A stretch of 64,000 bases of DNA from positions 2,400,001 to 2,464,000 of the forward strand of contig CAWGMQ010000010.1 of NCBI GenBank assembly GCA_963823665.1, in the 5' to 3' direction. Source of the DNA: an uncultured Planctomycetota bacterium. Lineage in GTDB: Bacteria > Planctomycetota > Planctomycetia > Isosphaerales > Isosphaeraceae. Position numbers and translations under genes: made by a program. Shown here piece by piece: positions 1 to 64,000 of this stretch. The notes under the pieces are model-generated. The model was not told the origin of the DNA and did no database searches. It was given only the letters and a program-made list of their open reading frames with translations. Numbering within the stretch: position 1 is the stretch's first letter; the number at the start of each line of letters is the position of its first letter.

Positions 1-267
1 TCACGCTCCGACCCGTTCCTTCACTTCCAGGCCGACCTGCTCAACCTCCCGGTCCACCGCAGCCCCCAGACCGAGTCGACCGCCCTGGGCGCCGCCCTGC
101 TCGCGGGGCTTGGCGCAGGCTTGTGGAAGAGCCCGAGCGACGCGATCGCACTCCTCCAGGCCGGCGATCAAACCTTCCACCCCCGCCGCGACCAGGCCTG
201 GCGAGACCATGCGCAAAAACGGTGGCGAAAGGCAGTCCAGAGCACACTGAACTACGCGCACCAGTGA
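1..267 (+). CDS. glpK: Glycerol kinase, C-terminal part (runs off window start)
   Basis: Frame 1 reads FLHFQADLLNLPVHRSPQTESTALGAALLAGLGAGLW...RWRKAV, a typical FGGY/GlpK C-terminus; TGA at 265-267. Absent from the ORF track because its start is outside the window. Confidence 0.8.
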   Translation, partial: SRSDPFLHFQADLLNLPVHRSPQTESTALGAALLAGLGAGLWKSPSDAIALLQAGDQTFHPRRDQAWRDHAQKRWRKAVQSTLNYAHQ

Positions 268-274
268 AACTCAC

Positions 275-1339
275 TCAAGGGTGAGAAGGTGGCGCCGGCT
301 CAAACTTCCCGGCGCGTTCGTAGTATTTCTTCGGCGTCTTGCTGTCCAAATACGCTCGCACTGCCTCAAAGTACGAGTGGGCCGTTGTGACATCGTGACA
401 ATAGAGGCGGATCATCGCCCGGACACACGCGGTATGTTCGCTAATGCCATCCGCCAGACGTCGTATATCATCTTGTGCGTACTTCACTCGCTCCGGATCC
501 TGCGATTTGATGTCATTGAGAGATTTTTCAAGTTCTCGCAACTTTTCAGCCTGGCCCCACAGTAGCTCCTCGCGCTCGTTTAGACCAAAGAAAGCAATGA
601 TCACGCGTGCTCGCTTGTTGCGGTGCGCATCTCTCCTGTCCTTTGCTGTGAGCAGCGGGTCGAGCGCCGGTGGAAGCGCTGCCAGCCCCCGATACCGAAT
701 AACCTCTTCGGGGTCGTCATCGATCGTGCCCAACGGGTAAATCAAATAGGGCTTCTCCGCCCGCGTTAAGCCCCGTGAAGGAACATCCGCCGGATTGCAT
801 CGCGGCCCCGCGACGGGAAAATAGTTGCTCTTGAACCCCGTGTTGCACTTCTTGCAGGCCGTGCAGTAATTCAGCAAGTGGAACGCGAGCCAGTAATAGC
901 CCGAGTCGAATGCCTCGCCGGTTTCGAAATCGATTTCCGCGGGCGATGGCCAGGCCTTCACGGGATTCTTTGTCCGGAAGTGTTCCAGATCATGCTCCGC
1001 TGCGCCACCATCGCCCAGTGCCGCGAGTTTCCGCTCACAGTAGGCACACTTCTCGTTTTGTATTGCCATGAATAGGTGCTTGACCGATGCCCAATCCACG
1101 GCGATCGGTTTGGGAACAGGTGCCCTCTCCGCAGCCTTTATCTTTCGCCACTTCTCCAGGTCGATGTACGCCTTGGCCGCGAGGAGTTGCGCGGTCCGCT
1201 CATCAGCTTTCGTCAGCCAGTTTTTGAGCCCTTGGCGGATCCTGGCGTCGACGTGTCCGGTGGCATCAGCCTCCACGGCAGCGCGTAACGACTCGATCGT
1301 GATCGCAGAACCGTCGGGCAGCGTCGCATAACGGATCAT
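275..1339 (-). CDS. HNH endonuclease (PtuB/TIGR02646-like)
   Basis: KCAYCE...HDLEHFRTK...NYCTACKKCN zinc-binding HNH motifs; directly downstream of an ABC-type ATPase. Confidence 0.8.
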   Translation of the reverse strand: MIRYATLPDGSAITIESLRAAVEADATGHVDARIRQGLKNWLTKADERTAQLLAAKAYIDLEKWRKIKAAERAPVPKPIAVDWASVKHLFMAIQNEKCAYCERKLAALGDGGAAEHDLEHFRTKNPVKAWPSPAEIDFETGEAFDSGYYWLAFHLLNYCTACKKCNTGFKSNYFPVAGPRCNPADVPSRGLTRAEKPYLIYPLGTIDDDPEEVIRYRGLAALPPALDPLLTAKDRRDAHRNKRARVIIAFFGLNEREELLWGQAEKLRELEKSLNDIKSQDPERVKYAQDDIRRLADGISEHTACVRAMIRLYCHDVTTAHSYFEAVRAYLDSKTPKKYYERAGKFEPAPPSHP

Positions 1340-1345
1340 CTGTCT

Positions 1346-2693
1346 CTACTTCTTCGAGCCCCCTTGGCCCGCCAGTTCCTTGAGGAACGCCAGCGCAGGC
1401 TCGGTGTCGCCTTGGTCGATTGGGCCCTCAAGCAATGCCTGAAGCTGTCGTTCCGATTCGTCGGTCCTCGGCTTGGTGTAATTGAAGTAAGGGCTGCTCA
1501 ATATCTGGTCGACGCTCAAACCGTGCAGCCTCTCCGAAAACTCGTGCACCTGATGCTTGCCGATCACGCGGACGTTCGCCGCGTGTACCGTCCCAGCCAC
1601 GAGCGGGCTGTGGGTGGTCAGGATGAATTGCAGCTTCGGAAACGCACGCGCCAGCCGCGGCACAACCACTCGCTGCCACTGCGGATGCAGGTGAAGGTCA
1701 ATATCGTCGACCATGACCACACCCGTGAGATCGGTCAATGCTCGTCCCCGGGGACTGCAATCGTTGAGTTGGCACAACATATCCCCGATTAGACCGACAT
1801 ACGACCGGTAGCCGTCGGATAGGGCGGGGAAAGGTAGCGCGATTCCGTCCTGCGTGAAAATCGCATGCCGGGCTCTGTCAAACCGGCCGGTGAACCGCGT
1901 GCCAGGTGGCAGTGTCCGGTTGAGCAACAGCGTGATCTCCCTGTATCGGTCCGCTCGCTTCAACTGCGGAAGCCATGCCGAAAGGGATACCAGCGTCATG
2001 CCCTCTTCAAACAGTCCAGCAACGCGGAGGTAGCGGCGGCCACGGCCTTTGTCCGTCCTCCCGACCGCTGCTCGCCCGGGCTCCTCGACTCGTCGGTTCG
2101 CCGCGTATCCAATCAGGAAAAAGCTTGGCGAGAAGTCCTTGTAATACTCGTTCAGCGCCGCGTGAAGTTGCGACCTAGACGCATGTTCTGTTCGAGAATT
2201 GTACACATAAGGGCAAACGCCTGCGCGGGTTCTCAGCCAAAGACAGCGCGGCGTGATCGGATTCGTCTCGATTTCCAGCGAGCGTCTTTACCTCGAGTAC
2301 GTCGTAATCATTCCTCCTTGTGACTTCAACAATGTTCGCGAGGCGGTCTGGCCCGGCGCGCGCGGCCTCACGGGGTGCGATCGCGGCAGTCTCGTGGTCG
2401 TCGAGAACACCGTCGACGCAAACCCGGCCAATCCGGACTTGGTGCAAACCCGTTTTCGGGATACGTACGAGGTAGTAGGGTCGATAGCCAGATTCCTTCA
2501 GAATCGGTGCGAGCACCCCTAGCGCGACCGCCCGAAGAATAGTCGTTTTTCCCGAGCCATTGATTCCAACCATGAGCGTTACGTTGGGCAGCGCGCCATT
2601 CAAGGTCTCCAAGGGTGCGCCAGCATGAACAAATGACGTGACGGCACGCCGAAAGCAACGAAAATCGTGCACATTTACAGAACTGATATACAT
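1346..2693 (-). CDS. AAA_21/ABC-type ATPase (PtuA-like), frameshifted near 2200-2240
   Basis: N-part MYISSVNVHDFRCF with Walker A GINGSGKTT (ORF 2175..2840); C-part LSDGY, VVMVDDIDLHLHPQWQ and QFILTTHSP (ORF 1346..2206). Confidence 0.8.
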
Positions 2694-2836
2694 CGGCCCG
2701 CCCAAAACCAGCCGCCGCACCCAGTCCGTCGACCGAGGTGAAATAAAGGCTGTATTCACACACGCGACTCGAGACTTGGCACATCGCCCCTGCGGACCAA
2801 ACGCATCACGAACTTCGCCGGCTTCAACCTTGCCGC

Positions 2837-5519
2837 TCACTTATCCCTGCTGATCGTCCCCCCACCCTCAAGCGCCGCCTGAGCCGCCGCCAGCCGCGCA
2901 ATCGGCACCCGGAACGGCGAACACGAGACGTAGTCCATCCCCACCTTGTGGCAAAACGCCACGCTGTCCGGGTCGCCCCCGTGCTCGCCGCAGATGCCAA
3001 TCTTCAGGTGCTCGCCGTGCTTCTCCAGCCGCGCCTTCCGGCCCCGCTCCACCCCGATCTCGATCAACTGCCCCACTCCGCGCCACGTCAATCGTCTGGA
3101 ACGGATCGATCGGCAGGATCTTCAGATCCACGTATTCCTGCATGAATGATCCAATGTCATCGCGCGAGAATCCGAAGGTCATCTGCGTCAGGTCATTCGT
3201 GCCGAACGAAAAGAACTCCGCTTCAACCGCGATCTGGTCGGCCGTCAAGGCCGCCCGCGGAATCTCGATCATCGTCCCCACCGAATAGTCGATCTTTACT
3301 CCCGCTGCTTTCGTCAGTGCCTCGGCGATCGCCACGGTCCGCTTCTTCAGGAACGAAAGCTCCTCGACCGTGGCGATCAAGGGAATCATGATCTCCGGCA
3401 GCACCGTCTTGCCCTCCTTCTGGACGTGGATCGCCGCTTCGATGATCGCCCGCACCTGCATGTCGCCGATTTCGGGAAACTTGATCGGCAGCCGGCACCC
3501 GCGCAGCCCCAGCATCGGGTTCTGCTCGTGGAGCTGTACCACGCGCCGGCGAACCTTCTCAACCGGCACGCCAAGCTGCCGCGCAACCTCCGCTTGCCCG
3601 GCCAGATTGTCGTCCTGCGGCAGGAACTCGTGCAGCGGCGGGTCGAGCAATCGGATCGTCACCGGCAACCCGTCCATCGCTTCAAAGATGCCGATGAAGT
3701 CCCGCTTCTGGAACGGCTCGAGCTCTGCCAGCGCCGCCTTCCGGCCTGCTTCATCGTCAGAGAGGATCATCTTCCGCATGGCGACGATCCGCTCGTCGCC
3801 GAAGAACATGTGCTCGGTGCGGCACAATCCGATTCCCTCGGCCCCGAACGAGCGCGCACGCACCGAATCCTCCGGCGTGTCGCAGTTGGTCCTCACCTTC
3901 AGCGTTCGCACCTTGTCCGCCCACGACATCAAGGTCGCGAAGTAGCCGGAAATCGTCGGATCAACCGTCGGCACTTGCCCGATCATCACGTCCCCGGTCG
4001 TCCCGTCGATCGTGATGTAATCCCCCTCCTTCACGGTCGTGCCGTTCACCGAGATCTTACCGCCGGCTTCATCGATCTCGAGCGTGCTGCAGCCCACGAC
4101 GCAAGGCTTCCCCCAGCCGCGGGCCACCACCGCCGCGTGCGAAGCCTTGCCGCCGGTCGCCGTCAGGATCCCCTGTGCCACGTGCATCCCGGCCACGTCC
4201 TCCGGGCTCGTCTCCTTACGCACCAGAAGCATCGGGTCCTTGGGATGCGCCACGTGGTGCTCGACGGCATCCGCAGCCGAGAGCACCACCTTTCCACACG
4301 CGGCTCCCGGGCTCGCCGCGATGCCCCTGGCGGTCGCTTTTCGCTTCGCCTTCGGGTCGAGCTGCGGCAACAGAAGGTGATTCAGACTGTCCGCATTCAC
4401 CCGCTTGATCGCCGTCGTCTCGTCGATCAGCCCTTCCTTCACCATCTCCACGGCCGTCCGCACCGCGGCCGTCCCGGTCCGCTTCCCCGTGCGCGTCTGC
4501 AACATGTACAGCGTGCCGTCCTGCACCGTGAACTCGATGTCCTGCATCTCCTTGTAGTGAGTCTCAAGCTTCGACCGGATGCCCAGAAGCTGGTCGTATA
4601 CCTTGGGCATCTGCTCCTTGAGCTGGCTGATCGGTTCCGGAGTCCGGATCCCCGCCACCACGTCCTCTCCCTGGGCGTTGATCAGATAATCTCCAAAGAA
4701 CTCGTTCTCGCCCGTGTTGGGGTCACGGGTGAATGCAACCCCCGTCCCGGAATTCGTGCCGGTATTGCCGAAGACCATCGCCTGCACATTCACCGCCGTG
4801 CCCTTGAGCGTCGTGATCCGCTCGATCCGGCGATACTCCACTGCCTTCTTGCCCATCCAGCTATTGAAGACCGCCATGATCGACTTCCAGAGCTGATCGA
4901 TCGGGTCTTGCGGAAACGACTGACCGACGTGCTTTTCGTACACCCGCTTGTAGCGGCCGACCAGGTCCTTCAGGTCCTCAGCCGAGAGGTCGGTGTCCAG
5001 CTTCACCCCGCGCTCTTCCTTCTTGGTCGCCAGCTCATGCTCGAACGCCTCGTGTTCGACCCCCATCGCGGTCGACCCGAACATGTCGATCACGCGCCGG
5101 TAGCCGTCATAAGCAAATCGCGGATTACTCGTCTTCCGCGCCAGGCCCTCGACCGTCGCGTCATTGAGCCCAAGATTCAAAATTGTGTTCATCATTCCGG
5201 GCATCGACAGCGCGGCCCCGGATCGCACGCTCACCAGCAGCGGATCGGCCACGTTCCCGAACCTCTTGCCGGCGAGACCCTCCATCCTCGCAAGCGCTGC
5301 CTCGACTTGGGGCTTGACCGCTTCCGGCAGCTTGCGCCCGCGGTCGTAATAGTCGGCGCAGACGTCGGTGGTGATCGTGAAGCCGGGAGGGACCGGAATG
5401 CCGATCAAGCTCATTTCGGCCAGGTTGGCTCCCTTGCCTCCCAAGAGTCCCTTCATGTCGGCGCGGCCTTCGGCGGTGCCTCCACCGAACGAGTAAACGT
5501 ATCTGGGTGCCTCGGCCAT
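2837..5519 (-). CDS. ppdK: Pyruvate, phosphate dikinase; frameshift near 3085
   Basis: [12 protein letters not shown], phospho-His motif [34 protein letters not shown]; the true C-terminus [10 protein letters not shown]...[18 protein letters not shown] is in ORF 2837..3091. Confidence 0.95.
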
Positions 5520-5701
5520 GGGTTCTCGCGGCTCCACGATGTGTCGATAGTCAAGTTGCTTGGGTAGGATAACGCGCGGAAGCTGATCCGCGCGGCTGCG
5601 CAGCGGCGATCAGTGTTTCTGCAACGCCGTTCGTATCCGAACGTTATCGTTTCAAGCTCGCGCAGTCAAGAATTGACATGCCGCCCAATCGAGCAGCCCC
5701 C

Positions 5702-6616
5702 TCATTCCTCGGGAATTCCCAGCGACCGGTCGGCTCCGACCAGCAGCCGGCTGTCGGGGTTGCGCGAGATCCATGTACCCCACGTGACCGGCGACGGAAT
5801 CGCCACGCGCATCAACCGCTTCCGGTAGAGTTTGCCCGCCATCGCCGTCAGCCCATCGTGCATCTCGATCCAGAGGCTCTCGGTACCACGGTCGAACAGA
5901 ACCGGCCTCCCATCCTGGAAATATCCGGTCGGCGCCAGGGTGATCCGGCGCCCATCGAGCATCGAATCATAGACCGAAAAGGCCACGACCTGCTTGGCGA
6001 ACGGATTCAGGACAACCAGATACGGATGTTCAGAGACGATATCGTTGATGACGATCACTTTTCCCAGCACGGCCACCGGATAGACGCAGACGCGGTTCTC
6101 GATCTTGGTGCCGACGACGGGTGTCTCCGATGGCATCCGCCCGAAAATCTTGCCGCCCCTCGTCTCGGCCACAGGAAAATCAATCGCCTGCGAAATGAAT
6201 TGACTCTCGGGATGCCGAAGACGGGAAGGGTCAACCTCACCGGACGCAAATCGGAACCAGCGATGTCCCGTGTTCCTCTCCCAGCCGAACCACAGATACG
6301 ACTGATCGCCCTCCACCCGGAACCACTCCTTCGGCCCTTCAGCGAAGCTCGCGATCGGCGCGATGTTCACAAACCCGATGACTCCGTGCTGTTCCTGCGT
6401 GAATAGCTCGTCCTGGAGCTCCTTCCACTCCTCCCACAACTGGCCGGCCTGTGCCAACACGAACACGAAGAGCACAATGACCGACGGCACCGTCACCGCT
6501 CGGATCAATATCTTGTTGAATCGACTCCGGCCCGGATCCTGTGGTCCTTGCGACTCAACCGGGAGCCCTGACTCAGGCGAACTCATCGATGCCCTTCCTT
6601 CCCAGCGAGTTGTCAT
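5702..6616 (-). CDS. Membrane-anchored DUF3179-like protein
   Basis: One TM segment, then YPVAVL..VIVIND and VLFDRGTESLW...TWGTW..RNPDSRLL resembling DUF3179. Confidence 0.55.
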   Translation of the reverse strand: MTTRWEGRASMSSPESGLPVESQGPQDPGRSRFNKILIRAVTVPSVIVLFVFVLAQAGQLWEEWKELQDELFTQEQHGVIGFVNIAPIASFAEGPKEWFRVEGDQSYLWFGWERNTGHRWFRFASGEVDPSRLRHPESQFISQAIDFPVAETRGGKIFGRMPSETPVVGTKIENRVCVYPVAVLGKVIVINDIVSEHPYLVVLNPFAKQVVAFSVYDSMLDGRRITLAPTGYFQDGRPVLFDRGTESLWIEMHDGLTAMAGKLYRKRLMRVAIPSPVTWGTWISRNPDSRLLVGADRSLGIPEE

Positions 6617-8773
6617 TCGCGAAAGACCCGTGGACGGAAGCGTTTCTTACTTATCTCAAGCGACAAGCCCGCCGTCAACGGCCCAGCCCTCCACCGAGGA
6701 GGTATTGCCGACCGTCGACGCGCTCCCGCCACTCTGGCTCAATGTCGCGACACCCCGTCATCCGCGACAACTGTATTCCTCCCCGCGGCGTGGGGGATGT
6801 GCCGGCTCAGCCGGCGGTGGGGGGCGTGCAGGCGAACGGCAGCAAAGCCCTGACAGCGACGCCTTACCGGCCACACCCGCACCGATCACGGACCTTTCCC
6901 TACTGATATTATGTGCGGGTTTTCGAAAATTGGCCATTTCTCAATCGCATTTTCGATTCGCGTGAAAAGCGCAAGTTCAATAGCGATAGATAATTAACTG
7001 CTGAGGAATCTCATTCTGATGTGCCGGTTCAACACGCTTTGAAAAGTGCCATCCCGGCGGCATCGAAATCCCAATCCCAATCTTAATCTTAATCTCAGCC
7101 GCCGCGGCTCGCCGACAGACCTCCGAGGGGGTCCAGAACATAGTGAACAAACTAAGCGATTCAGAGTGGCGGTCTTGACCTGACGAGCGCCACGAGGTGT
7201 TTTTGATCGCCAGGCCGCATCGGGATCATAGCCTATCATCTTATCTCCACTTGATTTGTGGAGAAACGGAGCCCGCGACTTAGGGCCACTGATAAGTGGC
7301 GGATTGTGGCGCAAAGTGGCGCGTTTACGAGGGGTCTCCAGCATTTGTACATCAGTGAAAATCGCCCGCTTTCAAAAGCTGCCGATGCCCGCCAGCCGTC
7401 CGCTATTGAACACTGCTCGGTGATGCTTCCCCGGGCTGGCGTGTAAGGCCGCAACAATACAGCCGAGGGCAACGCCCTGGGGCCTGCCTTCGCATCTTTC
7501 AAATAAGTAGAAGCAAATGATAATAAATGGTAAGGAATGGTAATCCTGACGCAAAAAAAGTCCCATTTTGCTTGCAGTTGAGAGCCCCCCACAATGCCTG
7601 GCCGGAACATCGTGGAGCAGCACGGAAATGCTGAGAGGCAAGGAAGATAACGCCACCAGTCTCGCTCCATGATCCCTCGGATGAGACGATGAAAACTCAT
7701 CCTGTCCGTGGTCCGAAAGTGTCCGCGCTCGGCACAGCTCAGAATTCGGGAAGATTTCGTCGCGCACCGATCCCCCTCTCCGGGCGCAGCTCGGCCCCGT
7801 TTTTCCCACGGCACAGGCTTGATCAGGCCGAGCTGAGATCGTCGAGCACGCGATCGAGCAAACGAAAAAGTCATTCCCAGTTCCGGAGATATGGTTGGTG
7901 CCTCGCGCCGACTCCAGTGTGGGCGATCGAGATTGAGCTATATATATTATGGTCCCACTTTCGCGATTTGGCCGTTTCGTCGACCAGAAATCATGGGATT
8001 TTTTTTCGGGTCGCAACGGATGCAACGACCAACTCGATCGAAACCGCAGATCTGCACGCCGCGTCCAAAAAACGGGAAAAACACCCGGCGCGATTCCCGC
8101 ATGAAGGGTCGCCGTTCACTCCGCCGTCCCCCGCGCTTCCGCTCGATTCCCACCGGTCGCCCAGCGAATCGCGTAAGATCTCCACCAAAGCCTGGGACCC
8201 GCCCGGCTGGACTGGCCCGCTTCCGGCGTGATCGAGGCCGGCCAGCGTCGTTTCCGGCCAGCGACCTGTCCTTCGCCGGTGCGGCAAGCGACGAAGTAGT
8301 GCCGTACCTATCGAGCGGTTCGCAACGACCGGCGTGTGCAAGCGCCGGCGACGCACCCAAGCGCACCCAGTTGCTGACTGTGCGTGGCACAGCGATGTGC
8401 GCGACGTCGGCCGCAAGGCTCGCGGCAATCGCGGGACGCGAACCAGTGCGGGTCAGGTGTGCCTGGCTTCCCTTCGGAACCTGCTCCAGAGATTGGGCGT
8501 TCGGCGCCCCTTCTGCTTTCCCGGTGTCCGCGGTTGGTGGGTGTCTGGGTTCCTCGCGTCGCCCCCCGTTGGAACACGTACGCTCGCTCACCGTCGACGC
8601 CGGGCGAGCCGTGCTTTCCTACCCAGCCGGGCACCGTCCAGCGCGATTCACGCACGCGGCCTCGCTTCTTCCGGTGCGCCACACCGGCCCGGTACACTGT
8701 GACACGTCGGACGCAAAATCCCCCGACTGAGCCTTGCCTCAGATTCCGATACTTCTCGCCCCGGCGGTGCCCC

Positions 8774-9709
8774 GTGGTGCAGCAGCCAATCGAGCAAAAG
8801 TTCAATCGGGCGCTTCAATCGCTCCTCGAGCAGATCAAAGGCGATCGCTCCGTCCTGGCCGCCATCCTGTGTGGCAGTCTGTCGCACGACAAGGTCTGGG
8901 CGAAATCCGACATCGATCTCGTGCTCGTGACCATCGACGACAAGAAGGTTCAATCGGGCGATTTAGCACTGAACGCAGACGGTGTTAATGTCCACGCAGT
9001 CCTCCTGCCCCGCGCGGAATTCCGCAAAACGGCCAACGCATCAATCCGAAACTCGTTCATGCACTCGTTCCTGGCCAAGGGCCGACTGCTGTACACTCAC
9101 GACGAGACGATTGCCGATCTCTACGCCCGGATGCACGAGATCGGCCAGCGCGACACCATGGTCCAGCTCCTCCGCGCAGGAATTCACGCCCTCGGGCCAA
9201 TCTACAAAGCACACAAATGGTTCATCACCCGCGGCGACTTGAATTACACGGCCCTCTGGCTCCTCACCGCCGCAATCCCGCTAGCCCAGATCGAAATCAT
9301 CGGCCGCAAGCTGCTCGCCGACCGCGAAGTGCTCCTCCAGGCCATCGAGCTCAACCCTGCTTTCTTCAAGACCGTCTACGTCGACCTGCTTAACACCAAG
9401 AAAACGCGCAAGAACGTCCAGGCCGCCCTCGATGCGGCTGACCACTACCTCGCCGAACGCGCTCCCACGCTTTTCGCGCCCGTGATCGATCACCTCCGCG
9501 ACGTTGGCGAGATGCGATCGTGCACCGAGATCGAAGACCACTTCAAGCGGAACTTCGATGTCGGCGGCGTTTCCCTCGCATGTGAATACCTGGCAGACCA
9601 GCGCATGATCGGCAAGGCATCTTCACCCGTTCAGCTCACGCGAAGAAGCGACATCCAGGTGCAGGAGCTGGCGTTCTTCTACCTCGAGGATCAACCGGAT
9701 GGCTTCTAA
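8774..9709 (+). CDS. Nucleotidyltransferase-domain protein
   Basis: [18 protein letters not shown] is a Pol-beta family GS...DxD motif; start estimated at GTG 8774/8777 within ORF 8384..9709. Confidence 0.7.
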
Positions 9710-9808
9710 AAGGCGGCTAGCGACTTCGGGAGCGCGAGCGCCCGCCGAGCCGCACCGGCGCTCGCTTCGCCACGCGACGCCCTGTCCCACAATCGCGAAA
9801 ACACATCC

Positions 9809-11910
9809 ATGTCAGTCGCACGGCAAACGCACTCCGCCAGCAAAGCCGAGCCGCGCACAACCATCGCCGTCCAGGCGCGCGCGTGCACAACCTCAAGAAC
9901 ATCACGGTCGAAATCCCCCGCGACAAGCTCATCGTGGTCACCGGGCTCTCGGGCTCGGGCAAGTCGAGCCTGGCGTTCGACACCATTTACGCCGAGGGCC
10001 AGCGTCGCTACATGGAGTCGCTCTCCAGCTTCGCCAAACGGTTCATCGCCCAGGTTTCCAAGCCCGACGTCGACTTTGTCTTCGGCCTCTCCCCGGTGAT
10101 CTCCATTACGGCATCGAAACCAAGGTCACCCTCATCGCGCCGCCGGAAGCAAAGGGAGCTCGCGATGAGTGGGAAGGCAAGGAGGTCGGCTTCGGCGGAA
10201 TCGCCCGCCGGATCGAGCGGCGCTATCGCCGCTACCGCCAGAAGGGCGAGGCAAACTCTGGCATGGAAGCCTGGCTCGACAGCGTGATGTTCGAGCACAC
10301 CTGCCCCGACTGCCGCGGTGCCAGGCTTCGCTCGACGCGGATGTGTTTCACCATTGGGGGCAAGACGATCCACGAATTGGGCCAGCTCAATTTCGATGAG
10401 CTTCACACGTTTCTCGGCACCGTCAAGCCCACAGGCCGCGGTGCCGACGCCGGCCGCCAGGTGCAGAAGGAAATCCGCGGCCGTCTCGAGCTGCTCCTCG
10501 GCATCGGCCTCGACTACCTGAACTTGAACCGGCGCTCGGGCACCCTCTCCGGCGGCGAGTCGCAGCGCATCCGTCTCTCCACGCAGATCGGTTCCGGCTT
10601 GATGGGCATGCTCTACGTGCTCGATGAGCCGAGCATCGGATTGCACCCCAAAGACAACGTGAAAATGATTGCGACGCTCGAGAGCCTGCGCGACATCGGG
10701 AACACGGTGATTGTCGTCGAGCATGATGAAGACACCATCCGCGCCGCCGACCACCTGGTGGAGATGGGCCCCGACCCAGGCGTTCACGGAGGCACCGTGG
10801 TTGTGCAAGGCACAATGGATGACGTGCTCGCCTGCAAGGCCTCGCCCACCGGGCAGTTTCTCTCCGGCAAACGATCGATTGCCACACCCACGAAGCGACG
10901 AGCAGGCAGCGGCAAGGCGCTTGTCGTCCGCGGAGCGCGTGAGAACAATCTGAAATCGATCGACGTCGCGTTCCCGCTGGGCAAGCTCGTGGCGATCACC
11001 GGTGCTTCCGGCTCCGGCAAGAGCACGCTGGTGAGCGACGTGCTCTACAAAGCGCTCTGGAAACGGCTGATTGATACGCGCACGCTGCCCGGCGAGCACG
11101 ACAGTGTGGAAGGTCTCGAATATGTGCAAAAAGTGGTGAACATCGATCAATCACCGATCGGACGCAACAGCCGGTCCAACCCCGCGACGTACGTGGGCTT
11201 CTACGACGCGATCCGCGACTTGTTCACCCAGAGCCCGCTCTCGATCGAGCGCGGCTACAAGCCCGGCCGGTTCAGCTTCAACGTCAAGGGCGGCCGGTGT
11301 GAGGAATGCCAGGGCGAAGGTGTGATCGCCACGCAGCTTTATTTCATGCCCGACGTCGAAGTAACCTGCGCCGCCTGCAAGGGCGCGCTTCAATGCCGAG
11401 ACGCTTGAAGTAACGCTGCGCGGCAAGACAATCGATGACGTGCTGAACATGTCCATCGAGGAGGGCGCGGTCTTCTTCGGCGATGAGCCAGCCGTGGGTA
11501 AGAAGATCGAGGTCCTGAATGACCTGGGTCTTGGTTACCTGACGCTCGGCCAGTCGGCAACGACGCTTTCCGGCGGCGAGGCACAACGGATCAAGGTGGC
11601 GACCGAGTTGAGCAAGGTCCAGCGCTCCAAGCACACCGTCTACATCCTCGATGAGCCGACAACCGGCCTGCATTTGGCCGATGTGGAGCGCCTGCTCGAA
11701 TCACTCAATCGCCTGGTCGACGCCGGCCACACCGTGCTCCTGATCGAGCACCACATGGATGTGATCAAGACAGCCGACCACGTGATCGATCTGGGCCCCG
11801 AAGGCGGCCACGCCGGCGGGAGGGTCGTGGTGACCGGCACGCCGGAGCAAGTCGCCGCCTGCAAGGAATCGCACACCGGGTCGTTCTTGAAGTCACATCT
11901 TCGTGGATAG
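9809..11910 (+). CDS. uvrA: UvrA-like excinuclease ATPase, frameshifted (~9875, ~10107, ~11385) and apparently internally deleted
   Basis: [65 protein letters not shown] and [10 protein letters not shown] spread over four ORF pieces. Confidence 0.8.
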
Positions 11911-12132
11911 CGGACGCGCGAGCCGGCCATGCAACCCTCAATCTCAGATTCTACTCATTTTCTGCGTTGAAGGCAGGTTGGATGGGAAGCGAAGACAGCG
12001 TAATGGAGAAGTGTGAGCCGCCTATTTCCATCGCAGCCCATCAACAAAAGTGATCTCTTATGAAAGCGCAGTCGTATCATTCGCTCCAACCCATTTGTGG
12101 CGTCTCTCCGCCGGCCGTGCTACGTTCTCGAC

Positions 12133-12690
12133 ATGAATCCCCGGGCCATGTTCTCACGCATTTTGACGGCCGCCCAAGCTTTGACCGGCCGTTTTCGGCC
12201 CGCAATGACCGGCACGCCTCCATCGGCCCGGCAGATTCCCGCCCACCCGGAACTGCATGCACTCGACTTTGCCAAACGTTACGCCGAACCGTTGGATTAT
12301 CATGCTGCCCAAACCATGATCGACTTGGGCATCCCGCGCGACCTGATCGCGCAGGCGCACCTTTACACCACATACGACATGCGACTTTTCATTGGCGTGA
12401 GCGCACAGGCAGCGGAGTGTCGCCAGAAGGACGATTGACGCTCGACAGCGGGATAATGAACTTGATTTACTGAACACAGATTACGGCGATGATGTCGCAA
12501 CAATATGGAGGAAGCTTCGCCTGAAGGCCCGCATGAAAGCGATCACCGCGCATGAACTGGCGGAGTATGAATCCGGAAGCCATGTTGAAGCGCTCGAGGC
12601 CGCTGCCAGGACCCGGTTGCCAATCAGCGCGGAAGCGCGGGAATTGCTGCGAGCGATGGTGAAGGGATGGAAATGGAGGTCGGCTCCTTA
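12133..12690 (+). CDS. Hypothetical protein, frameshifted
   Basis: Coding-like LDFAKRYAEPLDYHAAQTMIDLGIP, continuing in other frames to ARMKAITAHELAEYESGSHVEAL...KGWKWRSAP*. Confidence 0.4.
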
Positions 12691-12786
12691 ACCAGGAATC
12701 GACCCAGCTAATCCCATCGAATCGAACACGGCGCTCAGAGCCGGAGCCGACCGCTTACGACGATGTCACCCACAATCACATAGAGA

Positions 12787-13005
12787 TCAGCTCCCCGCCA
12801 AACTCGCAGCGTAATCAACTCCCTCCTGCGTGATTCGGTAGGCCGATTCCCGTCCGTGTGCGAACGTGTGCAACGGAATCATAAGCCCGGCGCGCGCGAG
12901 CTCCCGGTAAGCTTCGCGGTTCTCATCGGTCACCAGGATTTGCTGTCCGGTCATGTTTTCCCTCAGCAGATCGAGGGCGGGTTCGGACAGGATCAGGGTT
13001 TCCAT
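12787..13005 (-). CDS. Small hypothetical protein
   Basis: METLILSEPALDLLRE...AYRELARAGLMIPLHTF...YRITQEG, preceded by GAGGA. Confidence 0.5.
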   Translation of the reverse strand: METLILSEPALDLLRENMTGQQILVTDENREAYRELARAGLMIPLHTFAHGRESAYRITQEGVDYAASLAGS

Positions 13006-13174
13006 GTTTTCCTCATCATTGGGCGGGCTCGACCATTCGAGCGCGGGACTCCCGCCCCCTGGGCTCGACCGCCGATGTCGCAAAAGCGCGCAAGCCGCAA
13101 GTATCCTACGACGCAAACATTGAGCGACATACTACCCGCCAACACAGTTCCAGAGAACATCAACCAGAAGCGCG

Positions 13175-14400
13175 TCACCCACCCTTTTCGATCGCCAACG
13201 CAATCCCGTCGCGAGTAACAAGAAACGGCCGCGGGGTAATCGGGTAGCTCGACGTGTCATAATCCTTGCGCAATTGCGCTCCGTCCGCTTCTTCACCCGC
13301 CGCCGGTCCGAATAGAGTACCAAGGTGTCTCGATCCGGAATGCCGGCCCGGAACGGGCTGCCGAGTGCACCGCAGAACACGCGGTGCAGCTCGGGATGGA
13401 GCAGCCGGCTCGATGCCAGCCCGTCGCCCGTGGCGACGACGATCACTCGCCCTCCGTCCTCCTGTCGCGCCCCGGGCATCTTGGCCGGCCAGGATAGCCT
13501 GCTCAGGTTGGCCACGGCCACCTCGTGCATGGCCTGAGCATCCCTCTCCCATCGGACTGCATCAGCCGTGGTCACGAATCGGAAAATGTCGTTGCCCCGC
13601 AGGGCGTAGCAGATCACCACATCGGCAAGCCATTCATTCACGAGCGAATTCCGGTTCGCAGATGCCGATTCCAGGTAGCTGCGCGGCTTCAAGAGGGGGA
13701 CCACCCGAGCTTCTGCGTCTTCCCATGTTTCCTGACCCAGCGTCTCATTCATGGATTGATCGAGGCTCTTCACGAAATGTCGAATGATTTCGGCTCGACG
13801 CTTGGGAGCCTCGCGAACCTCTCGATACAGATTGCTCAGAAACACGACGCGGTTGCGCCCGCGGATCCCTTTCTCATCCGCCCGGAAGTCTTGATCGGGA
13901 TGGCGTTCCCGCAACATCCCGATCACCTCGTCGGTCAGTTGTCGCAGCGCCAGCTCCTCGTCGCGCGTGATCTCGAGCGTGGCCATCACGTGCTCGAAAG
14001 TCGGGTTCCAGATGTCGCGTTCCGCCACCGGAAGCTGGGTGCTGGCGAACAGCACCACATCACCACCCGCGATCAGCCAGTAATGGCCTCCCTCGCCGTC
14101 CTTCTGGACGTCCGCCTTGACGCCGTAATGTCGCAGCGTCGGATCGCGGCGAATGTTGCCCCCCTCCATATGCGGCAGCACCTGGTTGAGGATCTTGGGT
14201 AGTTCCTCCGTCAGTCGGTTGCTGTCCACGCTGACCGGCATGAGCGAGATCCACAGCCCGACATCATCGCGCTCATGCGGGCCGAATCCACACGAGCGAG
14301 CCTCGTCTTTCTGGATCTGGTCCCAGTAGGAAGGGTACTCCAGCCGGTACACTCCCGCGGGATGAACGAATTGCTTCAAATGAATCGGGTTCATGAACAT
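13175..14400 (-). CDS. DUF1444-like protein, frameshift near 13280
   Basis: VVPLLKP...EVAVANL...GDGLASSRLLHP...GIPDRDTL resembles DUF1444/YtpQ; C-terminus LRKDYDTSSYPITPRPFLVTRDG in the neighbouring frame. Confidence 0.6.
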
Positions 14401-14539
14401 ACTCAGGGAATGATGAATCGAATATTCGTCTTTGCTTCACGCGCGGAAAGCGAAAGAAGCACAGGACGACCCGGTTCGAAACCCCGAACATTCGGGGACA
14501 GAGCCCCTCATACAGGTTCCACTCCGACACATCCATTCT

Positions 14540-14612
14540 TGTAGGAGCGGGCTCCGTCCCGCTACAGGCAGAATCGCGACACGGCCATTTTTGTAGGAGC
14601 CGGCTCCGTCGG
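14540..14612. repeat. GTAG-type REP-like palindromes (2 copies)
   Basis: TGTAGGAGCGGGCTCCGTCCCGCTACA at 14540 and TGTAGGAGCCGGCTCCGTCGG at 14592. Confidence 0.45.
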
Positions 14613-14834
14613 ACGATCCCGAATCCCCTCACGGCGCTGAGACCTTACGGTGGAAAACTCTAACAGGACCCAGACCATTTCATTCAGGCGACTTCTGACC
14701 GGGAAGATAACACTCAATCATTGATGCCTCCGTGCGATCTCAGGTTTGCTGACCACTTGGACTCAGATTTGCCGGATCACATACAATTTCGGCGGTCTTT
14801 TCACCCAGGAAGCCCATTGCACCAGGAGCGAGCC

Positions 14835-15824
14835 ATGGCCAAGGTCGTGCGGTTCCACAAAATTGGCGGTCCCGAAGTACTCCAGCTTGATGAGGTCGAA
14901 GTTGCGCCGCCGAAGCAGGGCGAGATCCAGATCCGCGTGAAAGCCTTGGGGCTGAACCGCGCCGAGTCGATGTTTCGGAGCGGGCAGTATCTGGAAGAGC
15001 CCCGGTTCCCCGCCCGTCTGGGTTACGAAGCCTCGGGAACGGTCGCAGCAGTCGGCCCCGGCGTCCAGGGCTTCAAGGCCGGTGACGCCGTCAGCGTGAT
15101 ACCCAGCTTCTCGCTAAACGAATACGGACTCTACGGCGAAGTCGCCAATGCCCCCGCACACGCGGTCACACACCATCCGGCGTCCCTTTCGTGGGTCGAC
15201 GCCGCGGCGGTCTGGATGCAATACCTTACAGCCTATGGAGCAATCATTGACATTGCCGGCTTGAAAGCGGGCGACTCGATCTTGATTCCGGCCGCCTCGA
15301 GCAGTGTCGGCCTGGCCGCGATTCAACTTGCCAGAAGGGTCGGAGCGACCCCGATCGCCTTGACTCGCGGCCACGCCAAGCGGCAAGCACTCAAAGATGC
15401 CGGAGCCGCTCACGTGATTTCCACCGACGAGCAAGACCTCGTGAAGGAAGTTCTCGGCCTCACGTCCGGCAAGGGTGCCCGTGTGGTCTTCGACCCCGTC
15501 GGCGGCCCAACATTTGCAAAACTCGCGGAAGCCACAGCCCATCGTGGAACGCTCTTCCTCTACGGAGCGCTCAGCACCGAGCCCACTCCATTGCCTCTCT
15601 TCACGACGCTGGCCAAGTGGCTCACCATCCGTGGGTACGTGATGATGGAAATCACCAGCAACCCGGGTCGTCTGGAACGCGCCCTGGAGTTCATCAACGA
15701 GGGCCTCGCCGACGGAAGTTTGAAGCCGATCATTGCCAAGACGTTCCCGCTGAAGGATATTGTCGAGGCGCATCGCTATCTCGAATCCAACCAGCAGATT
15801 GGCAAGGTCGTCGTGACGGTTTAG
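14835..15824 (+). CDS. NADPH:quinone oxidoreductase (MDR family)
   Basis: GGPEVLQL, LGLNRAE, LGYEASG, AASSSVGLAAIQ, AHRYLESNQQIGKVVV; AGGAG RBS. Confidence 0.9.
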   Translation: MAKVVRFHKIGGPEVLQLDEVEVAPPKQGEIQIRVKALGLNRAESMFRSGQYLEEPRFPARLGYEASGTVAAVGPGVQGFKAGDAVSVIPSFSLNEYGLYGEVANAPAHAVTHHPASLSWVDAAAVWMQYLTAYGAIIDIAGLKAGDSILIPAASSSVGLAAIQLARRVGATPIALTRGHAKRQALKDAGAAHVISTDEQDLVKEVLGLTSGKGARVVFDPVGGPTFAKLAEATAHRGTLFLYGALSTEPTPLPLFTTLAKWLTIRGYVMMEITSNPGRLERALEFINEGLADGSLKPIIAKTFPLKDIVEAHRYLESNQQIGKVVVTV

Positions 15825-15830
15825 AAACCG

Positions 15831-16868
15831 ATGCGTTTACAGTCGCTGCTCGGAATGAGCTTGCCGTTGATTCAGGCCCCTATGGCCGGCGTCCAGGGAA
15901 GCGCCCTGGCGGTGGCCGCGTCGACCGCTGGGGCACTCGGCTCCCTGCCTTGCGCCATGCTCAGCCCGGACGCGATGCGGAACGAGCTCGTTGCGGTCCG
16001 CAGCCAGGCGTCAGGCCCCTTCAACGTCAACTTCTTCTGCCACACGCCGCCCGATCCCAGCGCCGAGCGCGAGGCCGTATGGCGGGCGGCACTCGCTCCG
16101 TATTACAGAGAACTTGGGCTCGACGTCGGCACGATCGCCGGAGGAGCCACGCGCACGCCGTTCGGCAATCAGGCCGCTGATGTACTCGAGGAGTTCCGGC
16201 CCGCCGTCGTAAGCTTCCATTTCGGCTTGCCGTCGCCCGAGTTGATCGCTCGGGTGCGAGGCTGGGGCTCAAGAGTGCTTTCTTCAGCGACAACAGTAGA
16301 GGAAGCACGCTGGCTCGAAGAACGTGGAGTCGATGCGATCATCGCCCAGGGGCTCGAGGCCGGCGGCCACCGCGGTATGTTCCTGTCAGACGACCTGACG
16401 ACGCAGATCGGTACGCTCGCGCTCGTCCCGCAGATCGTCAGTGCCGTGAAGGTTCCGGTCATCGCCGCGGGAGGCATCGCCGACGCAAAAGGTGTGCGCG
16501 CTGCGATGGCCCTGGGTGCCGCCGGCGTGCAGGTGGGAACAGCTTTCTTGCTGTGCCCCGAGGCCACGACGAGCGTCGTGCACCGCACCGCGCTCAAGAG
16601 CGATAGAGCCCGCCAGACGGCGGTAACGAACGTCTTCACCGGCAGGCTCGCTCGCGGGATCGTCAACCGGCTGATACGCGAGGTCGGCCCGATCAGCTCG
16701 ATCGCACCAGAGTTCCCCTTGGCCGCGGCCGCTATCGCCCCGCTCCGCGCCGCGGCCGAGAGCCGGGGCAGCGGCGATCTCTCGCCCCTCTGGGCGGGGC
16801 AGAACGCATCCGGATGCAAAGAAGTCCCCGCCGCCCAGCTTGTTGATGAGCTGGCCGCAGGATTCTAG
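15831..16868 (+). CDS. Nitronate monooxygenase family flavoprotein
   Basis: PLIQAPMAG, QGLEAGGHRG, PVIAAGGIAD, GVQVGTAF, LWAGQ. Confidence 0.9.
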   Translation: MRLQSLLGMSLPLIQAPMAGVQGSALAVAASTAGALGSLPCAMLSPDAMRNELVAVRSQASGPFNVNFFCHTPPDPSAEREAVWRAALAPYYRELGLDVGTIAGGATRTPFGNQAADVLEEFRPAVVSFHFGLPSPELIARVRGWGSRVLSSATTVEEARWLEERGVDAIIAQGLEAGGHRGMFLSDDLTTQIGTLALVPQIVSAVKVPVIAAGGIADAKGVRAAMALGAAGVQVGTAFLLCPEATTSVVHRTALKSDRARQTAVTNVFTGRLARGIVNRLIREVGPISSIAPEFPLAAAAIAPLRAAAESRGSGDLSPLWAGQNASGCKEVPAAQLVDELAAGF

Positions 16869-17041
16869 CTAACATTGCCTGCACCGCGCGCGACAGCCGC
16901 CGATCGGCGTGTTCTTCGACCGCGATCGGCACTTGCGGGCGCCGTTTGCCCATTTAAGAATTGTGAAGCCATCCTGGCGTCTGGGGCTCCGGTTGCAGGC
17001 CTTTTCTGAGACGGTCGGTAGGTCCCGATCCGTAAACCCAC

Positions 17042-18321
17042 ATGATTGACACCACTCCCTCCGCCGATCGCTACGACCTGCTCTCCGCGGAGTTTCTCGC
17101 CGATCCGTATCCGCTCTATGCCCGGCTGCGAGCGGATGACCCTGTTTACTGGTCAACTGCCCAGAGCTACTGGCTCGTCAGCCGGTACGCGGATGTGCAC
17201 GCCGCGGCACGCGATCCGCGGTGCTCGTCAAACACCGTGGACACGCTCATGGATCGGTTGCCGGCCGAAACGCACAACGAGCTCGCTTCCTTGCGAACGA
17301 TCCTCGGCGACCGGATGCTCTTCACCGACGCCCCTCGGCACAATATCCTGCGCGGGCTGATTCACAAAGCCTTCACGCCGCGCCGTATTGAGCTGATGCG
17401 AACGACGGTCCAGAAGGTGCTCGACGAGCTTCTGGAACCGGTCGCCAAGACGGAATCGTTCGACGTCATCGAAGACGTGGCTGATCCACTCCCCTCGCGC
17501 ATGATCACGATGATGCTCGGCATCCGGGCGGAGGATCGCGACCGATTCAAATCGTGGACGGATGCAATCTATCTCTTCATGGGGTTGAGCGGCACACCCA
17601 TTCTCGACCGCGCCCGTGCGGCTGCATCCGCCGCCCATGAATTGACGCAGTATCTCCGACGTGAAATCTCCGCGGTAAGGCGATCGCCCCGCGACGACCT
17701 GCTCAGCGACCTGGTCGCCGCGGAAGAGCAGGGTGACACGCTCACCGAGGCGGAGCTGATCTCAAACGTCGTGGGAGTCTTGAATGCCGGGCACGAGACA
17801 ACCACGAACCTGATCGGCAATGGTGTGCTGGGCTGCTGGAAAATCCTGGAAGCTGGGAGATGCTCCGCGACGACCCCGCGCTCATTCCTCGCGCCGTCGA
17901 GGAGGTTCTGCGGTATGAAAGCCCGATTCAGATGATCTCTCGAATCGCAGCCGAGAGCGTCGAGATCGGCGGGGTGAAAATTGGGCGAGGGGAACCGGTC
18001 GCTTTGATTCTCGGCTCGGCTAATCGCGATCCAGAGCAGTTCCCGCACGCCGACCGGTTCGAGATCGGCCGCGCGGACAACCGGCACGTGGCCTTCGGCC
18101 ATGGCCCGCACTTCTGTATCGGCGGCGCACTCGCGCGTGTGGTGGGCCAGGTCGTTTTCGGCACGCTTCCGTCTCGCTTTCCGAGCTTGAGACTTGCGTC
18201 GCAGGCCCGTGAATGGCGGGCTTACCCCATCTTCCGGGGACTAAGGCGGCTTACCCGTGATGACCTGAAATTGCTTTGGAGATCACGACGCCGGAAAAAA
18301 GGTGTCAGTGCACCCCCTTGA
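17042..18321 (+). CDS. Cytochrome P450, frameshift near 17830
   Basis: I-helix AGHETT, EEVLR (ExxR), heme motif FGHGPHFCIG. Confidence 0.9.
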
Positions 18322-18384
18322 CGGCGTTCATTTGAACGCTATGCTGGCGTTCGATTGTAAGCGAATCTCCTGGAGGCTCGATCA

Positions 18385-18769
18385 TTGACCAAGCGGCCCG
18401 CTCTCGCCGAAATCCGAGCTTGAGATCGCCCAGCTCGTCTGGCAGTTGGGCCAGGCCACCGTGCGCCAGGTGCTCGATGCACTGCCCACGCAGCGCGGCC
18501 TGGATTTCAAGACCGTTCAGACCTACTTGCGCCGCCTCGAGGCCAAAGGCTATCTCCGCTCGCGGCGCGAGGGGCGAGCCAAGATCTACGTCGCTCGCGT
18601 GCAGCCGGAACAGGTTCGTCGCGAGGTGATCAACGACTTCATCCATCGCCTCTTCGGCGGTGAAACCATTCCTCTTTTCCAGCATCTGATCAACGACCGG
18701 GGCTTGAGCGATTCCGAAATCAGCCGGTTGCGCGAATTGCTCGACACGTTGGAGGTCCGCAAGCCATGA
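18385..18769 (+). CDS. BlaI/MecI/CopY family repressor (frameshift near start)
   Basis: SELEIAQLVWQLGQATVRQV...TVQTYLRRLEAKGYL...FIHRLFGG; GGAGG upstream. Confidence 0.85.
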
Positions 18770-21700
18770 TTTCACTCGGCCAGCTTGTCTGGACCCAGCT
18801 CTGGCAGGTCACCGCGGTCGCCGCCGGCGTCGGTCTCTGGTCGTCAAGATCGGGTGCCGGCATCGGCCCCACCTTGCCCACGCGCTCTGGCTCGTTGTGC
18901 TCGTCAAATGCCTGACGCCCCCGCTTTTGAGCAGCCCCACCAGCATCTTCAGTTGGGCAGCGCGCGATTCCGCGACGCCCATCACGATCGCATCCGCATC
19001 ATCACCGGTCGATAACGCGATCAGCCTCACGCCGGTCTCGCACTCTGAACCGGACGCGCATCACGAAACCCCAGGCGGCGAACAGCTTCTGGCATCGAAA
19101 TCCGCCCCAGGCGATCCCCATTCGCTCAACGATCCGCCGGCTGAATCGGCCCCAAGACCCAGCGGCGGGTTGCCCCGCCAGTCTCCATCGCCATGGTTCT
19201 GGGCATCGCATGGCTCGTCGGCGCTCTCGCCTACGCAGGCTACGCATTGCTCGCGACGCTCTCCTGCTGGCGGATCATGCACACGAGTCGATTGCCGGCT
19301 GACGAACGATTGAGGAGTCTGGTCGCGGATTTGTCGCGGCGGCTGGGCCTGGGCCGCCCCGTCCGGGTGTGGGTCACCAGCAAGCCGCTCGGGCCGTTGA
19401 GCTTCGGCCTGTTACGGCCCACCGTGGTCTTGCCGGAGGCGCTCGCGGCCGGTCGATCCCCGACCGAGCTCGAGCCGCTGCTGGCGCACTGAGCTGGTTC
19501 ACCTCCGTCGCCGCGATTCGCTCATCGGTCTGCTCCAGCTCGCCGCGCGATGCCTCTGGTGGTTTCACCCGCTCCTCTGGTGGGCCGGTCGCCGGATCGA
19601 TTTCGAGCGCGAGCGCTGCTGCGACGAAGAGGTCGTCGCGGGCCTCGCGATCGACCCCGCTCGCTACGCGCGAACTCTCCTGTCGGTGCTCGAGCTGAAG
19701 CGGCAGTTGCGCTCGATGCCGGCCTCGCCCGGTGCACGTCCCTTCGAGATCACCCAGCGCCGATTGGAGCACATCATGCTGCGCAGCAATCGATTCCGAG
19801 CCCGAACGCCTCGCCGCGATTGGCTGGCGCTCGTCGCGCTGGCGTCTGCTGCTTGTCCCGGGAGCCGGCCTCACCGGCTGGAGCAGCCAGAGCAGCGAGT
19901 CCCTCCGGCACGACCCGATCCCGCGATCTCTCGCCGCCCGCCCAGGCAGACAGCGCGATACCCGCGGCCATCAATCACGCTGGTCCCACGCCGAGCGGAA
20001 AGAAACCGCGACCGAGGCTGAAGCCGAAATGCACGTCATCGGCGTTTACGAGGCGATCGATCGCCCTGGGAATGTCACGAAACGCGTGTACGTCAATGTG
20101 CGACCGACCACCAAACCGCATCGTCCTGGTGCTCACCGCGTATAAGGCCGTTGACTGGCACGTCTCTCTCGGCCGTGGAGCACGCGTCAAAAAGGTGATC
20201 ATGAGCGGCTATTTCGAGCAGGAAATCCGCGGTCTTCGCGCCGGCATTCCCGTCGAGAACCGATCGTATTTCCCCATCGACGGTTCGCGGCGCAAGGAAG
20301 GCTGGTTCTGCGCCCACCAGTGGAACACGCTCGATTGGCGACAGATGGCTCGGAGACTGAACGAGATGACTGGCCTCGCCGTCACCAGCTTTCAGGGAGC
20401 GAACCAAGGCGATTCCTTCATTGTCGATGGGAAAGTCGGCCGCGAGTTTGGCCAGGCTGGGCTGAGCCGGGCCACCGCTCGCAAGCCGGCGCCGCAAGAT
20501 CTACGCGAGGCTTCGAAAAACTGCCGCCTTGCACGTACTGGGAATCTATCATCCGGGCAACCAGAATCGCGGCGGGCTCGTCGACGTTGAGGTTCGCCCG
20601 GCGCCCAAAGCCGATCGTGCTGGTATTGACGTCGTATTGGGAAGCGATCTGGAACATCAAGCTCGCCCCGGGCGCCCGGATCAAGCACGTGATTGTCGGG
20701 AGTCCCTTTCCCCAGGAGGTCGAGGGCGTTCCGACTGGCGTGCCGGTACATTATTTCTGCCCCGATCACACGACATTATTCTTCGAGGGAAAGCAACAGC
20801 CGCCGCGCGAGCCGCAAGGGTTCTACGCGTACGAAGGGAACACGCTCAATTACCGACGTATGCTGGAAAAGCTGAACGACTTGACGGGCCTCCTGGTTTC
20901 CACTTTCCAGGGCGAATACACCGGCACATCTTTCATCGTCGATGGTACGCGCGGCCGCGAATACGCGCAGATAGAGCGTCAAGTACGGCCGGCCCCTCCG
21001 AAGGAGGTCAAACCCGAGGAGCTGCTGGCGGCCTCGGCAAATGCCGGCCTGCATGTCGTGGGCGTTTACGGGGCCGGCCCTATTAACAGCGGCCGCCCTG
21101 TTGACGTGGAAGTCCGTGCGACCGCCAGTCCGGTCGTGCTCGCGCTCGCGTCCTACGGGTCGGTTCTCTGGAACGTGAAACTCGCTCAGGGCGCGAAGGT
21201 GAGCGCGGTGATCGTCGGCGGCTATTTCGAGCAAGAGATACAAGGCGTTCCGGCTGGAATTCCGGTGGTTATCAAGAGCTATGCACAATCGCCAGATCGG
21301 GATTACTTCTTCGGCTACAACTGGAATTCGGACGAATGCCGCAACCTGATTGGCAAGTTGAACGACATGACAGGCCGGCTCGTTTCGACCTTCCAGGGCC
21401 AGGAAACCGGCGTGTCCTTCGTGGTCGATGGCGAGCGCGGCCGCAACTTCGCCCAGACGGTGCGCATGCCTGCCAGCTCCCGAGCCCTGCAGCCGCGAAA
21501 GAACGGTTGCAGCCGCAGAAAGACCTGCTGTCCGACGTGGCGGATATTCCCTCCCAGGAGCTGAAGGCCGGCGGTGACGCCGACAAGCGCTACCTGCTGA
21601 TCGGCCCGAAAAAGGATGCCAAGCCCCCGGCCGGAGGCTACGGCCTGGTCGTGATCATGCCCGGCGGGGATGGCAGTGCCGATTTTCATCCGTTCGTCAA

Positions 21701-22230
21701 ACGAATCTACAAGAATGCGTTGTCAGACGAGTATCTGGCCGCCCAGCCCATCGCCGTGAAATGGGCTGCCGACCAGCAGATCGTCTGGCCGACGAAGTCG
21801 AATCCCGTCGCCAAGATGAAATTCAGCACCGAGGAATTCATCGAGGCAGTGATCGACGATGTGGCGAAAAAACACAAGCTTGACCGCACCAAAGTCTTTT
21901 CTCTCTCCTGGTCGTCAAGCGGCCCCGCCGCATACGCCGCCTCGCTGCAAGAGAAGCACATCATCCGGGGCTCGTTCATCGCCATGTCGGTATTTCAACC
22001 GCGGTTCCTGCCCCCGCTGAAAGCCGCGAAGGGTCAGGCTTATTACCTCTATCATTCGCGAGCAAGACCGCATTTGCCCGTTCCGCATGGCCGAACAGGC
22101 CAGGAAGGCGCTTGAAGAAAACGGCGCCAAGGTTCAGCTCGAAACCTACGCAGGCGGCCACGGCTGGCACAACAGCGTCTACGGCCACATCCGGAAAGGC
22201 ATCGACTGGCTGGAGAAAACGGCGGAGTGA
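18766..22230 (+). CDS. M56/BlaR1-type peptidase + three tandem ~150-aa repeats + C-terminal alpha/beta hydrolase (many frameshifts; possibly one ORF)
   Basis: LWLVVLVKCLTPP, PLSFGLLRPTVVLP, LLAH-ELVH (HExxH, with an extra T at ~19490), WWFHPLLWW, ERERCCDEEV; repeats at ~20030, ~20530, ~21050; hydrolase part LVVIMPGGDG...SWSSSG...GGHGW. Confidence 0.7.
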
Positions 22231-22420
22231 TGTACCTTGCCGGTCCTGAACGCCTCTGCTACAGTTGCCCTTCTGGATCGCCACCGCCCAGAGGCCGTCC
22301 CTGAGAGGCCGGGGCGGCACGTCAGAAGGGCCCTCGGCCTCGGGACCGGCCGTCGCGACCCGCGCCTCCAATCCGCACGAATGACGGATGACACCCCTTG
22401 CGGAAGGGCGGGTTCACACC

Positions 22421-22849
22421 ATGGCTGCCAACCAGGATTTGTTGCTTGAAGAACGGTCGATGGTGACCATGAATTTCGGAGATCACATCGAGGAACTCCG
22501 TCGTCATTTGATTCTGGCATTGCTCGGACTCTTTGTCGGCGTCATCGCGACGCTGGTTCCTCCGTTCAACCTGGCACGCGAGATTCTTCGCCAGATGCAG
22601 GAGCCCGCGCAGCGGAGCCTTGGCGCCTGGAGCGCGAGGCACGCACGTGAAAAGGCCGCGTCAGCCGCGGCGGCGGGTTCCTACACGTCGGTACCCACGC
22701 GCATTTCCGCCGACGCGTTCGCGCAAGCCGTGCATCAGGTTTTCCCCGAGTTGCGCGTCCCGTCCCCGCACGCTTTGAAGGACCGCTATGTCGAGCTGCC
22801 CCAGGAGTTGAGCGACTCGAGCCTCATCACTGCCGTTGGAACCGAATAG
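22421..22849 (+). pseudogene. tatC: TatC N-terminal fragment
   Basis: MVTMNFGDHIEELRRHLILALLGL matches the TatC start; stops after one TM segment and a loop. Confidence 0.6.
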
Positions 22850-23059
22850 CCCCGCTCCGCATGACCGTGCCCCGTTGCGCCTTCCCCCTTTGCGACTTTG
22901 CGCCTTCGCGTGTGCCCTTCTTCGCCTTTGATCTCTTCGCATCTTTCACTTCTTTGTCACGCTCACCTCTTCGCGCCTTGAACGGGGTGGGAAACGCCAA
23001 CGAGCACTCTTCTCCGCGTGAAGTCGTTGCTCGTCCGCACTCCGATCCCACGTTCGTTT

Positions 23060-23075
23060 CGGCACGCTGTTTGCA
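23060..23075 (+). promoter_or_regulatory. Candidate sigma54 (-24/-12) promoter
   Basis: CGGCACG-CTGT-TTGCA with exact GG-N10-GC spacing, ~60 nt upstream of the ORF at 23137. Confidence 0.55.
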
Positions 23076-23136
23076 AGTCATCTGTGCGCGGGAAAAAAGT
23101 CGGCGGCCGCATCGATCACAGCACAAGGAGACTTTC

Positions 23137-23400
23137 ATGTCGGCGCCCAGACGCTGCCGAGAGTGCGGCCGGAAGCTCGCTGACGCTCACTTCTGTCCCC
23201 GATGTCGCGAGTGGTTTTGCTGCCTTACCTGCCTGGCCGGCGACAACGATCGACATCTGCATGAGAATGCAACATCCGTCAGTCCTCTGAAACCGTCCGG
23301 CACGGGTCGTTCGCGCACCCGTCCTACGCATACGAACATTTCAATATACATCGAGGAACTGACTGCCTGGTCGCGCACCTTCAACGCGAACCGGCGGTGA
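23137..23400 (+). CDS. Small Cys-rich (zinc-finger-like) protein
   Basis: AAGGAG RBS; MSAPRRCRECGRKLADAHFCPRCREWFCCLTCLAGDNDRH. Confidence 0.5.
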   Translation: MSAPRRCRECGRKLADAHFCPRCREWFCCLTCLAGDNDRHLHENATSVSPLKPSGTGRSRTRPTHTNISIYIEELTAWSRTFNANRR

Positions 23401-24643
23401 AGAGATTCACGTTGGCCAGGAGGGCCTTCAACCCGTCCAGTTGGACCGGCTTGGTCAGATGGGAGTTGAAGCCCGCCTCTTGAGAGCTGCGCCGATCTTC
23501 GTCTCCGGAGTATCCGGACAACGCGACCAGAACCGCCCCTTGAAGATCGAGATCCTCACGGAGGTGGTGGGCAACCTCGAGCCCGCCCATGCCGGGCATA
23601 CTGATATCGCAGAAAACCACTTCGGGTGCTTCAATCCGCGCCAGTTCGAGCGCTGTCTCGCCGTCGTACGCGGTTCTTACCTCGTGGCCGGCGAGTCGCA
23701 GCAGCATCGCCATGCTGTCGGTCGCATCCTTGTTGTCGTCGACGAGAAGGATTCGTCGCGGCGGCGCACACTCCGCCAGCAATCGCCCGTCCTCCACCGC
23801 GCCATCTCGCTCGGGCATCTTGTTCTTCAGAAGTGGCAGACGAACCACCAGCTCGGTCCCCCGCCCGAGGCCCGCACTCGAAGCTTGCACACAACCTCCA
23901 TGCAGCTCGACCACGTTGCGCACCAGGGCCAGTCCAATGCCGAGTCCCTCGTCGCCACGGCTCGGCGAGATTGTTGCCTGGGTAAACAGATCGAAGATTC
24001 TTGGCAGCATCGCCGGCTCGATCCCGATGCCAGCGTCGCGCACGCGCAGCATGGCCGAGTCGCCAATCACCTGCACGCTCAACTCGATGCGGCCCCCGTT
24101 TTCCGAATACTTTGCGCTGTTGTTGAGAAGGTTTGTCACGACCTGGGCCAGCCGTCCCGCGTCTCCTTCGACCAGGACTTCATACGCAGGAAGCGATAAC
24201 GCCAGCACATGCCTTTTCGCTTCGATCAGGGGACCGCTCATTTCGACAGCCAGCGCCACCACGGCCCTCAAGTCCACCGGTTTCATGTTCAGATTGATCT
24301 TGCCGTGACCCACTCGAGAGACGTCGAGCAAATCGTCAACCAGCCGGGAAAGCTGCTGGACCTGACGCTCGACCATCTCCGTCACCTGCTGAAGCTCGGG
24401 ATCGGCCGCACTCTTCAAGCGCAAGATTTGCATCGCGCTCCGGATCGGCGCCAGCGGATTGCGCATCTCGTGCCCCAGCATCGCCAGGAACTCATCTTTG
24501 CGCCGGTCTGCTTCCCGGAGATCACGAAGCCTCGCTCCACCGTGCTGGGCAGGCCGTTTTATTTGCGACTGAAGCTCAAAGGGCGCCGCCGATCCCAGCT
24601 TCTGCTCAAACGGCCAACTTCGTTCGATCGTGGTTGTTTTCAT
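23381..24643 (-). CDS. Hybrid histidine kinase (HisKA-HATPase-REC) with no sensor domain
   Basis: DEFLAMLGHEMRNPL, NLLNNSAKY, DAGIGI, GLGIGL; REC ILLVDDN...CDISMP...TKP. Confidence 0.9.
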   Translation of the reverse strand: MKTTTIERSWPFEQKLGSAAPFELQSQIKRPAQHGGARLRDLREADRRKDEFLAMLGHEMRNPLAPIRSAMQILRLKSAADPELQQVTEMVERQVQQLSRLVDDLLDVSRVGHGKINLNMKPVDLRAVVALAVEMSGPLIEAKRHVLALSLPAYEVLVEGDAGRLAQVVTNLLNNSAKYSENGGRIELSVQVIGDSAMLRVRDAGIGIEPAMLPRIFDLFTQATISPSRGDEGLGIGLALVRNVVELHGGCVQASSAGLGRGTELVVRLPLLKNKMPERDGAVEDGRLLAECAPPRRILLVDDNKDATDSMAMLLRLAGHEVRTAYDGETALELARIEAPEVVFCDISMPGMGGLEVAHHLREDLDLQGAVLVALSGYSGDEDRRSSQEAGFNSHLTKPVQLDGLKALLANVNLFTAGSR

Positions 24644-24718
24644 CGGTCGCACCATGGATCCTTTGGTACTCGATGGCGAAGTCGTCCCAGGCGTCTTTCC
24701 CCATGCCTCGCGGCCAGC

Positions 24719-24826
24719 AAAAAAAAACGGCGCGGCGCACAACCCGAAGGTGTCCGCCGCGCCGGCTTACTCGTCAACGAGCCCCCCGCCACTGGCGAGT
24801 TGCCCTTCATCTAGTCGTCCGACGAT
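24719..24826 (-). ncRNA. Repeated leader/attenuator element, copy 1 (upstream of hybrid kinase)
   Basis: Sense UCGUCGGACGACUAGAUGAAGGGCAACUCGCCAGUGGCGGGGGGCUCGUUGACGAGUAAGCCGGCGCGG...CCGCGCCG-U9; promoter TTGCTA-N16-CATAAT at 24900-24873. Confidence 0.8.
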
Positions 24827-24998
24827 ATTTTTTTGGGTCGCCTGGGCGTTTGCGTAGGCCCCGGTGGGTCCCATTATGCCGCGCCCCGCAGAAATAGCAA
24901 GGGACATCGCTCGATTCACGATGCCGGGATCATCAACCAGCCGGAGAGAATCAAGGTTCCGGCTGACATCCTGCCGAAACCTTGAATTTCAGCCGGAA

Positions 24999-25841
24999 TC
25001 AGTCTCGCGACCCCCTCCCGAGCAACTTCTTTCCGACGACAGGCAGCCCCAGCAGCACCCACCCGATGAGAGCGAGAGTCATTGTGCCGGGTTCTGGAAC
25101 AGACGCCGGCGAGATGCAGTTGGTGATGGTGTTCGACTGGAGCGTCACAGCACCATTAAGCGCCAGCGCGCTTCCGTCAAGGATAGTTGCGCCGGTGTTC
25201 ATCGTGATGCTCGCGTCCGCGAGAATGTGTCCTGCGAACGCACTGTCTGTATTGAGCGTCGCGGAGCTGCCAACCTGCCAAAACACCGTGCACCCTGCCA
25301 TCGGAACCGAACCGCCGCCGGCGTTCAGCTCTGCCACGACAGCGGAGCTGCTCGCGGTCGTGAGCGTGCTCCCAATCTGGAACACGAATTGGGCATTCGC
25401 GTTGCCCTCGTAGTTGAGGGTGAGCGTGCCCGTCAGTTGCGCCGACGAAGAAAAGAAGTACGTCCCCGGCGTTAACGTGAGCCCGCCAAGATCCATACCA
25501 GTCAAGTTCTGCGTGGGCGCAAGTCCCGCCGCAACGTTGTAGGCAGAGAGCGCATCAGCCTGTGCCTGCATCGCCACGGCATCCGTTATGTGCGTCGTGA
25601 ATGGCGGCGTGATCGTCCCCGGCCCCCCATCGACACTGGCGAAGCCCGTGATCGACGTGCCTGGGTAAAGCCCGACATCTCCGCCGTTGATGACAGTCGG
25701 ACCAGTGTTGGTCACCGTCGATGCACCCAGCACCGCAAAGTTTCCCGAAGTACCGAGGTTAATGCCGCCGCCGGCCATCGCGTGGGGTGAAAAACCGACG
25801 AGTGTCGCGATCGCGATCAGAACCAGGATCTTGCACCTCAT
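24999..25841 (-). CDS. Ice-binding protein (DUF3494) with PEP-CTERM sorting signal
   Basis: Signal peptide; FAVLGASTVTNTGPTVI, DLGGLTLTPGTY, FVFQIGSTLTTA, VFWQVGSSATL; C-terminal VPEP, TM segment and basic tail. Confidence 0.9.
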   Translation of the reverse strand: MRCKILVLIAIATLVGFSPHAMAGGGINLGTSGNFAVLGASTVTNTGPTVINGGDVGLYPGTSITGFASVDGGPGTITPPFTTHITDAVAMQAQADALSAYNVAAGLAPTQNLTGMDLGGLTLTPGTYFFSSSAQLTGTLTLNYEGNANAQFVFQIGSTLTTASSSAVVAELNAGGGSVPMAGCTVFWQVGSSATLNTDSAFAGHILADASITMNTGATILDGSALALNGAVTLQSNTITNCISPASVPEPGTMTLALIGWVLLGLPVVGKKLLGRGSRD

Positions 25842-26183
25842 TTCGGACCTCCTTCGTCGAACGAACGCTTGTCGCCGCCCGTGCTTGAGGATGAATGCGA
25901 TTCAGAATGAAGGCGCCGATCCGCAGGAACCCAAAGGCCGAGTTCGATCGACGGGCGTCCCTGCCTGGATTGCCCTCCGTGCGCCATCCGATACCCACGC
26001 ATCCGCGCCCTAACAAGTCCAGCCTATGACGGAGAGACGCCGGCGGTGTAGCGGGAAAACCCTGGGATGCGCGGGGAAATGACCTGGGATCGAGTCGGGA
26101 AAAGACTGTAAGAGCGGAAGCGACGCGACGATCTCCAATTCGCCGATGGCCGGGTTGGGGAGAGCCGATCCGCGTGCCGGTCG

Positions 26184-26843
26184 CTAGACGTCCGGAGTGA
26201 TCACACCCATCCGGATCGCAAAGCGCACCAGGCCCGCGATGTGGTGGACATCGAGCGCATTCATCAATTGACTCCGATGCGTCTCCACCGCCTTGACGCC
26301 GAGCCCCAGCTTGCGGGCGATCTCTTTGGTTGTGTCCCCTTCCGCGACCAACTGCAGCACCTCGCGCTGGCGCGGCGTGAGGCGCTCGACCGGGCTGGTC
26401 ATCTCGCTGCCGACGCGTTTGACGTAGGCCGCGATGACGTGCTTGGAAATCGCCGAGCAGAGGTATGTTTCGCCCCGGGCAACCGCCCGGATCGCATGCT
26501 CGAGCTCCTGGGGGCTGGTGTTCTTGAGCAGGTAGCCGGCCGCGCCCAGGCGAAGCGCTTGCAGGACGCACTCCTCGTTGCCGTTCATGGAGAGGATGAT
26601 GGTTCGCGTCCGCGGCGAAACTGCGGCCACGCGTGCGGTCGCGTCGAGGCCATTCATCTCCGGCATCATGATGTCCATCAGGACGACGTCGGGGTGATGC
26701 ACCTTACACAGGCGCAGCGAGTCGCGGCCGTCGCCCGCCTCGGCGACGATTTCGACGCCGGCAATGCCTTGCACCAGGGAGCGGATCCCCGCACGGAAGA
26801 GGTCGTGATCGTCGGCGAGCAGGACGCGGATCGGCGTGCTCAC
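26184..26843 (-). CDS. NarL/LuxR family response regulator
   Basis: VLLADDH...DVVLMDIMMP...LTPRQREVLQLVAEG. Confidence 0.92.
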   Translation of the reverse strand: MSTPIRVLLADDHDLFRAGIRSLVQGIAGVEIVAEAGDGRDSLRLCKVHHPDVVLMDIMMPEMNGLDATARVAAVSPRTRTIILSMNGNEECVLQALRLGAAGYLLKNTSPQELEHAIRAVARGETYLCSAISKHVIAAYVKRVGSEMTSPVERLTPRQREVLQLVAEGDTTKEIARKLGLGVKAVETHRSQLMNALDVHHIAGLVRFAIRMGVITPDV

Positions 26844-28333
26844 TGCTGGCCCTCCTCGTGCGGCTCATCCGCCGGAGGTGTGGCTGTCAGGGGGAACCAG
26901 ACGCAGACGCTGGCTCCATGACCCGGTTGCGACTCGACCGTGGCACGGCCGCCCAGCAGCGCGACCCGTTCTTGAATCGCCAGCAGGCCGAAGGCCACGC
27001 CCCCGCGGGCGCGGAGGCGCGCGGCCTCGAGATCGAAGCCGACTCCATCGTCACGAACGAGCAGTCGGACCTGCTCCTCACCCTGCTGCAGCTCGACCCA
27101 GACGTTTCGCGCGTGTGCGTGCCGCACGACGTTGGTAAGTGCCCCCTGGGCGATTCGGAAGCAGGCGGTGGCCAGGCTCGGGGGGAGCGGCGCCGACGAC
27201 GACTCGACGGCGAAGTGCGCGACCAGGGCCGACCGCTGCGCCTGGCGATCCACCAGCCAGCGCAATGAGGCCGCCAGTCCAAGGTCGTCGAGCATGTAGG
27301 GCCGTAATTCGAGCGAGAGGTTGCGCACTTGCTCAACGGCCTGGTCGACGATCTGGATGCTTTCCTCGATCCGGGGAGAAGCGGCGGCGCTCGCAGTGGC
27401 TTTGAGCCCTTGCAGATTGACGCCGACCGCGCTCAAGACCTGCCCGATTTCATCGTGCAGCTCGCGGGCAATGTGCCGGCGCTCCTGCTCCTGAACCTCA
27501 ACGACGCGCCGGGAAAGGACCTGCAGTCGCTCGGCCGTGCTGCGCAGGGCCTCTTCGGCCTTCTTGCGCTCGGAGATGTCGCGAGAGATTCCGAGGACGC
27601 CGATCACCTCTCCGTTTGCATTCCTGTACGGCGCCTTGGTCGTGAGCAAAGTTCGAGTAACGCCCGCCGCTGTGACGAGCTCCTCGAGCGTCGTGCTTTC
27701 TTCGCTCTCCATCACCCGACGGTCGATCGCCCTGATACACTCGGCTGTCTCCGGGGCAAACAACACGCTCGCGTCCCGGCCGATCACTTCCGCGACGGTC
27801 CTGCCGAGACCCCGCGCACCATGGGAATTGATCATCAAGTTGCGGCCGTCGACGTACTTGACGTAGATCGCGTCCGAAACGCCTTCGATCACCGCGTGCA
27901 AGTCGGTGATATCGCGCGAGATGCCGAGCACGCCCACGATACGGCCTCGATCGTCTCGGAACGGTCCCTTGGTGCTTACAAGCATCCTCATCGGTTTTGG
28001 GCACGATAACGTCTGCTCGAGGGTTATGGTTATCCCATCCGCCGCGATTTGCCGGTCGATTTGCATCATCTCCCAGGCGTCGTCGGCCGCGAATAGTTCT
28101 GTATCATCCTTGCCGATGGCCTCTTCCGCCGGCATTCCCAACACGCCCGCGCACGCCGTGTTGACCAGCGTGTAGCGCCCCTGTGCGTCTTTGGCATAGA
28201 CCGCGTCGGGAATCAGTTCAGTCGCGGCTAGCAACACGGCGCATCTAGCGCGCACAGCGCCGGCAGAAGCGCGCAGCGCGCACAAATCTTCAAGCAATTG
28301 CTCTCGAGTCTTGCCCGAGTCTTCTGCGTCCAT
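26840..28333 (-). CDS. PAS-PAS sensor histidine kinase (HisKA_3)
   Basis: Two PAS/PAC repeats, ERRHIARELHDEIGQ, LTNVVRHA, DDGVGF; overlaps the response regulator start. Confidence 0.9.
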   Translation of the reverse strand: MDAEDSGKTREQLLEDLCALRASAGAVRARCAVLLAATELIPDAVYAKDAQGRYTLVNTACAGVLGMPAEEAIGKDDTELFAADDAWEMMQIDRQIAADGITITLEQTLSCPKPMRMLVSTKGPFRDDRGRIVGVLGISRDITDLHAVIEGVSDAIYVKYVDGRNLMINSHGARGLGRTVAEVIGRDASVLFAPETAECIRAIDRRVMESEESTTLEELVTAAGVTRTLLTTKAPYRNANGEVIGVLGISRDISERKKAEEALRSTAERLQVLSRRVVEVQEQERRHIARELHDEIGQVLSAVGVNLQGLKATASAAASPRIEESIQIVDQAVEQVRNLSLELRPYMLDDLGLAASLRWLVDRQAQRSALVAHFAVESSSAPLPPSLATACFRIAQGALTNVVRHAHARNVWVELQQGEEQVRLLVRDDGVGFDLEAARLRARGGVAFGLLAIQERVALLGGRATVESQPGHGASVCVWFPLTATPPADEPHEEGQQ

Positions 28334-29104
28334 CTCGGGTAGCCCTTACGAAGCTAGGCACGCTGCCGAGCCTCACATCCTCTATGGGAAATTGTCACGA
28401 CCCGATCGATCACAACCTGGCTGCACTCAGGACGTACCAGCACTCCTCCTAAATTGCCATTCACGATCGCCGTTATCCGTCAGTTAGCGTCGCACCAGAC
28501 TTGCGCGGTGGAGGTGCAGCACCGCACGGGCCCTGTTGGAATACACTATGGCCGAAATGCAGCGGATCGAGCAACGGCGTGAGACCCTGAGTCCCTCTCC
28601 ATACGGCGAGGGGGCGATGCGTTGTGCAATTCGCCGCCGTGCGCACGAACACACGACGAGATGCAGATCCAGTGGTCTAAAACGCCGCTATGGCAAACCT
28701 ATCGAACTCAAATATTAATAGCATGTCAAGTAACTTGTACAAAGACGGCTTATCTAAAACGCGATTGAACATCCAAGTTTGGTTGTAACCCAAGTTCCAG
28801 CATCTAGTTTGCAAAATGGCGTCATCCGCTTTTCTCGCCGAGCACAACGCCATTGTCGTTCATTTTTTCAGTCGCACGTTTATTTTTTTCAACAACTCCC
28901 ACTCATCAGAACGAGTTCGATTGCGTACAACCCAGCCGTGCCCATGATGCCTCGCTCAGCAAAATTAACCGGCGAAACGGTTTAAATCTTGGTACCAAGA
29001 TGATCAACTAGCGGTAGAGCATCGTCGACTCCCAGCAAGGCTGCGACCGGATTCATGCCGGTTTGAAGCCCATCACCCGGTGAGGCAACGCAATCGAGGG
29101 CTCC

Positions 29105-29494
29105 ATGCGAACACAGGGCGAAATCGAAGCCGCCATCTGCGCTGGTATGAGTCGTTTTGAGCAGGAATACATGGGGCGGGGGCCCACGGACATTCGCGCC
29201 CACTTGATCGACGACATTCTTCTCGTCCGCCTCCAGGGTGTCCTGACGGCCGCTGAACAGCATCTGGTCAAGTCCCTTCCGGCCGAGAAGGGGAGAGACT
29301 TGCTCAAGCAAGTGCGCACGCATCTACTCGAAACCGCGCGCCCGCTGATGGAGGCAATGGTCAAGGAAATTACCGGAATCGAGGTCGTCAGCATGCACCA
29401 CGACATCAGCACCGTTAGTGGCGAAGAAGTCGTGCTCTTCACCCTCGCCGAAACACCGCGGGTCCGCGAACCGAAGAGGAATCCGGGCTCCTGA
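29105..29494 (+). CDS. DUF2294 / MpsC-like protein (type A, copy 1)
   Basis: QGEIEAAIC..FEQEYMGRGP..LVRLQGVLTAAE..GRDLLKQVR..SMHHDISTVSGEE. Confidence 0.85.
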   Translation: MRTQGEIEAAICAGMSRFEQEYMGRGPTDIRAHLIDDILLVRLQGVLTAAEQHLVKSLPAEKGRDLLKQVRTHLLETARPLMEAMVKEITGIEVVSMHHDISTVSGEEVVLFTLAETPRVREPKRNPGS

Positions 29495-29497
29495 AGA

Positions 29498-30874
29498 ATG
29501 AACGAGAAGCGATTGTCGTCGGCTGAAAAAATGAACGAGACGGCAACCACTCCCGAGGGCCCGACCTTCCGCTCGGCCAGGCCCGTCTCCTGGGTGATCG
29601 CGGGTGCCCAGATCCTGAACCGCCTCGACCTTGCCTGGCGCAACCGGCTGCGCCTCTCCCAGCCGGATCTGGCGATATTGGGCACGCTCCCTCGCACGGC
29701 GGGAATCATCCTCGCCTCCAATCACGCCGACGAAACGGATATGAAGGCATGCCTCGAGTTATCGCGGCGCTGCCACCGCCGATTTCTCTTCATGATGAAT
29801 CGCGAGGCTTTCGATGAGGCTTCCGGGCTCGCCGGCTGGTGGCTCCAGCGCCTCGGCTCGTTCTCCGTTGAACGAGGCGGCCACAACGACGTCGCAAAAG
29901 ACTTCGCGATCGACGTGGTCAAACGGGCCCAGGACGTGCTCGTCATTTTTCCGGAAGGGGAGATCCACTACCTGAACGATCTGGTGCAGCCGTTCAAAAG
30001 CGGCGCTGTTGAGATTGGAATGCAGGCTGTGGTCAGCCGGCGGCAAACCGATCCCGATTGGACCGCCTACCTCGTCCCGCTGGCCATCAAGTATCGTTAC
30101 CGCCAGGCCATTCAGCCGATCCTTGATGAAAAGACACGCTTGATGGAGCAGCGTCTCTTCCGCAGAGCTCCCTCCGACTCGCTGCCTCACCGCCTGGCAC
30201 GGATCGTCGCCGAGCTTCTCCATCGCCAGGAGATGATCCATGATCTGGCTGCCGACCCGGATCGCCGCGCCGCACTCACCGATCGCGTGCAAGCGGCGCG
30301 GCGGGCGGTGCTGTCGCAGATCGAAGAGGCCCACACCGGCGCGACCGCCGATCCCAGGGCCCAGACGATCGATCGCACCTGGCGCTTGAGCTCCTACCTG
30401 CGGAGCTTGCTGAGACAGGGGGGCGAGTACAGCGACGAAAGCCGCGAAGGCTTCCGCCTCGACCTCGCGGTACTCAAGCGTGTGGCACAGATGGGAAGCT
30501 GGCAGCCAAGCTACGTGGATCTCGACCCGTCGCAGGAACGCCTCGCGGAAATGGTCTTGAAGCTCGAGCGGGAGGTCTACGGCATCAAACGGCCCCGCCA
30601 GCTCGCTAGTCGCGACGTCTTCCTCCGCATCGGCGAGCCGATCGACCTCGGCCAGTTCGTCCCATCTTATCTCGAAAACCCACACGCCACCTGCCATGCA
30701 GTCGCCGAACAGCCTCCGCGCGGTGATCCAGGCCCTGATCAACGACATCGTGACCCCACCGCCAACAAGGTAGCGATCGCTAAAGTGGCGCGACCCCCGA
30801 AGCTTCGCTCTCCGCGTTTAAAAATAAATACTATGATTGTACTTGCATTTCCATATATTTTATATTATCATTGA
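29498..30874 (+). CDS. PlsC-type lysophospholipid acyltransferase (true stop probably ~30773 after a frameshift)
   Basis: SNHADETD (HxxxxD), FSVERG, LVIFPEG, RIGEPI; starts 3 nt after the DUF2294 stop. Confidence 0.85.
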   Translation: MNEKRLSSAEKMNETATTPEGPTFRSARPVSWVIAGAQILNRLDLAWRNRLRLSQPDLAILGTLPRTAGIILASNHADETDMKACLELSRRCHRRFLFMMNREAFDEASGLAGWWLQRLGSFSVERGGHNDVAKDFAIDVVKRAQDVLVIFPEGEIHYLNDLVQPFKSGAVEIGMQAVVSRRQTDPDWTAYLVPLAIKYRYRQAIQPILDEKTRLMEQRLFRRAPSDSLPHRLARIVAELLHRQEMIHDLAADPDRRAALTDRVQAARRAVLSQIEEAHTGATADPRAQTIDRTWRLSSYLRSLLRQGGEYSDESREGFRLDLAVLKRVAQMGSWQPSYVDLDPSQERLAEMVLKLEREVYGIKRPRQLASRDVFLRIGEPIDLGQFVPSYLENPHATCHAVAEQPPRGDPGPDQRHRDPTANKVAIAKVARPPKLRSPRLKINTMIVLAFPYILYYH

Positions 30875-30983
30875 CGACAGAAAACCGGCATGAATCGCAG
30901 CCGAACCCGCCGGCCGCTTTTTCGAGGGGACGAGCCCAAAGAGAACGTCGCGACGGGAAAGGAGAGCCCAGCATGGAACGCTT

Positions 30984-31902
30984 TCAAACCGCATTGCCCA
31001 GCGCCGAAGCACTGCCATTCCGCGGTATCCGGCCCTTGAGCACATTCGAGCGGAAAACCGGTCCGAACGACTGGTCGGGCCGGTTCTGGCTACCCGACGG
31101 TCGACTGGGTACAGCCGGTTCAAAAGTTCTGCCTGGTCCGCTCCGACGGCCAGCTCGGAGAAATGACGATGGATCGCTTCGCGCTGAACGGCGTGTGATG
31201 CCGATGTCGCTGTCCTCGGCGCAGGCCGTTCTCACGCCGCCGGCGACGAACGGCACCACGATCTTGAGAATAAACCGGTAGTGAGCCAGGCTCCCCGCGA
31301 GAACGAAGAAGTGAAAGATCTCGTGAGCACCCAAGGTCCCCGGTAAGATCACCGGCCAGTGCAGCAAGTTGAGCACCGCCCCGACGCTGTAAGAGACGCC
31401 GCCAACGACGATCGGCAACAAGCGCCCGATGAGAGATCGCCCGTGCGATCTCGAAATAACAAACGACCGCGCCCCACCCCATTCCCAGGTAGAGGCAAGT
31501 CGCCAGTCCCGGCGAGAAGTGGAGGCCGGCCGCGATCAGGATCGTGGCCGTCGCTGCCACACCCCAGACGGCCGCCAGCGTCCACCACCGCCAATGGCCT
31601 CGCAAGAGACAAAACGCCATCGGCGTGTAGCTGCCCGCGATCAGAGCAAATATTCCGACGCCGTCCAGCCGGGCGAAAGCGGCAATGCCCGCCTGCGGCA
31701 GCCGCACGCCGTGGTAGAGCGTGCTCGCCAGATAACAGAAGGCCAAGGTCAATCCATAGACGACCACGGTCAACCGCTTGGTCGGCTCCCCCGCACTCCG
31801 TCGCCAGAGCAGGAACGTGCCCGGCACGGCCAGCAATAGCCCGGCGCAGTGGCTCCATGCGCTCACCGGCTCACGAAAGTCAAGAATGCTCATGCTGTTC
31901 AC
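30984..31902 (-). CDS. Hemolysin III / PAQR (TrhA-like) membrane protein, frameshift ~31420
   Basis: EPVSAWSH, ASTLYH, RLDGVGIFALIAGSYTP, LYLGMGW; GAHEIFHFFVLAGSLAHY in the other frame. Confidence 0.85.
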
Positions 31903-31906
31903 CCGG

Positions 31907-32134
31907 TTAATGGCCGGGGCGGCTTGTCACTTGACGCAGAGATCCTCTCATGAACGCCACCACGGTCCAGCCGCTCAGCATTCCCAGGAAGTATATCCCG
32001 ACAGTCAACAGTGCGACCGGCTGGGAAAGATTCCAGTTGAGAAAATTGACCGTGATGATACCGGTGTTCTGAACCGCGAAGACGGCAGTGGCCACCAGCA
32101 GAGCCAGGAAAAGTAACGCCTGCAAGTACCGCAT
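31907..32134 (-). CDS. LapA/DUF1049-like small membrane protein
   Basis: MRYLQALLFLALLVATAVFAVQN..ITVNFLNW..PVALL..FLGML.G. Confidence 0.7.
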   Translation of the reverse strand: MRYLQALLFLALLVATAVFAVQNTGIITVNFLNWNLSQPVALLTVGIYFLGMLSGWTVVAFMRGSLRQVTSRPGH

Positions 32135-32262
32135 CGGGGCACCCCACATCGAAAACTGTTGATTGACCAGAACGTCCACGCTCGAGCGCTTTCTCGAGAC
32201 TCCGCCCGGCCCTCTCCGCAGCGCTCGGCGGATCGACGGCGCCCTCCGCGCTCAGGATTTGT

Positions 32263-32559
32263 TCACAAATGCAAGGCCGGTTTGCGTCCGCTGAACGCTC
32301 GGAGCACGAAGATCAAGACGCAGGCGCCGATAAAGGCCACGAGAATGCTGCCCCAGAACCCGGCCGCCCCCTCGACGAAGAACGAGAGGAGAAGCCCGCC
32401 CAGGAACGAGCCGATCAGGCCGACGATTACGTCGCCCAATACTCCGTAACCGCTCCCCTTCATCATCAAGCCAGCCGACCAGCCGGCGATCAGGCCGACC
32501 ACCAGCCAGGCGATGATCCCTCCCGGTGACAGAACGATTGCGATACTCATGCTACCCAT
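32263..32559 (-). CDS. GlsB/YeaQ/YmgE stress membrane protein
   Basis: IIAWLVVGLIAGW.AG.MMKGSGYGVLGDVIVGLIGSFLGG...VAFIGACVLI. Confidence 0.85.
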   Translation of the reverse strand: MGSMSIAIVLSPGGIIAWLVVGLIAGWSAGLMMKGSGYGVLGDVIVGLIGSFLGGLLLSFFVEGAAGFWGSILVAFIGACVLIFVLRAFSGRKPALHL

Positions 32560-32569
32560 CGTACTCTCC

Positions 32570-32764
32570 TTACTGGAGTGAGAACTCAGTGATCTCTTTA
32601 TCCGCCTGCTCACGCGTGTAGCCGTATTTTCGCTGGAGCAGAACGGAGAGCTGGTCGCTCTGGCCACCGAAAGTCGTCAGGTCGGCGTCGGTCAGCTTGT
32701 CCCACTTTTTCTTCACCATCGCCGTGAACTGCTGCCAGTCGCCGGCGAGTTGATACCACGTCAT
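32570..32764 (-). CDS. CsbD family protein
   Basis: LAGDWQQF...KKKWDKLTDADL...LQRKYGYTREQA. Confidence 0.85.
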   Translation of the reverse strand: MTWYQLAGDWQQFTAMVKKKWDKLTDADLTTFGGQSDQLSVLLQRKYGYTREQADKEITEFSLQ

Positions 32765-32914
32765 GAGCCAACCTCCGAGAAGAGCATTCTCCCAGACTCG
32801 ATCGATCGCCCCGCCAAGGCGGCACAAGGCAGCACGGCCAGCCGCGCGACCGGCTCTCCACGAGCACAAAAATCCGCCAGATCGTGCCACAGCAGCGGTC
32901 CCATCAGAATCCAC

Positions 32915-33079
32915 TCAGAATCCACCGGGAACGTAGCCGGCGAACACCAGCACCAGCAGGATCACGACAAGCAGGCCCAGGCCGCCGCTGGGTCCGTAAC
33001 CCCAGTTCCGGCTGTAGCCCCACCTAGGCAGGCCGCCCACAAGCAGCAAGACCAGGACGACCAGTAAGATCAAACCCAT
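32915..33079 (-). CDS. DUF3309 family small membrane protein
   Basis: MGLILLVVLVLLLVGGLPRWGYSRNWGYGPSGGLG; GAGGAG RBS. Confidence 0.85.
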   Translation of the reverse strand: MGLILLVVLVLLLVGGLPRWGYSRNWGYGPSGGLGLLVVILLVLVFAGYVPGGF

Positions 33080-33199
33080 GGTTGACTCCTCTTGATTAGT
33101 GACCGATTCATAACCAGTGACGCACTGCTCATTCCACCGCACTCTCGGAGCCCGGATTCGTCATCCATGCCCGAACTTGATGTACGAGAGGGTCGTCGC

Positions 33200-33309
33200 A
33201 AAAAAAAACCGGCGTGGTCGAACGCCTTCACGCATTCAACCACGCCGGCTTACTCGTCAACGAGCCCCCCGGCTGTCCCGGGTTGCCCTTCATCTAGTCG
33301 TCCGACGAC
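33200..33309 (-). ncRNA. Repeated leader/attenuator element, copy 2 (upstream of DUF3309-csbD-glsB-lapA-hlyIII)
   Basis: GUCGUCGGACGACUAGAUGAAGGGCAACCCGGGACAGCCGGGGGGCUCGUUGACGAGUAAGCCGGCGUGGUUGAAUGC...GCGUUCGACCACGCCGG-U9; promoter TTGCTA-N16-CACAAT at 33396-33369. Confidence 0.85.
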
Positions 33310-33491
33310 ATCTTTTCAGAGTCTACCGGAGCCGGCTGTCTGTTGACATCGGCTCATCTTCATCTCCCATTGTGACGCGCCGAAAGAGAATAGCAAGTGA
33401 ATTCTTTTCTGATTCTTTTCATCTATTATTCTTGCTATTGCTAATAATCATCATATCTGATCTTATTAGCAGTCGAGTCGCCTCCGCTTGC

Positions 33492-33941
33492 CTACTTGGC
33501 GTCGCCCATGGCCCGCACCATCGCCCGGCACGTCTTTTCGCAGGCGGAACACGCCTTGGCACAGTCCTTCATCTCCGGCGCCTCGAATTTGTCGCACTCG
33601 GCCGCGCACGCCTTGCACGCCTCGGCGCATGCGGCGCAGGAATAGACCATGAGCGGGCTGCTGCTGGCCACCATGTCGGCTGACAGGTCGCAGAACCTGG
33701 CACAGTCGGCGACCAGGCGCAAAGCCTTCGCATGCTCCTTCTTGCCAAGGGCCACCTGCTCGCAACAGTGGTGGAAGGTCTCGTTGCACGAGCGAGCGCA
33801 CTGCTGGCAAGCCCTGAGGCAATCCTCGTGCCCCTCGCTGTGATGGTGCTCCTGGCTTTGGGCCCCGGCGGCCCGCCCGGTCACGGCGAGTAAACCGGCA
33901 GTGGTGGTCCCGAGCACGCCCAGTAATTCTCGACGATCCAT
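33492..33941 (-). CDS. Tat-exported four-helix-bundle copper-storage protein (DUF326/Csp-like)
   Basis: MDRRELLG twin-arginine signal; repeated CxxxCxxC motifs. Confidence 0.85.
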   Translation of the reverse strand: MDRRELLGVLGTTTAGLLAVTGRAAGAQSQEHHHSEGHEDCLRACQQCARSCNETFHHCCEQVALGKKEHAKALRLVADCARFCDLSADMVASSSPLMVYSCAACAEACKACAAECDKFEAPEMKDCAKACSACEKTCRAMVRAMGDAK

Positions 33942-34083
33942 GGTCGAATCTCCTGATTCTAAGAGAGATGAATTTCCGGCGGACCACCCGTTGCGGACCG
34001 CCTGGGGGAAAACGCCTCAAACGGTACTCGAAAATCCCACGCGACTCCCCGCTGTCCCCCATCGCTGTCGGAATGCTCGCCAA

Positions 34084-34569
34084 TCAATCTCCCCGTTTGG
34101 TGACGTTGGGGATCTCCACTCCCAGCGCATTCGCCAGGGCGATCTGGTGATCCTGTTCCTGCACCAGTATGTCCCGGATGTGTTCGGCCAGGGCATATTC
34201 GCCCAGCGCTTCGCACTGACGTACACGCTGCCGATAGTGATGGATCGTTTCGTTCTCGTTATCCAGGTCAAAACGCAGCATGTCTTCTGCCTTTGCCGAG
34301 GTCTTTACCGGCTTCGGCACGGCCAGCGGCATACCACCCAGATAATCGATCTGGCCGGCGATGATCAGGGCGTGCGCCAGTTCTTCCGCGGCGTGCGTCT
34401 CCAGCTCGGCAGCGATGTTCATGTACTCGGCGCCCTTGAGGGTCTGCGAATAGACCACATACGAAATGATGGCCTGGTATTCACGTGCGAGGTCGCCGTT
34501 GAGCAGGGCAACCAGGTCTTCGCGCGTGACGGCCAGGGCGTTGCCGGCATCCGGTTCTTGCTTCGCCAT
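34084..34569 (-). CDS. Ferritin-like / bacterioferritin-like protein
   Basis: LAREYQAIISY, EELAHA, ENETIHHY and QEQDH ferroxidase-type residues. Confidence 0.85.
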   Translation of the reverse strand: MAKQEPDAGNALAVTREDLVALLNGDLAREYQAIISYVVYSQTLKGAEYMNIAAELETHAAEELAHALIIAGQIDYLGGMPLAVPKPVKTSAKAEDMLRFDLDNENETIHHYRQRVRQCEALGEYALAEHIRDILVQEQDHQIALANALGVEIPNVTKRGD

Positions 34570-34622
34570 GTCGATCTCCTGTTGTCTGGGGTGAAACGGA
34601 TTTGATCTCCGACCGATCGGGC

Positions 34623-34832
34623 TCACGTTTGAGCGCCCCGTCGACGGCCCGCCCCGCTTTCTCCGCCGGGCCCGGAGGATTCACTGCGTCTTTGACGTCT
34701 TGAATGCCCTTGTCGATGCTCTTCCCCGCCGGCTCGGCAGGCCCCTTCGACTCACATCCGACGACGGTCGCAAACGCCACGACACAGCACTGCGACCAGG
34801 GCCGCGATCCGATAGTTCCGTTCCTTGCTCAT
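34623..34832 (-). CDS. Small putative lipoprotein (frameshifted)
   Basis: ...VVGCESKGPAEPAGKSIDKGIQDVKDAVNPPGPAEKAGRAVD; boundaries inferred. Confidence 0.45.
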
Positions 34833-34908
34833 CCGAATACCTCCGGAAAAATGCCATGCGACGCCGGCGGACCAGGTACTGAAGACTCAGCCGGCCATCG
34901 CTCCTTGT

Positions 34909-35322
34909 TCATGCTTGATTAACGGTCCCATTCCAGGTTCCTACGGGTATGCCCGTAGCGAGTAGGAACACCTGCACCACAGTGCCGGTCGTGAATACCT
35001 GCACGACCGTGCCTGTCTTCGTTTCGATCTCTGCCTTGGCCTCGCGCACCTCCACACCGGTGATGCGTTTGATTTCATTCCGCAGCCAATCGGCCGAGTC
35101 GTTGAACAACTGCCGGTGAAACTCCTCCACCTGAGACGCCCCTTCCGGGGTCTGGGCCAGGGCCCTCTCGGCTGGCGACAAGGCGCCATGCAGGGTGATG
35201 ACCAGCGTCTCTTCGCCCAGGACCACCGTCACCGATTTGGGCACGTGGCCCGTTCGCCGTTCCTCGAAAGCCGCCGCTGCCTCGGCGACCTGTTGCGCCA
35301 TAGTCAGATTGGGCTTCTCCAT
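34909..35322 (-). CDS. DUF2294 / MpsC-like protein (divergent type B)
   Basis: AQQVAEAAAAFEERRTGHVPKSVTVVL...LVITLHGALSPAERALA...IKRITGVEV. Confidence 0.8.
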   Translation of the reverse strand: MEKPNLTMAQQVAEAAAAFEERRTGHVPKSVTVVLGEETLVITLHGALSPAERALAQTPEGASQVEEFHRQLFNDSADWLRNEIKRITGVEVREAKAEIETKTGTVVQVFTTGTVVQVFLLATGIPVGTWNGTVNQA

Positions 35323-35367
35323 TCGCTGCCTCCCCGGCGGAACCGACCGCTCGTGTCGCCATGTGCC

Positions 35368-35478
35368 AAAAAAAAACCGGCGCGGTGGAACACCCCGAGG
35401 GTATTCGACCACGCCGGCTTACTCGTCAACGGGCCTCCCGACACAGCCGGGTTGCCCTTAATCTAGTCGTCCGACGAC
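35368..35478 (-). ncRNA. Repeated leader/attenuator element, copy 3 (upstream of type B DUF2294)
   Basis: Same consensus ending in hairpin + U9; promoter TTGCTA-N17-AACAAT at 35570-35542. Confidence 0.85.
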
Positions 35479-35701
35479 CTCCGCCCAAGTTTTTATCGGA
35501 GCCAAGGACCGGTTTTCACACGGGACCAGGCTCACCCCCTCATTGTTTCAAGCCTGGCTGGAAATAGCAAGAGCATTGTCTTTCTTTTTGGTATGATGAT
35601 TCCTCAACAGCTTGGAAGACGGACGATCCGGAGTCGGTTGCCATCGGGCACAGTCCCAGCGCGTGGCTGCCGGCAGGGCGCGGGCCGCCCTCGAGGTCAA
35701 C

Positions 35702-36091
35702 ATGAAGTCTCAGGGCGAAATCGAAGCCGCAATCTGCGATGGGATCACGCGCTTCGAGCAGGAATACATGGGACGCGGGCCCAAGGACATTCGTGCCCAC
35801 TTGATCGATGATCTCCTCGTGGTCCGCCTTCAGGGCGTCTTGACTGCGGCCGAGCAGCATCTGGTCAAGACACTCCCGGCCGAAAAGGGCAGAGACCTGC
35901 TCAAGCAAGTGCGCACCCATCTCCTCGAGACAGCCCGGCCGCTGCTGGAGGCAATGATCAAGGATATCACGGGCGTGAACATTGTGAGTCTGCACCACGA
36001 CATCAGCACGATGACCGGTGAAGAAGTTTTGATCTTCACGCTCGCCGATCCACCGTCGGTCCGCGAATCCCGCAAAAAGTCGGGCTCTTGA
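35702..36091 (+). CDS. DUF2294 / MpsC-like protein (type A, copy 2)
   Basis: MKSQGEIEAAICDGITRFEQEYMGRGPKDIRAHL..., very similar to 29105..29494. Confidence 0.85.
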   Translation: MKSQGEIEAAICDGITRFEQEYMGRGPKDIRAHLIDDLLVVRLQGVLTAAEQHLVKTLPAEKGRDLLKQVRTHLLETARPLLEAMIKDITGVNIVSLHHDISTMTGEEVLIFTLADPPSVRESRKKSGS

Positions 36092-36181
36092 GCGCTGGAC
36101 AATCGCTCGCGGCCAACAACGCCTCTTGAGGCGGAAATCAAAGCTCGCCGCGCTGGGGAGGACATCGCCGGCAACCCCGCA

Positions 36182-36463
36182 TCATGGCGGCTGACCCGCG
36201 AGCTGGCGCCGGATCTGGAGTGGCTCGCGCCAGCAGGCCAGGTCTCTTTCCCCTTCTCCGGTCAGGAGCCATCCGGGCGCCACGCCGGTGACATTGATGA
36301 AACGAAGGATCGCCAAACCGGGGATCGTCACGCCGGATTCGTAACTGGCCCAGGTTGCAGGCAGGAGCCCGAGGTCCGCCGCCAGAAGAGAAGCACCATG
36401 TTCGCCATACATCGCGAGGCGAACCTCACGCAGACGGCGGGCGAGGGCTATACTCCGTTTCAT
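36182..36463 (-). CDS. Small XRE-like HTH protein
   Basis: LARRLREVR...[19 protein letters not shown]...WLLTGEG. Confidence 0.7.
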
Positions 36464-36741
36464 TGAGTTCTCCGTCTGAGCCTGATAGGAGCCTTCCGGA
36501 CATCCGCATGATCGTCCGCGTGCGCGGCGATAGCCAAAGTTCCCGGTTCCTCGACCGGGCTGGCGTCACTCGCGCGGACGATGCGAATCCCACCCCCCGG
36601 CGCCGGCACGACCCGGATCTCACCGCGCGAGATTTCGCGGCGGATCATGGCCTGCACTTCGGGAAGATGGGCGCTGCAACTGAAGGGATTCCCAGCGAGA
36701 AGCAGCCTGTTCTGGCCTCATCGCCACTGCCGTCCTTTCCG

Positions 36742-36854
36742 AAAAAGAAAAAGCCGATGCGGTGGAATACCCCCAAAAGGTACTCGACCACATCGGCCTA
36801 CTGGTCAACGAGCCCCCCGGCTATCCCGGGTTGCCCCTCGCCTAGTCGTCCGAG
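36742..36854 (-). ncRNA. Repeated leader/attenuator element, copy 4 (upstream of small ORF 36460..36657 and the HTH gene)
   Basis: Terminator arms GCCGAUGUGG/CCGCAUCGGC show compensatory changes; promoter TTGCTT-N16-CACAAT at 36943-36916. Confidence 0.8.
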
Positions 36855-36989
36855 CATATCCAGCAAGTCGTAACAGTGCGAGTTACACGCAAGTATTCGA
36901 CTTACTGTGGCGTTCATTGTGCCAAAGAACACTGGAAAAGCAAGCGAGTAGTACCGGGTAGGTCGCATCATCGATCGGGGACGGCTCGA

Positions 36990-37910
36990 TCAAAACACAC
37001 CGCTGTGCACTCGTACCGGGCTTCCCCGGGCGATCGCCCCGGCCAGCTCGTTTTCGCGCAGGAGCGGCGTCGCGGCGGTGGGCTTGGGGAGCTTGACGCT
37101 GTGAGCCAGTCCGACGGCCGACAGCACACGAATGGCCACGTAGGTCATGTCAACTTCCCACCACCGCAGGCCGTGCCGCGCGGAGGTCTGGAAGGCGTGG
37201 TGGTTGTTGTGCCAGCCCTCGCCATAGGTTAGCAGGGCGACCCACCAGTTGTTCGTCGAGGCATCCCGGGTCTCGTGGCTGCGATAACCCCAGATGTGCG
37301 TGGCCGAGTTGACCAGCCAGGTCGTATGAAGCACAAAGATCGTGCGGACAAACCCGCCCCAGACCAGCCAGCTCATCCCGCCGAAAGCGTACAAAGCCCC
37401 GAACAACAGAATGGGAAACACAAGCTGATACTTGTCCATCCAGCGGTGAACCGGGTCCTTGTACAGATCGGGAGCCCACTTCATGTAGTACTCCGGCGTG
37501 TGGTACGAGATGACTTCCGGCGTCATCCACCAGAGCATATGGGCCCAGGCAAACCCCCGGTTGGGGCTGTGTACGTCATGCTCGCCGTCGGAATGGGCGT
37601 GGTGGTTCCGGTGATCGGCCACCCAGCCGATCGCACCACCCTCGGAGGCACAACAGCCGATCATGGTCAGGACGTATTCGAGCCACCGCGGCCGGGTGAC
37701 GAAGCTACGGTGAGTCAGCAGACGGTGGTAAGTCAAACAAATACCGATGCCGCCGGTCAGCCAGTGGAGCACCAGACATACGCCGACCGCGGTCCATGAG
37801 AAGTAGCTGGGCACAAACGCCAGCAGAGCACCGAGATGCAGCCCCCCGATCCAGATCAAGGAGGGCCAAGCGATCGCTGAGGCCGAAGGCCTGATTTTCG
37901 TCGCTGTCAT
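36990..37910 (-). CDS. Delta-9-type fatty acid (acyl-lipid) desaturase
   Basis: His boxes HRLLTH, HRNHH and HNNHH; GEGW; WWEVD. Confidence 0.92.
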   Translation of the reverse strand: MTATKIRPSASAIAWPSLIWIGGLHLGALLAFVPSYFSWTAVGVCLVLHWLTGGIGICLTYHRLLTHRSFVTRPRWLEYVLTMIGCCASEGGAIGWVADHRNHHAHSDGEHDVHSPNRGFAWAHMLWWMTPEVISYHTPEYYMKWAPDLYKDPVHRWMDKYQLVFPILLFGALYAFGGMSWLVWGGFVRTIFVLHTTWLVNSATHIWGYRSHETRDASTNNWWVALLTYGEGWHNNHHAFQTSARHGLRWWEVDMTYVAIRVLSAVGLAHSVKLPKPTAATPLLRENELAGAIARGSPVRVHSGVF

Positions 37911-38009
37911 GAGAAGTATCCTCCTCTGAGCTCGGCGATATTTCGGCCGGCTCGTCGATCAAGTCGATATCTCGCGCGAGGCAACCATTCGATGGCACCA
38001 CAAGAAAAC

Positions 38010-38118
38010 AAAAAAAGCCGCCATGGCGGAACACCCCGAGGTATTCGACCACGCCGGCTTACTCGTCAACGGGCGCCCCGCCAGGTGCGGGTTGCCCTTC
38101 GTCTAGTCGTCCGACGAC
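38010..38118 (-). ncRNA. Repeated leader/attenuator element, copy 5 (upstream of desaturase)
   Basis: Consensus 5' part; internal hairpin GGGCAACCCGCACCUGGCGGGGCGCCC; terminator 3' arm partly mismatched; promoter TTGCTA-N17-TATGAT at 38211-38183. Confidence 0.8.
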
Positions 38119-38357
38119 TTCTTATATCGAGTCTTGCTTTGATTCACAAGTCAGGAAAAGCTTTAGGTCTATTGCAAGATTCATCATACATCGCCCGGGC
38201 CGAAATAGCAAGTGAATTGTTTGCGCTCTCGTATGATTTTCCGCGGATGGCAGGCTGCCCGAGGATGCTCGCTCCGCCGCAGTTGCACCAGGACTTTTCC
38301 AACCCGCTGGCATCGTATTTGCGAAAAGTATCGGACGTCAAACCGAATTTGGAGCAG

Positions 38358-39674
38358 CTATGTCTTACCGTACTCACTGTCAACCTTGACCATGTGGGCG
38401 TTGAAGCCCGCTTCCTCGGAGCGCACTTTGTCGTCTTGCCGGCCATATCCCGTCGTGGCCACCAGCAGTGCGTCGCCGAGCCCGAGGTCCTGGCGCAGGC
38501 GACGGGCCACCTCCAGTCCGCTCATGCCTGGCATGCTGACGTCGCACAGGACCACGTCGGGTGGTAGGAGCCGGGCCATTTCGAGAGCAGTCGACCCATC
38601 GTAGGCTGTCCGGACCTCATGGCCGGTTATTCTGAGCAGCGTCGCCATGGTGTCAGCCGAATCCTTGTTATCGTCGATGATCAGGATGCGTCGCGCGGGA
38701 CCCGCGGGCGTAACCACGCGATCGTTCCCCGCACTGGGTGGCAGAGGCGCCCTCAGAAAGAGCGGCAAGCGTACGACGAACTCGCTTCCGTGGCCGAGCC
38801 CCGCACTCGTGGCTTGTACGCGACCGCCGTGCAGATCGATCAGGTGCCGCACCAGGCTCAGGCCGATTCCCAAGCCACCCTCCGAACGATTCTCACAGCC
38901 CGGCACCTGGGTGTACAGCTCGAAGACCAAGGTCAGCATGGCCGGCGCAATGCCGGCCCCCGTGTCCCGCACCCGCAGGATCGCTTCGTCGCCATGGGCC
39001 TCCACGGCCAGGTCGATCCGCCCGCCCGCTTCCGTGTACTTCGCGCTCTTGGCCAGCAAATTCGACACGACCTGGGACAACCGGCTCAGGTCTCCTTCCA
39101 CAAGGACCGACTGCTCGGGCAACGAGACCCTCAGGTCGTGTTTCTTCGAGTCGATGAGAAAACGGCTGGTCTCGAGGGCTCTTTCCACCACGTCTTTGAG
39201 GTCCACACGCTCACTTTGGAGCTGGATCTTGCCGTGCTTGATGCGGGCAACGTCGAGCAAGTCGTCCACCAGCCGTGTCATGTTCACGACCTGACGCTCG
39301 ATGACGCTCGTGGCCGAACGATGCTCGGGATCGCCCGCGCCCGTGAGGCAGGCAATCTGCACCGCATCGTGGATGGCGGCAAGCGGACCGCGCAGCTCGT
39401 GGCCCACCACGGCGAGGAATTCCTCCGTGCGCCGCTCGGTCTCCCGGAGCTGCCGGTAAAGACCGGCGATCTCGACCTGCCGCCGCTCGTTCATCTCCAG
39501 CCCCGATCGGTCGGGCAACCGGGTCATTTCGCCCAGGCTGTCTTCGCGCGATGGCTCCGCGAACAAATGGACGACTCGGAGGGCCGGCGAAGGTTCGATA
39601 TCGCACGGCGCCGGAACTTGCTCGTCACGGTCTGGGGGCGGGCTCGGTCGAACGCGTTGTTCCTGAAGTGACAC
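38358..39674 (-). CDS. Hybrid histidine kinase (HisKA-HATPase-REC) with no sensor domain; REC end shortened
   Basis: EEFLAVVGHELRGPL, degenerate N-box SNLLAKSAKY, GLGIGL, REC ILIIDDN...CDVSMP...HMVK. Confidence 0.85.
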   Translation of the reverse strand: MSLQEQRVRPSPPPDRDEQVPAPCDIEPSPALRVVHLFAEPSREDSLGEMTRLPDRSGLEMNERRQVEIAGLYRQLRETERRTEEFLAVVGHELRGPLAAIHDAVQIACLTGAGDPEHRSATSVIERQVVNMTRLVDDLLDVARIKHGKIQLQSERVDLKDVVERALETSRFLIDSKKHDLRVSLPEQSVLVEGDLSRLSQVVSNLLAKSAKYTEAGGRIDLAVEAHGDEAILRVRDTGAGIAPAMLTLVFELYTQVPGCENRSEGGLGIGLSLVRHLIDLHGGRVQATSAGLGHGSEFVVRLPLFLRAPLPPSAGNDRVVTPAGPARRILIIDDNKDSADTMATLLRITGHEVRTAYDGSTALEMARLLPPDVVLCDVSMPGMSGLEVARRLRQDLGLGDALLVATTGYGRQDDKVRSEEAGFNAHMVKVDSEYGKT

Positions 39675-39724
39675 TGCTCCCTCCGTTCCTCGAGGAGAAA
39701 ACCGACGGGCCAGTCACCGCCAAC

Positions 39725-39834
39725 AAAAAAACCGACGTGGCCGAACACCCCAGGGTATTCGTCCACGTCGGCTTACTCTTCAATGAGCCCCCCCGGACCA
39801 AGCCAGGTTGCCCTTTATCAAGTCGTCCGACGAC
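39725..39834 (-). ncRNA. Repeated leader/attenuator element, copy 6 (upstream of hybrid kinase)
   Basis: Terminator GCCGACGUGG/CCACGUCGG (G-C to A-U swap) + U7; promoter TTGCTA-N16-GATAAT at 39921-39894. Confidence 0.85.
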
Positions 39835-40044
39835 ACCTGCCGTGATTCTCGCAGCGGCCGACCGCCAAATGCGATGGGCTGCATTCCCCGCTCATTATCC
39901 CGCGCAGCGCGGGAATAGCAACGCCATGCTTTGTTTTGACAGATGGAAACGATCTATCCCGCGTTCAAGATGCTCGTATTTCGCGCCGGGCGTGAACGTG
40001 CCACCGTCCGTTTCCACTTTCCCTTGCCGGAACGGGAATGCGCG

Positions 40045-42693
40045 CTATTTCTCACATGGCAATCCCAGGATCGACCGCTCGCGGCACTCCCGGGGCCGCT
40101 TCAAGAGCCAGTGACCACATGGGACCAGCAGGGGGCGGACGATCAGTGCGTCGATCGTGATTCCGACGACGAGTGCGAAGCCGAGCTGTCTGAGGGAGCC
40201 GAGCGGGCTGAACAAGAATGACGCGAAGCTGCAAGCGGTGATCGCCGCGGCCGAAGTGATCAGCCCGCCGGTCTGGCCGACGGCGCGGATCAGAGCCTTC
40301 CTGAGTTCCCAGCGGTGCGACTCCTCGCGGAGGCGGGTCATCAGGAACACGTTGTAATCGACGCCGACGGCCACGAGCAGCACGAACAGGAAATACGGCA
40401 CTTTCCAGTCGATACCCGCGGCGCCCAACACCATGACAAATAGCAGATGCGTCGCCCCCAGCGCGAAACCATAAGTCAAGACCATTGTGGCGACCAGATT
40501 GAGGCAGACCAATGGGTCGCGCAGGGTCAGGAGAAGAACCAGGAAGACGCCCAGGGGCACAGCATACCAGCTCTGAACCTGGTCCGATCGGATCAGGGCC
40601 CTGATGTCAGCCGACTCGGCGTTCTCACCGGCGATCCGGGCCGTCACCTGGAGGCCCTCGAAGTCGCCGAGGAACACCTTGATGCGGCGGCGAAGGGTCT
40701 CCACCTGGTCCATGGCGGCGGACGAATAGATCCGGTCGACCTGGGTCAGATCGATCCGCGAGATGCGGCCGTCACTTGTGATATAGGCATCCAGGCTCCG
40801 GCGCAGCTCGGGATGGTCGCGGATGGTCTCCTCGTCGATCATGAGCCGGTTCAGTGCCCGGCGCCCGACGGGATTAGCGAGGATTGACGAAACTTCGTGT
40901 TGAGCTTGAGCGGCGCCGGAGGCGATCCGCCCGGCGCCATCGGCAGCGCGGGTCAACTCGTCGACCAGCAAGTTGCGCGGGTCGTTCGACGGCGCCACGC
41001 CCTCCGGTTCGGGCGACCGCCAACCTCCGGCCTGCATCGCTCCCCACGCGCGCCTCAGACTCGACGCGAGCGCCGCGCGCGTTGTGTCCGACGACCCGTT
41101 TAGCGGTATCCCGGTCTGCTTTTCGAGCCACAGCAACGCGCGGAGTCTCGCAGCCCCCTCGTTCAATCCCTTCTGCAGCCGGTGTGACCCCGACTCGATC
41201 TGCAATTGTGCCGCGTTTACTGCGCGAAGGCGCTCCGAGAGTCGCGCGGCATCCATGGGCGCAGTGCTCCCCAGCGGCTGAGTCGCCGAGCGAACCTCCA
41301 GGATCCGTCGCTGCCGACCCAGGAACCGGCCGAGGTCATCGATGAGCGCCAGGCCCTCTGAGCTCCTCAGGTCGGAGTCCGACTCGAGCACGACCGCCAG
41401 CGGCGCCAGCGCTCCCGCGTCGAACTTGGTGCCGAGCCACCGCAGGTTTCTCACGGAAGTCATATCACCGGGCATCTCGGTAATCACGTCCTGGACGAAA
41501 CCCCAGCGCAGACCCAGGACCGCCAGGGGAGTCATGATCAAGATCGTCGCCAACCAGCACGCGATTGGCCTCCCCAGCGCCGCCCCCGCGATACGTGCCC
41601 ACAATCCCGATGGCGGCACCTTCAGACGCGTGAACGCGCGAGGTACGAGTCCGGCCAAGATGAGCAGCAGCGCGGGCATCAGCGTGAGGCTCGCCGCCAG
41701 CGCGATCGCCAGCCCGATCGCGACACTCGGTCCGGTGGTCGATAACAGCTTGAACCGCGTCGTCCCCATCAGCGACAGCGCGATGATCACCGTCCCGGCG
41801 CTGGTCAGAAGTGTTGACGACGACCGTTCCAGCGCCAACCGCATTGCGCGTGCGGGCTCGCCCGCCTCCCAGTGCTCGCCAAAGCGCCACGAGATGAATA
41901 GACAGAAATCCGTCCCGCATCCAAAAAGGAGCGCGACCAGGAACAACTCAACGAGCGGCGAGACCTCCCATCCGGCCATGGTGAGCCAGGCCAGGACGCT
42001 CCGAGAGATCATCAGGCTGATCCCGATCGTCACCATCGGAGCGACGGCCAGCCAGACGGAATGGAAGACGGCGAACAACACGCCAAGGAGCAAGACGACG
42101 GTGGCGACAGCCGCGCGATGGAGAGAGATCTGGACGTTGCTCATGTAGTCCCGACCGATCAGAGCATCGCCCGCCCAGCGCACCTCAAGCCCTTCCGGTA
42201 GGTCGAGCTCCGCTGCGTGGCCCTGCGACTGGAGCCAGGCGACCGCCTCGCGAGTTCCCGGGGCGACGAACGACGTGGACAGAGGCACCGCAACGAGCGT
42301 GACCGTCCCGTCCTTGCTCCTCAGACGGCCGGCGATCTCCGGCGGCGAGTCGGGCCCCAGCACGCGCAGGATCGCCTTCGGCCGATCCTCGCCCCTCAAC
42401 CGCGTCGCGAGACGCGCCACATAGCCGAGGTCGGCGGCCGACAGCCCGCCAGAGCGGTGGACCGCTGCGACCACGAGCGACTCATAGGACTGGTCTGGCC
42501 ACGCCCTGCGTAGCACCTCTCCCGCCACGAGGCTCTCGCCATCGCCCCCTACCAGATTCGCCTGGCTCTCGGCCGCGAGTGTCGTCAGATTGGGAGCGAA
42601 GTAGCCAAGCGCCCCGGCGGCCGCGACCCAGAACACAACGACCCAGACCGGCCGGCGAACGACAATCGAGCGAAAAAACAGAATCCGCATCAA
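40045..42693 (-). CDS. MMPL/RND family transporter
   Basis: Two TM bundles with LLFGCGTDF and VAVGVDYNVFLMTR; ITSAAAI; DALIVRPLLVP. Confidence 0.9.
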   Translation of the reverse strand: MMRILFFRSIVVRRPVWVVVFWVAAAGALGYFAPNLTTLAAESQANLVGGDGESLVAGEVLRRAWPDQSYESLVVAAVHRSGGLSAADLGYVARLATRLRGEDRPKAILRVLGPDSPPEIAGRLRSKDGTVTLVAVPLSTSFVAPGTREAVAWLQSQGHAAELDLPEGLEVRWAGDALIGRDYMSNVQISLHRAAVATVVLLLGVLFAVFHSVWLAVAPMVTIGISLMISRSVLAWLTMAGWEVSPLVELFLVALLFGCGTDFCLFISWRFGEHWEAGEPARAMRLALERSSSTLLTSAGTVIIALSLMGTTRFKLLSTTGPSVAIGLAIALAASLTLMPALLLILAGLVPRAFTRLKVPPSGLWARIAGAALGRPIACWLATILIMTPLAVLGLRWGFVQDVITEMPGDMTSVRNLRWLGTKFDAGALAPLAVVLESDSDLRSSEGLALIDDLGRFLGRQRRILEVRSATQPLGSTAPMDAARLSERLRAVNAAQLQIESGSHRLQKGLNEGAARLRALLWLEKQTGIPLNGSSDTTRAALASSLRRAWGAMQAGGWRSPEPEGVAPSNDPRNLLVDELTRAADGAGRIASGAAQAQHEVSSILANPVGRRALNRLMIDEETIRDHPELRRSLDAYITSDGRISRIDLTQVDRIYSSAAMDQVETLRRRIKVFLGDFEGLQVTARIAGENAESADIRALIRSDQVQSWYAVPLGVFLVLLLTLRDPLVCLNLVATMVLTYGFALGATHLLFVMVLGAAGIDWKVPYFLFVLLVAVGVDYNVFLMTRLREESHRWELRKALIRAVGQTGGLITSAAAITACSFASFLFSPLGSLRQLGFALVVGITIDALIVRPLLVPCGHWLLKRPRECRERSILGLPCEK

Positions 42694-42738
42694 TGGGAAT
42701 TCCTCCGACCAGCAGTTGCCCCAGTCGAGGTGCGCTCC

Positions 42739-42972
42739 TCAGTTTTCCTTGAAGATGGCCTCCCAGATTGCCAGCTTGTGCTGCACGTAGCCACGCAAGT
42801 CGTCACCATTGGCCACCATGACGTCGAGGAGGCTCCGATCGTGGGCGTGTGATGCCAGTACGAGCTCGGTCATTTCTCGATCGGCGCCCATGTCCACGCA
42901 CGCTCTGCGGATTTGCGCAAACTCGTCTCTCCTGGTGCGCGACTCGTCGGACTTGCGAATAATTGTTTGCAT
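42739..42972 (-). CDS. Small hypothetical protein
   Basis: MQTIIRKSDESRTRRDEF...YVQHKLAIWEAIFKEN between co-oriented genes. Confidence 0.45.
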   Translation of the reverse strand: MQTIIRKSDESRTRRDEFAQIRRACVDMGADREMTELVLASHAHDRSLLDVMVANGDDLRGYVQHKLAIWEAIFKEN

Positions 42973-43073
42973 TGAGCAACCGGAAGTGGGAGGCAAGGAC
43001 CGCGCGACGGGAATCACGCGACGACGGCGGTTCGTCCACCGGTAGGTCAGCGAGCCCAACACATCGGTCCAGA

Positions 43074-43940
43074 TCATGCCGGCGCGGAAGAGGATGCCGC
43101 GGGAACCGACTTTGACATAGAACGCCATGAGCGTTGCCCTCGAGGATTGTGAACGGTGACTTCGGAGAGGACGAGCTGCGCGTCGACCCCGGCGATCACC
43201 GGAGGTGAATGTCGCCCGTCGCAGATGCTGCTGCGACCGGCGAACCGATCGTCGATCTGCTGGGTCAGCCGCAGGCCGAACATCGGGATCGTCGTGCGGG
43301 TCGCGCCGCACTGATTCACGCAGATGACCGGTACGTCCAGATCCTGTGCGACCTTGACAGGGATCTCGGCCGACAAGGGGCCGAGGCGACCGAACAGCCA
43401 GTGCTTGCGTCCGCTGTGGCGGCATGCGAACTCGGGCCACGCGGAGGCGATCACCCCCAGGTCGATCTGGCCGCGATAGCCATCCCAGACATTGCAGTAA
43501 ATCATGTCGGCACAGATGGCCAGGCCGATCCGGCCCCACGGTGTGGGGACGATCAGCGGCGATCGCCCGGGGTGGAAGCGAAACCGCTCCCAGAAGACCA
43601 GGTGCCGCTTACGGTAGATATGGATCGAGCCATCGGGCAGGCACAGCGCCAGCGCGTCGTATAGGTGCCGGCCATCGTGCTCGACGAAGCCGGCTGCGAT
43701 CCCCATCCGCCAGTGGCGGCTGCGACCGCATAAGTACCGCAGTGTCGGCCCGTCGGTCCTTTCCGCGCTGGGCCGGAAATCGGGGAGCAGCCCGTAGCCG
43801 GTGTTGAACATCTCCGGCAGCACCGCCAGCTCCGCGCCGGCGTGACTCGCTTCGCCCAGAGCGATGTCGGCTCGCTCGAGATTGGCGGAAATCTGCAACA
43901 GCTCAGCCGGCATCTGCACCGCGGCGACCATCATCTTCAT
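43074..43940 (-). CDS. Carbon-nitrogen hydrolase (nitrilase superfamily)
   Basis: Glu-Lys-Cys triad motifs LPEMF, YRKRHL and AICAD. Confidence 0.88.
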   Translation of the reverse strand: MKMMVAAVQMPAELLQISANLERADIALGEASHAGAELAVLPEMFNTGYGLLPDFRPSAERTDGPTLRYLCGRSRHWRMGIAAGFVEHDGRHLYDALALCLPDGSIHIYRKRHLVFWERFRFHPGRSPLIVPTPWGRIGLAICADMIYCNVWDGYRGQIDLGVIASAWPEFACRHSGRKHWLFGRLGPLSAEIPVKVAQDLDVPVICVNQCGATRTTIPMFGLRLTQQIDDRFAGRSSICDGRHSPPVIAGVDAQLVLSEVTVHNPRGQRSWRSMSKSVPAASSSAPA

Positions 43941-44650
43941 CTCAGTCCGGCTCCGATCCGGGGGGCGCCGAAGCTACGGGCGTTCGAACGCTGGCCGGGC
44001 GTCGCATGCGAGCGGGTCACTCCTTCGGTCAGAAGGAAAGGGGCCGCGCCGCGATGGACATTCTGGCTCGTCTGGACGAATCCAGCCCGGCCGAACAGGT
44101 CGCGCACCCTTCGGGCCGAGGCGTGCAGGACTTCCCCCTCCACTCCGGCGACACAGACGTCATAGATGAACCATCCCCAGAGACCGTCGCGATAGCCGTC
44201 GACCAGGAACAACCGTCCCCCGGGTTTGAGGACGCGGAACATCTCCGCGACGGCACAGTCCTGGTGCGGATAGTGGTGGAAGCTGTTGGCGCACGTCACC
44301 ACGTCGAAAGCGCCGGCTGGGAACGGGAGGCGCTCACTGTCCCCCTGGACCGCGAGGAGGTGTTCCGGATCCGATCGCCACCGCGCTTTGCCCTGGGCCA
44401 GCATCGCGGAGACGAGGTCGACCCCCCAGACCGTGGACCGCGGCACGGCCGCCCTGATCCTGGAGGCGAACACGCCGGTGCCGCAGCCTACGTCCAGGAT
44501 CGCTACAGGCTGCTCGCCGCATCGAGCCCTCACCCGAGCGATGATCGCCCGGTGTGACGGACCGAACAGCAGCCGCTGCAGGATGCAGCGGTCATAGCCT
44601 CGACTCCAGTGGGCAAACTCCCCGGCGGCTTGGATCTTGGTGTATGACAT
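43937..44650 (-). CDS. Class I SAM-dependent methyltransferase
   Basis: ILDVGCGTG, GVDL, GDSERLPF, FDVV, RVLKPGG. Confidence 0.9.
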   Translation of the reverse strand: MSYTKIQAAGEFAHWSRGYDRCILQRLLFGPSHRAIIARVRARCGEQPVAILDVGCGTGVFASRIRAAVPRSTVWGVDLVSAMLAQGKARWRSDPEHLLAVQGDSERLPFPAGAFDVVTCANSFHHYPHQDCAVAEMFRVLKPGGRLFLVDGYRDGLWGWFIYDVCVAGVEGEVLHASARRVRDLFGRAGFVQTSQNVHRGAAPFLLTEGVTRSHATPGQRSNARSFGAPRIGAGLR

Positions 44651-44690
44651 CGGTTCCTCCCGGATGAGCTTGATCATCCGTTACCAACGC

Positions 44691-44802
44691 AAACAAGAAA
44701 GCCGGCGTGGTCGAACACCCGAAGGTATTCGACCACGCCGGCTTACTCGTCAACAGGCCCACCGGCAAAGCCGGGTTGCCCTTCCTCAAGTCGTCCGACG
44801 AC
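44691..44802 (-). ncRNA. Repeated leader/attenuator element, copy 7 (upstream of methyltransferase-hydrolase-MMPL operon)
   Basis: 19-bp stem GCCGGCGUGGUCGAAUACC-UUCG-GGUGUUCGACCACGCCGGC followed by UUUCUUGUUU; promoter TTGCTA-N16-GACAAT at 44894-44867. Confidence 0.85.
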
Positions 44803-45189
44803 ATCCGCTCATGTTTTGGTGGGATTTGCCCGCTTGCTCATCAAGCAGGCCGTGCGCCCAATTCCTATTGTCCTCTTCGGAGCGTGAATAGCAATAGCAT
44901 TTCGGCTTTTTCTCACATGAAAAGCCCCAGATCCAATATCGCCGGGTCAGGCCGTCACAATCGCCCGCCGAGTTAGCCACTTCAGCAGCATCTTCGGGAC
45001 GGTGTATTACAGCCCCGCGTAGATCGACAACGCCGCCAGGAGACCCAGGAACGCCAGCGCGAAGGCGACTCCCGCCAAGGTGCCGAGCATCGGGTGGGTC
45101 AGTGCGGTCGCGAGGAGACGGCCCGTCGATTGGCCTTCGCAGCCGGCGCGTGTAGAGCGTTTCTTTCCATCGCATCGGGTTGCCTCATC

Positions 45190-46917
45190 TCAAAACGCTC
45201 GGGTTAGAGTCTCTCTCGGATGATCCCTTCGCAACTTCCCAACTCCCGCGAGCCCGACGCGACCGAGAACCTCAACCCCCACGATGGAGATGTCGTCGTG
45301 AGCACTCGCCGCGCCGCGCCACCGTTCGACCTCGCCCACCACGGCGACGACGCTCTCCTCAAGTGGCACGGAACGGGCGCGGCCGATCGCCTTCAGCAGC
45401 CGGGCATCGCCGAACATCGCACGGGCGGGGTCCATCATATCGGTAACGCCGTCCGAGTAGAGGTACAGCCTGTCCCCGGGCGCCAGCCGGACGCACCGCT
45501 CCTCGAAGACGTCGTCCGCCAGACCGATCGGGAACCCCGGGCCTTCCAGGATCACCGGAGGTGACCCGGCGGGGACGAGTACCGGGCCGGGGTGGCCGGC
45601 GGAGACGTAGCGAAACTCCCCCGCCCTCACGTCCAGCACGCCGTAGATGATCGTGGCGAACTGCTCGGTCGTCTCGTTGTAGGGGAAGAGCTGGTTCAGG
45701 CGGTCCGCAACCTCGGCGGGGGGAGTGATCGCGGGCCGATCCGGGACGCCCGCGTCCCGGGTCAGGATCGAGGACGGCTCCGACGGAGAGGACAGGACAC
45801 GACTCAGTGCCATGGCCAGAAGGGCCGACGCGACGCCATGGCCGCTGACGTCCAAGATGTACAGCCCGACCTTGCCATCGCCGAGCGAGATGACGTTCAG
45901 GCCGTCGCCGCCCAGTTCGTCGCAGGGCCGATAAATCCAGGCGAAGGCCGCGCCCGGCACGCGGGGCAGCTCGTGAGGCAGGAACGTCTCCTGGATCTTG
46001 GCCGCCGCCTGCAGGTCGCGTGACATCCGATCGTGGACGAGCGCCAGTCGCGCATTGATCTCGTCTTTCTGGCGTTCAGCTTCGTGGAGAACCCTTTCGG
46101 TCCGCTTGCGGTCGGTGATGTCTTCGACGGCCAGGAGAATCGCCTCAAATCCCCCTCCGGGGGGAAAACCGCGGGCGTTGAGCAGCATCGTCTTCGGGCC
46201 GATATGGCTGAAATCGTGTTCCACCTCGAAATCATCGAACGAGAAGTGCAGTGGCAGTATTTCCTCGAGCAGCGTTCTTAACGCCGGGATGTTCCACTGC
46301 CCATTGCCCAATTCGTAGATGGACCTGCCTTCGGTCTCGGTGGGTTCGACCTTGAACGTCTCGTAGAAAGCGCGATTTGCCGACCGGACGCGAAGCTCCG
46401 GATCGAGGACCAGCAGCGGCTCTCGCACCGTCGCCACGATGCTCTCGGCATATTCCCTGGCCGATTCGATAAGTTGCTCGGCTTCTCTCCGTTCGGTGAT
46501 GTCCCGAAAGATGAGGACCACCCCGACGACATTCCCCCGGTCATCTTTGATCGGCGCTGCGCAGTCGTCGATGGGTCGCTTGCTGCCGTCTCTGGCGATG
46601 AGCAGAGCATGTTCGCCGAGCTCGACGGTGAGCCCTCGCTGGATCACTTTCCGGACCGGTTGCTGGAACGGCTTCCCCGTCGTCTCATGGACGATGTGAA
46701 AGACGCTCTCGATCTCTTCTCCGACCGCGTCGGCGAGCGACCATCCGGTCAGCTTCTCGGCCACTGGATTGAGATAGTTCACGCGGCCCCCCGGGTCAGC
46801 GGCAATCACTCCGTCGCCGATGCAAGAGAGTGTAATCTGGAACCACTCACGGCCGGCGACGCCCGCGTTCCCTGCCAGTTCAGCTTCCGGGTTGCTCTGC
46901 GTGTGCGAAAGGCTCAT
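45190..46917 (-). CDS. PAS-PAS-PP2C (SpoIIE/RsbU-like) phosphatase
   Basis: Two PAS domains, then AAKIQETFLP, ELGGD, LDVSGHG, SAGHP, LYSDG, DDISI. Confidence 0.9.
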   Translation of the reverse strand: MSLSHTQSNPEAELAGNAGVAGREWFQITLSCIGDGVIAADPGGRVNYLNPVAEKLTGWSLADAVGEEIESVFHIVHETTGKPFQQPVRKVIQRGLTVELGEHALLIARDGSKRPIDDCAAPIKDDRGNVVGVVLIFRDITERREAEQLIESAREYAESIVATVREPLLVLDPELRVRSANRAFYETFKVEPTETEGRSIYELGNGQWNIPALRTLLEEILPLHFSFDDFEVEHDFSHIGPKTMLLNARGFPPGGGFEAILLAVEDITDRKRTERVLHEAERQKDEINARLALVHDRMSRDLQAAAKIQETFLPHELPRVPGAAFAWIYRPCDELGGDGLNVISLGDGKVGLYILDVSGHGVASALLAMALSRVLSSPSEPSSILTRDAGVPDRPAITPPAEVADRLNQLFPYNETTEQFATIIYGVLDVRAGEFRYVSAGHPGPVLVPAGSPPVILEGPGFPIGLADDVFEERCVRLAPGDRLYLYSDGVTDMMDPARAMFGDARLLKAIGRARSVPLEESVVAVVGEVERWRGAASAHDDISIVGVEVLGRVGLAGVGKLRRDHPRETLTRAF

Positions 46918-47124
46918 GATCCCCGTCTCACGGTCTTGCGTGCACGGCGCACGGCCCAGACACGGTCGAAACAGACGGCTTCGTCTCAGTCCGGCGCGAA
47001 GGCCGGGGCACTGAGGCCGGTCGACCATTCTCGGGTGCTGAGTCCACGGTTCTGGTCGTCGCCTCGATCGGGTCGTGGTTCGAGATCGCTTTGGAATGAG
47101 ACATGGGTGTCGGCCTCGTTGAAA
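46905..47124. repeat. Internally deleted duplicate of 50617-51078
   Basis: 46905-47039 matches 50617-50752, and 47041-47124 matches ~50995-51078. Confidence 0.8.
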
Positions 47125-48055
47125 GAAGCTTCCCCCTCTGCTGTGGCCCGGGCGCCCGTTGCTGAGACTGTAGCGGGTTCGACACCTTCTCGGCCCGCGG
47201 CTCACCGGATGCCGCTGGGACGCGGACCGTTCGCAAGTCGCTGGCCGCCCGCTCGACGTATCCGGGCGCGTAGGTCGGCGGGACCACGGTCGTGAGCTGC
47301 TTCGCTGACCAGATCCCGTGCCGCTCGTTGCCGGGGAAGTAGACGAGCGTGTCGAATGTGAACGGATTCTCCAGCACGTAATGTGAGGCGAGCATCATGC
47401 CGAACATGCAACACGGGAAGTCGGCGGCACGCTCCATGTCGCCGAGCCGGATCGGCTTCGAAAGCTCGATCCCCGCCGCCATGAACGCCTTCTGAGTCAT
47501 CTCGACGCAGTAGAGGGCCGTGTCATCGAGGCACAGCTCGTAATCGAAGGGAACCTGGTCCTGGTAAACCTTGCGGCAATACGCCAGGACTTTGGGGATG
47601 GCGCCGAGGAACTCGGGCTGCAGGCGCTTCACGCCGATGTAACCCACGTTGTCAAGGACCCAGACGCACCACGGCTGTCGAGCGCCGGCCGGGCGCGTCA
47701 TGTCGTAGACGACCGGGCCTTCCTTCTCGAACGCGATGATGCCGGTGTGCGAGAACCGGCTGTTGCTGCAATTCGCGACGAACCGGCTAAACGGAAAGTA
47801 GCCGTGGAGCAATCGGGCATCGCCCGCGCGGAAGACGATGTCGCCGTCGCGGAGCACCTGGCGGCCCCATCGGTCCCAGCGCGCCATATCGGGCGTGATG
47901 ACGATGGGCGGCAACTTCCCCTCATCGCGGGCCGTGGTGGCCAACGGACCCCAGTAGCTCCCCGCGAAGCCGGGCGGCGCCATCCGCTCGCTCATTTCAC
48001 GTTCTTCGGGGGGAAACGCCATCAACGAGACGAGCCAAAGGACGATTCCAGACAT
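46928..48055 (-). CDS. YiiX/YebB-like permuted papain-like (NlpC/P60) enzyme
   Basis: LRDGDIVFR, FSHTGII, PFDY, LYCVEM; the C-terminal tail comes from a duplicated segment. Confidence 0.75.
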   Translation of the reverse strand: MSGIVLWLVSLMAFPPEEREMSERMAPPGFAGSYWGPLATTARDEGKLPPIVITPDMARWDRWGRQVLRDGDIVFRAGDARLLHGYFPFSRFVANCSNSRFSHTGIIAFEKEGPVVYDMTRPAGARQPWCVWVLDNVGYIGVKRLQPEFLGAIPKVLAYCRKVYQDQVPFDYELCLDDTALYCVEMTQKAFMAAGIELSKPIRLGDMERAADFPCCMFGMMLASHYVLENPFTFDTLVYFPGNERHGIWSAKQLTTVVPPTYAPGYVERAASDLRTVRVPAASGEPRAEKVSNPLQSQQRAPGPQQRGKLLSTRPTPMSHSKAISNHDPIEATTRTVDSAPENGRPASVPRPSRRTETKPSVSTVSGPCAVHARP

Positions 48056-48107
48056 GAGCCGTAAGCCTCGATTCTTGTCCTTGATAGCCGCCGGTGTCGG
48101 ATCGTTG

Positions 48108-48217
48108 AAAAAAAAAGCCGGCGTGGTCGAGGACCCCCAGGTCCGCGACCACGCCGGCTTACTCTAGGACGAACCGCCCGGCATGGCCGGGCTGCCCTTC
48201 ACTTAGTCATCCGACAA
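48108..48217 (-). ncRNA. Repeated leader/attenuator element, copy 8 (upstream of YiiX-like gene and PP2C)
   Basis: UUGUCGGAUGACUAAGUGAAGGGCAGCCCGG...GAGUAAGCCGGCGUGGUCG...CGACCACGCCGGC-U9; promoter TTGCTT-N18-TATCAT at 48313-48284. Confidence 0.85.
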
Positions 48218-48457
48218 ATTCAAATCATTTCCGGAAGTCGACGTGCGGTTGTCGCATATCAACACCCACCAAGAACATCTACGATGATACGCGCTGGGAC
48301 GAGAGAAAAGCAAATCTCTTGAGTCTTTATGACCAAAAATCGATCCGGACACTGCGGTCCCGATACCAGTAACAGCGGTCCAGAAAGCAACAATCGTCCT
48401 CGAGCCGCCAGAACACGGTAGCATTTGCCGCGCCGTGGGCCGCGTTCTAAGCGCGTT

Positions 48458-48473
48458 TGGCACGGAGGATGCT
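48458..48473 (+). promoter_or_regulatory. Candidate sigma54 promoter
   Basis: TGGCACG-GAGG-ATGCT upstream of the GH15 gene. Confidence 0.45.
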
Positions 48474-48629
48474 GGCAATTGAACCCGACATCTAGCCGGC
48501 CTGCAAGGAATGCCTCACCAAATGCCCGATGAACGTCGACATGGCCACTTACAAAGCCGAGTTCCTCTGGCACTACCATGGCCGGCCGTCGGGATGGGCC
48601 TGCCATCACCGGGAGAACGGCGACGTCCG

Positions 48630-50575
48630 GCAAGCACCGGCAAGCCTGGTGTCACTCCGCATTGGGCTTCCAGCGCGAAGGACGGCGTCGGTACCGCACT
48701 CGGCCCGAATACGCATTCCACGAGCTTGGTCTGGTTCACCCTGGGCCACGGCATTCTGACCGAGATTTTCTACCCTCGCATTGACCGGGCATGTACCCGC
48801 GACCTCGGCCTCATCGTCACCGACGGCAAAAACTTCTTCTCGGACGAAAAGGTTGACACCGAGCACCGCGTCGAATACCCGGTCGAGGGTGTTCCCTTAT
48901 ATCGGTTGATCAACATCTGCCGGCAGGGCCGGTATCGGATCGAAAAGACAACCTTCGCCCACCCTCACCAGGACGCCGTCCTCCAGATCACTCAGTTCAC
49001 GGCGATTGAAGGGCGAATCGAGGACTACCATCTGTACGTGGTCTTGGCGCCGCACCTCGGGAACCGGGGGGCGGGCAATTCCGCATGGCTGGGCGATCAC
49101 CGGGGGGTGCCGATGCTGTTTGCTCGCCGCGGCGGCCAGGCACTGGCCCTGGCGTGCTCGGCACCCTGGATCAGGGGCTCGGCCGGGTACGTCGGGGCTT
49201 CCGACGGCTATGAGGATCTGGCGCGGAGCAAGCAGATGACCTGCGAATACGACCGGGCCGAGGATGGCAACGTCGCGCTTACGGGCGAGGTGGACATCAC
49301 CTGAGTTGGACCGGTATCCAGCTCGGGGAGACCGCCTTGCCCCTCCTGCTCCTCGACCTGCTTCGTCGCCATGACGGGCTTCCTCACGAGGATGTTCCGC
49401 GGTTCTGGCCCATGGTCCGGCGCACCGCCGGCTCCATCGTTCGGAGCGGTCCCTCGACCGCGCAAGACCGCGGGGAGAACGAACCGGGATATACCCCCTT
49501 CACGCTGGCGGCCGCGATCGCCGCGCTGTTGATCGCCGGCGAACTGGCCGATGAAAAGGGTGAGAGCACCGTAGGCGCCTACCTTCGGGAAACGGCTGAC
49601 GCCTGGAACGCCGCCATCGAGAGCTGGCTCTATATCACGGGCACCGATCTGGCCCGCCGGCTCGGGGTCGAAGGGTACTACGCGCGGGGTATCCCGCCCG
49701 CGCTAGATCACGAATCCACACCCCGCCTCGGCCACGTGACGATGACGCAGACGACCCCCACCAAGAACGGAACCGCAGTCACCGAAATCGTCAGCGTCGA
49801 CGCACTCGCGCTGGTCCGGTTCGGCCTGCGCGCGCCCGACGACCAGAGGATCGTCAATACCGTCAAGGTCATCGACGCCCTCCTCAAGGTCGAGACTCCT
49901 CGCGGGCCCTACTGGCGCCGCTACAATGGCGACATTTATGGGGAGAAGGCGGACGGTTCCCCCTACGATGGCAAGCCCGACGGGATCGGACGCGCCTGGC
50001 CGCTGCTGACCGGCGAGCGCGCCCACTTCGAGCTGGAGGCGGGACGTAAGCAGGAGGCGATCAGCCTCTTGCACGCCATGGAATCCCTCGCCGGCGACAG
50101 TGGGATGATCCCCGAGCAGGTCTGGGACTCAGGCGACATTCCCGAGCGCGGCCTCTTCAAGGGGAGACCATCAGGCTCGGCCATGCCCCTGGCCTGGGCC
50201 CACGCCGAGTATGTCAAGCTGCTGCGCTCGATCCAGGACGGCCGCACGTTCGACCGTCCTCCCCAGACGGTGCGGCGGTACCGGCAGCAGAAGGTGGGCT
50301 CCCACCTGGCTGGCTGGCGGTTCGACTACCCGCGCCGGGTGATCTCGCCGGGCGAGGTGCTGCGAGTGGAAACGCTGGCGGCAGCCGTGGTGCACTGGAG
50401 CACGGACGCCTGGAAGACGAGCCACGATTCCCCGATGCGCGACACCGGCCTGGGCATCTACGTCGCCGACCTCGACACCGCTCGGCTGAAGAGTCGCGAC
50501 ACGATCGAGATGACGTTCCACTGGTCCGATCCCGACCGTTGGGAGGGGAAGAATATCACCGTGGTCGTGGTTTGA
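48630..50575 (+). pseudogene. GH15 glucoamylase/glucodextranase, split at ~49304 with its central region missing
   Basis: N-domain W.SSAKDGVGTA..VWFTLGHGILTEIFYP; C-part GRAWPLLTGER, MIPEQVWD, GSAMPLAWAHAEY; the usual Y.LVWPRD segment is absent. Start approximate. Confidence 0.75.
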
Positions 50576-50626
50576 CCCAGCGGGCCGTGCGCTGGCTAGC
50601 CACGTTGCTTGGCGCTTGCGAAAAGC

Positions 50627-51058
50627 TCATGATCCCCGTCTCGCGGTCTTGCGTGCACGGCGCGCCGGCGGAGACACCGTCGCAACGGACGGCTCGGTCT
50701 CAGTCCGGCGTGAGGACCGGTGCACTGAGGCCGGTCGACCATTCTCGGGTGCTTTTTCACACAGCTCTTCGACCTTCTGGCGCGCGGCCGCAGTGCCGTC
50801 GATCAACCCTTGGGCCGCGGCGTTGTTCGCGGGGACGGAACGAGCCAGCAAAATCGTGGGAAAGACCACCCCGTACGCGGTGGCGTAACAGGTGGTGTAA
50901 ACCAATCGGCTGACGAAGCGCCCGGTCGCCGGCCATGTCCGGGCTGCCGCCTCGCGCGCGTCCGCTGCCCCGCGCCGGGCGGCTTGCATGGCGAGTTTCA
51001 CGGTTCTGGTGGTCGCGTCGATCGGGTCGTGGCTCGAGATCGCTTGGGGATGAGACAT
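50627..51058 (-). CDS. Conserved-looking hypothetical protein
   Basis: AARRGAADAREAA...RLVYTTCYATAYGVVFP...PANNAAAQGLIDG. Confidence 0.6.
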   Translation of the reverse strand: MSHPQAISSHDPIDATTRTVKLAMQAARRGAADAREAAARTWPATGRFVSRLVYTTCYATAYGVVFPTILLARSVPANNAAAQGLIDGTAAARQKVEELCEKAPENGRPASVHRSSRRTETEPSVATVSPPARRARKTARRGS

Positions 51059-51121
51059 GGGTGTTGGCCTCGTTGAAACAATGTCAAACGATCCGCCGCC
51101 GGCTGCATGCCGAGATCGTTG

Positions 51122-51231
51122 AAAAAAAAAGCCGGCGTGGTCGAAGACCAAGAGGTCCGCGACCACGCCGGCTTACCCGTCGACAGGCGACCCGAAATAC
51201 CCGGGCCGCCCTTCGTCCAGTCATCCGACAA
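51122..51231 (-). ncRNA. Repeated leader/attenuator element, copy 9
   Basis: Very similar to copy 8 including flanks; promoter TTGCTT-N18-TACCAT at 51324-51295. Confidence 0.85.
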
Positions 51232-51445
51232 ATCAAATCAGTTCCGGGAGCCCACATACGGTTACCCTATGTCGGCTCCCGTCAAACATACGTCATGGTA
51301 CGCGCGGCGGCGAGAGAAAAGCAAGCCTATTCGCTCTGCACCCGGAAAGTGCGTCCCTGAGTTCTTGGGCAAGGAAAGCCCCGGCTCGACAGGAAGAAAT
51401 GTCCGCGCACTGAGGGCTCGAGGGCACGTCGGCCGGCTCCTGGCG

Positions 51446-52159
51446 TCAGCCGAGCAAGCGGTCCAGCTCCTCTGCGACCATTGCGTAGCATTCGCATGAA
51501 GCGGCTTCCATCCCCTTCCGGTCCAGGACGGTCACCCTGCCCCGGTGGTACCTGATCAGCCCGGCGGTCTGGAGGCTGCCCGCCGCCGCGGTTACGGTGG
51601 GGCGGCGGACGCCGAGCATCTGCGCCAGGAACTCATGGGTGAGCGGGAACTCGTCGGTCCCCACCCGGTCGTGGCTCATCAGCAGCCAGCGGCACAGGCG
51701 TTTCTTGACAGAGTGCCGGTGGTTGCAGACGGTCGACTGCGAAATCTGGTTAATCATTGCCTGGGTGCTCCGCTGGACCAAGCTGTACAACGTGCCGCGC
51801 CGCAGCATCTCCTCCTGAAAGACCTTGGTTTCCATCCGGAGCGCATCGCCTGCAACCTGCGAAATCGCTCTGGTCAGGCTGCTCTGGCACCCGAGGAAGA
51901 CAGGGGTGCCGACCATGCCCTCGTTGCCGATGATGCCCACTTCGAGCGAGAAGCCGCCGTCCATGATGATCACCAGGGAAACCACCCCGTCCAGCGGGAA
52001 ATGGACGTGCGGAATCGGGCCGTTCGGTTCGTAGAGAATGTCCCTCAAGGGTAAGGACACCTTCTCCAGATGGGGACGCAGGCGGTCGTATTCCTTCCTC
52101 GGCAAAGCAGCCAACAGCCGATTCTCGCCGAGAACGTGGACTCTCCGAAACTTAGCCAT
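51446..52159 (-). CDS. Crp/Fnr family regulator
   Basis: NRLLAALP...EVGIIGNEGMVG...RLCRWLL...LTHEFLAQMLGVRRPTVT...SCECY. Confidence 0.9.
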   Translation of the reverse strand: MAKFRRVHVLGENRLLAALPRKEYDRLRPHLEKVSLPLRDILYEPNGPIPHVHFPLDGVVSLVIIMDGGFSLEVGIIGNEGMVGTPVFLGCQSSLTRAISQVAGDALRMETKVFQEEMLRRGTLYSLVQRSTQAMINQISQSTVCNHRHSVKKRLCRWLLMSHDRVGTDEFPLTHEFLAQMLGVRRPTVTAAAGSLQTAGLIRYHRGRVTVLDRKGMEAASCECYAMVAEELDRLLG

Positions 52160-52260
52160 TCTGCCCCTCCCCGCTGCGGTCGGGGCCGGGGGGTTCGCTG
52201 CACCCGGACCCGACCCTTGCCCTTCTCGTTCCATTATCGCAAGAAAAATTCTTGCCGTCT

Positions 52261-52329
52261 TGTCGGAAACCGTACAGACGATGAGCGTCTGCCAGCAGAC
52301 AAAGTGATAGAATGGTCTGCTGGCAGACA
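52261..52329. promoter_or_regulatory. Three Crp-like dyad sites between the divergent Crp genes
   Basis: TGTCGG-AAAC-CGTACA (52261), CGTCTG-CCAG-CAGACA (52286), GGTCTG-CTGG-CAGACA (52314). Confidence 0.5.
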
Positions 52330-52414
52330 GACCAGGAAGGTCGATCTGTGCCGCCGCTATACGCCTTGCAGTCGTCCTGCGGACGCTGGCGGGGAGCAGG
52401 GAGGGTGGGGAGCC

Positions 52415-53128
52415 GTGTCCAAAACCAAACCGCTCGCTGTGCCGCCGGGCAACCGGCTCCTGAGCCGGTTGCCCGCGGACGACTACCAGCGCCTTCTGCC
52501 CCGGCTACAACTCGTCCCGCTGACGTTGAAGCACGTCCTTTACGAGGCCCGATCGTCCATCGACTACGCCTACTTCCCCAACCGTGGTGTCGTCTCCGCT
52601 CTGACCGTGATGGAGGACGGCAGGGCCATCGAGGTAGCGACGATCGGCGACGATGGCATGGTCGGCCTCCCACTCCTCGTCGGGGCCACGATAACGGCCA
52701 ATCGGGTGATCGTGCAGGTTCCAGGCGACGCCCTGCGGATGCCGGAAGCGGCGCTGCGGGAAGAGGTGAGCCGGGAAAGCGCCTTGCGCCGGTTGCTGAT
52801 CCTCTACCACACCGCCTTTCTTGCCGAGGTTTCTCAGGCCGTGGCTTGCAATGGCCTGCACTCGGTTCACCAGCGCTGTTGCCGATGGCTGTTGATGACC
52901 CAGGACCGGGCGCACTCGGATGTCTTCCCAATGACGCACGAGTTCCTGGCCGAGATGCTCGGCGTGCGGCGCTCTACTGTCTCCGAGGTTCTCGAACCCT
53001 TCCAGCAGAAAGGATTGATCCGTTACAGCCGGGGGAAACTCACTGTCCTCGATCGGGATGGCTTGATGGCCGGCTCTTGCGAGTGCTACCGGAGCATCGC
53101 CGATGAATTCGCACGATTGTTCGGTTGA
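52415..53128 (+). CDS. Crp/Fnr family regulator (paralogue)
   Basis: NRLLSRLP...EVATIGDDGMVG...MTHEFLAEMLGVRRSTVS...SCECY; GTG start. Confidence 0.9.
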   Translation: MSKTKPLAVPPGNRLLSRLPADDYQRLLPRLQLVPLTLKHVLYEARSSIDYAYFPNRGVVSALTVMEDGRAIEVATIGDDGMVGLPLLVGATITANRVIVQVPGDALRMPEAALREEVSRESALRRLLILYHTAFLAEVSQAVACNGLHSVHQRCCRWLLMTQDRAHSDVFPMTHEFLAEMLGVRRSTVSEVLEPFQQKGLIRYSRGKLTVLDRDGLMAGSCECYRSIADEFARLFG

Positions 53129-53178
53129 ACACAAAAGGAAGGCTCGCGACGGGCGCAGCAAATAGCGCTTGCCTTGTC

Positions 53179-53199
53179 TGTCGGAAAGCGTACGGACGA
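53179..53199 (+). promoter_or_regulatory. Fourth Crp-like site, upstream of DUF2294-kinase operon
   Basis: TGTCGGAAAGCGTACGGACGA, nearly identical to TGTCGGAAACCGTACAGACGA at 52261. Confidence 0.45.
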
Positions 53200-53269
53200 C
53201 TTTGAAAACAGGTAGTAAAAAGACATAACACGATAAGTTGGTGGACCAAACGAGGGTTTTGGCGTTCCT

Positions 53270-53647
53270 ATGAAAACACGGGGCGAGATCGAAGCCGCCG
53301 TTTGCGAACTGATGAGACGCTTCCAACTGGAGTACATGGGCCGTGGACCCAGGGACATTCACGCCCACCTGATCGGTGATTTCCTTGTGGTCCGCCTCCA
53401 GGGCGTGTTGACCGCGGCTGAACAGCAGCTCGTCAAGTCGATCCCGTCCGCGAACGGGAGGGACCTGCTCAAACAAGTACGCACTCATCTGATCGAAACG
53501 GCTCGGCCGGTCATGGAAGCAATGATCCAGGAGGTCACAGGCGTCAAGGTGTTGAGCCTGCACCACGACATCAGCACGGTGACCGGAGAAGAGGTCGTGC
53601 TCTTCACTCTGGCCAGGTTGCCTGATTTTAGGCAGCCGAACAAATGA
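53270..53647 (+). CDS. DUF2294 / MpsC-like protein (type A, copy 3)
   Basis: MKTRGEIEAAVC...EYMGRGP...GRDLLKQVR...SLHHDISTVTGEE. Confidence 0.85.
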   Translation: MKTRGEIEAAVCELMRRFQLEYMGRGPRDIHAHLIGDFLVVRLQGVLTAAEQQLVKSIPSANGRDLLKQVRTHLIETARPVMEAMIQEVTGVKVLSLHHDISTVTGEEVVLFTLARLPDFRQPNK

Positions 53648-53674
53648 CTGTACTATGAATCGGGGTGCGAAAAC

Positions 53675-55633
53675 GTGGAAGCGAACGATGACAACCGCGC
53701 ACACCAACTGGAACTCGCCCTTGCGTACGCAGAGAATATCGTCGCGACTTTGCGAGAGCCATTTGTCGTTCTCGATAACAGCCTGCGGGTTCGCTCGGCC
53801 AACGCGGCCTTCTACCGGAACTTTCATGCCTCGAATCCAGAGACGGAGGGCCGCTTCGTCTACGACTTGGGCAACGGTCAGTGGAACATCCCCCAACTGC
53901 GGACGCTACTCACACAAGTCCTGAGCAACAGCCATCCCGTCGAAGATTTCGAGGTTGAACACGACTTCCCCGCTCTCGGGCGAAGGAACATGCTGCTCAA
54001 CGCCCGCAGATTCCCTCCAGAGAGCAACGACCCGCATTTGGTCCTTCTTGCCATCGAGGACATTACCGACCGCAGGCGGGCCGCAGCCGCCATGGAGCAC
54101 TCCGAAGTCCGGTACCGGCGGTTGTTCGAGATGGCCAAGGACGGCATTTTGATCCTGGACGCCAACACGGGAAAGGTGATCGACGCCAACCCCTTCATGA
54201 CGGCCTTGCTGGGCTACTCGCACGACGATTTCTTGGGCAAGGAACTGTGGGAGATCGGCCTGTTCCGAGACATCAACGAGAGCCGGGCCGTTTACCGCGA
54301 ACTGCAAGAGAAGGGCTACGTCCGCTACGAGAATCTGCCGCTGGAAAACACAAGCGGGCACAAGGTCGAGGTCGAGTTCGTCAGCAACGTCTATGGAGAG
54401 AACAACCACCAGGTCGTTCAATGCAACATCCGCGACATCACCGAACGCAGCCGCCTTCAGCGACTGACGCAAGAGCAAGCGCAGGCACTCGCCGATTTGG
54501 ACCGTCGCAAGGATGAGTTCCTGGCGATGCTCGGCCATGAACTTCGAAACCCGCTTGCCCCCATCCTCAATGCCGTTCTTCTCTTGCGCCTGCACAGCAC
54601 CCGGAATCGTCTACAGGGCATCGAGAACCCGGTACTTCAGCAATCCGCCGGCATCATTGAGCGGCAGGTGGGGCAACTGACACGGATCGTTGATGAATTG
54701 CTCGAAGTCTCTCGCATCACCACGGGCAGGATTCAGCTTCGCCAAGAATCGATCGCCGTCGGCGTCGTGGCGGAAAATGCGGTGGCGACGGTCCGCTCGC
54801 TGATCGAACAACGTAAGCATAAACTGACGGTGTCGCTGCCGACGCAAGCGATCTGGGTGCACGCGGACGCGGCCCGGTTGGAACAGGTCGTCGTGAACCT
54901 CCTCACCAATGCCGCCAAGTACACGGACCGAGGCGGTCACGTCTGGTTGACTTTGCAACAAGAAGGCGCGGACGCGGTGCTGCGTGTGCGGGATACGGGC
55001 GTCGGCATCGCCCCCGAAATACTGCCCCGCATCTTCGACCTGTTCACGCAGGCAGAACGGTCCCTGGATCGCGCGCAAGGCGGGTTGGGTATCGGACTGG
55101 CTCTGGTGCAGCGCCTCGTGGAAATGCACGGCGGATCGGTGGCGGCTTCCAGCACATTGGGACAAGGCAGCGAGTTCGTCGTGCGTCTGCCGGTGACGGC
55201 GCCCCCCCGGCCGCGGGCGTCATCGCCGCCCGCCAAAACGGCCCAGCCGATCGCAACATCCTTGCGAGTGTTGGTGGTGGATGACAACGTGGATACGGTG
55301 ACGACTCTGGCGTTGCTGGCGAAAGAATCCGGCTGCGACGTTCGTACGGCGTACGATGGCTCGACGGTTCTGGAAGCGGCCCTGGATTACCGGCCGGACG
55401 TCGTGCTGTTGGACATCGGATTGCCGGGCCTCAATGGCTATGAGGTAGTGAAGCAGCTCCGTCAGCAGCCCGCTCTTCAGAACATCGTGGTCGTCGCCAT
55501 GACTGGGTACGGCGGGGAGGGTGACGTTCAGCGCTCGTTTGCGGCGGGCTTCGATCACCACTTGGTCAAACCGGGCGATTTCGGGAAAGTGCTGCAAATC
55601 TTGGCGACCGTCTCGGAGTTGCCGGCACGATGA
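53675..55633 (+). CDS. PAS-PAS hybrid histidine kinase
   Basis: Two PAS domains, DEFLAMLGHELRNPL, NLLTNAAKY, GLGIGL, REC VLVVDDN...DIGLP...LVKP. Confidence 0.92.
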   Translation: MEANDDNRAHQLELALAYAENIVATLREPFVVLDNSLRVRSANAAFYRNFHASNPETEGRFVYDLGNGQWNIPQLRTLLTQVLSNSHPVEDFEVEHDFPALGRRNMLLNARRFPPESNDPHLVLLAIEDITDRRRAAAAMEHSEVRYRRLFEMAKDGILILDANTGKVIDANPFMTALLGYSHDDFLGKELWEIGLFRDINESRAVYRELQEKGYVRYENLPLENTSGHKVEVEFVSNVYGENNHQVVQCNIRDITERSRLQRLTQEQAQALADLDRRKDEFLAMLGHELRNPLAPILNAVLLLRLHSTRNRLQGIENPVLQQSAGIIERQVGQLTRIVDELLEVSRITTGRIQLRQESIAVGVVAENAVATVRSLIEQRKHKLTVSLPTQAIWVHADAARLEQVVVNLLTNAAKYTDRGGHVWLTLQQEGADAVLRVRDTGVGIAPEILPRIFDLFTQAERSLDRAQGGLGIGLALVQRLVEMHGGSVAASSTLGQGSEFVVRLPVTAPPRPRASSPPAKTAQPIATSLRVLVVDDNVDTVTTLALLAKESGCDVRTAYDGSTVLEAALDYRPDVVLLDIGLPGLNGYEVVKQLRQQPALQNIVVVAMTGYGGEGDVQRSFAAGFDHHLVKPGDFGKVLQILATVSELPAR

Positions 55634-55842
55634 GAATCCGCGAGAATTCGAGGATACCTGCCAGCCAGCGCCAAGGGGCCCGAACCTCGGGCGGCGTCCC
55701 GCGAGACGTTCTGGTCTCAATAATACCGGTCGCAACACCGGGGACTTGTGTCCTCTTGCCGTAGCGTGCATACTGATGAATGTTCTGCGGGATTCGACAA
55801 GAGACAAGCGCACGTCGGCTCCCGGAAATGACATGATTTGAT

Positions 55843-55952
55843 TTGTCGGATGACTAGACGAAGGGCGGCCGGGCTATTCCGGGTCGTCTGTCGAAGAGTA
55901 AGCCGGCGTGGTCGAGGACCTGAGGGTTTTCGACCACGCCGGCTCTTTTTTT
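55843..55952 (+). ncRNA. Repeated leader/attenuator element, copy 10 (upstream of HPr)
   Basis: TTGTCGGATGACTAGACGAAGGGCGGCCGGG...GAGTAAGCCGGCGTGGTCGA...TCGACCACGCCGGCTCTTTTTTT; weaker promoter match TTGTGT-N17-CATACT at 55746-55774. Confidence 0.85.
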
Positions 55953-56063
55953 CACTCGCGTTTACTCGGCTCGACCCGAGCGCCTTAAGAGGCCAGAATG
56001 CGACGATCCAATTCTGAATCCTCATCCGATCCATCATCCGAAAACGGCTGCGTTCATCCGGGA

Positions 56064-56372
56064 ATGAGCCACGAGATGCCAGTCGCCCGTCGGCAAGTCG
56101 AAATTACGAACCGTCTCGGTCTGCACCTGCGGGCCGCCGATCAGTTCGTCAGGCTCGCTCGAGGGTTCCAGTGTGAGATTCGGGTGCATTACCAGGGCAA
56201 CGCATGCAACGGCAAAAGCATCCTTGAGCTGATGACTTTAGCCGCCGAGTGCGGCGCACGTCTCGACCTGGAGGCGTGCGGGCCCGACGCGGTTGCCGCC
56301 GTCGAGGCTCTGGCCGTTGTGGTCGCGGCTGGATTCTACCAGGACGAGAACGAAAGAGAGCAATCCGCATGA
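56064..56372 (+). CDS. ptsH: HPr family phosphocarrier protein
   Basis: ITNRLGLHLRAA (His15 region) and NGKSILELMTLAA (Ser46 region). Confidence 0.85.
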   Translation: MSHEMPVARRQVEITNRLGLHLRAADQFVRLARGFQCEIRVHYQGNACNGKSILELMTLAAECGARLDLEACGPDAVAAVEALAVVVAAGFYQDENEREQSA

Positions 56373-56518
56373 CGTCCGTGCAACGATGATCTCGCAGATC
56401 CGTGGAACAAGAGATTACAAAAGAATTCACTTGATTTTATCCGACCGCGCGGGACAATGAACATAATCACGGGGCACGCGTGGATTGACATTCGGCTCCG
56501 ATGAAAAGGTGAATCGAA

Positions 56519-56631
56519 GTTGTCGGACGACTAGACAAAGGGCAACCCGGCTTAGTCCGGGGGGCTCGTTCTTGAGTAAGCCGGCGTGGCCGAACCCCTG
56601 TGGGTGTTTGGCCACGCCGGCTTTTTTATTT
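56519..56631 (+). ncRNA. Repeated leader/attenuator element, copy 11 (upstream of DUF1328-yihY)
   Basis: GTTGTCGGACGACTAGACAAAGGGCAACCCGGCTTAGTCCGGGGGGCTCG...GAGTAAGCCGGCGTGGCCGAA...TTTGGCCACGCCGGCTTTTTT; promoter TTGATT-N16-GACAAT at 56431-56458. Confidence 0.85.
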
Positions 56632-56748
56632 CGCTTGCCGAGGCGTTCCAGGCCGCGGACTCGGTGAGGTCGCTCACCATTCGTGGAGCCTGGGCGTGGG
56701 CCCCGCTCGCGATGAGCACCAGTCTTTTTTATGGAAAGAGAGAATCCC

Positions 56749-56919
56749 ATGCTCGGTTGGGCCATAACGTTCGCGATCCTCGCACTGCTCGCCGGCCTCT
56801 TCGGTTTCATGGCTCTTGAAGGCAGCCTCGCCTTGATCGCCAAGGTTTTGCTGTTCGTTTTCCTGGCCTTTTTCGTGATCTCGCTGATCGTTGGCAGGAG
56901 GCGCGGGCTCACTGTTTGA
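56749..56919 (+). CDS. DUF1328 family small membrane protein
   Basis: MLGWAITFAILALLAGLFGF...IAKVLLFVFLAFFVISLI. Confidence 0.85.
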   Translation: MLGWAITFAILALLAGLFGFMALEGSLALIAKVLLFVFLAFFVISLIVGRRRGLTV

Positions 56920-57116
56920 TCTTGGTTGGGGCGAACTCAACCGGCGAAATCCCGCCGCCCAGCTACGCGGGTGAGACCGGCAGGTGAGAACGTTGATTAA
57001 CGTCAACGCTCTCTCCCCGTCGGCCGCGGGAATGGGGCGGCTGAATGGGCCAGGTGAAGGTGCAAACCGGGAAGCCGGTCGCTCCTTCGCCTCCGGCGAG
57101 CGCGTAGGAGCCGCAC

Positions 57117-58034
57117 ATGCAGATCCGCCTCCGCCCGCCCACACCGATGAGTCTCGGCGGCCTCTCCCCGCGCCAGCTCGCCGTGGGAGTCTGGAAACGG
57201 TTGGCGGAACACGACGCCATGACCTGGGCGGCTGCCGTTGGCTTCTACGCGATGCTCGCCGTGGTCCCGTTCCTGGCTCTCGTCCTGGTCGTCGTGGTCT
57301 TGCGACTGCCCGACCTCTCCGGCGCAGGCCACCGGACGATCGGCCTCGGTAACCTCACGGTCGACCAGCTCGAAGCGACGCTCAAGTCATTCTTCCCGAA
57401 CGAAGCCTATGTCCTGGTCAGGGACCAGATCGCACGCATTCAGAGTGAGCCTCCCTTCGCTCTGCTTTCCCTGGGCGGGGCGATCGCGCTCTGGAGTGCG
57501 TCCAGCCTGTTCCTCGTCGTCATCGACGCGCTGAACCGGACCTACGGGGTCAAGGAGACGCGATCGTTCGTGAAGCTCCGGCTCACCGCATTCGCGATGA
57601 CGCTCCTCCAGGCGGCCTGCCTGCTCTCTTCGCTCGTGGCGATCGTCGCCTGGCCGCAGATCCTCCGCGCAATCGGTTTGGACCCGAGCGGTGCCGTCGC
57701 ATGGCTGGCGGCGGCCCTCCGATGGTCTGCCGTCTTCCTGATGGTGCTCCTGAGTTTCGCGCTGACATTCCATGTCGGCCCCGACGTTCGCCATCCCTGG
57801 GCCTGGGTCACGCCGGGAAGCCTGGCAGGAACCATCGCCTTCCTCGTCTTCTGCATCCTTTTCCGTGTCTACGTCCAGAACTTCGGCCGCTACAACCAGT
57901 CGCTCGGAGCGCTGGGTGGGGTCATCGTGCTGCTGTCCTGGTTCTGGGTCGTCGCCCTGGTGCTCCTGGCCGCGGCCGAAATGGATCGAGCGATCGAGGC
58001 TGGCTCCCCGACCGCCAGGTCCCCCGCCGGATGA
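57117..58034 (+). CDS. YihY/BrkB family membrane protein
   Basis: AAAVGFYAMLAVVP, ALWSAS, ALNRTYGVKETR, VTPGS, YN..LGALGGVIVLL.W. Confidence 0.88.
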   Translation: MQIRLRPPTPMSLGGLSPRQLAVGVWKRLAEHDAMTWAAAVGFYAMLAVVPFLALVLVVVVLRLPDLSGAGHRTIGLGNLTVDQLEATLKSFFPNEAYVLVRDQIARIQSEPPFALLSLGGAIALWSASSLFLVVIDALNRTYGVKETRSFVKLRLTAFAMTLLQAACLLSSLVAIVAWPQILRAIGLDPSGAVAWLAAALRWSAVFLMVLLSFALTFHVGPDVRHPWAWVTPGSLAGTIAFLVFCILFRVYVQNFGRYNQSLGALGGVIVLLSWFWVVALVLLAAAEMDRAIEAGSPTARSPAG

Positions 58035-58418
58035 TCGCCCCGACCGATCGCACCGACTCCGAGGGCGCGGACTGCGCGTACACGAACGGACACCCTCTGC
58101 GCCCGAAGTCCGCGGCGTCAGGACCGGCAGGGAGTTCCTGAAATCGCCGACGGGCTCAGCCCAACGGTGTCCACCGTCGGCGCCGCCGTCGCGTTCACCG
58201 TGAGCCCGAACCCCAGGTTGACGAGCACGATCGTCGTCAGGTAGTGGCTGATCCGCTGGCCTATCTCCGCCATGGTCCGGCTCGTTAGTTTGATCTGGCG
58301 CTCGCCGAAGACCTGAACGATCCGTTCAACGGCGTGAAGGTGAGGCGATTTTTTTTCGTTTCCCTCGGTGCGGCGGCGAACTCGTTGTGTCTGCCCCTCA
58401 ATAATCCCGGGATTACCG

Positions 58419-58871
58419 CTAACTCAGAATTGGATCGGCAAGAGCTTCGTTCACGCCAGATGCAGCCCATATCTGCAAAGATGCGGCAACAAGTTGTGAG
58501 TCCTCGTTTGCGTCGATATCGAACACCTTGCCCCACCGCATGCGAATGATGTGAACGCCGTGATTGTGATAGGGTGAGCCATCCGGGAGATCCTGGACTC
58601 CGGACCACCGCATGATGACGGTCGTATTCCAGGGGAAACCCTTCACCCATACATCATGAACCGTGAGTTGCAACGTAGGAGCCAGCCGGCCCAGTCGTTC
58701 AAACCATCGCCCCAGCGCTTCACGATCGTGCCGCTCGCCACCCAGTGCATGATGCCCGCCAAACCGGTGATGAACATCCGGGGTACAACCCTTCAAGATT
58801 GCAGCGTAGTCCTTCCGATTCACTCGTCGCAAGTTTTGTAGGGCAATTCGTTTGACAATCGCGTGATACAT
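58419..58871 (-). CDS. SnoaL/NTF2-like protein
   Basis: DVHHRFGGHHALGGERH...YHNHGVHIIRMRWGKV...EDSQ; GGAGG RBS. Confidence 0.8.
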   Translation of the reverse strand: MYHAIVKRIALQNLRRVNRKDYAAILKGCTPDVHHRFGGHHALGGERHDREALGRWFERLGRLAPTLQLTVHDVWVKGFPWNTTVIMRWSGVQDLPDGSPYHNHGVHIIRMRWGKVFDIDANEDSQLVAASLQIWAASGVNEALADPILS

Positions 58872-59060
58872 GAATACCTCCGTCGAAATCTCGTAAGAGC
58901 GATACTGCTGCCCGTTGGATGTTCGATGCTCCTTTTGTCCCGATTTTGTCCCGACTCCACACGCGCGGCTACTGCTTGCGGTCGCGCCACCAGAAGTCAA
59001 TCGTCGACGAAGACGATCAACGCCCAGAGAGGCCAGACCGAGTGGGCTTTTGCAGCATGC

Positions 59061-60341
59061 TCAGCGCGACGACTTCCCAAACGTCGTTAACAGCCAATTG
59101 AAAGTTGCCGCGTGAACCAGGCTTAAATTGCCTACCTGGCAGTGCTGCGCTCCGCCGGAAGCGCGATCGAATTTCTTGACCGTTACGCTGCGCGCGTTGA
59201 CGAGCGCCGCTTGAAAGTCCGCGGTTTGGTGGGCGGGGATGAAGTGATCCTCTTCCCCTACGAGGATCAATACGTGCTGCCGAATGCGCTCGGCGACGGC
59301 TGCCAGCGTGTAAGGGCCGAACGCTGCTCCCGTCTGCTTCGGCGTTTTCGTGCCCATCGTCCAGCGCGCATTGTTATACGCCCACACGAAATCCGCGCTC
59401 TTCGATAAAACCGGGTCATCCGCCAGGTCAACCACCCGGCGCGCCGTTTCTCCCATATCGAAGCACGTGTCGTAGGAGACAAGCCCGTCAAACCTTTCAT
59501 CGAACGCGGCGGCTCGCGGTGCGAGATAGCCCCCCATGCTCATGCCGATGAGCACCACCTTCCCCGGCTTGGGATGACTGCGTAGAAATTCATCCATGAC
59601 GGCGCGCGTCGGCCGCTCCCATTCCGGCGTGAAGGTGAGGCCATGCCTTCGAAGCGGCTCGCCCTGGCCGGGACCCTCGTAGGCCAAGAAGGAGTAACCA
59701 CGTTCAAGTGCCGCTTTGCCGAACACCAGATAAAGTTCCTCCAAAATCGAGTCGAAGCCCCCGACGAAGACGATCAACGGCTTCCGGTCGGCGCCGTCCG
59801 GTCCGGGCCAATAGAACCCCCGCAGTTCGCCGCCTTCGTATGGTACGGTAATCCGCTCGTAACGGCTCCCGCACGCGGCCAGAGCCTGGCAGAAATACGC
59901 TTTTGTCTTTTCCCACGAAGGTGGCCGTTTTGGATCGTCGGGGAGAAGAAGGAACTCCGCCGTGCGTTGATAATTGTGAGCGCGCATTAAGGCGCCGCTG
60001 TTGCTGATTGGATCCAGCATGCCCTCGGCCGTCCCAGCCACGCGGGCTGCGGTCGCTGACCATGCAGCGTACCAACTCTGGACATCCCCTTCCGTGATGA
60101 GTTTCACAGTTTCCAGAACTTCGCCGGCTTCTGCGCCTCCCGATTGCATGTAGCCCAGCGACCTCAGCGTTTCAAAATGAAAGGTCTGGTTGGTGAAGAA
60201 CCTGCCGTTGCCCGATCGAGCTTCCGGACCGGCGTCGGCCGCAAGTTTTTGCGCTGCTTCTGCAGTGGCTGCTCCGCCATGAACAATCGCCGATTGAGGG
60301 GCGGAATGTGGATTCGTTTTCACTTCAGTCACGGTATTCAT
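59061..60341 (-). CDS. Alpha/beta hydrolase (FrsA/DHPON-hydrolase-like)
   Basis: GGFDS, YEGPGQG, nucleophile GMSMGG, APRAAAF, HCQ. Confidence 0.85.
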   Translation of the reverse strand: MNTVTEVKTNPHSAPQSAIVHGGAATAEAAQKLAADAGPEARSGNGRFFTNQTFHFETLRSLGYMQSGGAEAGEVLETVKLITEGDVQSWYAAWSATAARVAGTAEGMLDPISNSGALMRAHNYQRTAEFLLLPDDPKRPPSWEKTKAYFCQALAACGSRYERITVPYEGGELRGFYWPGPDGADRKPLIVFVGGFDSILEELYLVFGKAALERGYSFLAYEGPGQGEPLRRHGLTFTPEWERPTRAVMDEFLRSHPKPGKVVLIGMSMGGYLAPRAAAFDERFDGLVSYDTCFDMGETARRVVDLADDPVLSKSADFVWAYNNARWTMGTKTPKQTGAAFGPYTLAAVAERIRQHVLILVGEEDHFIPAHQTADFQAALVNARSVTVKKFDRASGGAQHCQVGNLSLVHAATFNWLLTTFGKSSR

Positions 60342-60342
60342 T

Positions 60343-61701
60343 TCAGTTTTCTCCTCTTTTTGAATCGGCCTTTCCTACCATACTATGTTTATTTTTCTTC
60401 TTGAAGACGTCATCCAACCAGTCGAATTCGATCTGGTGCTTGAGGCTTGGGTTATTGAGGTTGCAGTGAATCTCGCCGCCATCCACAAAGCGAATCACAC
60501 GCTCCGTCTTCGGACAGGTCAGCTTCGCGTAGAACTTATGACCTTCACTCGCCACCAACGGCCCTTCGCCCTCGGAGATTATGTACAGCAGGGGGCACGT
60601 AATCTTTCCCTCAAGCCCGGCCAGACTATAACCGCCGAGGCTGTCACAAAAGGCGGCGAGGGACTGCCCGGTCATACCGCATCGGTCCTTGAAGTCCGTC
60701 ACAAAGAGCTTGTTGAGCGGCTCGGAGAGGTCAAGCTTGCTCTCAAGGTCTTTGCCATAGGGCTCATTCGGGTCGAGCTTCACCATGGCCATGAGGATGG
60801 GCTTGCACTCCGGTAGCAGCGAATTAGCGATCACGGCTTTGATGCGATTCTCGTAGGCAGCAGCGCGCGGCGCGAAGTATCCGCCAAAGCTGTGCCCCGA
60901 CAGCGCAAGTCTCTCAGGATCGACATCTTTGCGGGACAGAACATAATCAACCGCGTATCGGGTTGGGACTTCCCAGTCCGGACGATAGGTCAAAGTTGAA
61001 TCCAAGGCGTAAGCGCCGACTTGACCGGGACCTTCCCACAAAAATGCGTTATAGCCACGGCGGACCGCCGCGGCGCCGCCACCCCAGTAATACAGCTCCT
61101 CGCAAGTGGTATCGCCGCCCCCGATGATCATCACGGTCGGACGCGGGCCGCCGATTGCAGAAGCGCGCATGAAATACCCCGGCAACGTCTTCCCGTTTTC
61201 GTAGGGAATGCTGACAGGCTCGATCTGCGGGTCGAACAGCGCCGCAGCTCGCACGAAGCATGATCGGTGGCGCTGGTACATTTCGAGCTGTCTCGGGTCT
61301 TTGCTGTCGAGGTAGAATTGGCCGGTTTTCCAATAGGTGGATGCTCGCAGGAATGCCTCACGAGCACTGACAATATGACCGCCGCTCAGGCAGTCGTGGG
61401 CAATCCGCTCGACCCTCTCTGCGGTTTCACGCCATGCGACATTCCAGCCCTCTAAATCTCCGTCCATGATCCGCCGCGCCGTCGAATACACCTCACCGAC
61501 GGCTCCGCCATCGCCATAGGCGCCAGTGCACATGGCTCTGACGACTTGGTAGTCGAAGTTCGACTTGAAGACTCTTGGCATTCCCGGCGAGTTGCTAAAA
61601 ATGGCTCCGGTTGCCGCCTTCGGTTTTGCCGAGAACACCGTACCTGTCGCTCCACGTTGAACGCTCGTTGATTTAGGATCCGGAAGGGGAATCGTCTTCA
61701 T
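60343..61701 (-). CDS. Alpha/beta hydrolase (paralogue)
   Basis: GGGDT, WEGPGQ, GHSFGG, APRAAAY, HCN. Confidence 0.85.
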   Translation of the reverse strand: MKTIPLPDPKSTSVQRGATGTVFSAKPKAATGAIFSNSPGMPRVFKSNFDYQVVRAMCTGAYGDGGAVGEVYSTARRIMDGDLEGWNVAWRETAERVERIAHDCLSGGHIVSAREAFLRASTYWKTGQFYLDSKDPRQLEMYQRHRSCFVRAAALFDPQIEPVSIPYENGKTLPGYFMRASAIGGPRPTVMIIGGGDTTCEELYYWGGGAAAVRRGYNAFLWEGPGQVGAYALDSTLTYRPDWEVPTRYAVDYVLSRKDVDPERLALSGHSFGGYFAPRAAAYENRIKAVIANSLLPECKPILMAMVKLDPNEPYGKDLESKLDLSEPLNKLFVTDFKDRCGMTGQSLAAFCDSLGGYSLAGLEGKITCPLLYIISEGEGPLVASEGHKFYAKLTCPKTERVIRFVDGGEIHCNLNNPSLKHQIEFDWLDDVFKKKNKHSMVGKADSKRGEN

Positions 61702-61729
61702 TTCAATACCTTCCTTTGCCAAAGGGAAC

Positions 61730-61837
61730 AAAAAAACCGACGCGATTGAACACCTGGAAGGTGTTCAATCACGTCGGCTTACTCTGCAACTAGCCACCCG
61801 GCGAACCGGGGTGCAATTTATTTAGTCGTCCGACGAC
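61730..61837 (-). ncRNA. Repeated leader/attenuator element, copy 12 (upstream of hydrolase-hydrolase-SnoaL)
   Basis: GUCGUCGGACGACUAAAU...CCCGGUUCGCCGGG...GAGUAAGCCGACGUGAUUGAACACC...GGUGUUCAAUCGCGUCGG-U7; promoter TTGCTG-N17-TACGAT at 61913-61885. Confidence 0.8.
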
Positions 61838-62311
61838 CTGTATCCATTGATCATGCAGCAGCCATTAGCTCCCGCACTCTTCGTATCGTAGGACGGTGAC
61901 TGGCGAACAGCAATGGGCAATCTCGAATTTCGGAAAAAAGAGCAAATGCACATACTATTGCAGCCGTGGTGCGGGTTTCCGTAGTGTTATCCGTAAGTCA
62001 TTCCTCCAATGCGACGCGGGCCGACGAGCGTTGTCGCGGTCCCGCGTCGCTGTCTGGCAGCAGTGGCGAGTGTTCACGCGTGCGCATCCGCCGCGTGGCA
62101 ACACGAGCCGGCCTTTTGAGGAGGCGGCTCGTATTCGTCGTGGCGGCGCCACCTGACGCCGGTTCTCGTTACGCCCCTTGGGGGCGCGGTCGAGCCACTG
62201 GTACATGCCCCAGAAGCCGTCCAGTCCGCGCGCATAGACGACCGGATGGGGTCCATCCGCGACTTGCGTTGACTGGCCACGGTGGGGTTCCTGTCCGGGT
62301 TCCGTGAGGAC

Positions 62312-62701
62312 TCAACGGCCCCGGAGCACCAGTCCGGTGATGAGCCCAGCCACCAGGCCGATGCCAAAGGCCGCGATCACTGTCTCCGTCGGGTGGCTGT
62401 GGACCAGACCCTCGGCACTGTCGTACCGTTCGCGGATCTGGTCGCTCGCCTGTTGGGCGTACCGGCCGGCGGCCTCCGACGCATGCGCGACCGCCGATGA
62501 GCCGCGCGAGGTCATATCGGAGAAGAACTTCTCGATCGCCTCACGTTTCTCGCCGGTCTTCTGCTGGATCCGGCCCACGAGTTGCTCGATATTTCCCTCT
62601 AGCGCCTGGAGATCGTCCTCAGTCAACTGGTTCCAGTGCGCCCTTGCCAGGGCGCAGATCTGATTCCAATCTCCGTGAAACGTCTGCACGTGAGTCGCCA
62701 T
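62312..62701 (-). CDS. CsbD-like protein with DUF883/ElaB-type C-terminal anchor
   Basis: GDWNQI...WNQLTEDDL...LVGRIQQKTGE; ...HSHPTETVIAAFGIGLVAGL. Confidence 0.8.
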   Translation of the reverse strand: MATHVQTFHGDWNQICALARAHWNQLTEDDLQALEGNIEQLVGRIQQKTGEKREAIEKFFSDMTSRGSSAVAHASEAAGRYAQQASDQIRERYDSAEGLVHSHPTETVIAAFGIGLVAGLITGLVLRGR

Positions 62702-62729
62702 GATCTTCGATCGAAGGCGCTGCGGCGCC

Positions 62730-63209
62730 TCAATCCCTGACCGGATCAATCGGCCCATTCGGCCGCTCCGCTCCCCGGGCCGACGGTGAGAGACCGCTCG
62801 GACTTACCGTCCTCGTCGGCTGAATTTGCTCGAGCCAATGCAGCGTGTAATTCTGGCCCGCACGGACGGCCACCGGCAACAAGAAATCCCAGTTGGCGAG
62901 CAGAATACTCCAGCCGATCCTCGAGCGTTCCTGACCGTCGGCGCTGGCGCCCGCGACCGGTTCAGCAGCAAGGGCCCCGTCAGCCGGGCGTGCGTCGCTG
63001 GCCCTGACCTTCGGGTGCCTTCCCGTGTAGACCAGATAGCCGACCGCCGCCGCCGCGCCCAGGGCGATCCAGGGATACATCCACGTGTACCGTCCCCAGT
63101 CGATGACAGCCTCGGCGCCGGCGACGGATTCGCTCACGTGTTCATGGCGCTCGCGGCGGATCGCCGCCATCTGATGATAGATCTCATCGACGTCATTCGA
63201 TCCCGTGAC
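62730..63209 (-). CDS. Hypothetical membrane-anchored protein
   Basis: VDEIYHQMAAIRRE...YPWIALGAAAAVGYLV; start uncertain. Confidence 0.55.
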   Translation of the reverse strand, partial: VTGSNDVDEIYHQMAAIRRERHEHVSESVAGAEAVIDWGRYTWMYPWIALGAAAAVGYLVYTGRHPKVRASDARPADGALAAEPVAGASADGQERSRIGWSILLANWDFLLPVAVRAGQNYTLHWLEQIQPTRTVSPSGLSPSARGAERPNGPIDPVRD

Positions 63210-63391
63210 CACGGCTGACTCCCTGTAGTTTCCCGGAATCTGCCCCGAATCATTGAATGAACGGTGTTCGGGCAGCCTCACGACGAAACTGCCCCCGCCA
63301 AACAAGACCAAAGGACCGTCCGCCTCCTCCTCAAGCCGAAGACCAGCGAGATCACGAAGAGGACCAGGAAAACGAACCGCAACAAGCGCGC

Positions 63392-63630
63392 TCAGCGCCC
63401 TGCGTTCTTCATCTTGTCACCGACGTTGTGCACAACATCCTTGGTCTGTTCGGCAACGGTGTGCGCTGCGTCCTTGACCTTCTCGCCGACATTGTGTGCG
63501 GCGTCCTTGGTCTTTTCGGCCACATTGTGCACGGCGTCCTTGACCTTGACTCCGGCGTCATGCGCGACATCCTTGACCTTCACGCCGGTATCGTGCGCGA
63601 CGTCCTTGACTTTCTCCGCGGCATCGTGAA
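63392..63630 (-). CDS. LEA-like 11-mer repeat protein (start uncertain)
   Basis: KVKDVAHDTGV KVKDVAHDAGV KVKDAVHNVAE KTKDAAHNVGE KVKDAAHTVAE QTKDVVHNVGD, encoded by 33-bp tandem repeats. Confidence 0.65.
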
Positions 63631-63838
63631 ATCCCTCTTTCGGCCAAATCCTCGAGCGGAGAATTTGAGAGCCTCGCGCTTCGCATGCCGCCGACGGCAC
63701 CGTAAAGTCCGGTCCGACGTTGCCGCAGAGGTATGACCCGTCCCGCGCGGAACTCTAACAAATCGTGGCGAAAACAACGGTTGCACGCCGATCAGATGTC
63801 CCAGGATCGGTCTACGGATTTCGACACGGAGTGTCCAG

Positions 63839-64000
63839 ATGAGCCGCTACATCCTTCCTCTATTAGCCATCCTCTCATTCTCGGGCTGTAGCGTGCTCGA
63901 GCGCGTTGATATCGCGCTTGATGAACTCGACATGACGAACAAACAGCTTGCCAGGACCAACGAACAGATCGCCACCATCAGTGAGCAGATGACCGCGACG
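63839..64000 (+). CDS. Putative lipoprotein (runs off window end)
   Basis: MSRYILPLLAILSFSGC lipobox, then coiled-coil-like sequence; GGAG RBS. Confidence 0.55.
   Translation, partial: MSRYILPLLAILSFSGCSVLERVDIALDELDMTNKQLARTNEQIATISEQMTAT

Follow-up and report, generated by a model that had tools for sequence, protein, structure and literature searches.

Several described leader systems are close to the RNA reported here, and each differs from it in some respects. In the RAT hairpin/BglG-SacY-LicT systems of E. coli and Bacillus, an imperfect, looped leader hairpin shares a few nucleotides with the base of a terminator; termination is the outcome unless a factor stabilises the hairpin, and the regulator gene often lies within the controlled operon. 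The B. subtilis trp leader with TRAP and the hut terminator with HutP have a large antiterminator that shares only a few bases with the terminator; which of the two folds forms depends on a small oligomeric protein. In ON-type transcriptional riboswitches (e.g., adenine pbuE and guanidine-I), the 3' strand of helix P1 is common to the folded domain and the terminator. General stress regulons (e.g., sigma-B of Bacillus and EcfG/PhyR of Alphaproteobacteria) are defined by the promoter of an alternative sigma factor. In CsrA systems, csrA adjoins fliW. An account of CsrA proteins describes recognition of GGA in hairpin loops and one known case of promoted termination, which works by remodelling the pgaA leader and is Rho-dependent (PMC13443453).

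Here we describe an uncatalogued, strongly conserved leader RNA that precedes stress-type genes. The window is a 64,000-nt stretch of DNA from an uncultured Planctomycetota bacterium (Isosphaeraceae; GCA_963823665.1, contig CAWGMQ010000010.1:2,400,001-2,464,000, forward strand). No family in Rfam 15 matches the RNA, as a sequence-only reading of this DNA had supposed. It shares the overlap layout of the RAT systems, and its regulon includes HPr genes, but there is no sequence likeness, its rod is far longer (~100 nt) and it occurs in 10-30 copies per genome; the CAT RNA-binding domain (PF03123) was not found in this genome, while control genomes gave matches. The small overlap also recalls TRAP and HutP, and where a DUF2294-K gene immediately precedes the leader in the same orientation (genomes G081, G117 and G106, all low-copy), the arrangement resembles hutP before its terminator. 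However, the leader has no triplet repeats, its RNA alone favours the terminator by ~11 kcal/mol, and the DUF2294 fold has no clear likeness to either protein. With ON-type riboswitches it shares the P1/terminator strand and placement before many unlinked genes, but its stems are conserved in sequence besides its loops, and riboswitch families known to Rfam do not match it. The gene kinds are those of the sigma-B and EcfG/PhyR regulons (CsbD, YflT, Dps, BON, DUF1328, KaiC, PP2C phosphatases, hybrid kinases), except that here a shared RNA gate and terminator are added behind a sigma-70-like promoter. As for CsrA, the GGA in the box of the leader is invariant and can occupy a hairpin loop of 4 nt, and a CsrA paralogue, a candidate for binding, shares an operon with a small acidic protein, an arrangement like that of csrA and fliW. 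There is only one GGA per RNA, and the paralogue falls below the NCBIfam CsrA cut-offs and has an insertion after its first strand.

Copies of the leader in the window

A 20-nt box pattern (up to three mismatches) finds 11 sites in the window against 0.04 expected, and 0/100 shuffles reach 11; the twelfth copy (61727-61838) was read directly in the sequence. A covariance model built from the 12 window copies (R1) returns exactly 12 full-length sense matches, at 97-118 bits. All 12 copies of the ~110-nt element claimed by the sequence-only reading are real, with R1 coordinates within a few bases of the earlier ones, and its sense consensus agrees with our alignments A1 and A2. The ORF map of the window likewise confirms that every copy is intergenic and co-oriented with the next gene. 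The copies are clustered (12 in 37 kb) and highly similar in sequence. The leader units and the genes behind them are:

24717-24900, minus strand: leader unit c1 (core and terminator 24717-24827); R1 97 bits; -35 TTGCTA at 24900
23381-24742, minus strand: ORF behind c1, hybrid histidine kinase (Pfam HisKA/HATPase/REC)
33199-33396, minus strand: leader unit c2 (core 33199-33310); R1 116.4 bits; promoter TTGCTA-N16-CACAAT
32570-32914 and 32263-32667: small genes behind c2, CsbD-like (below Pfam cut-off) and Transgly_assoc (Pfam)
35367-35570, minus strand: leader unit c3 (core 35367-35479); R1 116.8 bits; promoter
34912-35322, minus strand: DUF2294-L (Pfam MpsC), first of the core operon behind c3, with Dps/ferritin (34084-34626) and Csp1-like (33492-33941) genes (Pfam, NCBIfam)
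36744-36943, minus strand: leader unit c4 (core 36744-36858); R1 106.2 bits; promoter; box variant CUCGGA
36182-36463: ORF behind c4, 93 aa, no Pfam or NCBIfam match
38008-38211, minus strand: leader unit c5 (core 38008-38119); R1 115 bits; promoter
36990-37910: fatty-acid desaturase behind c5 (Pfam)
39722-39921, minus strand: leader unit c6 (core 39722-39835); R1 107.3 bits; promoter
38358-39674: hybrid histidine kinase behind c6 (Pfam)
44692-44894, minus strand: leader unit c7 (core 44692-44803); R1 118.3 bits; promoter TTGCTA-N16-GACAAT
43937-44677, 43074-43940 and 40045-42693: methyltransferase, CN hydrolase and MMPL genes behind c7 (Pfam)
48108-48313, minus strand: leader unit c8 (core 48108-48219); R1 115.8 bits; promoter TTGCTT-N18-TATCAT; upstream neighbour divergent
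46928-48055 and 45190-47205: YiiX/C92-like protein and PAS-SpoIIE genes behind c8 (Pfam, NCBIfam)
51122-51324, minus strand: leader unit c9 (core 51122-51233); R1 112.2 bits; promoter
50627-51166: ORF behind c9, no family found in Pfam or NCBIfam
55746-55952, plus strand: leader unit c10 (core 55841-55952); R1 111.2 bits; weak promoter match
55998-56372: HPr-like protein behind c10 (Pfam PTS-HPr)
56431-56630, plus strand: leader unit c11 (core 56518-56630); R1 113.6 bits; promoter
56731-56916 and 57117-58034: DUF1328 and BrkB/YihY genes behind c11 (Pfam)
61727-61913, minus strand: leader unit c12 (core 61727-61838); R1 105.4 bits; sequence read; promoter
60343-61731: ORF behind c12, 462 aa, ATG ~30 nt past the U tract

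Layout and folding of one unit

Each unit opens with a sigma-70-like promoter; a variable 5' hairpin and the conserved core of 112 nt follow, with a strong intrinsic terminator. Upstream of every core in the window is a promoter-like site, the end of its -10 box 45-66 nt away; in a larger set such a site is present in 122/159 copies, where the -10 mostly ends 58-63 nt before the core. The variable 5' part, largely a hairpin, is found in most window copies and absent from some copies. Promoter and 5' hairpin belong to the unit but were missed by the earlier reading, so the element is longer than was described. The terminator hairpin has a mean ΔG of -36.1 kcal/mol, at least six of the nine nucleotides after its stem are U in 137/138 copies, and the start codon follows about 30-70 nt after the terminator. 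The proposed structured 5' leader with a canonical intrinsic terminator is borne out by these values. The “GUARG linker” of the same proposal, however, is really made up of the 5' end of the terminator stem, where AAG is paired to CUU, and the foot of helix P2. In one soil RNA library, contigs pile up on 44680-44815 (c7), and many cover the element (34 at one position), which is weak evidence and cannot show RNA ends or levels.

The hairpins are backed by covariation. In an alignment of 147 copies drawn from many genomes, pairing holds in 96.4% of cells, compared with 37-47% when the partner is slid; the alignment was fitted to a covariance model, which favours structure. Double changes occur in 26/36 pairs, 0/500 shuffles reach the observed values, and the covariation examples noted earlier are real and extend to this larger set. 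Unpaired and loop nucleotides are >90% conserved across orders, and sequence conservation extends to the stems. P2 is a rod-like hairpin with conserved purine-rich internal loops, rich in A.G and A.A mismatches, and the invariant GGA of the box can occupy the loop of a small hairpin, GUC-GGAY-GAC.

The invariant box (C/U)GUCGG is a copy of the last six bases of the terminator 3' arm, and it is predicted to pair with the terminator 5' arm in nascent RNA (helix P1), which would make an antiterminator rod. This complementarity is new here; it is conserved, without covariation support. In c7, for example, the box CGUCGG occupies 44795-44800, and its partner CCGGCG is found at the foot of the terminator 5' arm (44736-44741). 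If the RNA is truncated ahead of the terminator 3' arm, 102-106 of 138 sequences form the pairing between the 5' arm and box columns 5-9, and 96.1% of P1 cells hold standard pairs, compared with 11-47% when slid. U6 stands opposite A in 72 and opposite G in 71 distinct rows, and divergent copies show double changes (U7-A100 and U4-A103 in L239; A5-U102 in L240). Covariation of P1 does not exceed chance (246/500 shuffles reach the observed paired share) because its columns barely vary. Of 25 divergent copies, about 8 have a mismatch at position 5 and 2 have one at position 6, and no part but the 4-bp core UCGG/CCGR is retained throughout. The antiterminator suggested previously, CGACUA with UGGUCG, is not conserved because the UGGUCG stretch of the arm varies freely (e.g., in copies 1 and 12); the conserved pairing is that of (C/U)GUCGG with CCGRCG at the terminator base. 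The antiterminated fold differs from the terminated one by +11.0 +/- 3.0 kcal/mol, i.e., the terminated fold is more stable.

Downstream genes and the core locus

This genome has 26 copies of the leader in 16.5 Mb. Within the family it occurs in 51/121 genomes, and elsewhere in Planctomycetota its distribution is patchy. The best downstream coding region lies on the same strand in 139/158 copies and the upstream region in 89/152, which bears out the tie to the downstream gene; orientation is strongly biased towards that gene and is not random, as the sequence-only reading had said a mobile repeat would be. With the upstream gene on the other strand in 63/152 cases, the element is not a 3' UTR terminator. 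It also keeps its position before orthologous genes across different families and orders. The families assigned to 137 downstream ORFs include MpsC (28), Band_7 (8), CsbD (7), YflT (6), DUF3309 and DUF1328 (5 each), HPr, HisKA and Transgly_assoc (4 each) and BON (3). Judged by family, the downstream genes are of general-stress types (DUF2294/MpsC, CsbD, YflT, Band 7, BON, Dps, HPr, hybrid kinases), and this tabulation across genomes supports the earlier view of a regulon-wide element linked to DUF2294. The regulon also takes in a desaturase, an ice-binding-like protein and CsbD-type genes.

A core locus recurs, made up of a divergent DUF2294-K gene, the leader, DUF2294-L and a CsrA paralogue. 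The DUF2294-K genes of the window are:

35702-36088 (ORF 35612-36091), plus strand: DUF2294-K, divergent from c3 (Pfam MpsC, 4.7e-38)
53270-53647, plus strand: DUF2294-K paralogue (Pfam), 70% identical to K at 35702, followed directly by a PAS hybrid histidine kinase gene (53675-55633); not preceded by a leader
29105-29494, plus strand: DUF2294-K paralogue (Pfam), 78% identical to K at 35702, followed directly by an acyltransferase gene (29498-30874); not preceded by a leader

The K start at 35702 is 223 nt from the c3 core, and in more than 20 loci of other genomes the divergent K start is about 210-225 nt from the core; in 7/9 low-copy genomes, no more than 300 nt separate the K gene from the RNA. 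DUF2294-L, an acidic protein (pI about 5-6) with orthologues 50-88% identical, is the most frequent gene behind the leader across genomes. Within the family, DUF2294-L is present in 46/51 RNA-positive and 1/70 RNA-negative genomes (in the latter the gene is at a contig edge), and DUF2294-K in 45/51 and 3/70 (the three only 49-54% identical); these genomes are kin, so the counts overstate independence. The CsrA paralogue occurs in 30/121 family genomes, all RNA-positive, and was not found in 21/51 RNA-positive genomes with the query used. Of its 40 genes, 35 follow DUF2294-L at a distance of no more than 250 nt, and another three are directly behind a leader. It retains the N-terminal MLVLSRK and the VHR motif and scores 54.6 bits, below the NCBIfam CsrA cut-off of 70.1. 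The predicted structure of DUF2294-K (m5227ebb9f488) has a pLDDT of 94.7. Both DUF2294 models gave only weak fold matches (Bet3/TRAPP, YslB and H-NOX; Foldseek E >= 0.015), the best VIA Z of the L model (7.1) is within noise, and no RNA-binding fold was among the Foldseek/VIA matches.

How the leader may work

We favour, with about even confidence, the reading that each copy is a cis-acting, default-OFF transcription-attenuation leader and a probable shared on/off gate for a set of stress genes, its effector most likely being a protein of the core locus. A sigma-70-type promoter would give an RNA of ~165 nt, comprising the variable 5' hairpin, the invariant box (C/U)GUCGGAYGACU, the P2 rod, a 19-21-bp terminator and 6-9 U. 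Because the box repeats the end of the 3' arm, it could pair with the base of the 5' arm; P1 would then close the P2 rod and keep the lowest 6-9 nt out of the terminator stem. Since the terminator is the fold that the RNA prefers by itself, transcription should stop unless a factor locks the P1-P2 rod, and read-through would express the gene whose start codon lies ~30-70 nt on. One type of presumed gate stands before 10-30 general-stress-type operons per genome. We infer from this that P1 is an antiterminator and that the default is OFF. The default-OFF switch proposed earlier fits the energetics (the antiterminated fold is ~11 kcal/mol less stable on average). Nothing points to a small-molecule ligand.

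A protein effector is at least as likely as a ligand because the conserved neighbours are two DUF2294 types and a CsrA paralogue, and we regard a protein as the likelier operator of the two. Candidate operators are a DUF2294 protein (K adjoins the leader outside its control; L is behind it) and/or the CsrA paralogue; as to direction, CsrA might occupy the GGA of the box and so keep P1 from forming, which would give negative feedback.

An ON-type riboswitch survives best among the alternatives, although we consider it unlikely. A stress metabolite, ion or second messenger would bind the P1/P2-junction loops, lock P1 and prevent termination, with DUF2294 and CsrA mere regulon members. The aptamer-like domain closed by P1, whose 3' strand is shared with the terminator, suits this, the conserved unpaired and loop nucleotides of P2 fit a ligand pocket equally well, many copies per genome are also seen with second-messenger riboswitches, and DUF2294 showed no RNA-binding fold. 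However, the regulated genes have no common pathway or transporter that would name a ligand, sequence-conserved stems are commoner in protein sites, and DUF2294-K, fixed beside the leader yet outside its control, resembles a regulator gene.

It is improbable that the ~165-nt terminated RNAs are themselves the product, i.e., a multicopy family of trans-acting small RNAs (e.g., decoys that titrate the CsrA paralogue via the GGA box), with read-through incidental. Such RNAs would explain why each copy has its own promoter and strong terminator, and they agree with the GGA hairpin loop, the 10 CsrA paralogues of this genome (one behind a leader) and the numerous element-bearing soil contigs. But the co-oriented gene starts a few tens of nucleotides on, too close for another promoter; each RNA has a single conserved GGA with no excess of others in the 5' region (1.18 observed vs 1.16 expected), unlike CsrB/Rsm RNAs; Hfq was not found in this genome (91.9% complete); and the variable 5' part is mostly hairpin and sometimes missing.

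We give little credence to an attenuator whose effector is encoded off-locus (an RNA chaperone, of the cold-shock kind or another, a factor of the NusG type, or the effect of temperature itself on the mismatched rod). The desaturase, ice-binding-like and CsbD-type genes and the many A.G and A.A mismatches are consistent with it, and the link of the locus proteins to the RNA appears as gene position, but the tight, positionally fixed association of DUF2294 with the RNA would be left unexplained. That the element is a MITE/REP-like selfish repeat, or a strong terminator or insulator spread by duplication without switching, is largely refuted and very improbable: multiple, clustered, similar copies fit it, but the genome has few copies, their orientation and orthologous positions are kept, compensatory changes are present, and the flanks that were read showed no obvious terminal repeats or target duplications (without systematic search).

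Divergent neighbours and back-to-back leader pairs also occur.

A terminator-bearing leader in front of stress-type genes

The element belongs to a genuine but uncatalogued family of leader RNAs, and its copies mark a regulon of the general-stress type. A 20-nt box pattern allowing up to three mismatches hits 11 sites in the window against 0.04 expected, and none of 100 shuffles reaches 11; the twelfth copy was identified by direct sequence reading. R1, a covariance model of the 112-nt core derived from an alignment of the 12 window copies (A2), gives full-length sense matches in the window at exactly these 12 copies (97–118 bits). This confirms the twelve-copy element proposed in the sequence-only reading, whose coordinates were right to within a few bases. 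Window positions 1-22000 contain no copy by either the box-pattern or the R1 search.

Every copy is a complete transcription unit, as the 120 nt upstream of each shows. There is a promoter-like site with a -35 of TTGCT(A/T), a 16–18-nt spacer and a -10 of the type (G/C)ACAAT or TA(C/T)CAT, the -10 ending 45–66 nt before the core in the window copies. When 159 copies from many genomes were scanned, 122 had such a site, usually with the -10 ending 58–63 nt before the core, and the spacer was 16 nt in 75 and 18 nt in 30. A variable 5' hairpin (P0) and an A-rich linker separate the promoter from the core. P0 is specific to each subfamily (e.g., GGAGCC...GGCUCC or GCCUGC...GCAGGC), and four loci (L080, L071, L047 and L050) do without it, their promoter lying only about 15–35 nt ahead of the box, so P0 seems to be dispensable for the core. 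A leader peptide in the 5' part was dropped from consideration because the short AUG frames there differ between subfamilies.

One leader subfamily carries, across genomes, an A/T-rich block close to AAAAGAATTCAC directly 5' of the -35, which may be a transcription-factor binding site or an UP element. Examples in the window are:

33397-33415, minus strand: AAAAGAATTCAC-like block
56412-56430, plus strand: AAAAGAATTCAC-like block

The core consists, in order, of the box (C/U)GUCGGAYGACU, a long irregular rod hairpin (P2), AAG and the terminator. P2 is built from the helices ACU/AGU, YRA/UYG, GGGC/GCYC and CCCGG/CCGGG, with conserved purine-rich internal loops between them. In an alignment of 147 copies (A5), which was fitted to the model and so favours the structure, 96.4% of cells are paired, compared with 37–47% for slid partners. 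Double changes occur in 26 of the 36 pairs, and no shuffle reaches the observed values. An internal promoter at the conserved TTGAC of P2 was also dropped, since these columns covary with the 5' strand and the constraint therefore acts on the RNA.

The 3' hairpin and its U tract have the form of an intrinsic (Rho-independent) terminator. The stem of 21 pairs is 96% paired and has double changes at 16 of them, the hairpin has a mean dG of -36.1 kcal/mol, and at least six U fall within the next 9 nt in 137/138 copies.

Within 600 nt downstream, the best coding region shares the strand of the element in 139/158 cases and is opposite in 19, several of them with small genes (a further two regions were too short for scoring). 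Start codons preceded by Shine-Dalgarno sequences lie about 30–70 nt past the U tract, leaving no space for another promoter. The element is placed as an attenuation leader would be, with a promoter-like site on one side and the gene it would govern on the other. Upstream coding regions are on the same strand in 89 and on the opposite strand in 63 of the 152 scored (c3 and c8, the third and eighth window copies, have divergent upstream neighbours), so the element is not the 3' UTR of the upstream gene. Some leaders stand back to back on opposite strands, about 320–500 nt apart, each reading into its own gene:

L091:11233-11778, both strands: back-to-back leader pair
L074:1009-1612, both strands: back-to-back leader pair
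L044:1501-2111, both strands: back-to-back leader pair
L093:1253-1862, both strands: back-to-back leader pair

Of the RNA data, only contigs from one soil metatranscriptome carry the element (154 match with a likeness of at least 80%, and 34 of these share a single position). Their summed depth is 235–1380 over the core versus 7–100 over the gene behind, but the conserved sequence recruits many loci and organisms and such libraries can contain DNA. These contigs show that the element is present in an RNA library and say nothing on termination.

The proposed antiterminator helix

The best-supported reading is a default-OFF attenuator, in which the box would pair with the 5' arm of the terminator to form a helix (P1), and the joined P1–P2 rod would act as the antiterminator. 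The box repeats the final six bases of the terminator 3' arm. When each of 138 RNAs was cut just before that arm and folded as a nascent transcript, the 5' arm paired with box columns 5-9 in 102–106 of them and with column 4 in 75. The predicted P1 is (C/U)GUCGG:CCGRCG, columns 4-9 with 98-103, and it would close the P2 rod.

In the 147-copy alignment, 96.1% of P1 cells are standard pairs, compared with 11–47% when slid. Box residue U6 meets an A in 72 distinct rows and a G in 71, and the arm position facing it covaries inside the terminator (A-U 74, G-C 65). Covariation in P1 itself is no greater than in shuffles because both strands hardly vary. Among 25 divergent copies, two have compensated P1 changes: L239 (pairs U7-A100 and U4-A103) and L240 (pair A5-U102). 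Position 5 is mismatched in about eight of the 25 and position 6 in two, so UCGG/CCGR alone is always kept.

Forcing P1 costs a mean of 11.0 +/- 3.0 kcal/mol relative to the full terminator. Because the P1 fold is the less stable one, the RNA alone should terminate, and some factor would be needed to hold the P1–P2 rod.

The pairing of CGACUA with UGGUCG, put forward in the sequence-only reading, was rejected because the arm segment varies while the box is unchanged. A longer antiterminator using the A-rich linker was rejected because cognate duplexes are no better than non-cognate ones (-4.40 vs -4.80 kcal/mol). The box can also form a hairpin of its own, GUC-GGAY-GAC, which is mutually exclusive with P1 and with the base of P2.

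A variant leader at three loci (L237, L238 and L247, in genomes G052, G107 and G041) has the box GUUGGA and the arm AACCCGACG. The operon behind it comprises a small basic ORF, a CsbD-like gene and DUF2294-L, the leader-controlled type of DUF2294 gene.

Distribution, downstream genes and known classes

R1 finds 26 sense copies in the 16.5-Mb genome of the window. In the same family the RNA occurs in 51/121 genomes and 24/53 genera, with up to about 30 matches per genome (counts that include weak opposite-strand matches), and in an even sample of the rest of the phylum it occurs in only 5/150 genomes. A pattern scan of one genome per species gave at least 127 stretches, and 80 loci were fetched for testing with R1. 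The 57 with scores of at least 76 bits carry the labels Isosphaeraceae, Gemmataceae, Pirellulales, Planctomycetaceae, Tepidisphaeraceae and Phycisphaerae, and three belong to a bin named delta proteobacterium. R1 rejects the remaining 23, from Streptomyces, Hymenobacter and others, and chance pattern matches of that order are expected. Outside the family, the distribution in Planctomycetota is patchy.

Pfam was run on 137 of the 139 downstream ORFs, the two omitted ones coming from spurious opposite-strand matches.

Table. Pfam families of downstream ORFs (number of ORFs)
MpsC/DUF2294: 28
Band_7: 8
CsbD: 7
YflT: 6
DUF3309: 5
DUF1328: 5
Transgly_assoc: 4
HisKA kinases: 4
HPr: 4
BON: 3
Methyltransferase: 3
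KaiC: 2
AMP-binding: 2
SnoaL-like: 2

Fourteen further families occur once each, including Dps, a desaturase and an ice-binding-like protein, and about 40 of the 137 ORFs have no family. A gene set of this kind is typical of general stress regulons in other phyla. It points to no candidate ligand. The window leaders are followed by two hybrid kinases, CsbD/GlsB-type genes, DUF2294-L with Dps, a desaturase, a methyltransferase-nitrilase-MMPL operon, a YiiX-like/PAS-SpoIIE pair, HPr, DUF1328-BrkB and three unknowns. An easily recognised RNA gate of this kind marks the regulon genome by genome and so provides a ready list of stress genes.

Other observations in the window concern individual genes. 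A GH15 glucoamylase/glucodextranase (48510-50575) appears to be divided between two ORFs in different frames, perhaps through a frameshift, decay into a pseudogene or misassembly.

24999-25841, minus strand: ice-binding-like protein
33492-33941, minus strand: Csp1-like four-helix-bundle copper-storage protein
48510-49304, plus strand: Glucodextran_N part of GH15
49337-50575, plus strand: Glyco_hydro_15 part of GH15

Rfam 15 has no match in the 64-kb window at gathering thresholds; the sequence-only reading had likewise matched the RNA to none of the riboswitch and T-box consensuses that it listed. In E-value mode, five loci gave only four weak hairpin matches, all far below gathering.

The RNA was also compared with individual regulatory systems. 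In ANTAR-regulated leaders a pair of short hairpins, each capped by a hexanucleotide loop, stands in tandem, and the downstream member overlaps the terminator. The consensus here instead forms a single long rod whose apical loop is variable and about 5 nt in size, with no further small hairpin; the two ANTAR proteins of the genome are encoded on contigs 1 and 8, away from these loci. Csr/Rsm decoy sRNAs present several GGA motifs in hairpin loops per RNA, whereas this RNA has one invariant GGA only. Antitermination of the RAT/BglG family needs a CAT protein, and the CAT domain (PF03123) has no match in this genome (91.9% complete) but matches in 4/14 control genomes. An Hfq-dependent sRNA would need Hfq (PF17209), which likewise has no match in the same genome but matches in 5/14 controls. 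A MITE/REP repeat is countered by 26 copies in 16.5 Mb, by co-orientation with the next gene and by a fixed position before orthologous genes in several orders. The YjbJ motif (PMC11109978) is a different RNA, from streptococci.

The kind of mechanism is known, but the sources searched describe neither the RNA nor its use across a regulon nor its partner genes. Our literature search found no paper on this RNA, and the organisation of the general stress response in Planctomycetota is apparently undescribed.

Candidate effectors

We favour a protein encoded at the conserved locus over a small ligand as the putative effector. The leader is a compact terminator switch with three named candidate operators, two of them DUF2294 proteins: the leader-controlled type (DUF2294-L; window 34912-35322, behind c3) and a divergent neighbour type (DUF2294-K; window 35702-36088), which are only 24–29% identical. 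The third is a CsrA paralogue.

DUF2294-L is the commonest gene behind the leader. It occurs in 47/121 family genomes, 46 of which are RNA-positive (51 are RNA-positive in total), and in the sole exception the gene is at a contig edge. In genomes with few copies it is either directly in the leader operon (G081, G117 and G119) or after the small ORF and csbD (G052, G107 and G041).

DUF2294-K is transcribed divergently upstream of the leader, with its start about 210–225 nt from the core, at more than 20 loci in several orders. It is present in 48/121 family genomes, 45 of them RNA-positive, the copies in the other three being only 49–54% identical. In 7/9 low-copy genomes no more than 300 nt separates it from the RNA, and in the phylum sample only RNA-positive genomes (3/5) have versions of at least 61% identity.

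Of the family genomes, 30/121 carry the CsrA paralogue; every one of these has the RNA, and most have high match counts. In other genomes than that of the window it directly follows DUF2294-L, in Isosphaeraceae, Gemmataceae, Pirellulales and other bins, and for 35/40 of its genes the distance downstream from DUF2294-L is no more than 250 nt. The N-terminal MLVLSRK and the VHR motif are retained, but the paralogue scores below the NCBIfam CsrA cut-offs. The window's genome (G000) has 10 CsrA genes. One of its loci (L032, G000:C5:1202483-1205594) holds a leader, a C-terminal DUF2294-L remnant and then an intact CsrA paralogue, which indicates that the usual leader–L–CsrA operon has been broken up in this genome, with the intact DUF2294-L now behind c3.

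According to PMC13443453, proteins of the CsrA type recognise GGA presented by hairpin loops and are widespread in Planctomycetota; FliW is their antagonist in Bacillus, and there is one case in which CsrA promotes termination. The box hairpin GUC-GGAY-GAC is a putative CsrA site that forms in terminated-state folds, although its GGA is wholly unpaired in only 36/138 full-length minimum-energy folds. A second conserved GGA for a CsrA dimer was rejected, as GGA is not enriched in the 55 nt upstream (1.18 observed vs 1.16 expected).

On the fullest version of the protein reading, the stress response would be run via 10–30 identical RNA gates by three partners: a DUF2294 protein of sensor-like character, the paralogue of it that the leader controls, and a CsrA specialised for the task. 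A DUF2294 protein would lock the P1–P2 rod, and the CsrA paralogue would bind the box GGA and re-arm the terminators. We consider this three-part module unlikely as a whole. If it were true, the stress response of soil Planctomycetota would be set at transcription termination, DUF2294 would be a new RNA-binding fold, and the paralogue would be both the first CsrA to decide an intrinsic terminator and the first with a non-FliW partner. More generally, if the effector were DUF2294 or the CsrA paralogue, an orphan family would gain a function or CsrA a new way of acting, while a ligand would make this a new riboswitch class over a whole stress regulon.

DUF2294 (also MpsC or YbcI) is a very large family, with more than 8000 matches in one search and 1697 representative clusters in another count, and our literature search found no paper assigning it a function. 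DUF2294-L is acidic (pI about 5–6). The structure models (pLDDT 68 for L, 94.7 for K) resemble Bet3/TPC6, YslB and H-NOX, all of them small folds of a sensor-like kind, only weakly, and by VIA the L model also matches several KH-type RNA binders (Era, RbfA and KhpB at Z 4.7–5.2), all within noise. The helix/strand order resembles that of a type-II KH domain, which we treat as a lead only. A PDB sequence search with DUF2294-L returned only 1tua (E 0.12). A predicted complex of DUF2294-L with the CsrA-paralogue dimer scored 0.00, which, without controls, is evidence neither way.

The window also has K-type genes that lack a leader and stand directly ahead of other genes:

53270-55633, plus strand: K-type gene 28 nt ahead of a PAS hybrid histidine kinase
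29105-30874, plus strand: K-type gene 4 nt ahead of an acyltransferase

The one beside the kinase resembles small sensor proteins encoded next to their kinases, and the placement of both paralogues suggests a signalling role.

Follow-up and report, generated by a model that had tools for sequence, protein, structure and literature searches.

DUF2294 (MpsC-family) proteins as candidate antiterminators of a leader RNA in Planctomycetes and distant bacteria

A leader RNA that occurs 12 times in a 64,000-nucleotide stretch of Planctomycetota DNA (the window) is a previously undescribed RNA on/off switch. It travels with genes of the DUF2294 family (PF10057, MpsC), which suggests that a DUF2294 protein operates the switch. 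We consider it likely that the type A proteins of this family act as antiterminators in the manner of HutP or BglG, although they belong to an unrelated family, that the divergent type B protein is their feedback partner, and that an ancestral CO2/bicarbonate signal has here been rewired to stress genes. A literature search found no description of the leader RNA or of MpsC function; subscription papers and bioRxiv supplements, which lay mostly beyond its coverage, could list the motif.

DUF2294 genes and leader copies in the window

In a profile search of the 65 window ORFs, four matched PF10057 as their sole Pfam family (E ≤ 0.001), with scores of 82-131 bits against a curated cut-off of 23:

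29105..29494, + strand: type A copy A1, 129 aa (PF10057 E 1e-35), no leader upstream
34909..35322, - strand: type B, 137 aa (PF10057 E 6e-23), first gene under leader 3, candidate feedback partner
35702..36091, + strand: type A copy A2, 129 aa (PF10057 E 3e-38), divergent from leader 3, candidate antiterminator
53270..53647, + strand: type A copy A3, 125 aa (PF10057 E 1e-36), no leader upstream

The type A copies are 70-78% identical to one another, and type B is 25-27% identical to type A. An acyltransferase gene starts 3 nt past A1, A3 is flanked by a Crp-family gene and a PAS hybrid kinase gene, and a fifth PF10057 copy, also type A, lies ~6 kb past the window end. The first-pass annotation had described three type A copies lacking the leader and a divergent type B copy directly under leader copy 3, head-to-head with the second type A copy. 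This arrangement is correct: the sense strand upstream of every window A copy carries no leader, ~40 nt separate the end of leader 3 from the start codon of B below it, and B lies 379 nt from A2. The reported absence of mpsAB/dabAB genes from the window also holds, no DabA/DabB-type gene being found among the 65 ORFs scanned. In the whole genome (91.9% complete), there were zero matches to DabA (PF10070) or SbtA (PF05982), and the PF10057 genes are hence not encoded with an MpsAB/DabAB transporter. According to published work on S. aureus mpsABC, linkage of DUF2294 to MpsAB is limited to staphylococci; the MpsAB neighborhood is therefore not family-defining for PF10057.

The 12 leader copies, ten on the - strand and two on the + strand, are as follows:

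24713..24828, - strand: leader 1, above a hybrid histidine kinase-receiver gene
33195..33311, - strand: leader 2, above DUF3309, CsbD-like, transglycosylase-associated and LapA-domain genes
35363..35480, - strand: leader 3, a rod with a 3x3 internal loop overlapping an intrinsic terminator, heading type B
36740..36859, - strand: leader 4, above a small ORF without Pfam match (36182-36463)
38004..38120, - strand: leader 5, above a fatty acid desaturase gene
39718..39836, - strand: leader 6, above a hybrid histidine kinase-receiver gene
44688..44804, - strand: leader 7, above methyltransferase, carbon-nitrogen hydrolase and MMPL genes
48104..48220, - strand: leader 8, above C92-type amidase and PAS-SpoIIE phosphatase genes
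51118..51234, - strand: leader 9, above a 143-aa ORF without Pfam match
55840..55956, + strand: leader 10, above an HPr gene
56517..56634, + strand: leader 11, above DUF1328 and BrkB-family membrane genes
61723..61839, - strand: leader 12, above two alpha/beta hydrolase genes

Under leader 3, type B is followed by a ferritin-like gene (34084-34569) and a gene for a Cys-rich 149-aa protein (33492-33941). In four soil metatranscriptomes from one study, which share less than one-tenth of words with the window, contigs from relatives span leader 3 into gene B; since contigs cannot show ends or levels, they were not used as evidence.

The whole genome holds seven PF10057 genes and 26 leaders, 18 of which lie within 20 kb of a PF10057 gene. 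Given these numbers, the clustering of leaders and PF10057 genes in the window is not due to chance. In a rapid tree of poor resolution, A1 and A2 each group closer to genes of other genomes than to one another, so that the co-amplification seen in the first-pass annotation may be an accumulation of older cassettes rather than a recent local duplication.

A leader that folds into a rod or a terminator

The leader RNA is 45-95 nt long. Its basal helix is made of two G-C pairs, a single 3x3 loop with a fixed G.A, and then one to three pairs, below an upper stem whose length varies freely; the invariant core amounts to ~seven nucleotides. The terminator stem starts with the same CC that the basal rod helix uses, and rod and terminator are therefore mutually exclusive. 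In computed folding, the transcript cut after CC forms the rod and the full transcript forms the terminator for all 12 window copies, making the terminator the predicted default fold of the full-length RNA. In 96 non-redundant leaders, compensatory changes affect 11 of 12 upper-rod pairs and 14 of 18 terminator pairs, a level of covariation that was reached by none of 500 shuffles. The basal helix does not covary within the Planctomycete class because it is nearly invariant there. It does covary in 48 distant leaders, at pairs that were not used in picking these leaders (C-G 18 and U-A 15 for one; U-A 20, C-G 8, A-U 7 and G-C 3 for the other), and in the leaders above mpsA at low-GC loci the A-U beside the loop is replaced by C-G. 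The mpsA leader was once listed as “Cis-acting leader of ndhF?” (RsaX05), in an entry that gives neither structure nor factor (PMC2790875).

Model R2, which was built from distant leaders without window or phylum-sample sequences, detects each of the 12 window leaders and gives no other match there. Because a model made from distant leaders recovers every window copy, window and distant leaders belong to one widespread RNA family. With laxer filters, R2 gave 33-bit matches in two of five PF10057-negative genomes. On inspection, these skip the rod, look like plain terminators, and were rejected as leaders, although the one in genome G170 could be a decayed leader. Since true distant leaders score 31-37 bits, R2 alone separates them poorly from such terminators. 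Rfam 15 had no match at gathering score in the window or at the leaders of 13 related loci, the best sub-threshold match of the leader being RT-12 (20.7 of 44.2 bits, E 3.4). Interpretations as a T-box or c-di-GMP-I element, prompted by a likeness of motifs, were dropped for lack of an Rfam match.

Type A and type B proteins and their loci

In a survey of 79 type A loci, in which types A and B were distinguished by alignment score, a leader is present within 4 kb in 78 (divergent in 72, just downstream of A in 8), and type A lies under a leader, i.e., with the leader upstream in sense, in none. Type B genes lie under a leader in 46 of 50 cases, and 37 of the 79 loci display the full cassette of A, leader and B.

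The AlphaFold2 model of A2 shows an alpha-beta-beta-alpha-alpha-beta-beta order (pLDDT 94.7), which is shared by the weaker model of B (pLDDT 66). A2 is not basic overall (pI 6.2). Five basic residues (R25, R42, K68, R71 and R79) are kept in 72-84 of 85 type A proteins and replaced in type B, and D100 is also among the conserved A2 residues. The loss of these five residues fits a putative type B partner that does not bind. Type A is ~40% identical to the staphylococcal and Anoxybacillus members of DUF2294. Among its best 120 long homologues, 88 are receiver-domain fusions, and R25, R42, K68 and D100 are kept in all 44 fusions checked, an arrangement as in output domains. Tandem fusions of the A-A and B-B kinds also occur naturally. 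Searches with the A2 model gave no match at E ≤ 0.001 in Foldseek and a best Z of 6.3 (none at 8) in VIA-align, with no clear fold match to an RNA-binding protein in either, an outcome that shows neither a new fold nor its absence. RbfA (8byv; type II KH/RbfA-like) ranked ninth, with a Z of 5.4 and an rmsd of 3.7 over 87 residues, within the range of common arrangements, and the ESM Atlas, PF10057 excluded, gave no usable match. Two family members have been found crosslinked to RNA: S. aureus SAUSA300_0178, a second DUF2294 protein of that species besides MpsC, so annotated (log2 2.65, p.adj 0.002; PMC9130240 supplement), and B. subtilis YbcI (UV+/UV- 15.5 in LB; PMC12456014 supplement). The lists are broad, with 384 and 1520 proteins, and the S. 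aureus one includes MpsB (PMC9130240, PMC12456014).

We propose that type A proteins make up a new family of transcription antiterminators that bind RNA sequence-specifically, with the leader as their candidate site. Produced from its own leaderless gene, type A, probably as a dimer, would bind the nascent RNA at its 3x3-loop core and would hold the rod so that the polymerase reads through. Type B, the first gene under the neighboring leader, would be unable to bind RNA and would form pairs with A that damp its action, which would complete a negative feedback loop; granted the rest, we put this role of B at slightly below an even chance. Scarcity of CO2/bicarbonate may have been the ancestral input, and in Planctomycetia the switch would have been copied before a general-stress gene set and given extra input via receiver-domain fusions.

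Type B may be read differently. Its strong conservation in its own right, its fusion to PEPCK in one genome (L066) and the B-like genes that follow leaders beyond Planctomycetia (L056, L208, L226 and L227) would suit a jointly active factor made of A and B, or a B that senses the ligand or serves the target enzyme as a regulatory domain, with positive or no feedback instead of antagonism. However, the full cassette is limited to the 37 loci mentioned above, and the Anoxybacillus and Acetoanaerobium records contain one PF10057 gene each. A thus does not need B, which is missing from the neighborhood of A and leader at many loci. This account, which we find rather unlikely, concerns B only and is compatible with A as an antiterminator.

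Co-occurrence across genomes and the identity of the factor

Among 40 relatives, the leader is present in 13 of 15 PF10057-positive genomes and in none of 25 PF10057-negative ones, and leader and PF10057 copy numbers correlate in the 15 positives (Spearman 0.84), although kin are not independent and joint gain or loss of a linked block inflates such co-occurrence. The phylum sample gave 3 of 13 positive vs. 0 of 137 negative genomes. The copy-number correlation anticipated by the first-pass annotation is thus present, and no DUF2294-negative genome of either set was found to carry the leader, but the converse is incomplete: neither leader model found it in three PF10057-positive genomes (G066, G160 and G176). 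In two others (G011 and G120) neither model matched and it was recognized by eye only, and it was not found at two DUF2294 loci of viral contigs. In the source genome, eight of the 26 leaders lie >300 kb from any PF10057 gene or on other contigs, which requires action in trans.

Leaders were found at 60 of 80 metagenomic loci, 39 of these being training loci. Distant leaders, with a DUF2294 gene upstream, precede dabBA/mpsAB, sbtA and PEPCK; in 21 of 45 leader-positive distant loci checked, the first or second gene encodes DabB/MpsA, SbtA, PEPCK, biotin carboxylase or purE plus carbonic anhydrase. In Anoxybacillus, a DUF2294 gene comes first, then the leader and then the target, sbtA; Acetoanaerobium has the same order with an MFS transporter gene as target. 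Across phyla, the constant neighbor of the leader is DUF2294 and no single target gene. The earlier suggestion that DUF2294 is a trans-acting partner of the leader is strengthened by co-variation, recurring cassette and distant pairing, while RNA binding, the direction in which B acts and the signal are parts that we infer. In S. aureus, mpsA mRNA drops 1.7-2.5-fold in 5% CO2, and the mechanism of the CO2 response was left open (PMC6689103); a statement in bioRxiv 10.64898/2026.09.08.750065 calls regulation of the B. subtilis ndhF-mpsB operon unexplored. In the source genome, leader targets are stress-type rather than carbon-uptake genes, and with no carbon-uptake or carboxylase gene among 77 first genes under Planctomycete leaders, a CO2 signal is unsupported for this window.

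The coherent inorganic-carbon set of targets in distant phyla would also be expected of a protein-free riboswitch, in which bicarbonate, CO2, Na+, H+ or a carboxylation intermediate stabilizes the rod and DUF2294 is a companion that does not touch the RNA. Some riboswitches occur in tandem, as leader cores also do, and published genetics describe S. aureus as unaffected by deletion of mpsC and mpsAB as functional in E. coli without it. Yet so small an invariant core with an upper rod of free length speaks against a riboswitch, as does the position of type A outside the leader in 79 of 79 loci, where a companion gene would be expected under it. The leader was, moreover, not found in the DUF2294-negative genomes among the relatives or in the phylum sample's negative ones. 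We judge a riboswitch to be quite unlikely. Another protein such as CsrA might bind the leader, with DUF2294 acting on that protein in the manner of FliW: a GGA is found in the leader 5' strand of 87 of 96 Planctomycete copies, where it can sit in a small alternative hairpin loop, and 4 of the 77 leaders scanned have csrA as their first gene. However, the third base is not kept in distant leaders (GGC, GGU or GGG), which still have DUF2294 as neighbor. CsrA is therefore not the general factor, but it may be an added layer in Planctomycetes; we find this explanation improbable. That leader and DUF2294 are functionally unrelated passengers of the same mobile stress island, as patchy presence in the family (11-12 of 24 genomes) and the grouping of most source-genome leaders in two regions might suggest, is highly improbable and largely refuted by cross-phylum synteny, the pair being kept at fixed distance and orientation amid wholly different neighbors in Bacilli, Clostridia, anammox-type and other lineages.

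Type A as an antiterminator would share features with several known systems. In BglG/SacY/LicT, a protein stabilizes an irregular hairpin with internal loops, and termination is the default. The leader rod likewise shares a few bases with the 5' arm of an intrinsic terminator, as computed rather than found by experiment; the RAT site is described as overlapping the terminator (PMC2790875). In contrast to these systems, type A is a small one-domain protein that matches PF10057 only and has no CAT_RBD or PRD domain, the leader has its single fixed 3x3 loop within 45-95 nt, and a second, non-basic paralogue lies under the leader. HutP and GlpP of Bacillus are encoded by small stand-alone genes just upstream of the leader controlled, with ligand-dependent read-through, and type A genes similarly lie outside and beside the leader. 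However, type A matches neither HutP nor GlpP in Pfam or by fold, and HutP binds single-stranded repeats, whereas the conserved leader element is a paired rod. For ANTAR antiterminators (AmiR, NasR and EutV), one RNA element precedes many operons and the domain follows a receiver, both of which are paralleled by the copied leader and the PF10057 receiver fusions. Their RNA consists of two small hairpins that carry hexanucleotide loops, unlike the single rod of the leader, and type A has no ANTAR Pfam match and an alpha/beta fold instead of a three-helix bundle. Finally, MpsC (S. aureus mpsABC) and YbcI (B. subtilis) are of the same PF10057 family, and low-GC mpsA leaders carry the same core, but the source genome has seven paralogues and 26 leaders over stress-type genes, with no DabA or SbtA found. 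We know of no described function for MpsC.

In its broadest form, which we regard as possible but doubtful, the proposal would make DUF2294/MpsC proteins a new family of RNA-binding antiterminators with direct sensing of CO2/bicarbonate. They would be the regulator so far missing for DabAB/MpsAB, SbtA and carboxylase operons in many phyla and, in Planctomycetes, would have become the master switch for a 26-site general-stress regulon with a built-in decoy paralogue and receiver inputs. If true, the antiterminator reading would provide a function for a widespread orphan protein family and would explain CO2 tuning of bicarbonate pumps and carboxylases in non-photosynthetic bacteria. The leader, the named residues and model organisms make a direct test possible. 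Together, the short leader and a 125-residue antiterminator would make a portable genetic switch. For Planctomycetes, a group with little-known gene control, this reading points to a stress regulon that operates at the RNA level.

Linkage of the leader to DUF2294 genes in Planctomycetes

The first-pass annotation placed four DUF2294 genes correctly, each ORF matching Pfam PF10057 (MpsC, formerly DUF2294) and no other Pfam family at E ≤ 0.001. These genes and the leader copies discussed below are:

29105-29494, + strand: A1, type A PF10057 gene
35702-36091, + strand: A2, type A PF10057 gene
53270-53647, + strand: A3, type A PF10057 gene
34909-35322, - strand: B, type B PF10057 gene
35363-35480, - strand: leader copy 3
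48104-48220, - strand: leader copy 8
51118-51234, - strand: leader copy 9

As that annotation had proposed, A1, A2, and A3 are close copies (70-78% identity among themselves) with no leader upstream on their own strand; B is divergent (25-27% identity to the A copies), lies directly under leader copy 3, which ends ~40 nt above it, and is head-to-head with A2. Immediately ahead of A3, a pair of Crp-family genes in divergent orientation (51446-53128) may set its level. The 16.5-Mb genome assembly (91.9% complete), in which neither DabA nor SbtA was found, has seven PF10057 matches, six of type A (one a fragment) and one B. Relatives of its type A are almost all from Planctomycetota.

Around close type A relatives, a leader lies within 4 kb in 78 of 79 genome loci, the exception having an upstream stretch of just 83 nt. 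In 72 loci the leader is divergent from type A at a distance of at most 600 nt, in 8 it lies just downstream, and in none of the 79 is it upstream of type A in sense. Of 50 B genes, counted without one of the halves of a split gene, 46 start at most 450 nt below a leader, and 37 of the type A loci contain the full A/leader/B cassette. One contig binned with an archaeal MAG (L104), probably in error, also carries a Planctomycete-type A/leader/B locus.

The expectation that leader hits would follow DUF2294 copy number was borne out. Among 40 relatives, the leader model R1 matched 13 of 15 PF10057-positive and none of 25 negative genomes, and leader and PF10057 copy numbers correlate within the 15 positives (Spearman 0.84). 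Across 150 genomes of the phylum, R1 matched three of the 13 genomes with PF10057 and none of the 137 without it; P values of such co-occurrence overstate it, since kin are non-independent and linked blocks are gained and lost as units. Of the ten genomes that have PF10057 but no R1 match, eight carry a shorter leader of the same core, which immediately follows the type A gene and stands above PEPCK, DUF4914, NuoE/F-like, or Usp genes. A ninth has a same-core leader above a B-PEPCK fusion, and no leader was found in the tenth. Computationally, leader and DUF2294 are linked.

Alternative structures of the leader RNA

The leader, a repeat of ~117 nt with 12 copies in the window, has no match in Rfam. 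Counting strand-correct matches of at least 58 bits (among 48 rows, the remainder being antisense echoes), there are 26 leaders in the genome, 18 no more than 20 kb away from a PF10057 gene and 8 unlinked. A sigma-70-like promoter can be seen by eye ahead of most copies; a strict promoter scan of 33000-38400 gave two sites, not above chance.

Computed folding yields two mutually exclusive structures. When the transcript is cut just after a conserved CC, all 12 window copies form a rod: 3-4 pairs make up its base, followed by a 3x3 internal loop and three further pairs, with an upper stem of irregular structure on top. At full length, the transcript adopts a terminator fold (-28 to -41 kcal/mol) that takes up the same CC. 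An alignment of 96 non-redundant leaders, built from sequence alone, shows compensatory changes at 11 of 12 upper-stem pairs and 14 of 18 terminator pairs, and none of 500 shuffles reached its covariation score. The basal helix shows no covariation in this set because it is almost invariant there. It does covary in 48 leaders of distant bacteria, where the pair below GG/CC is C-G in 18 and U-A in 15, and the second pair above the loop is of four types; as these leaders were selected by a pattern fixing GG/CC, G.A, A-U, and for most also the next pair, only these two pairs are free tests. In low-GC loci, leaders above mpsA carry C-G in place of A-U. The leader is by design an ON switch whose default is off.

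Distribution and targets of the leader

The general model (R2), trained without any sequence from the window or the phylum sample, has all 12 leaders as its only matches in the window (E 1e-5 to 5e-9), so that the leaders make up a single family spanning phyla. Across the phylum sample, R2 matched 5 of 13 PF10057-positive and 0 of 137 negative genomes. It missed five positive genomes and, under laxer filters, gave 33-bit matches in two of five negative ones, where both alignments bypass the rod and resemble ordinary terminators. These matches place R2 scores of 31-37 bits close to the noise level; the clean co-occurrence test is R1, not R2.

R2 matches were present in 60 of 80 metagenomic loci around Firmicute-like DUF2294, 39 of the 60 being training loci. 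In plasmid-collection records, DUF2294 and the leader are followed by sbtA (Anoxybacillus) or by an MFS transporter gene (Acetoanaerobium), in that order. The Anoxybacillus DUF2294 gene is in turn preceded by a second structured, terminator-ending leader with no Rfam match (L147:6800-6990). Several loci (L158:5430-5655, L159, L165, L197, L203, L215, L227, L208, and L218) have tandem leader cores, in Bacilli a C-G variant without terminator followed by an A-U variant with one, an arrangement that may allow cooperative binding.

In 45 leader-positive loci of this kind scanned (70 hand-picked proteins), the first or second gene below the leader is of inorganic-carbon/carboxylation type in 21: DabB/MpsA in 7, SbtA in 3, PEPCK in 9, biotin carboxylase in 1, and, in 1, purE alongside genes for carbonic anhydrase and a CO dehydrogenase-family protein. 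The others include DUF4914, aminotransferases, cation transporters, and B-like genes. DUF4914 replaces PEPCK under the leader or comes after it (L054:3652-5658, L181, L187, and L219), a placement that suggests a carboxylation-related enzyme. At L066:589-2898, a B-like MpsC domain forms the N terminus of a GTP-type PEPCK below a leader, followed by argininosuccinate synthase.

The Planctomycete regulon differs from these targets. Among 125 Planctomycete leaders, 43 have B as their first gene, 2 lack an ORF, and 80 stand above other genes; the scan covered 77 of these 80 and met no carbon-uptake or carboxylase gene. The 77 comprise csrA and transglycosylase-associated genes (four each), hybrid kinases and B12 radical SAM genes (three each), DUF3309, CsbD, BON, SPFH, KaiC-type, and sigma-54 activator genes (two each), single ferritin, YflT, DUF1328, STAS, and channel genes, and 27 genes without a family. 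The window targets are consistent with the same stress-type gene set. Further features of the window are:

33492-33941, - strand: Cys-rich 149-aa protein, downstream of B and a ferritin-like gene, without Pfam match; its start is twin-arginine-like, and it resembles four-helix copper storage proteins
46891-47127 and 50604-51081: part of a 143-aa gene (leader 9) that has an 88-92% identical counterpart in the last part of a C92 amidase ORF (leader 8), a sign of leader-gene unit duplication
63397-63594, - strand: 33-nt tandem repeats encoding an 11-residue repeat in a small LEA-like protein, a similar gene lying under another leader (L012)
9699-11930: uvrA-like ABC ATPase gene, apparently split over three frames
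48510-50575: Glucodextranase N and GH15 domains in adjacent ORFs, possibly a single frameshifted gene

Type A and type B proteins and the proposed switch

The structural model of A2 has the order alpha-beta-beta-alpha-alpha-beta-beta (pLDDT 94.7), and that of B has the same order at lower confidence. A2 has no clear match among solved folds, RbfA appearing in the fold search with a Z of 5.4. Among 85 type A sequences, R25 is conserved in 80, R42 in 82, K68 in 83, R71 in 84, R79 in 72, and D100 in 85. The 50 type B sequences mostly have H, T, Q, H, and S/A at the R25, R42, K68, R71, and R79 positions and keep a conserved set of their own. This residue pattern, obtained by computation, distinguishes the two types. 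Tandem proteins of both kinds, A-A and B-B, occur naturally, a hint of dimer formation.

Type A would probably bind the nascent leader at its 3x3-loop core and, once bound, would hold the rod and so prevent the terminator. This binding is an inference, as are the formation of dimers, the part played by B, and the signal. In S. aureus, deletion of mpsC is without phenotype, which counts against an indispensable activator; that the leader instead works as a riboswitch free of protein strikes us as unlikely, and for another binder, such as CsrA, to act on it would be a long shot. The leader/DUF2294 system, with type A as the proposed binder, would work like the BglG, HutP, and ANTAR systems, although the domain test for each of them was negative.

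We found no description of the leader RNA or of MpsC function in the literature searched. The UV-crosslinking list of PMC9130240, with 384 proteins, includes another DUF2294 protein of S. aureus, SAUSA300_0178 (log2 enrichment 2.65), as well as MpsB, but not MpsC itself. B. subtilis YbcI has a UV+/UV- value of 15.5 in LB, versus 6.5 for LicT, in a list of 1520 (PMC12456014), and a search of the PMC12234827 supplement gave no entry. RsaX05 is listed as "Cis-acting leader of ndhF?" in PMC2790875, and according to the accessible text of bioRxiv 10.64898/2026.09.08.750065, in which ybcI is unmentioned, how the B. subtilis operon is regulated has yet to be explored.

A receiver domain is present in 88 of the best 120 longer homologues listed (of 197), and R25, R42, K68, and D100 are kept in all 44 homologues picked for checking. 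In this layout, DUF2294 resembles an output domain such as ANTAR. The receiver-domain/MpsC fusion family is recurrent (L062:5807-6664 and proteins P0280-P0393), lying in L062 beside an HWE-type histidine kinase. Such fusions would place the system under two-component control.
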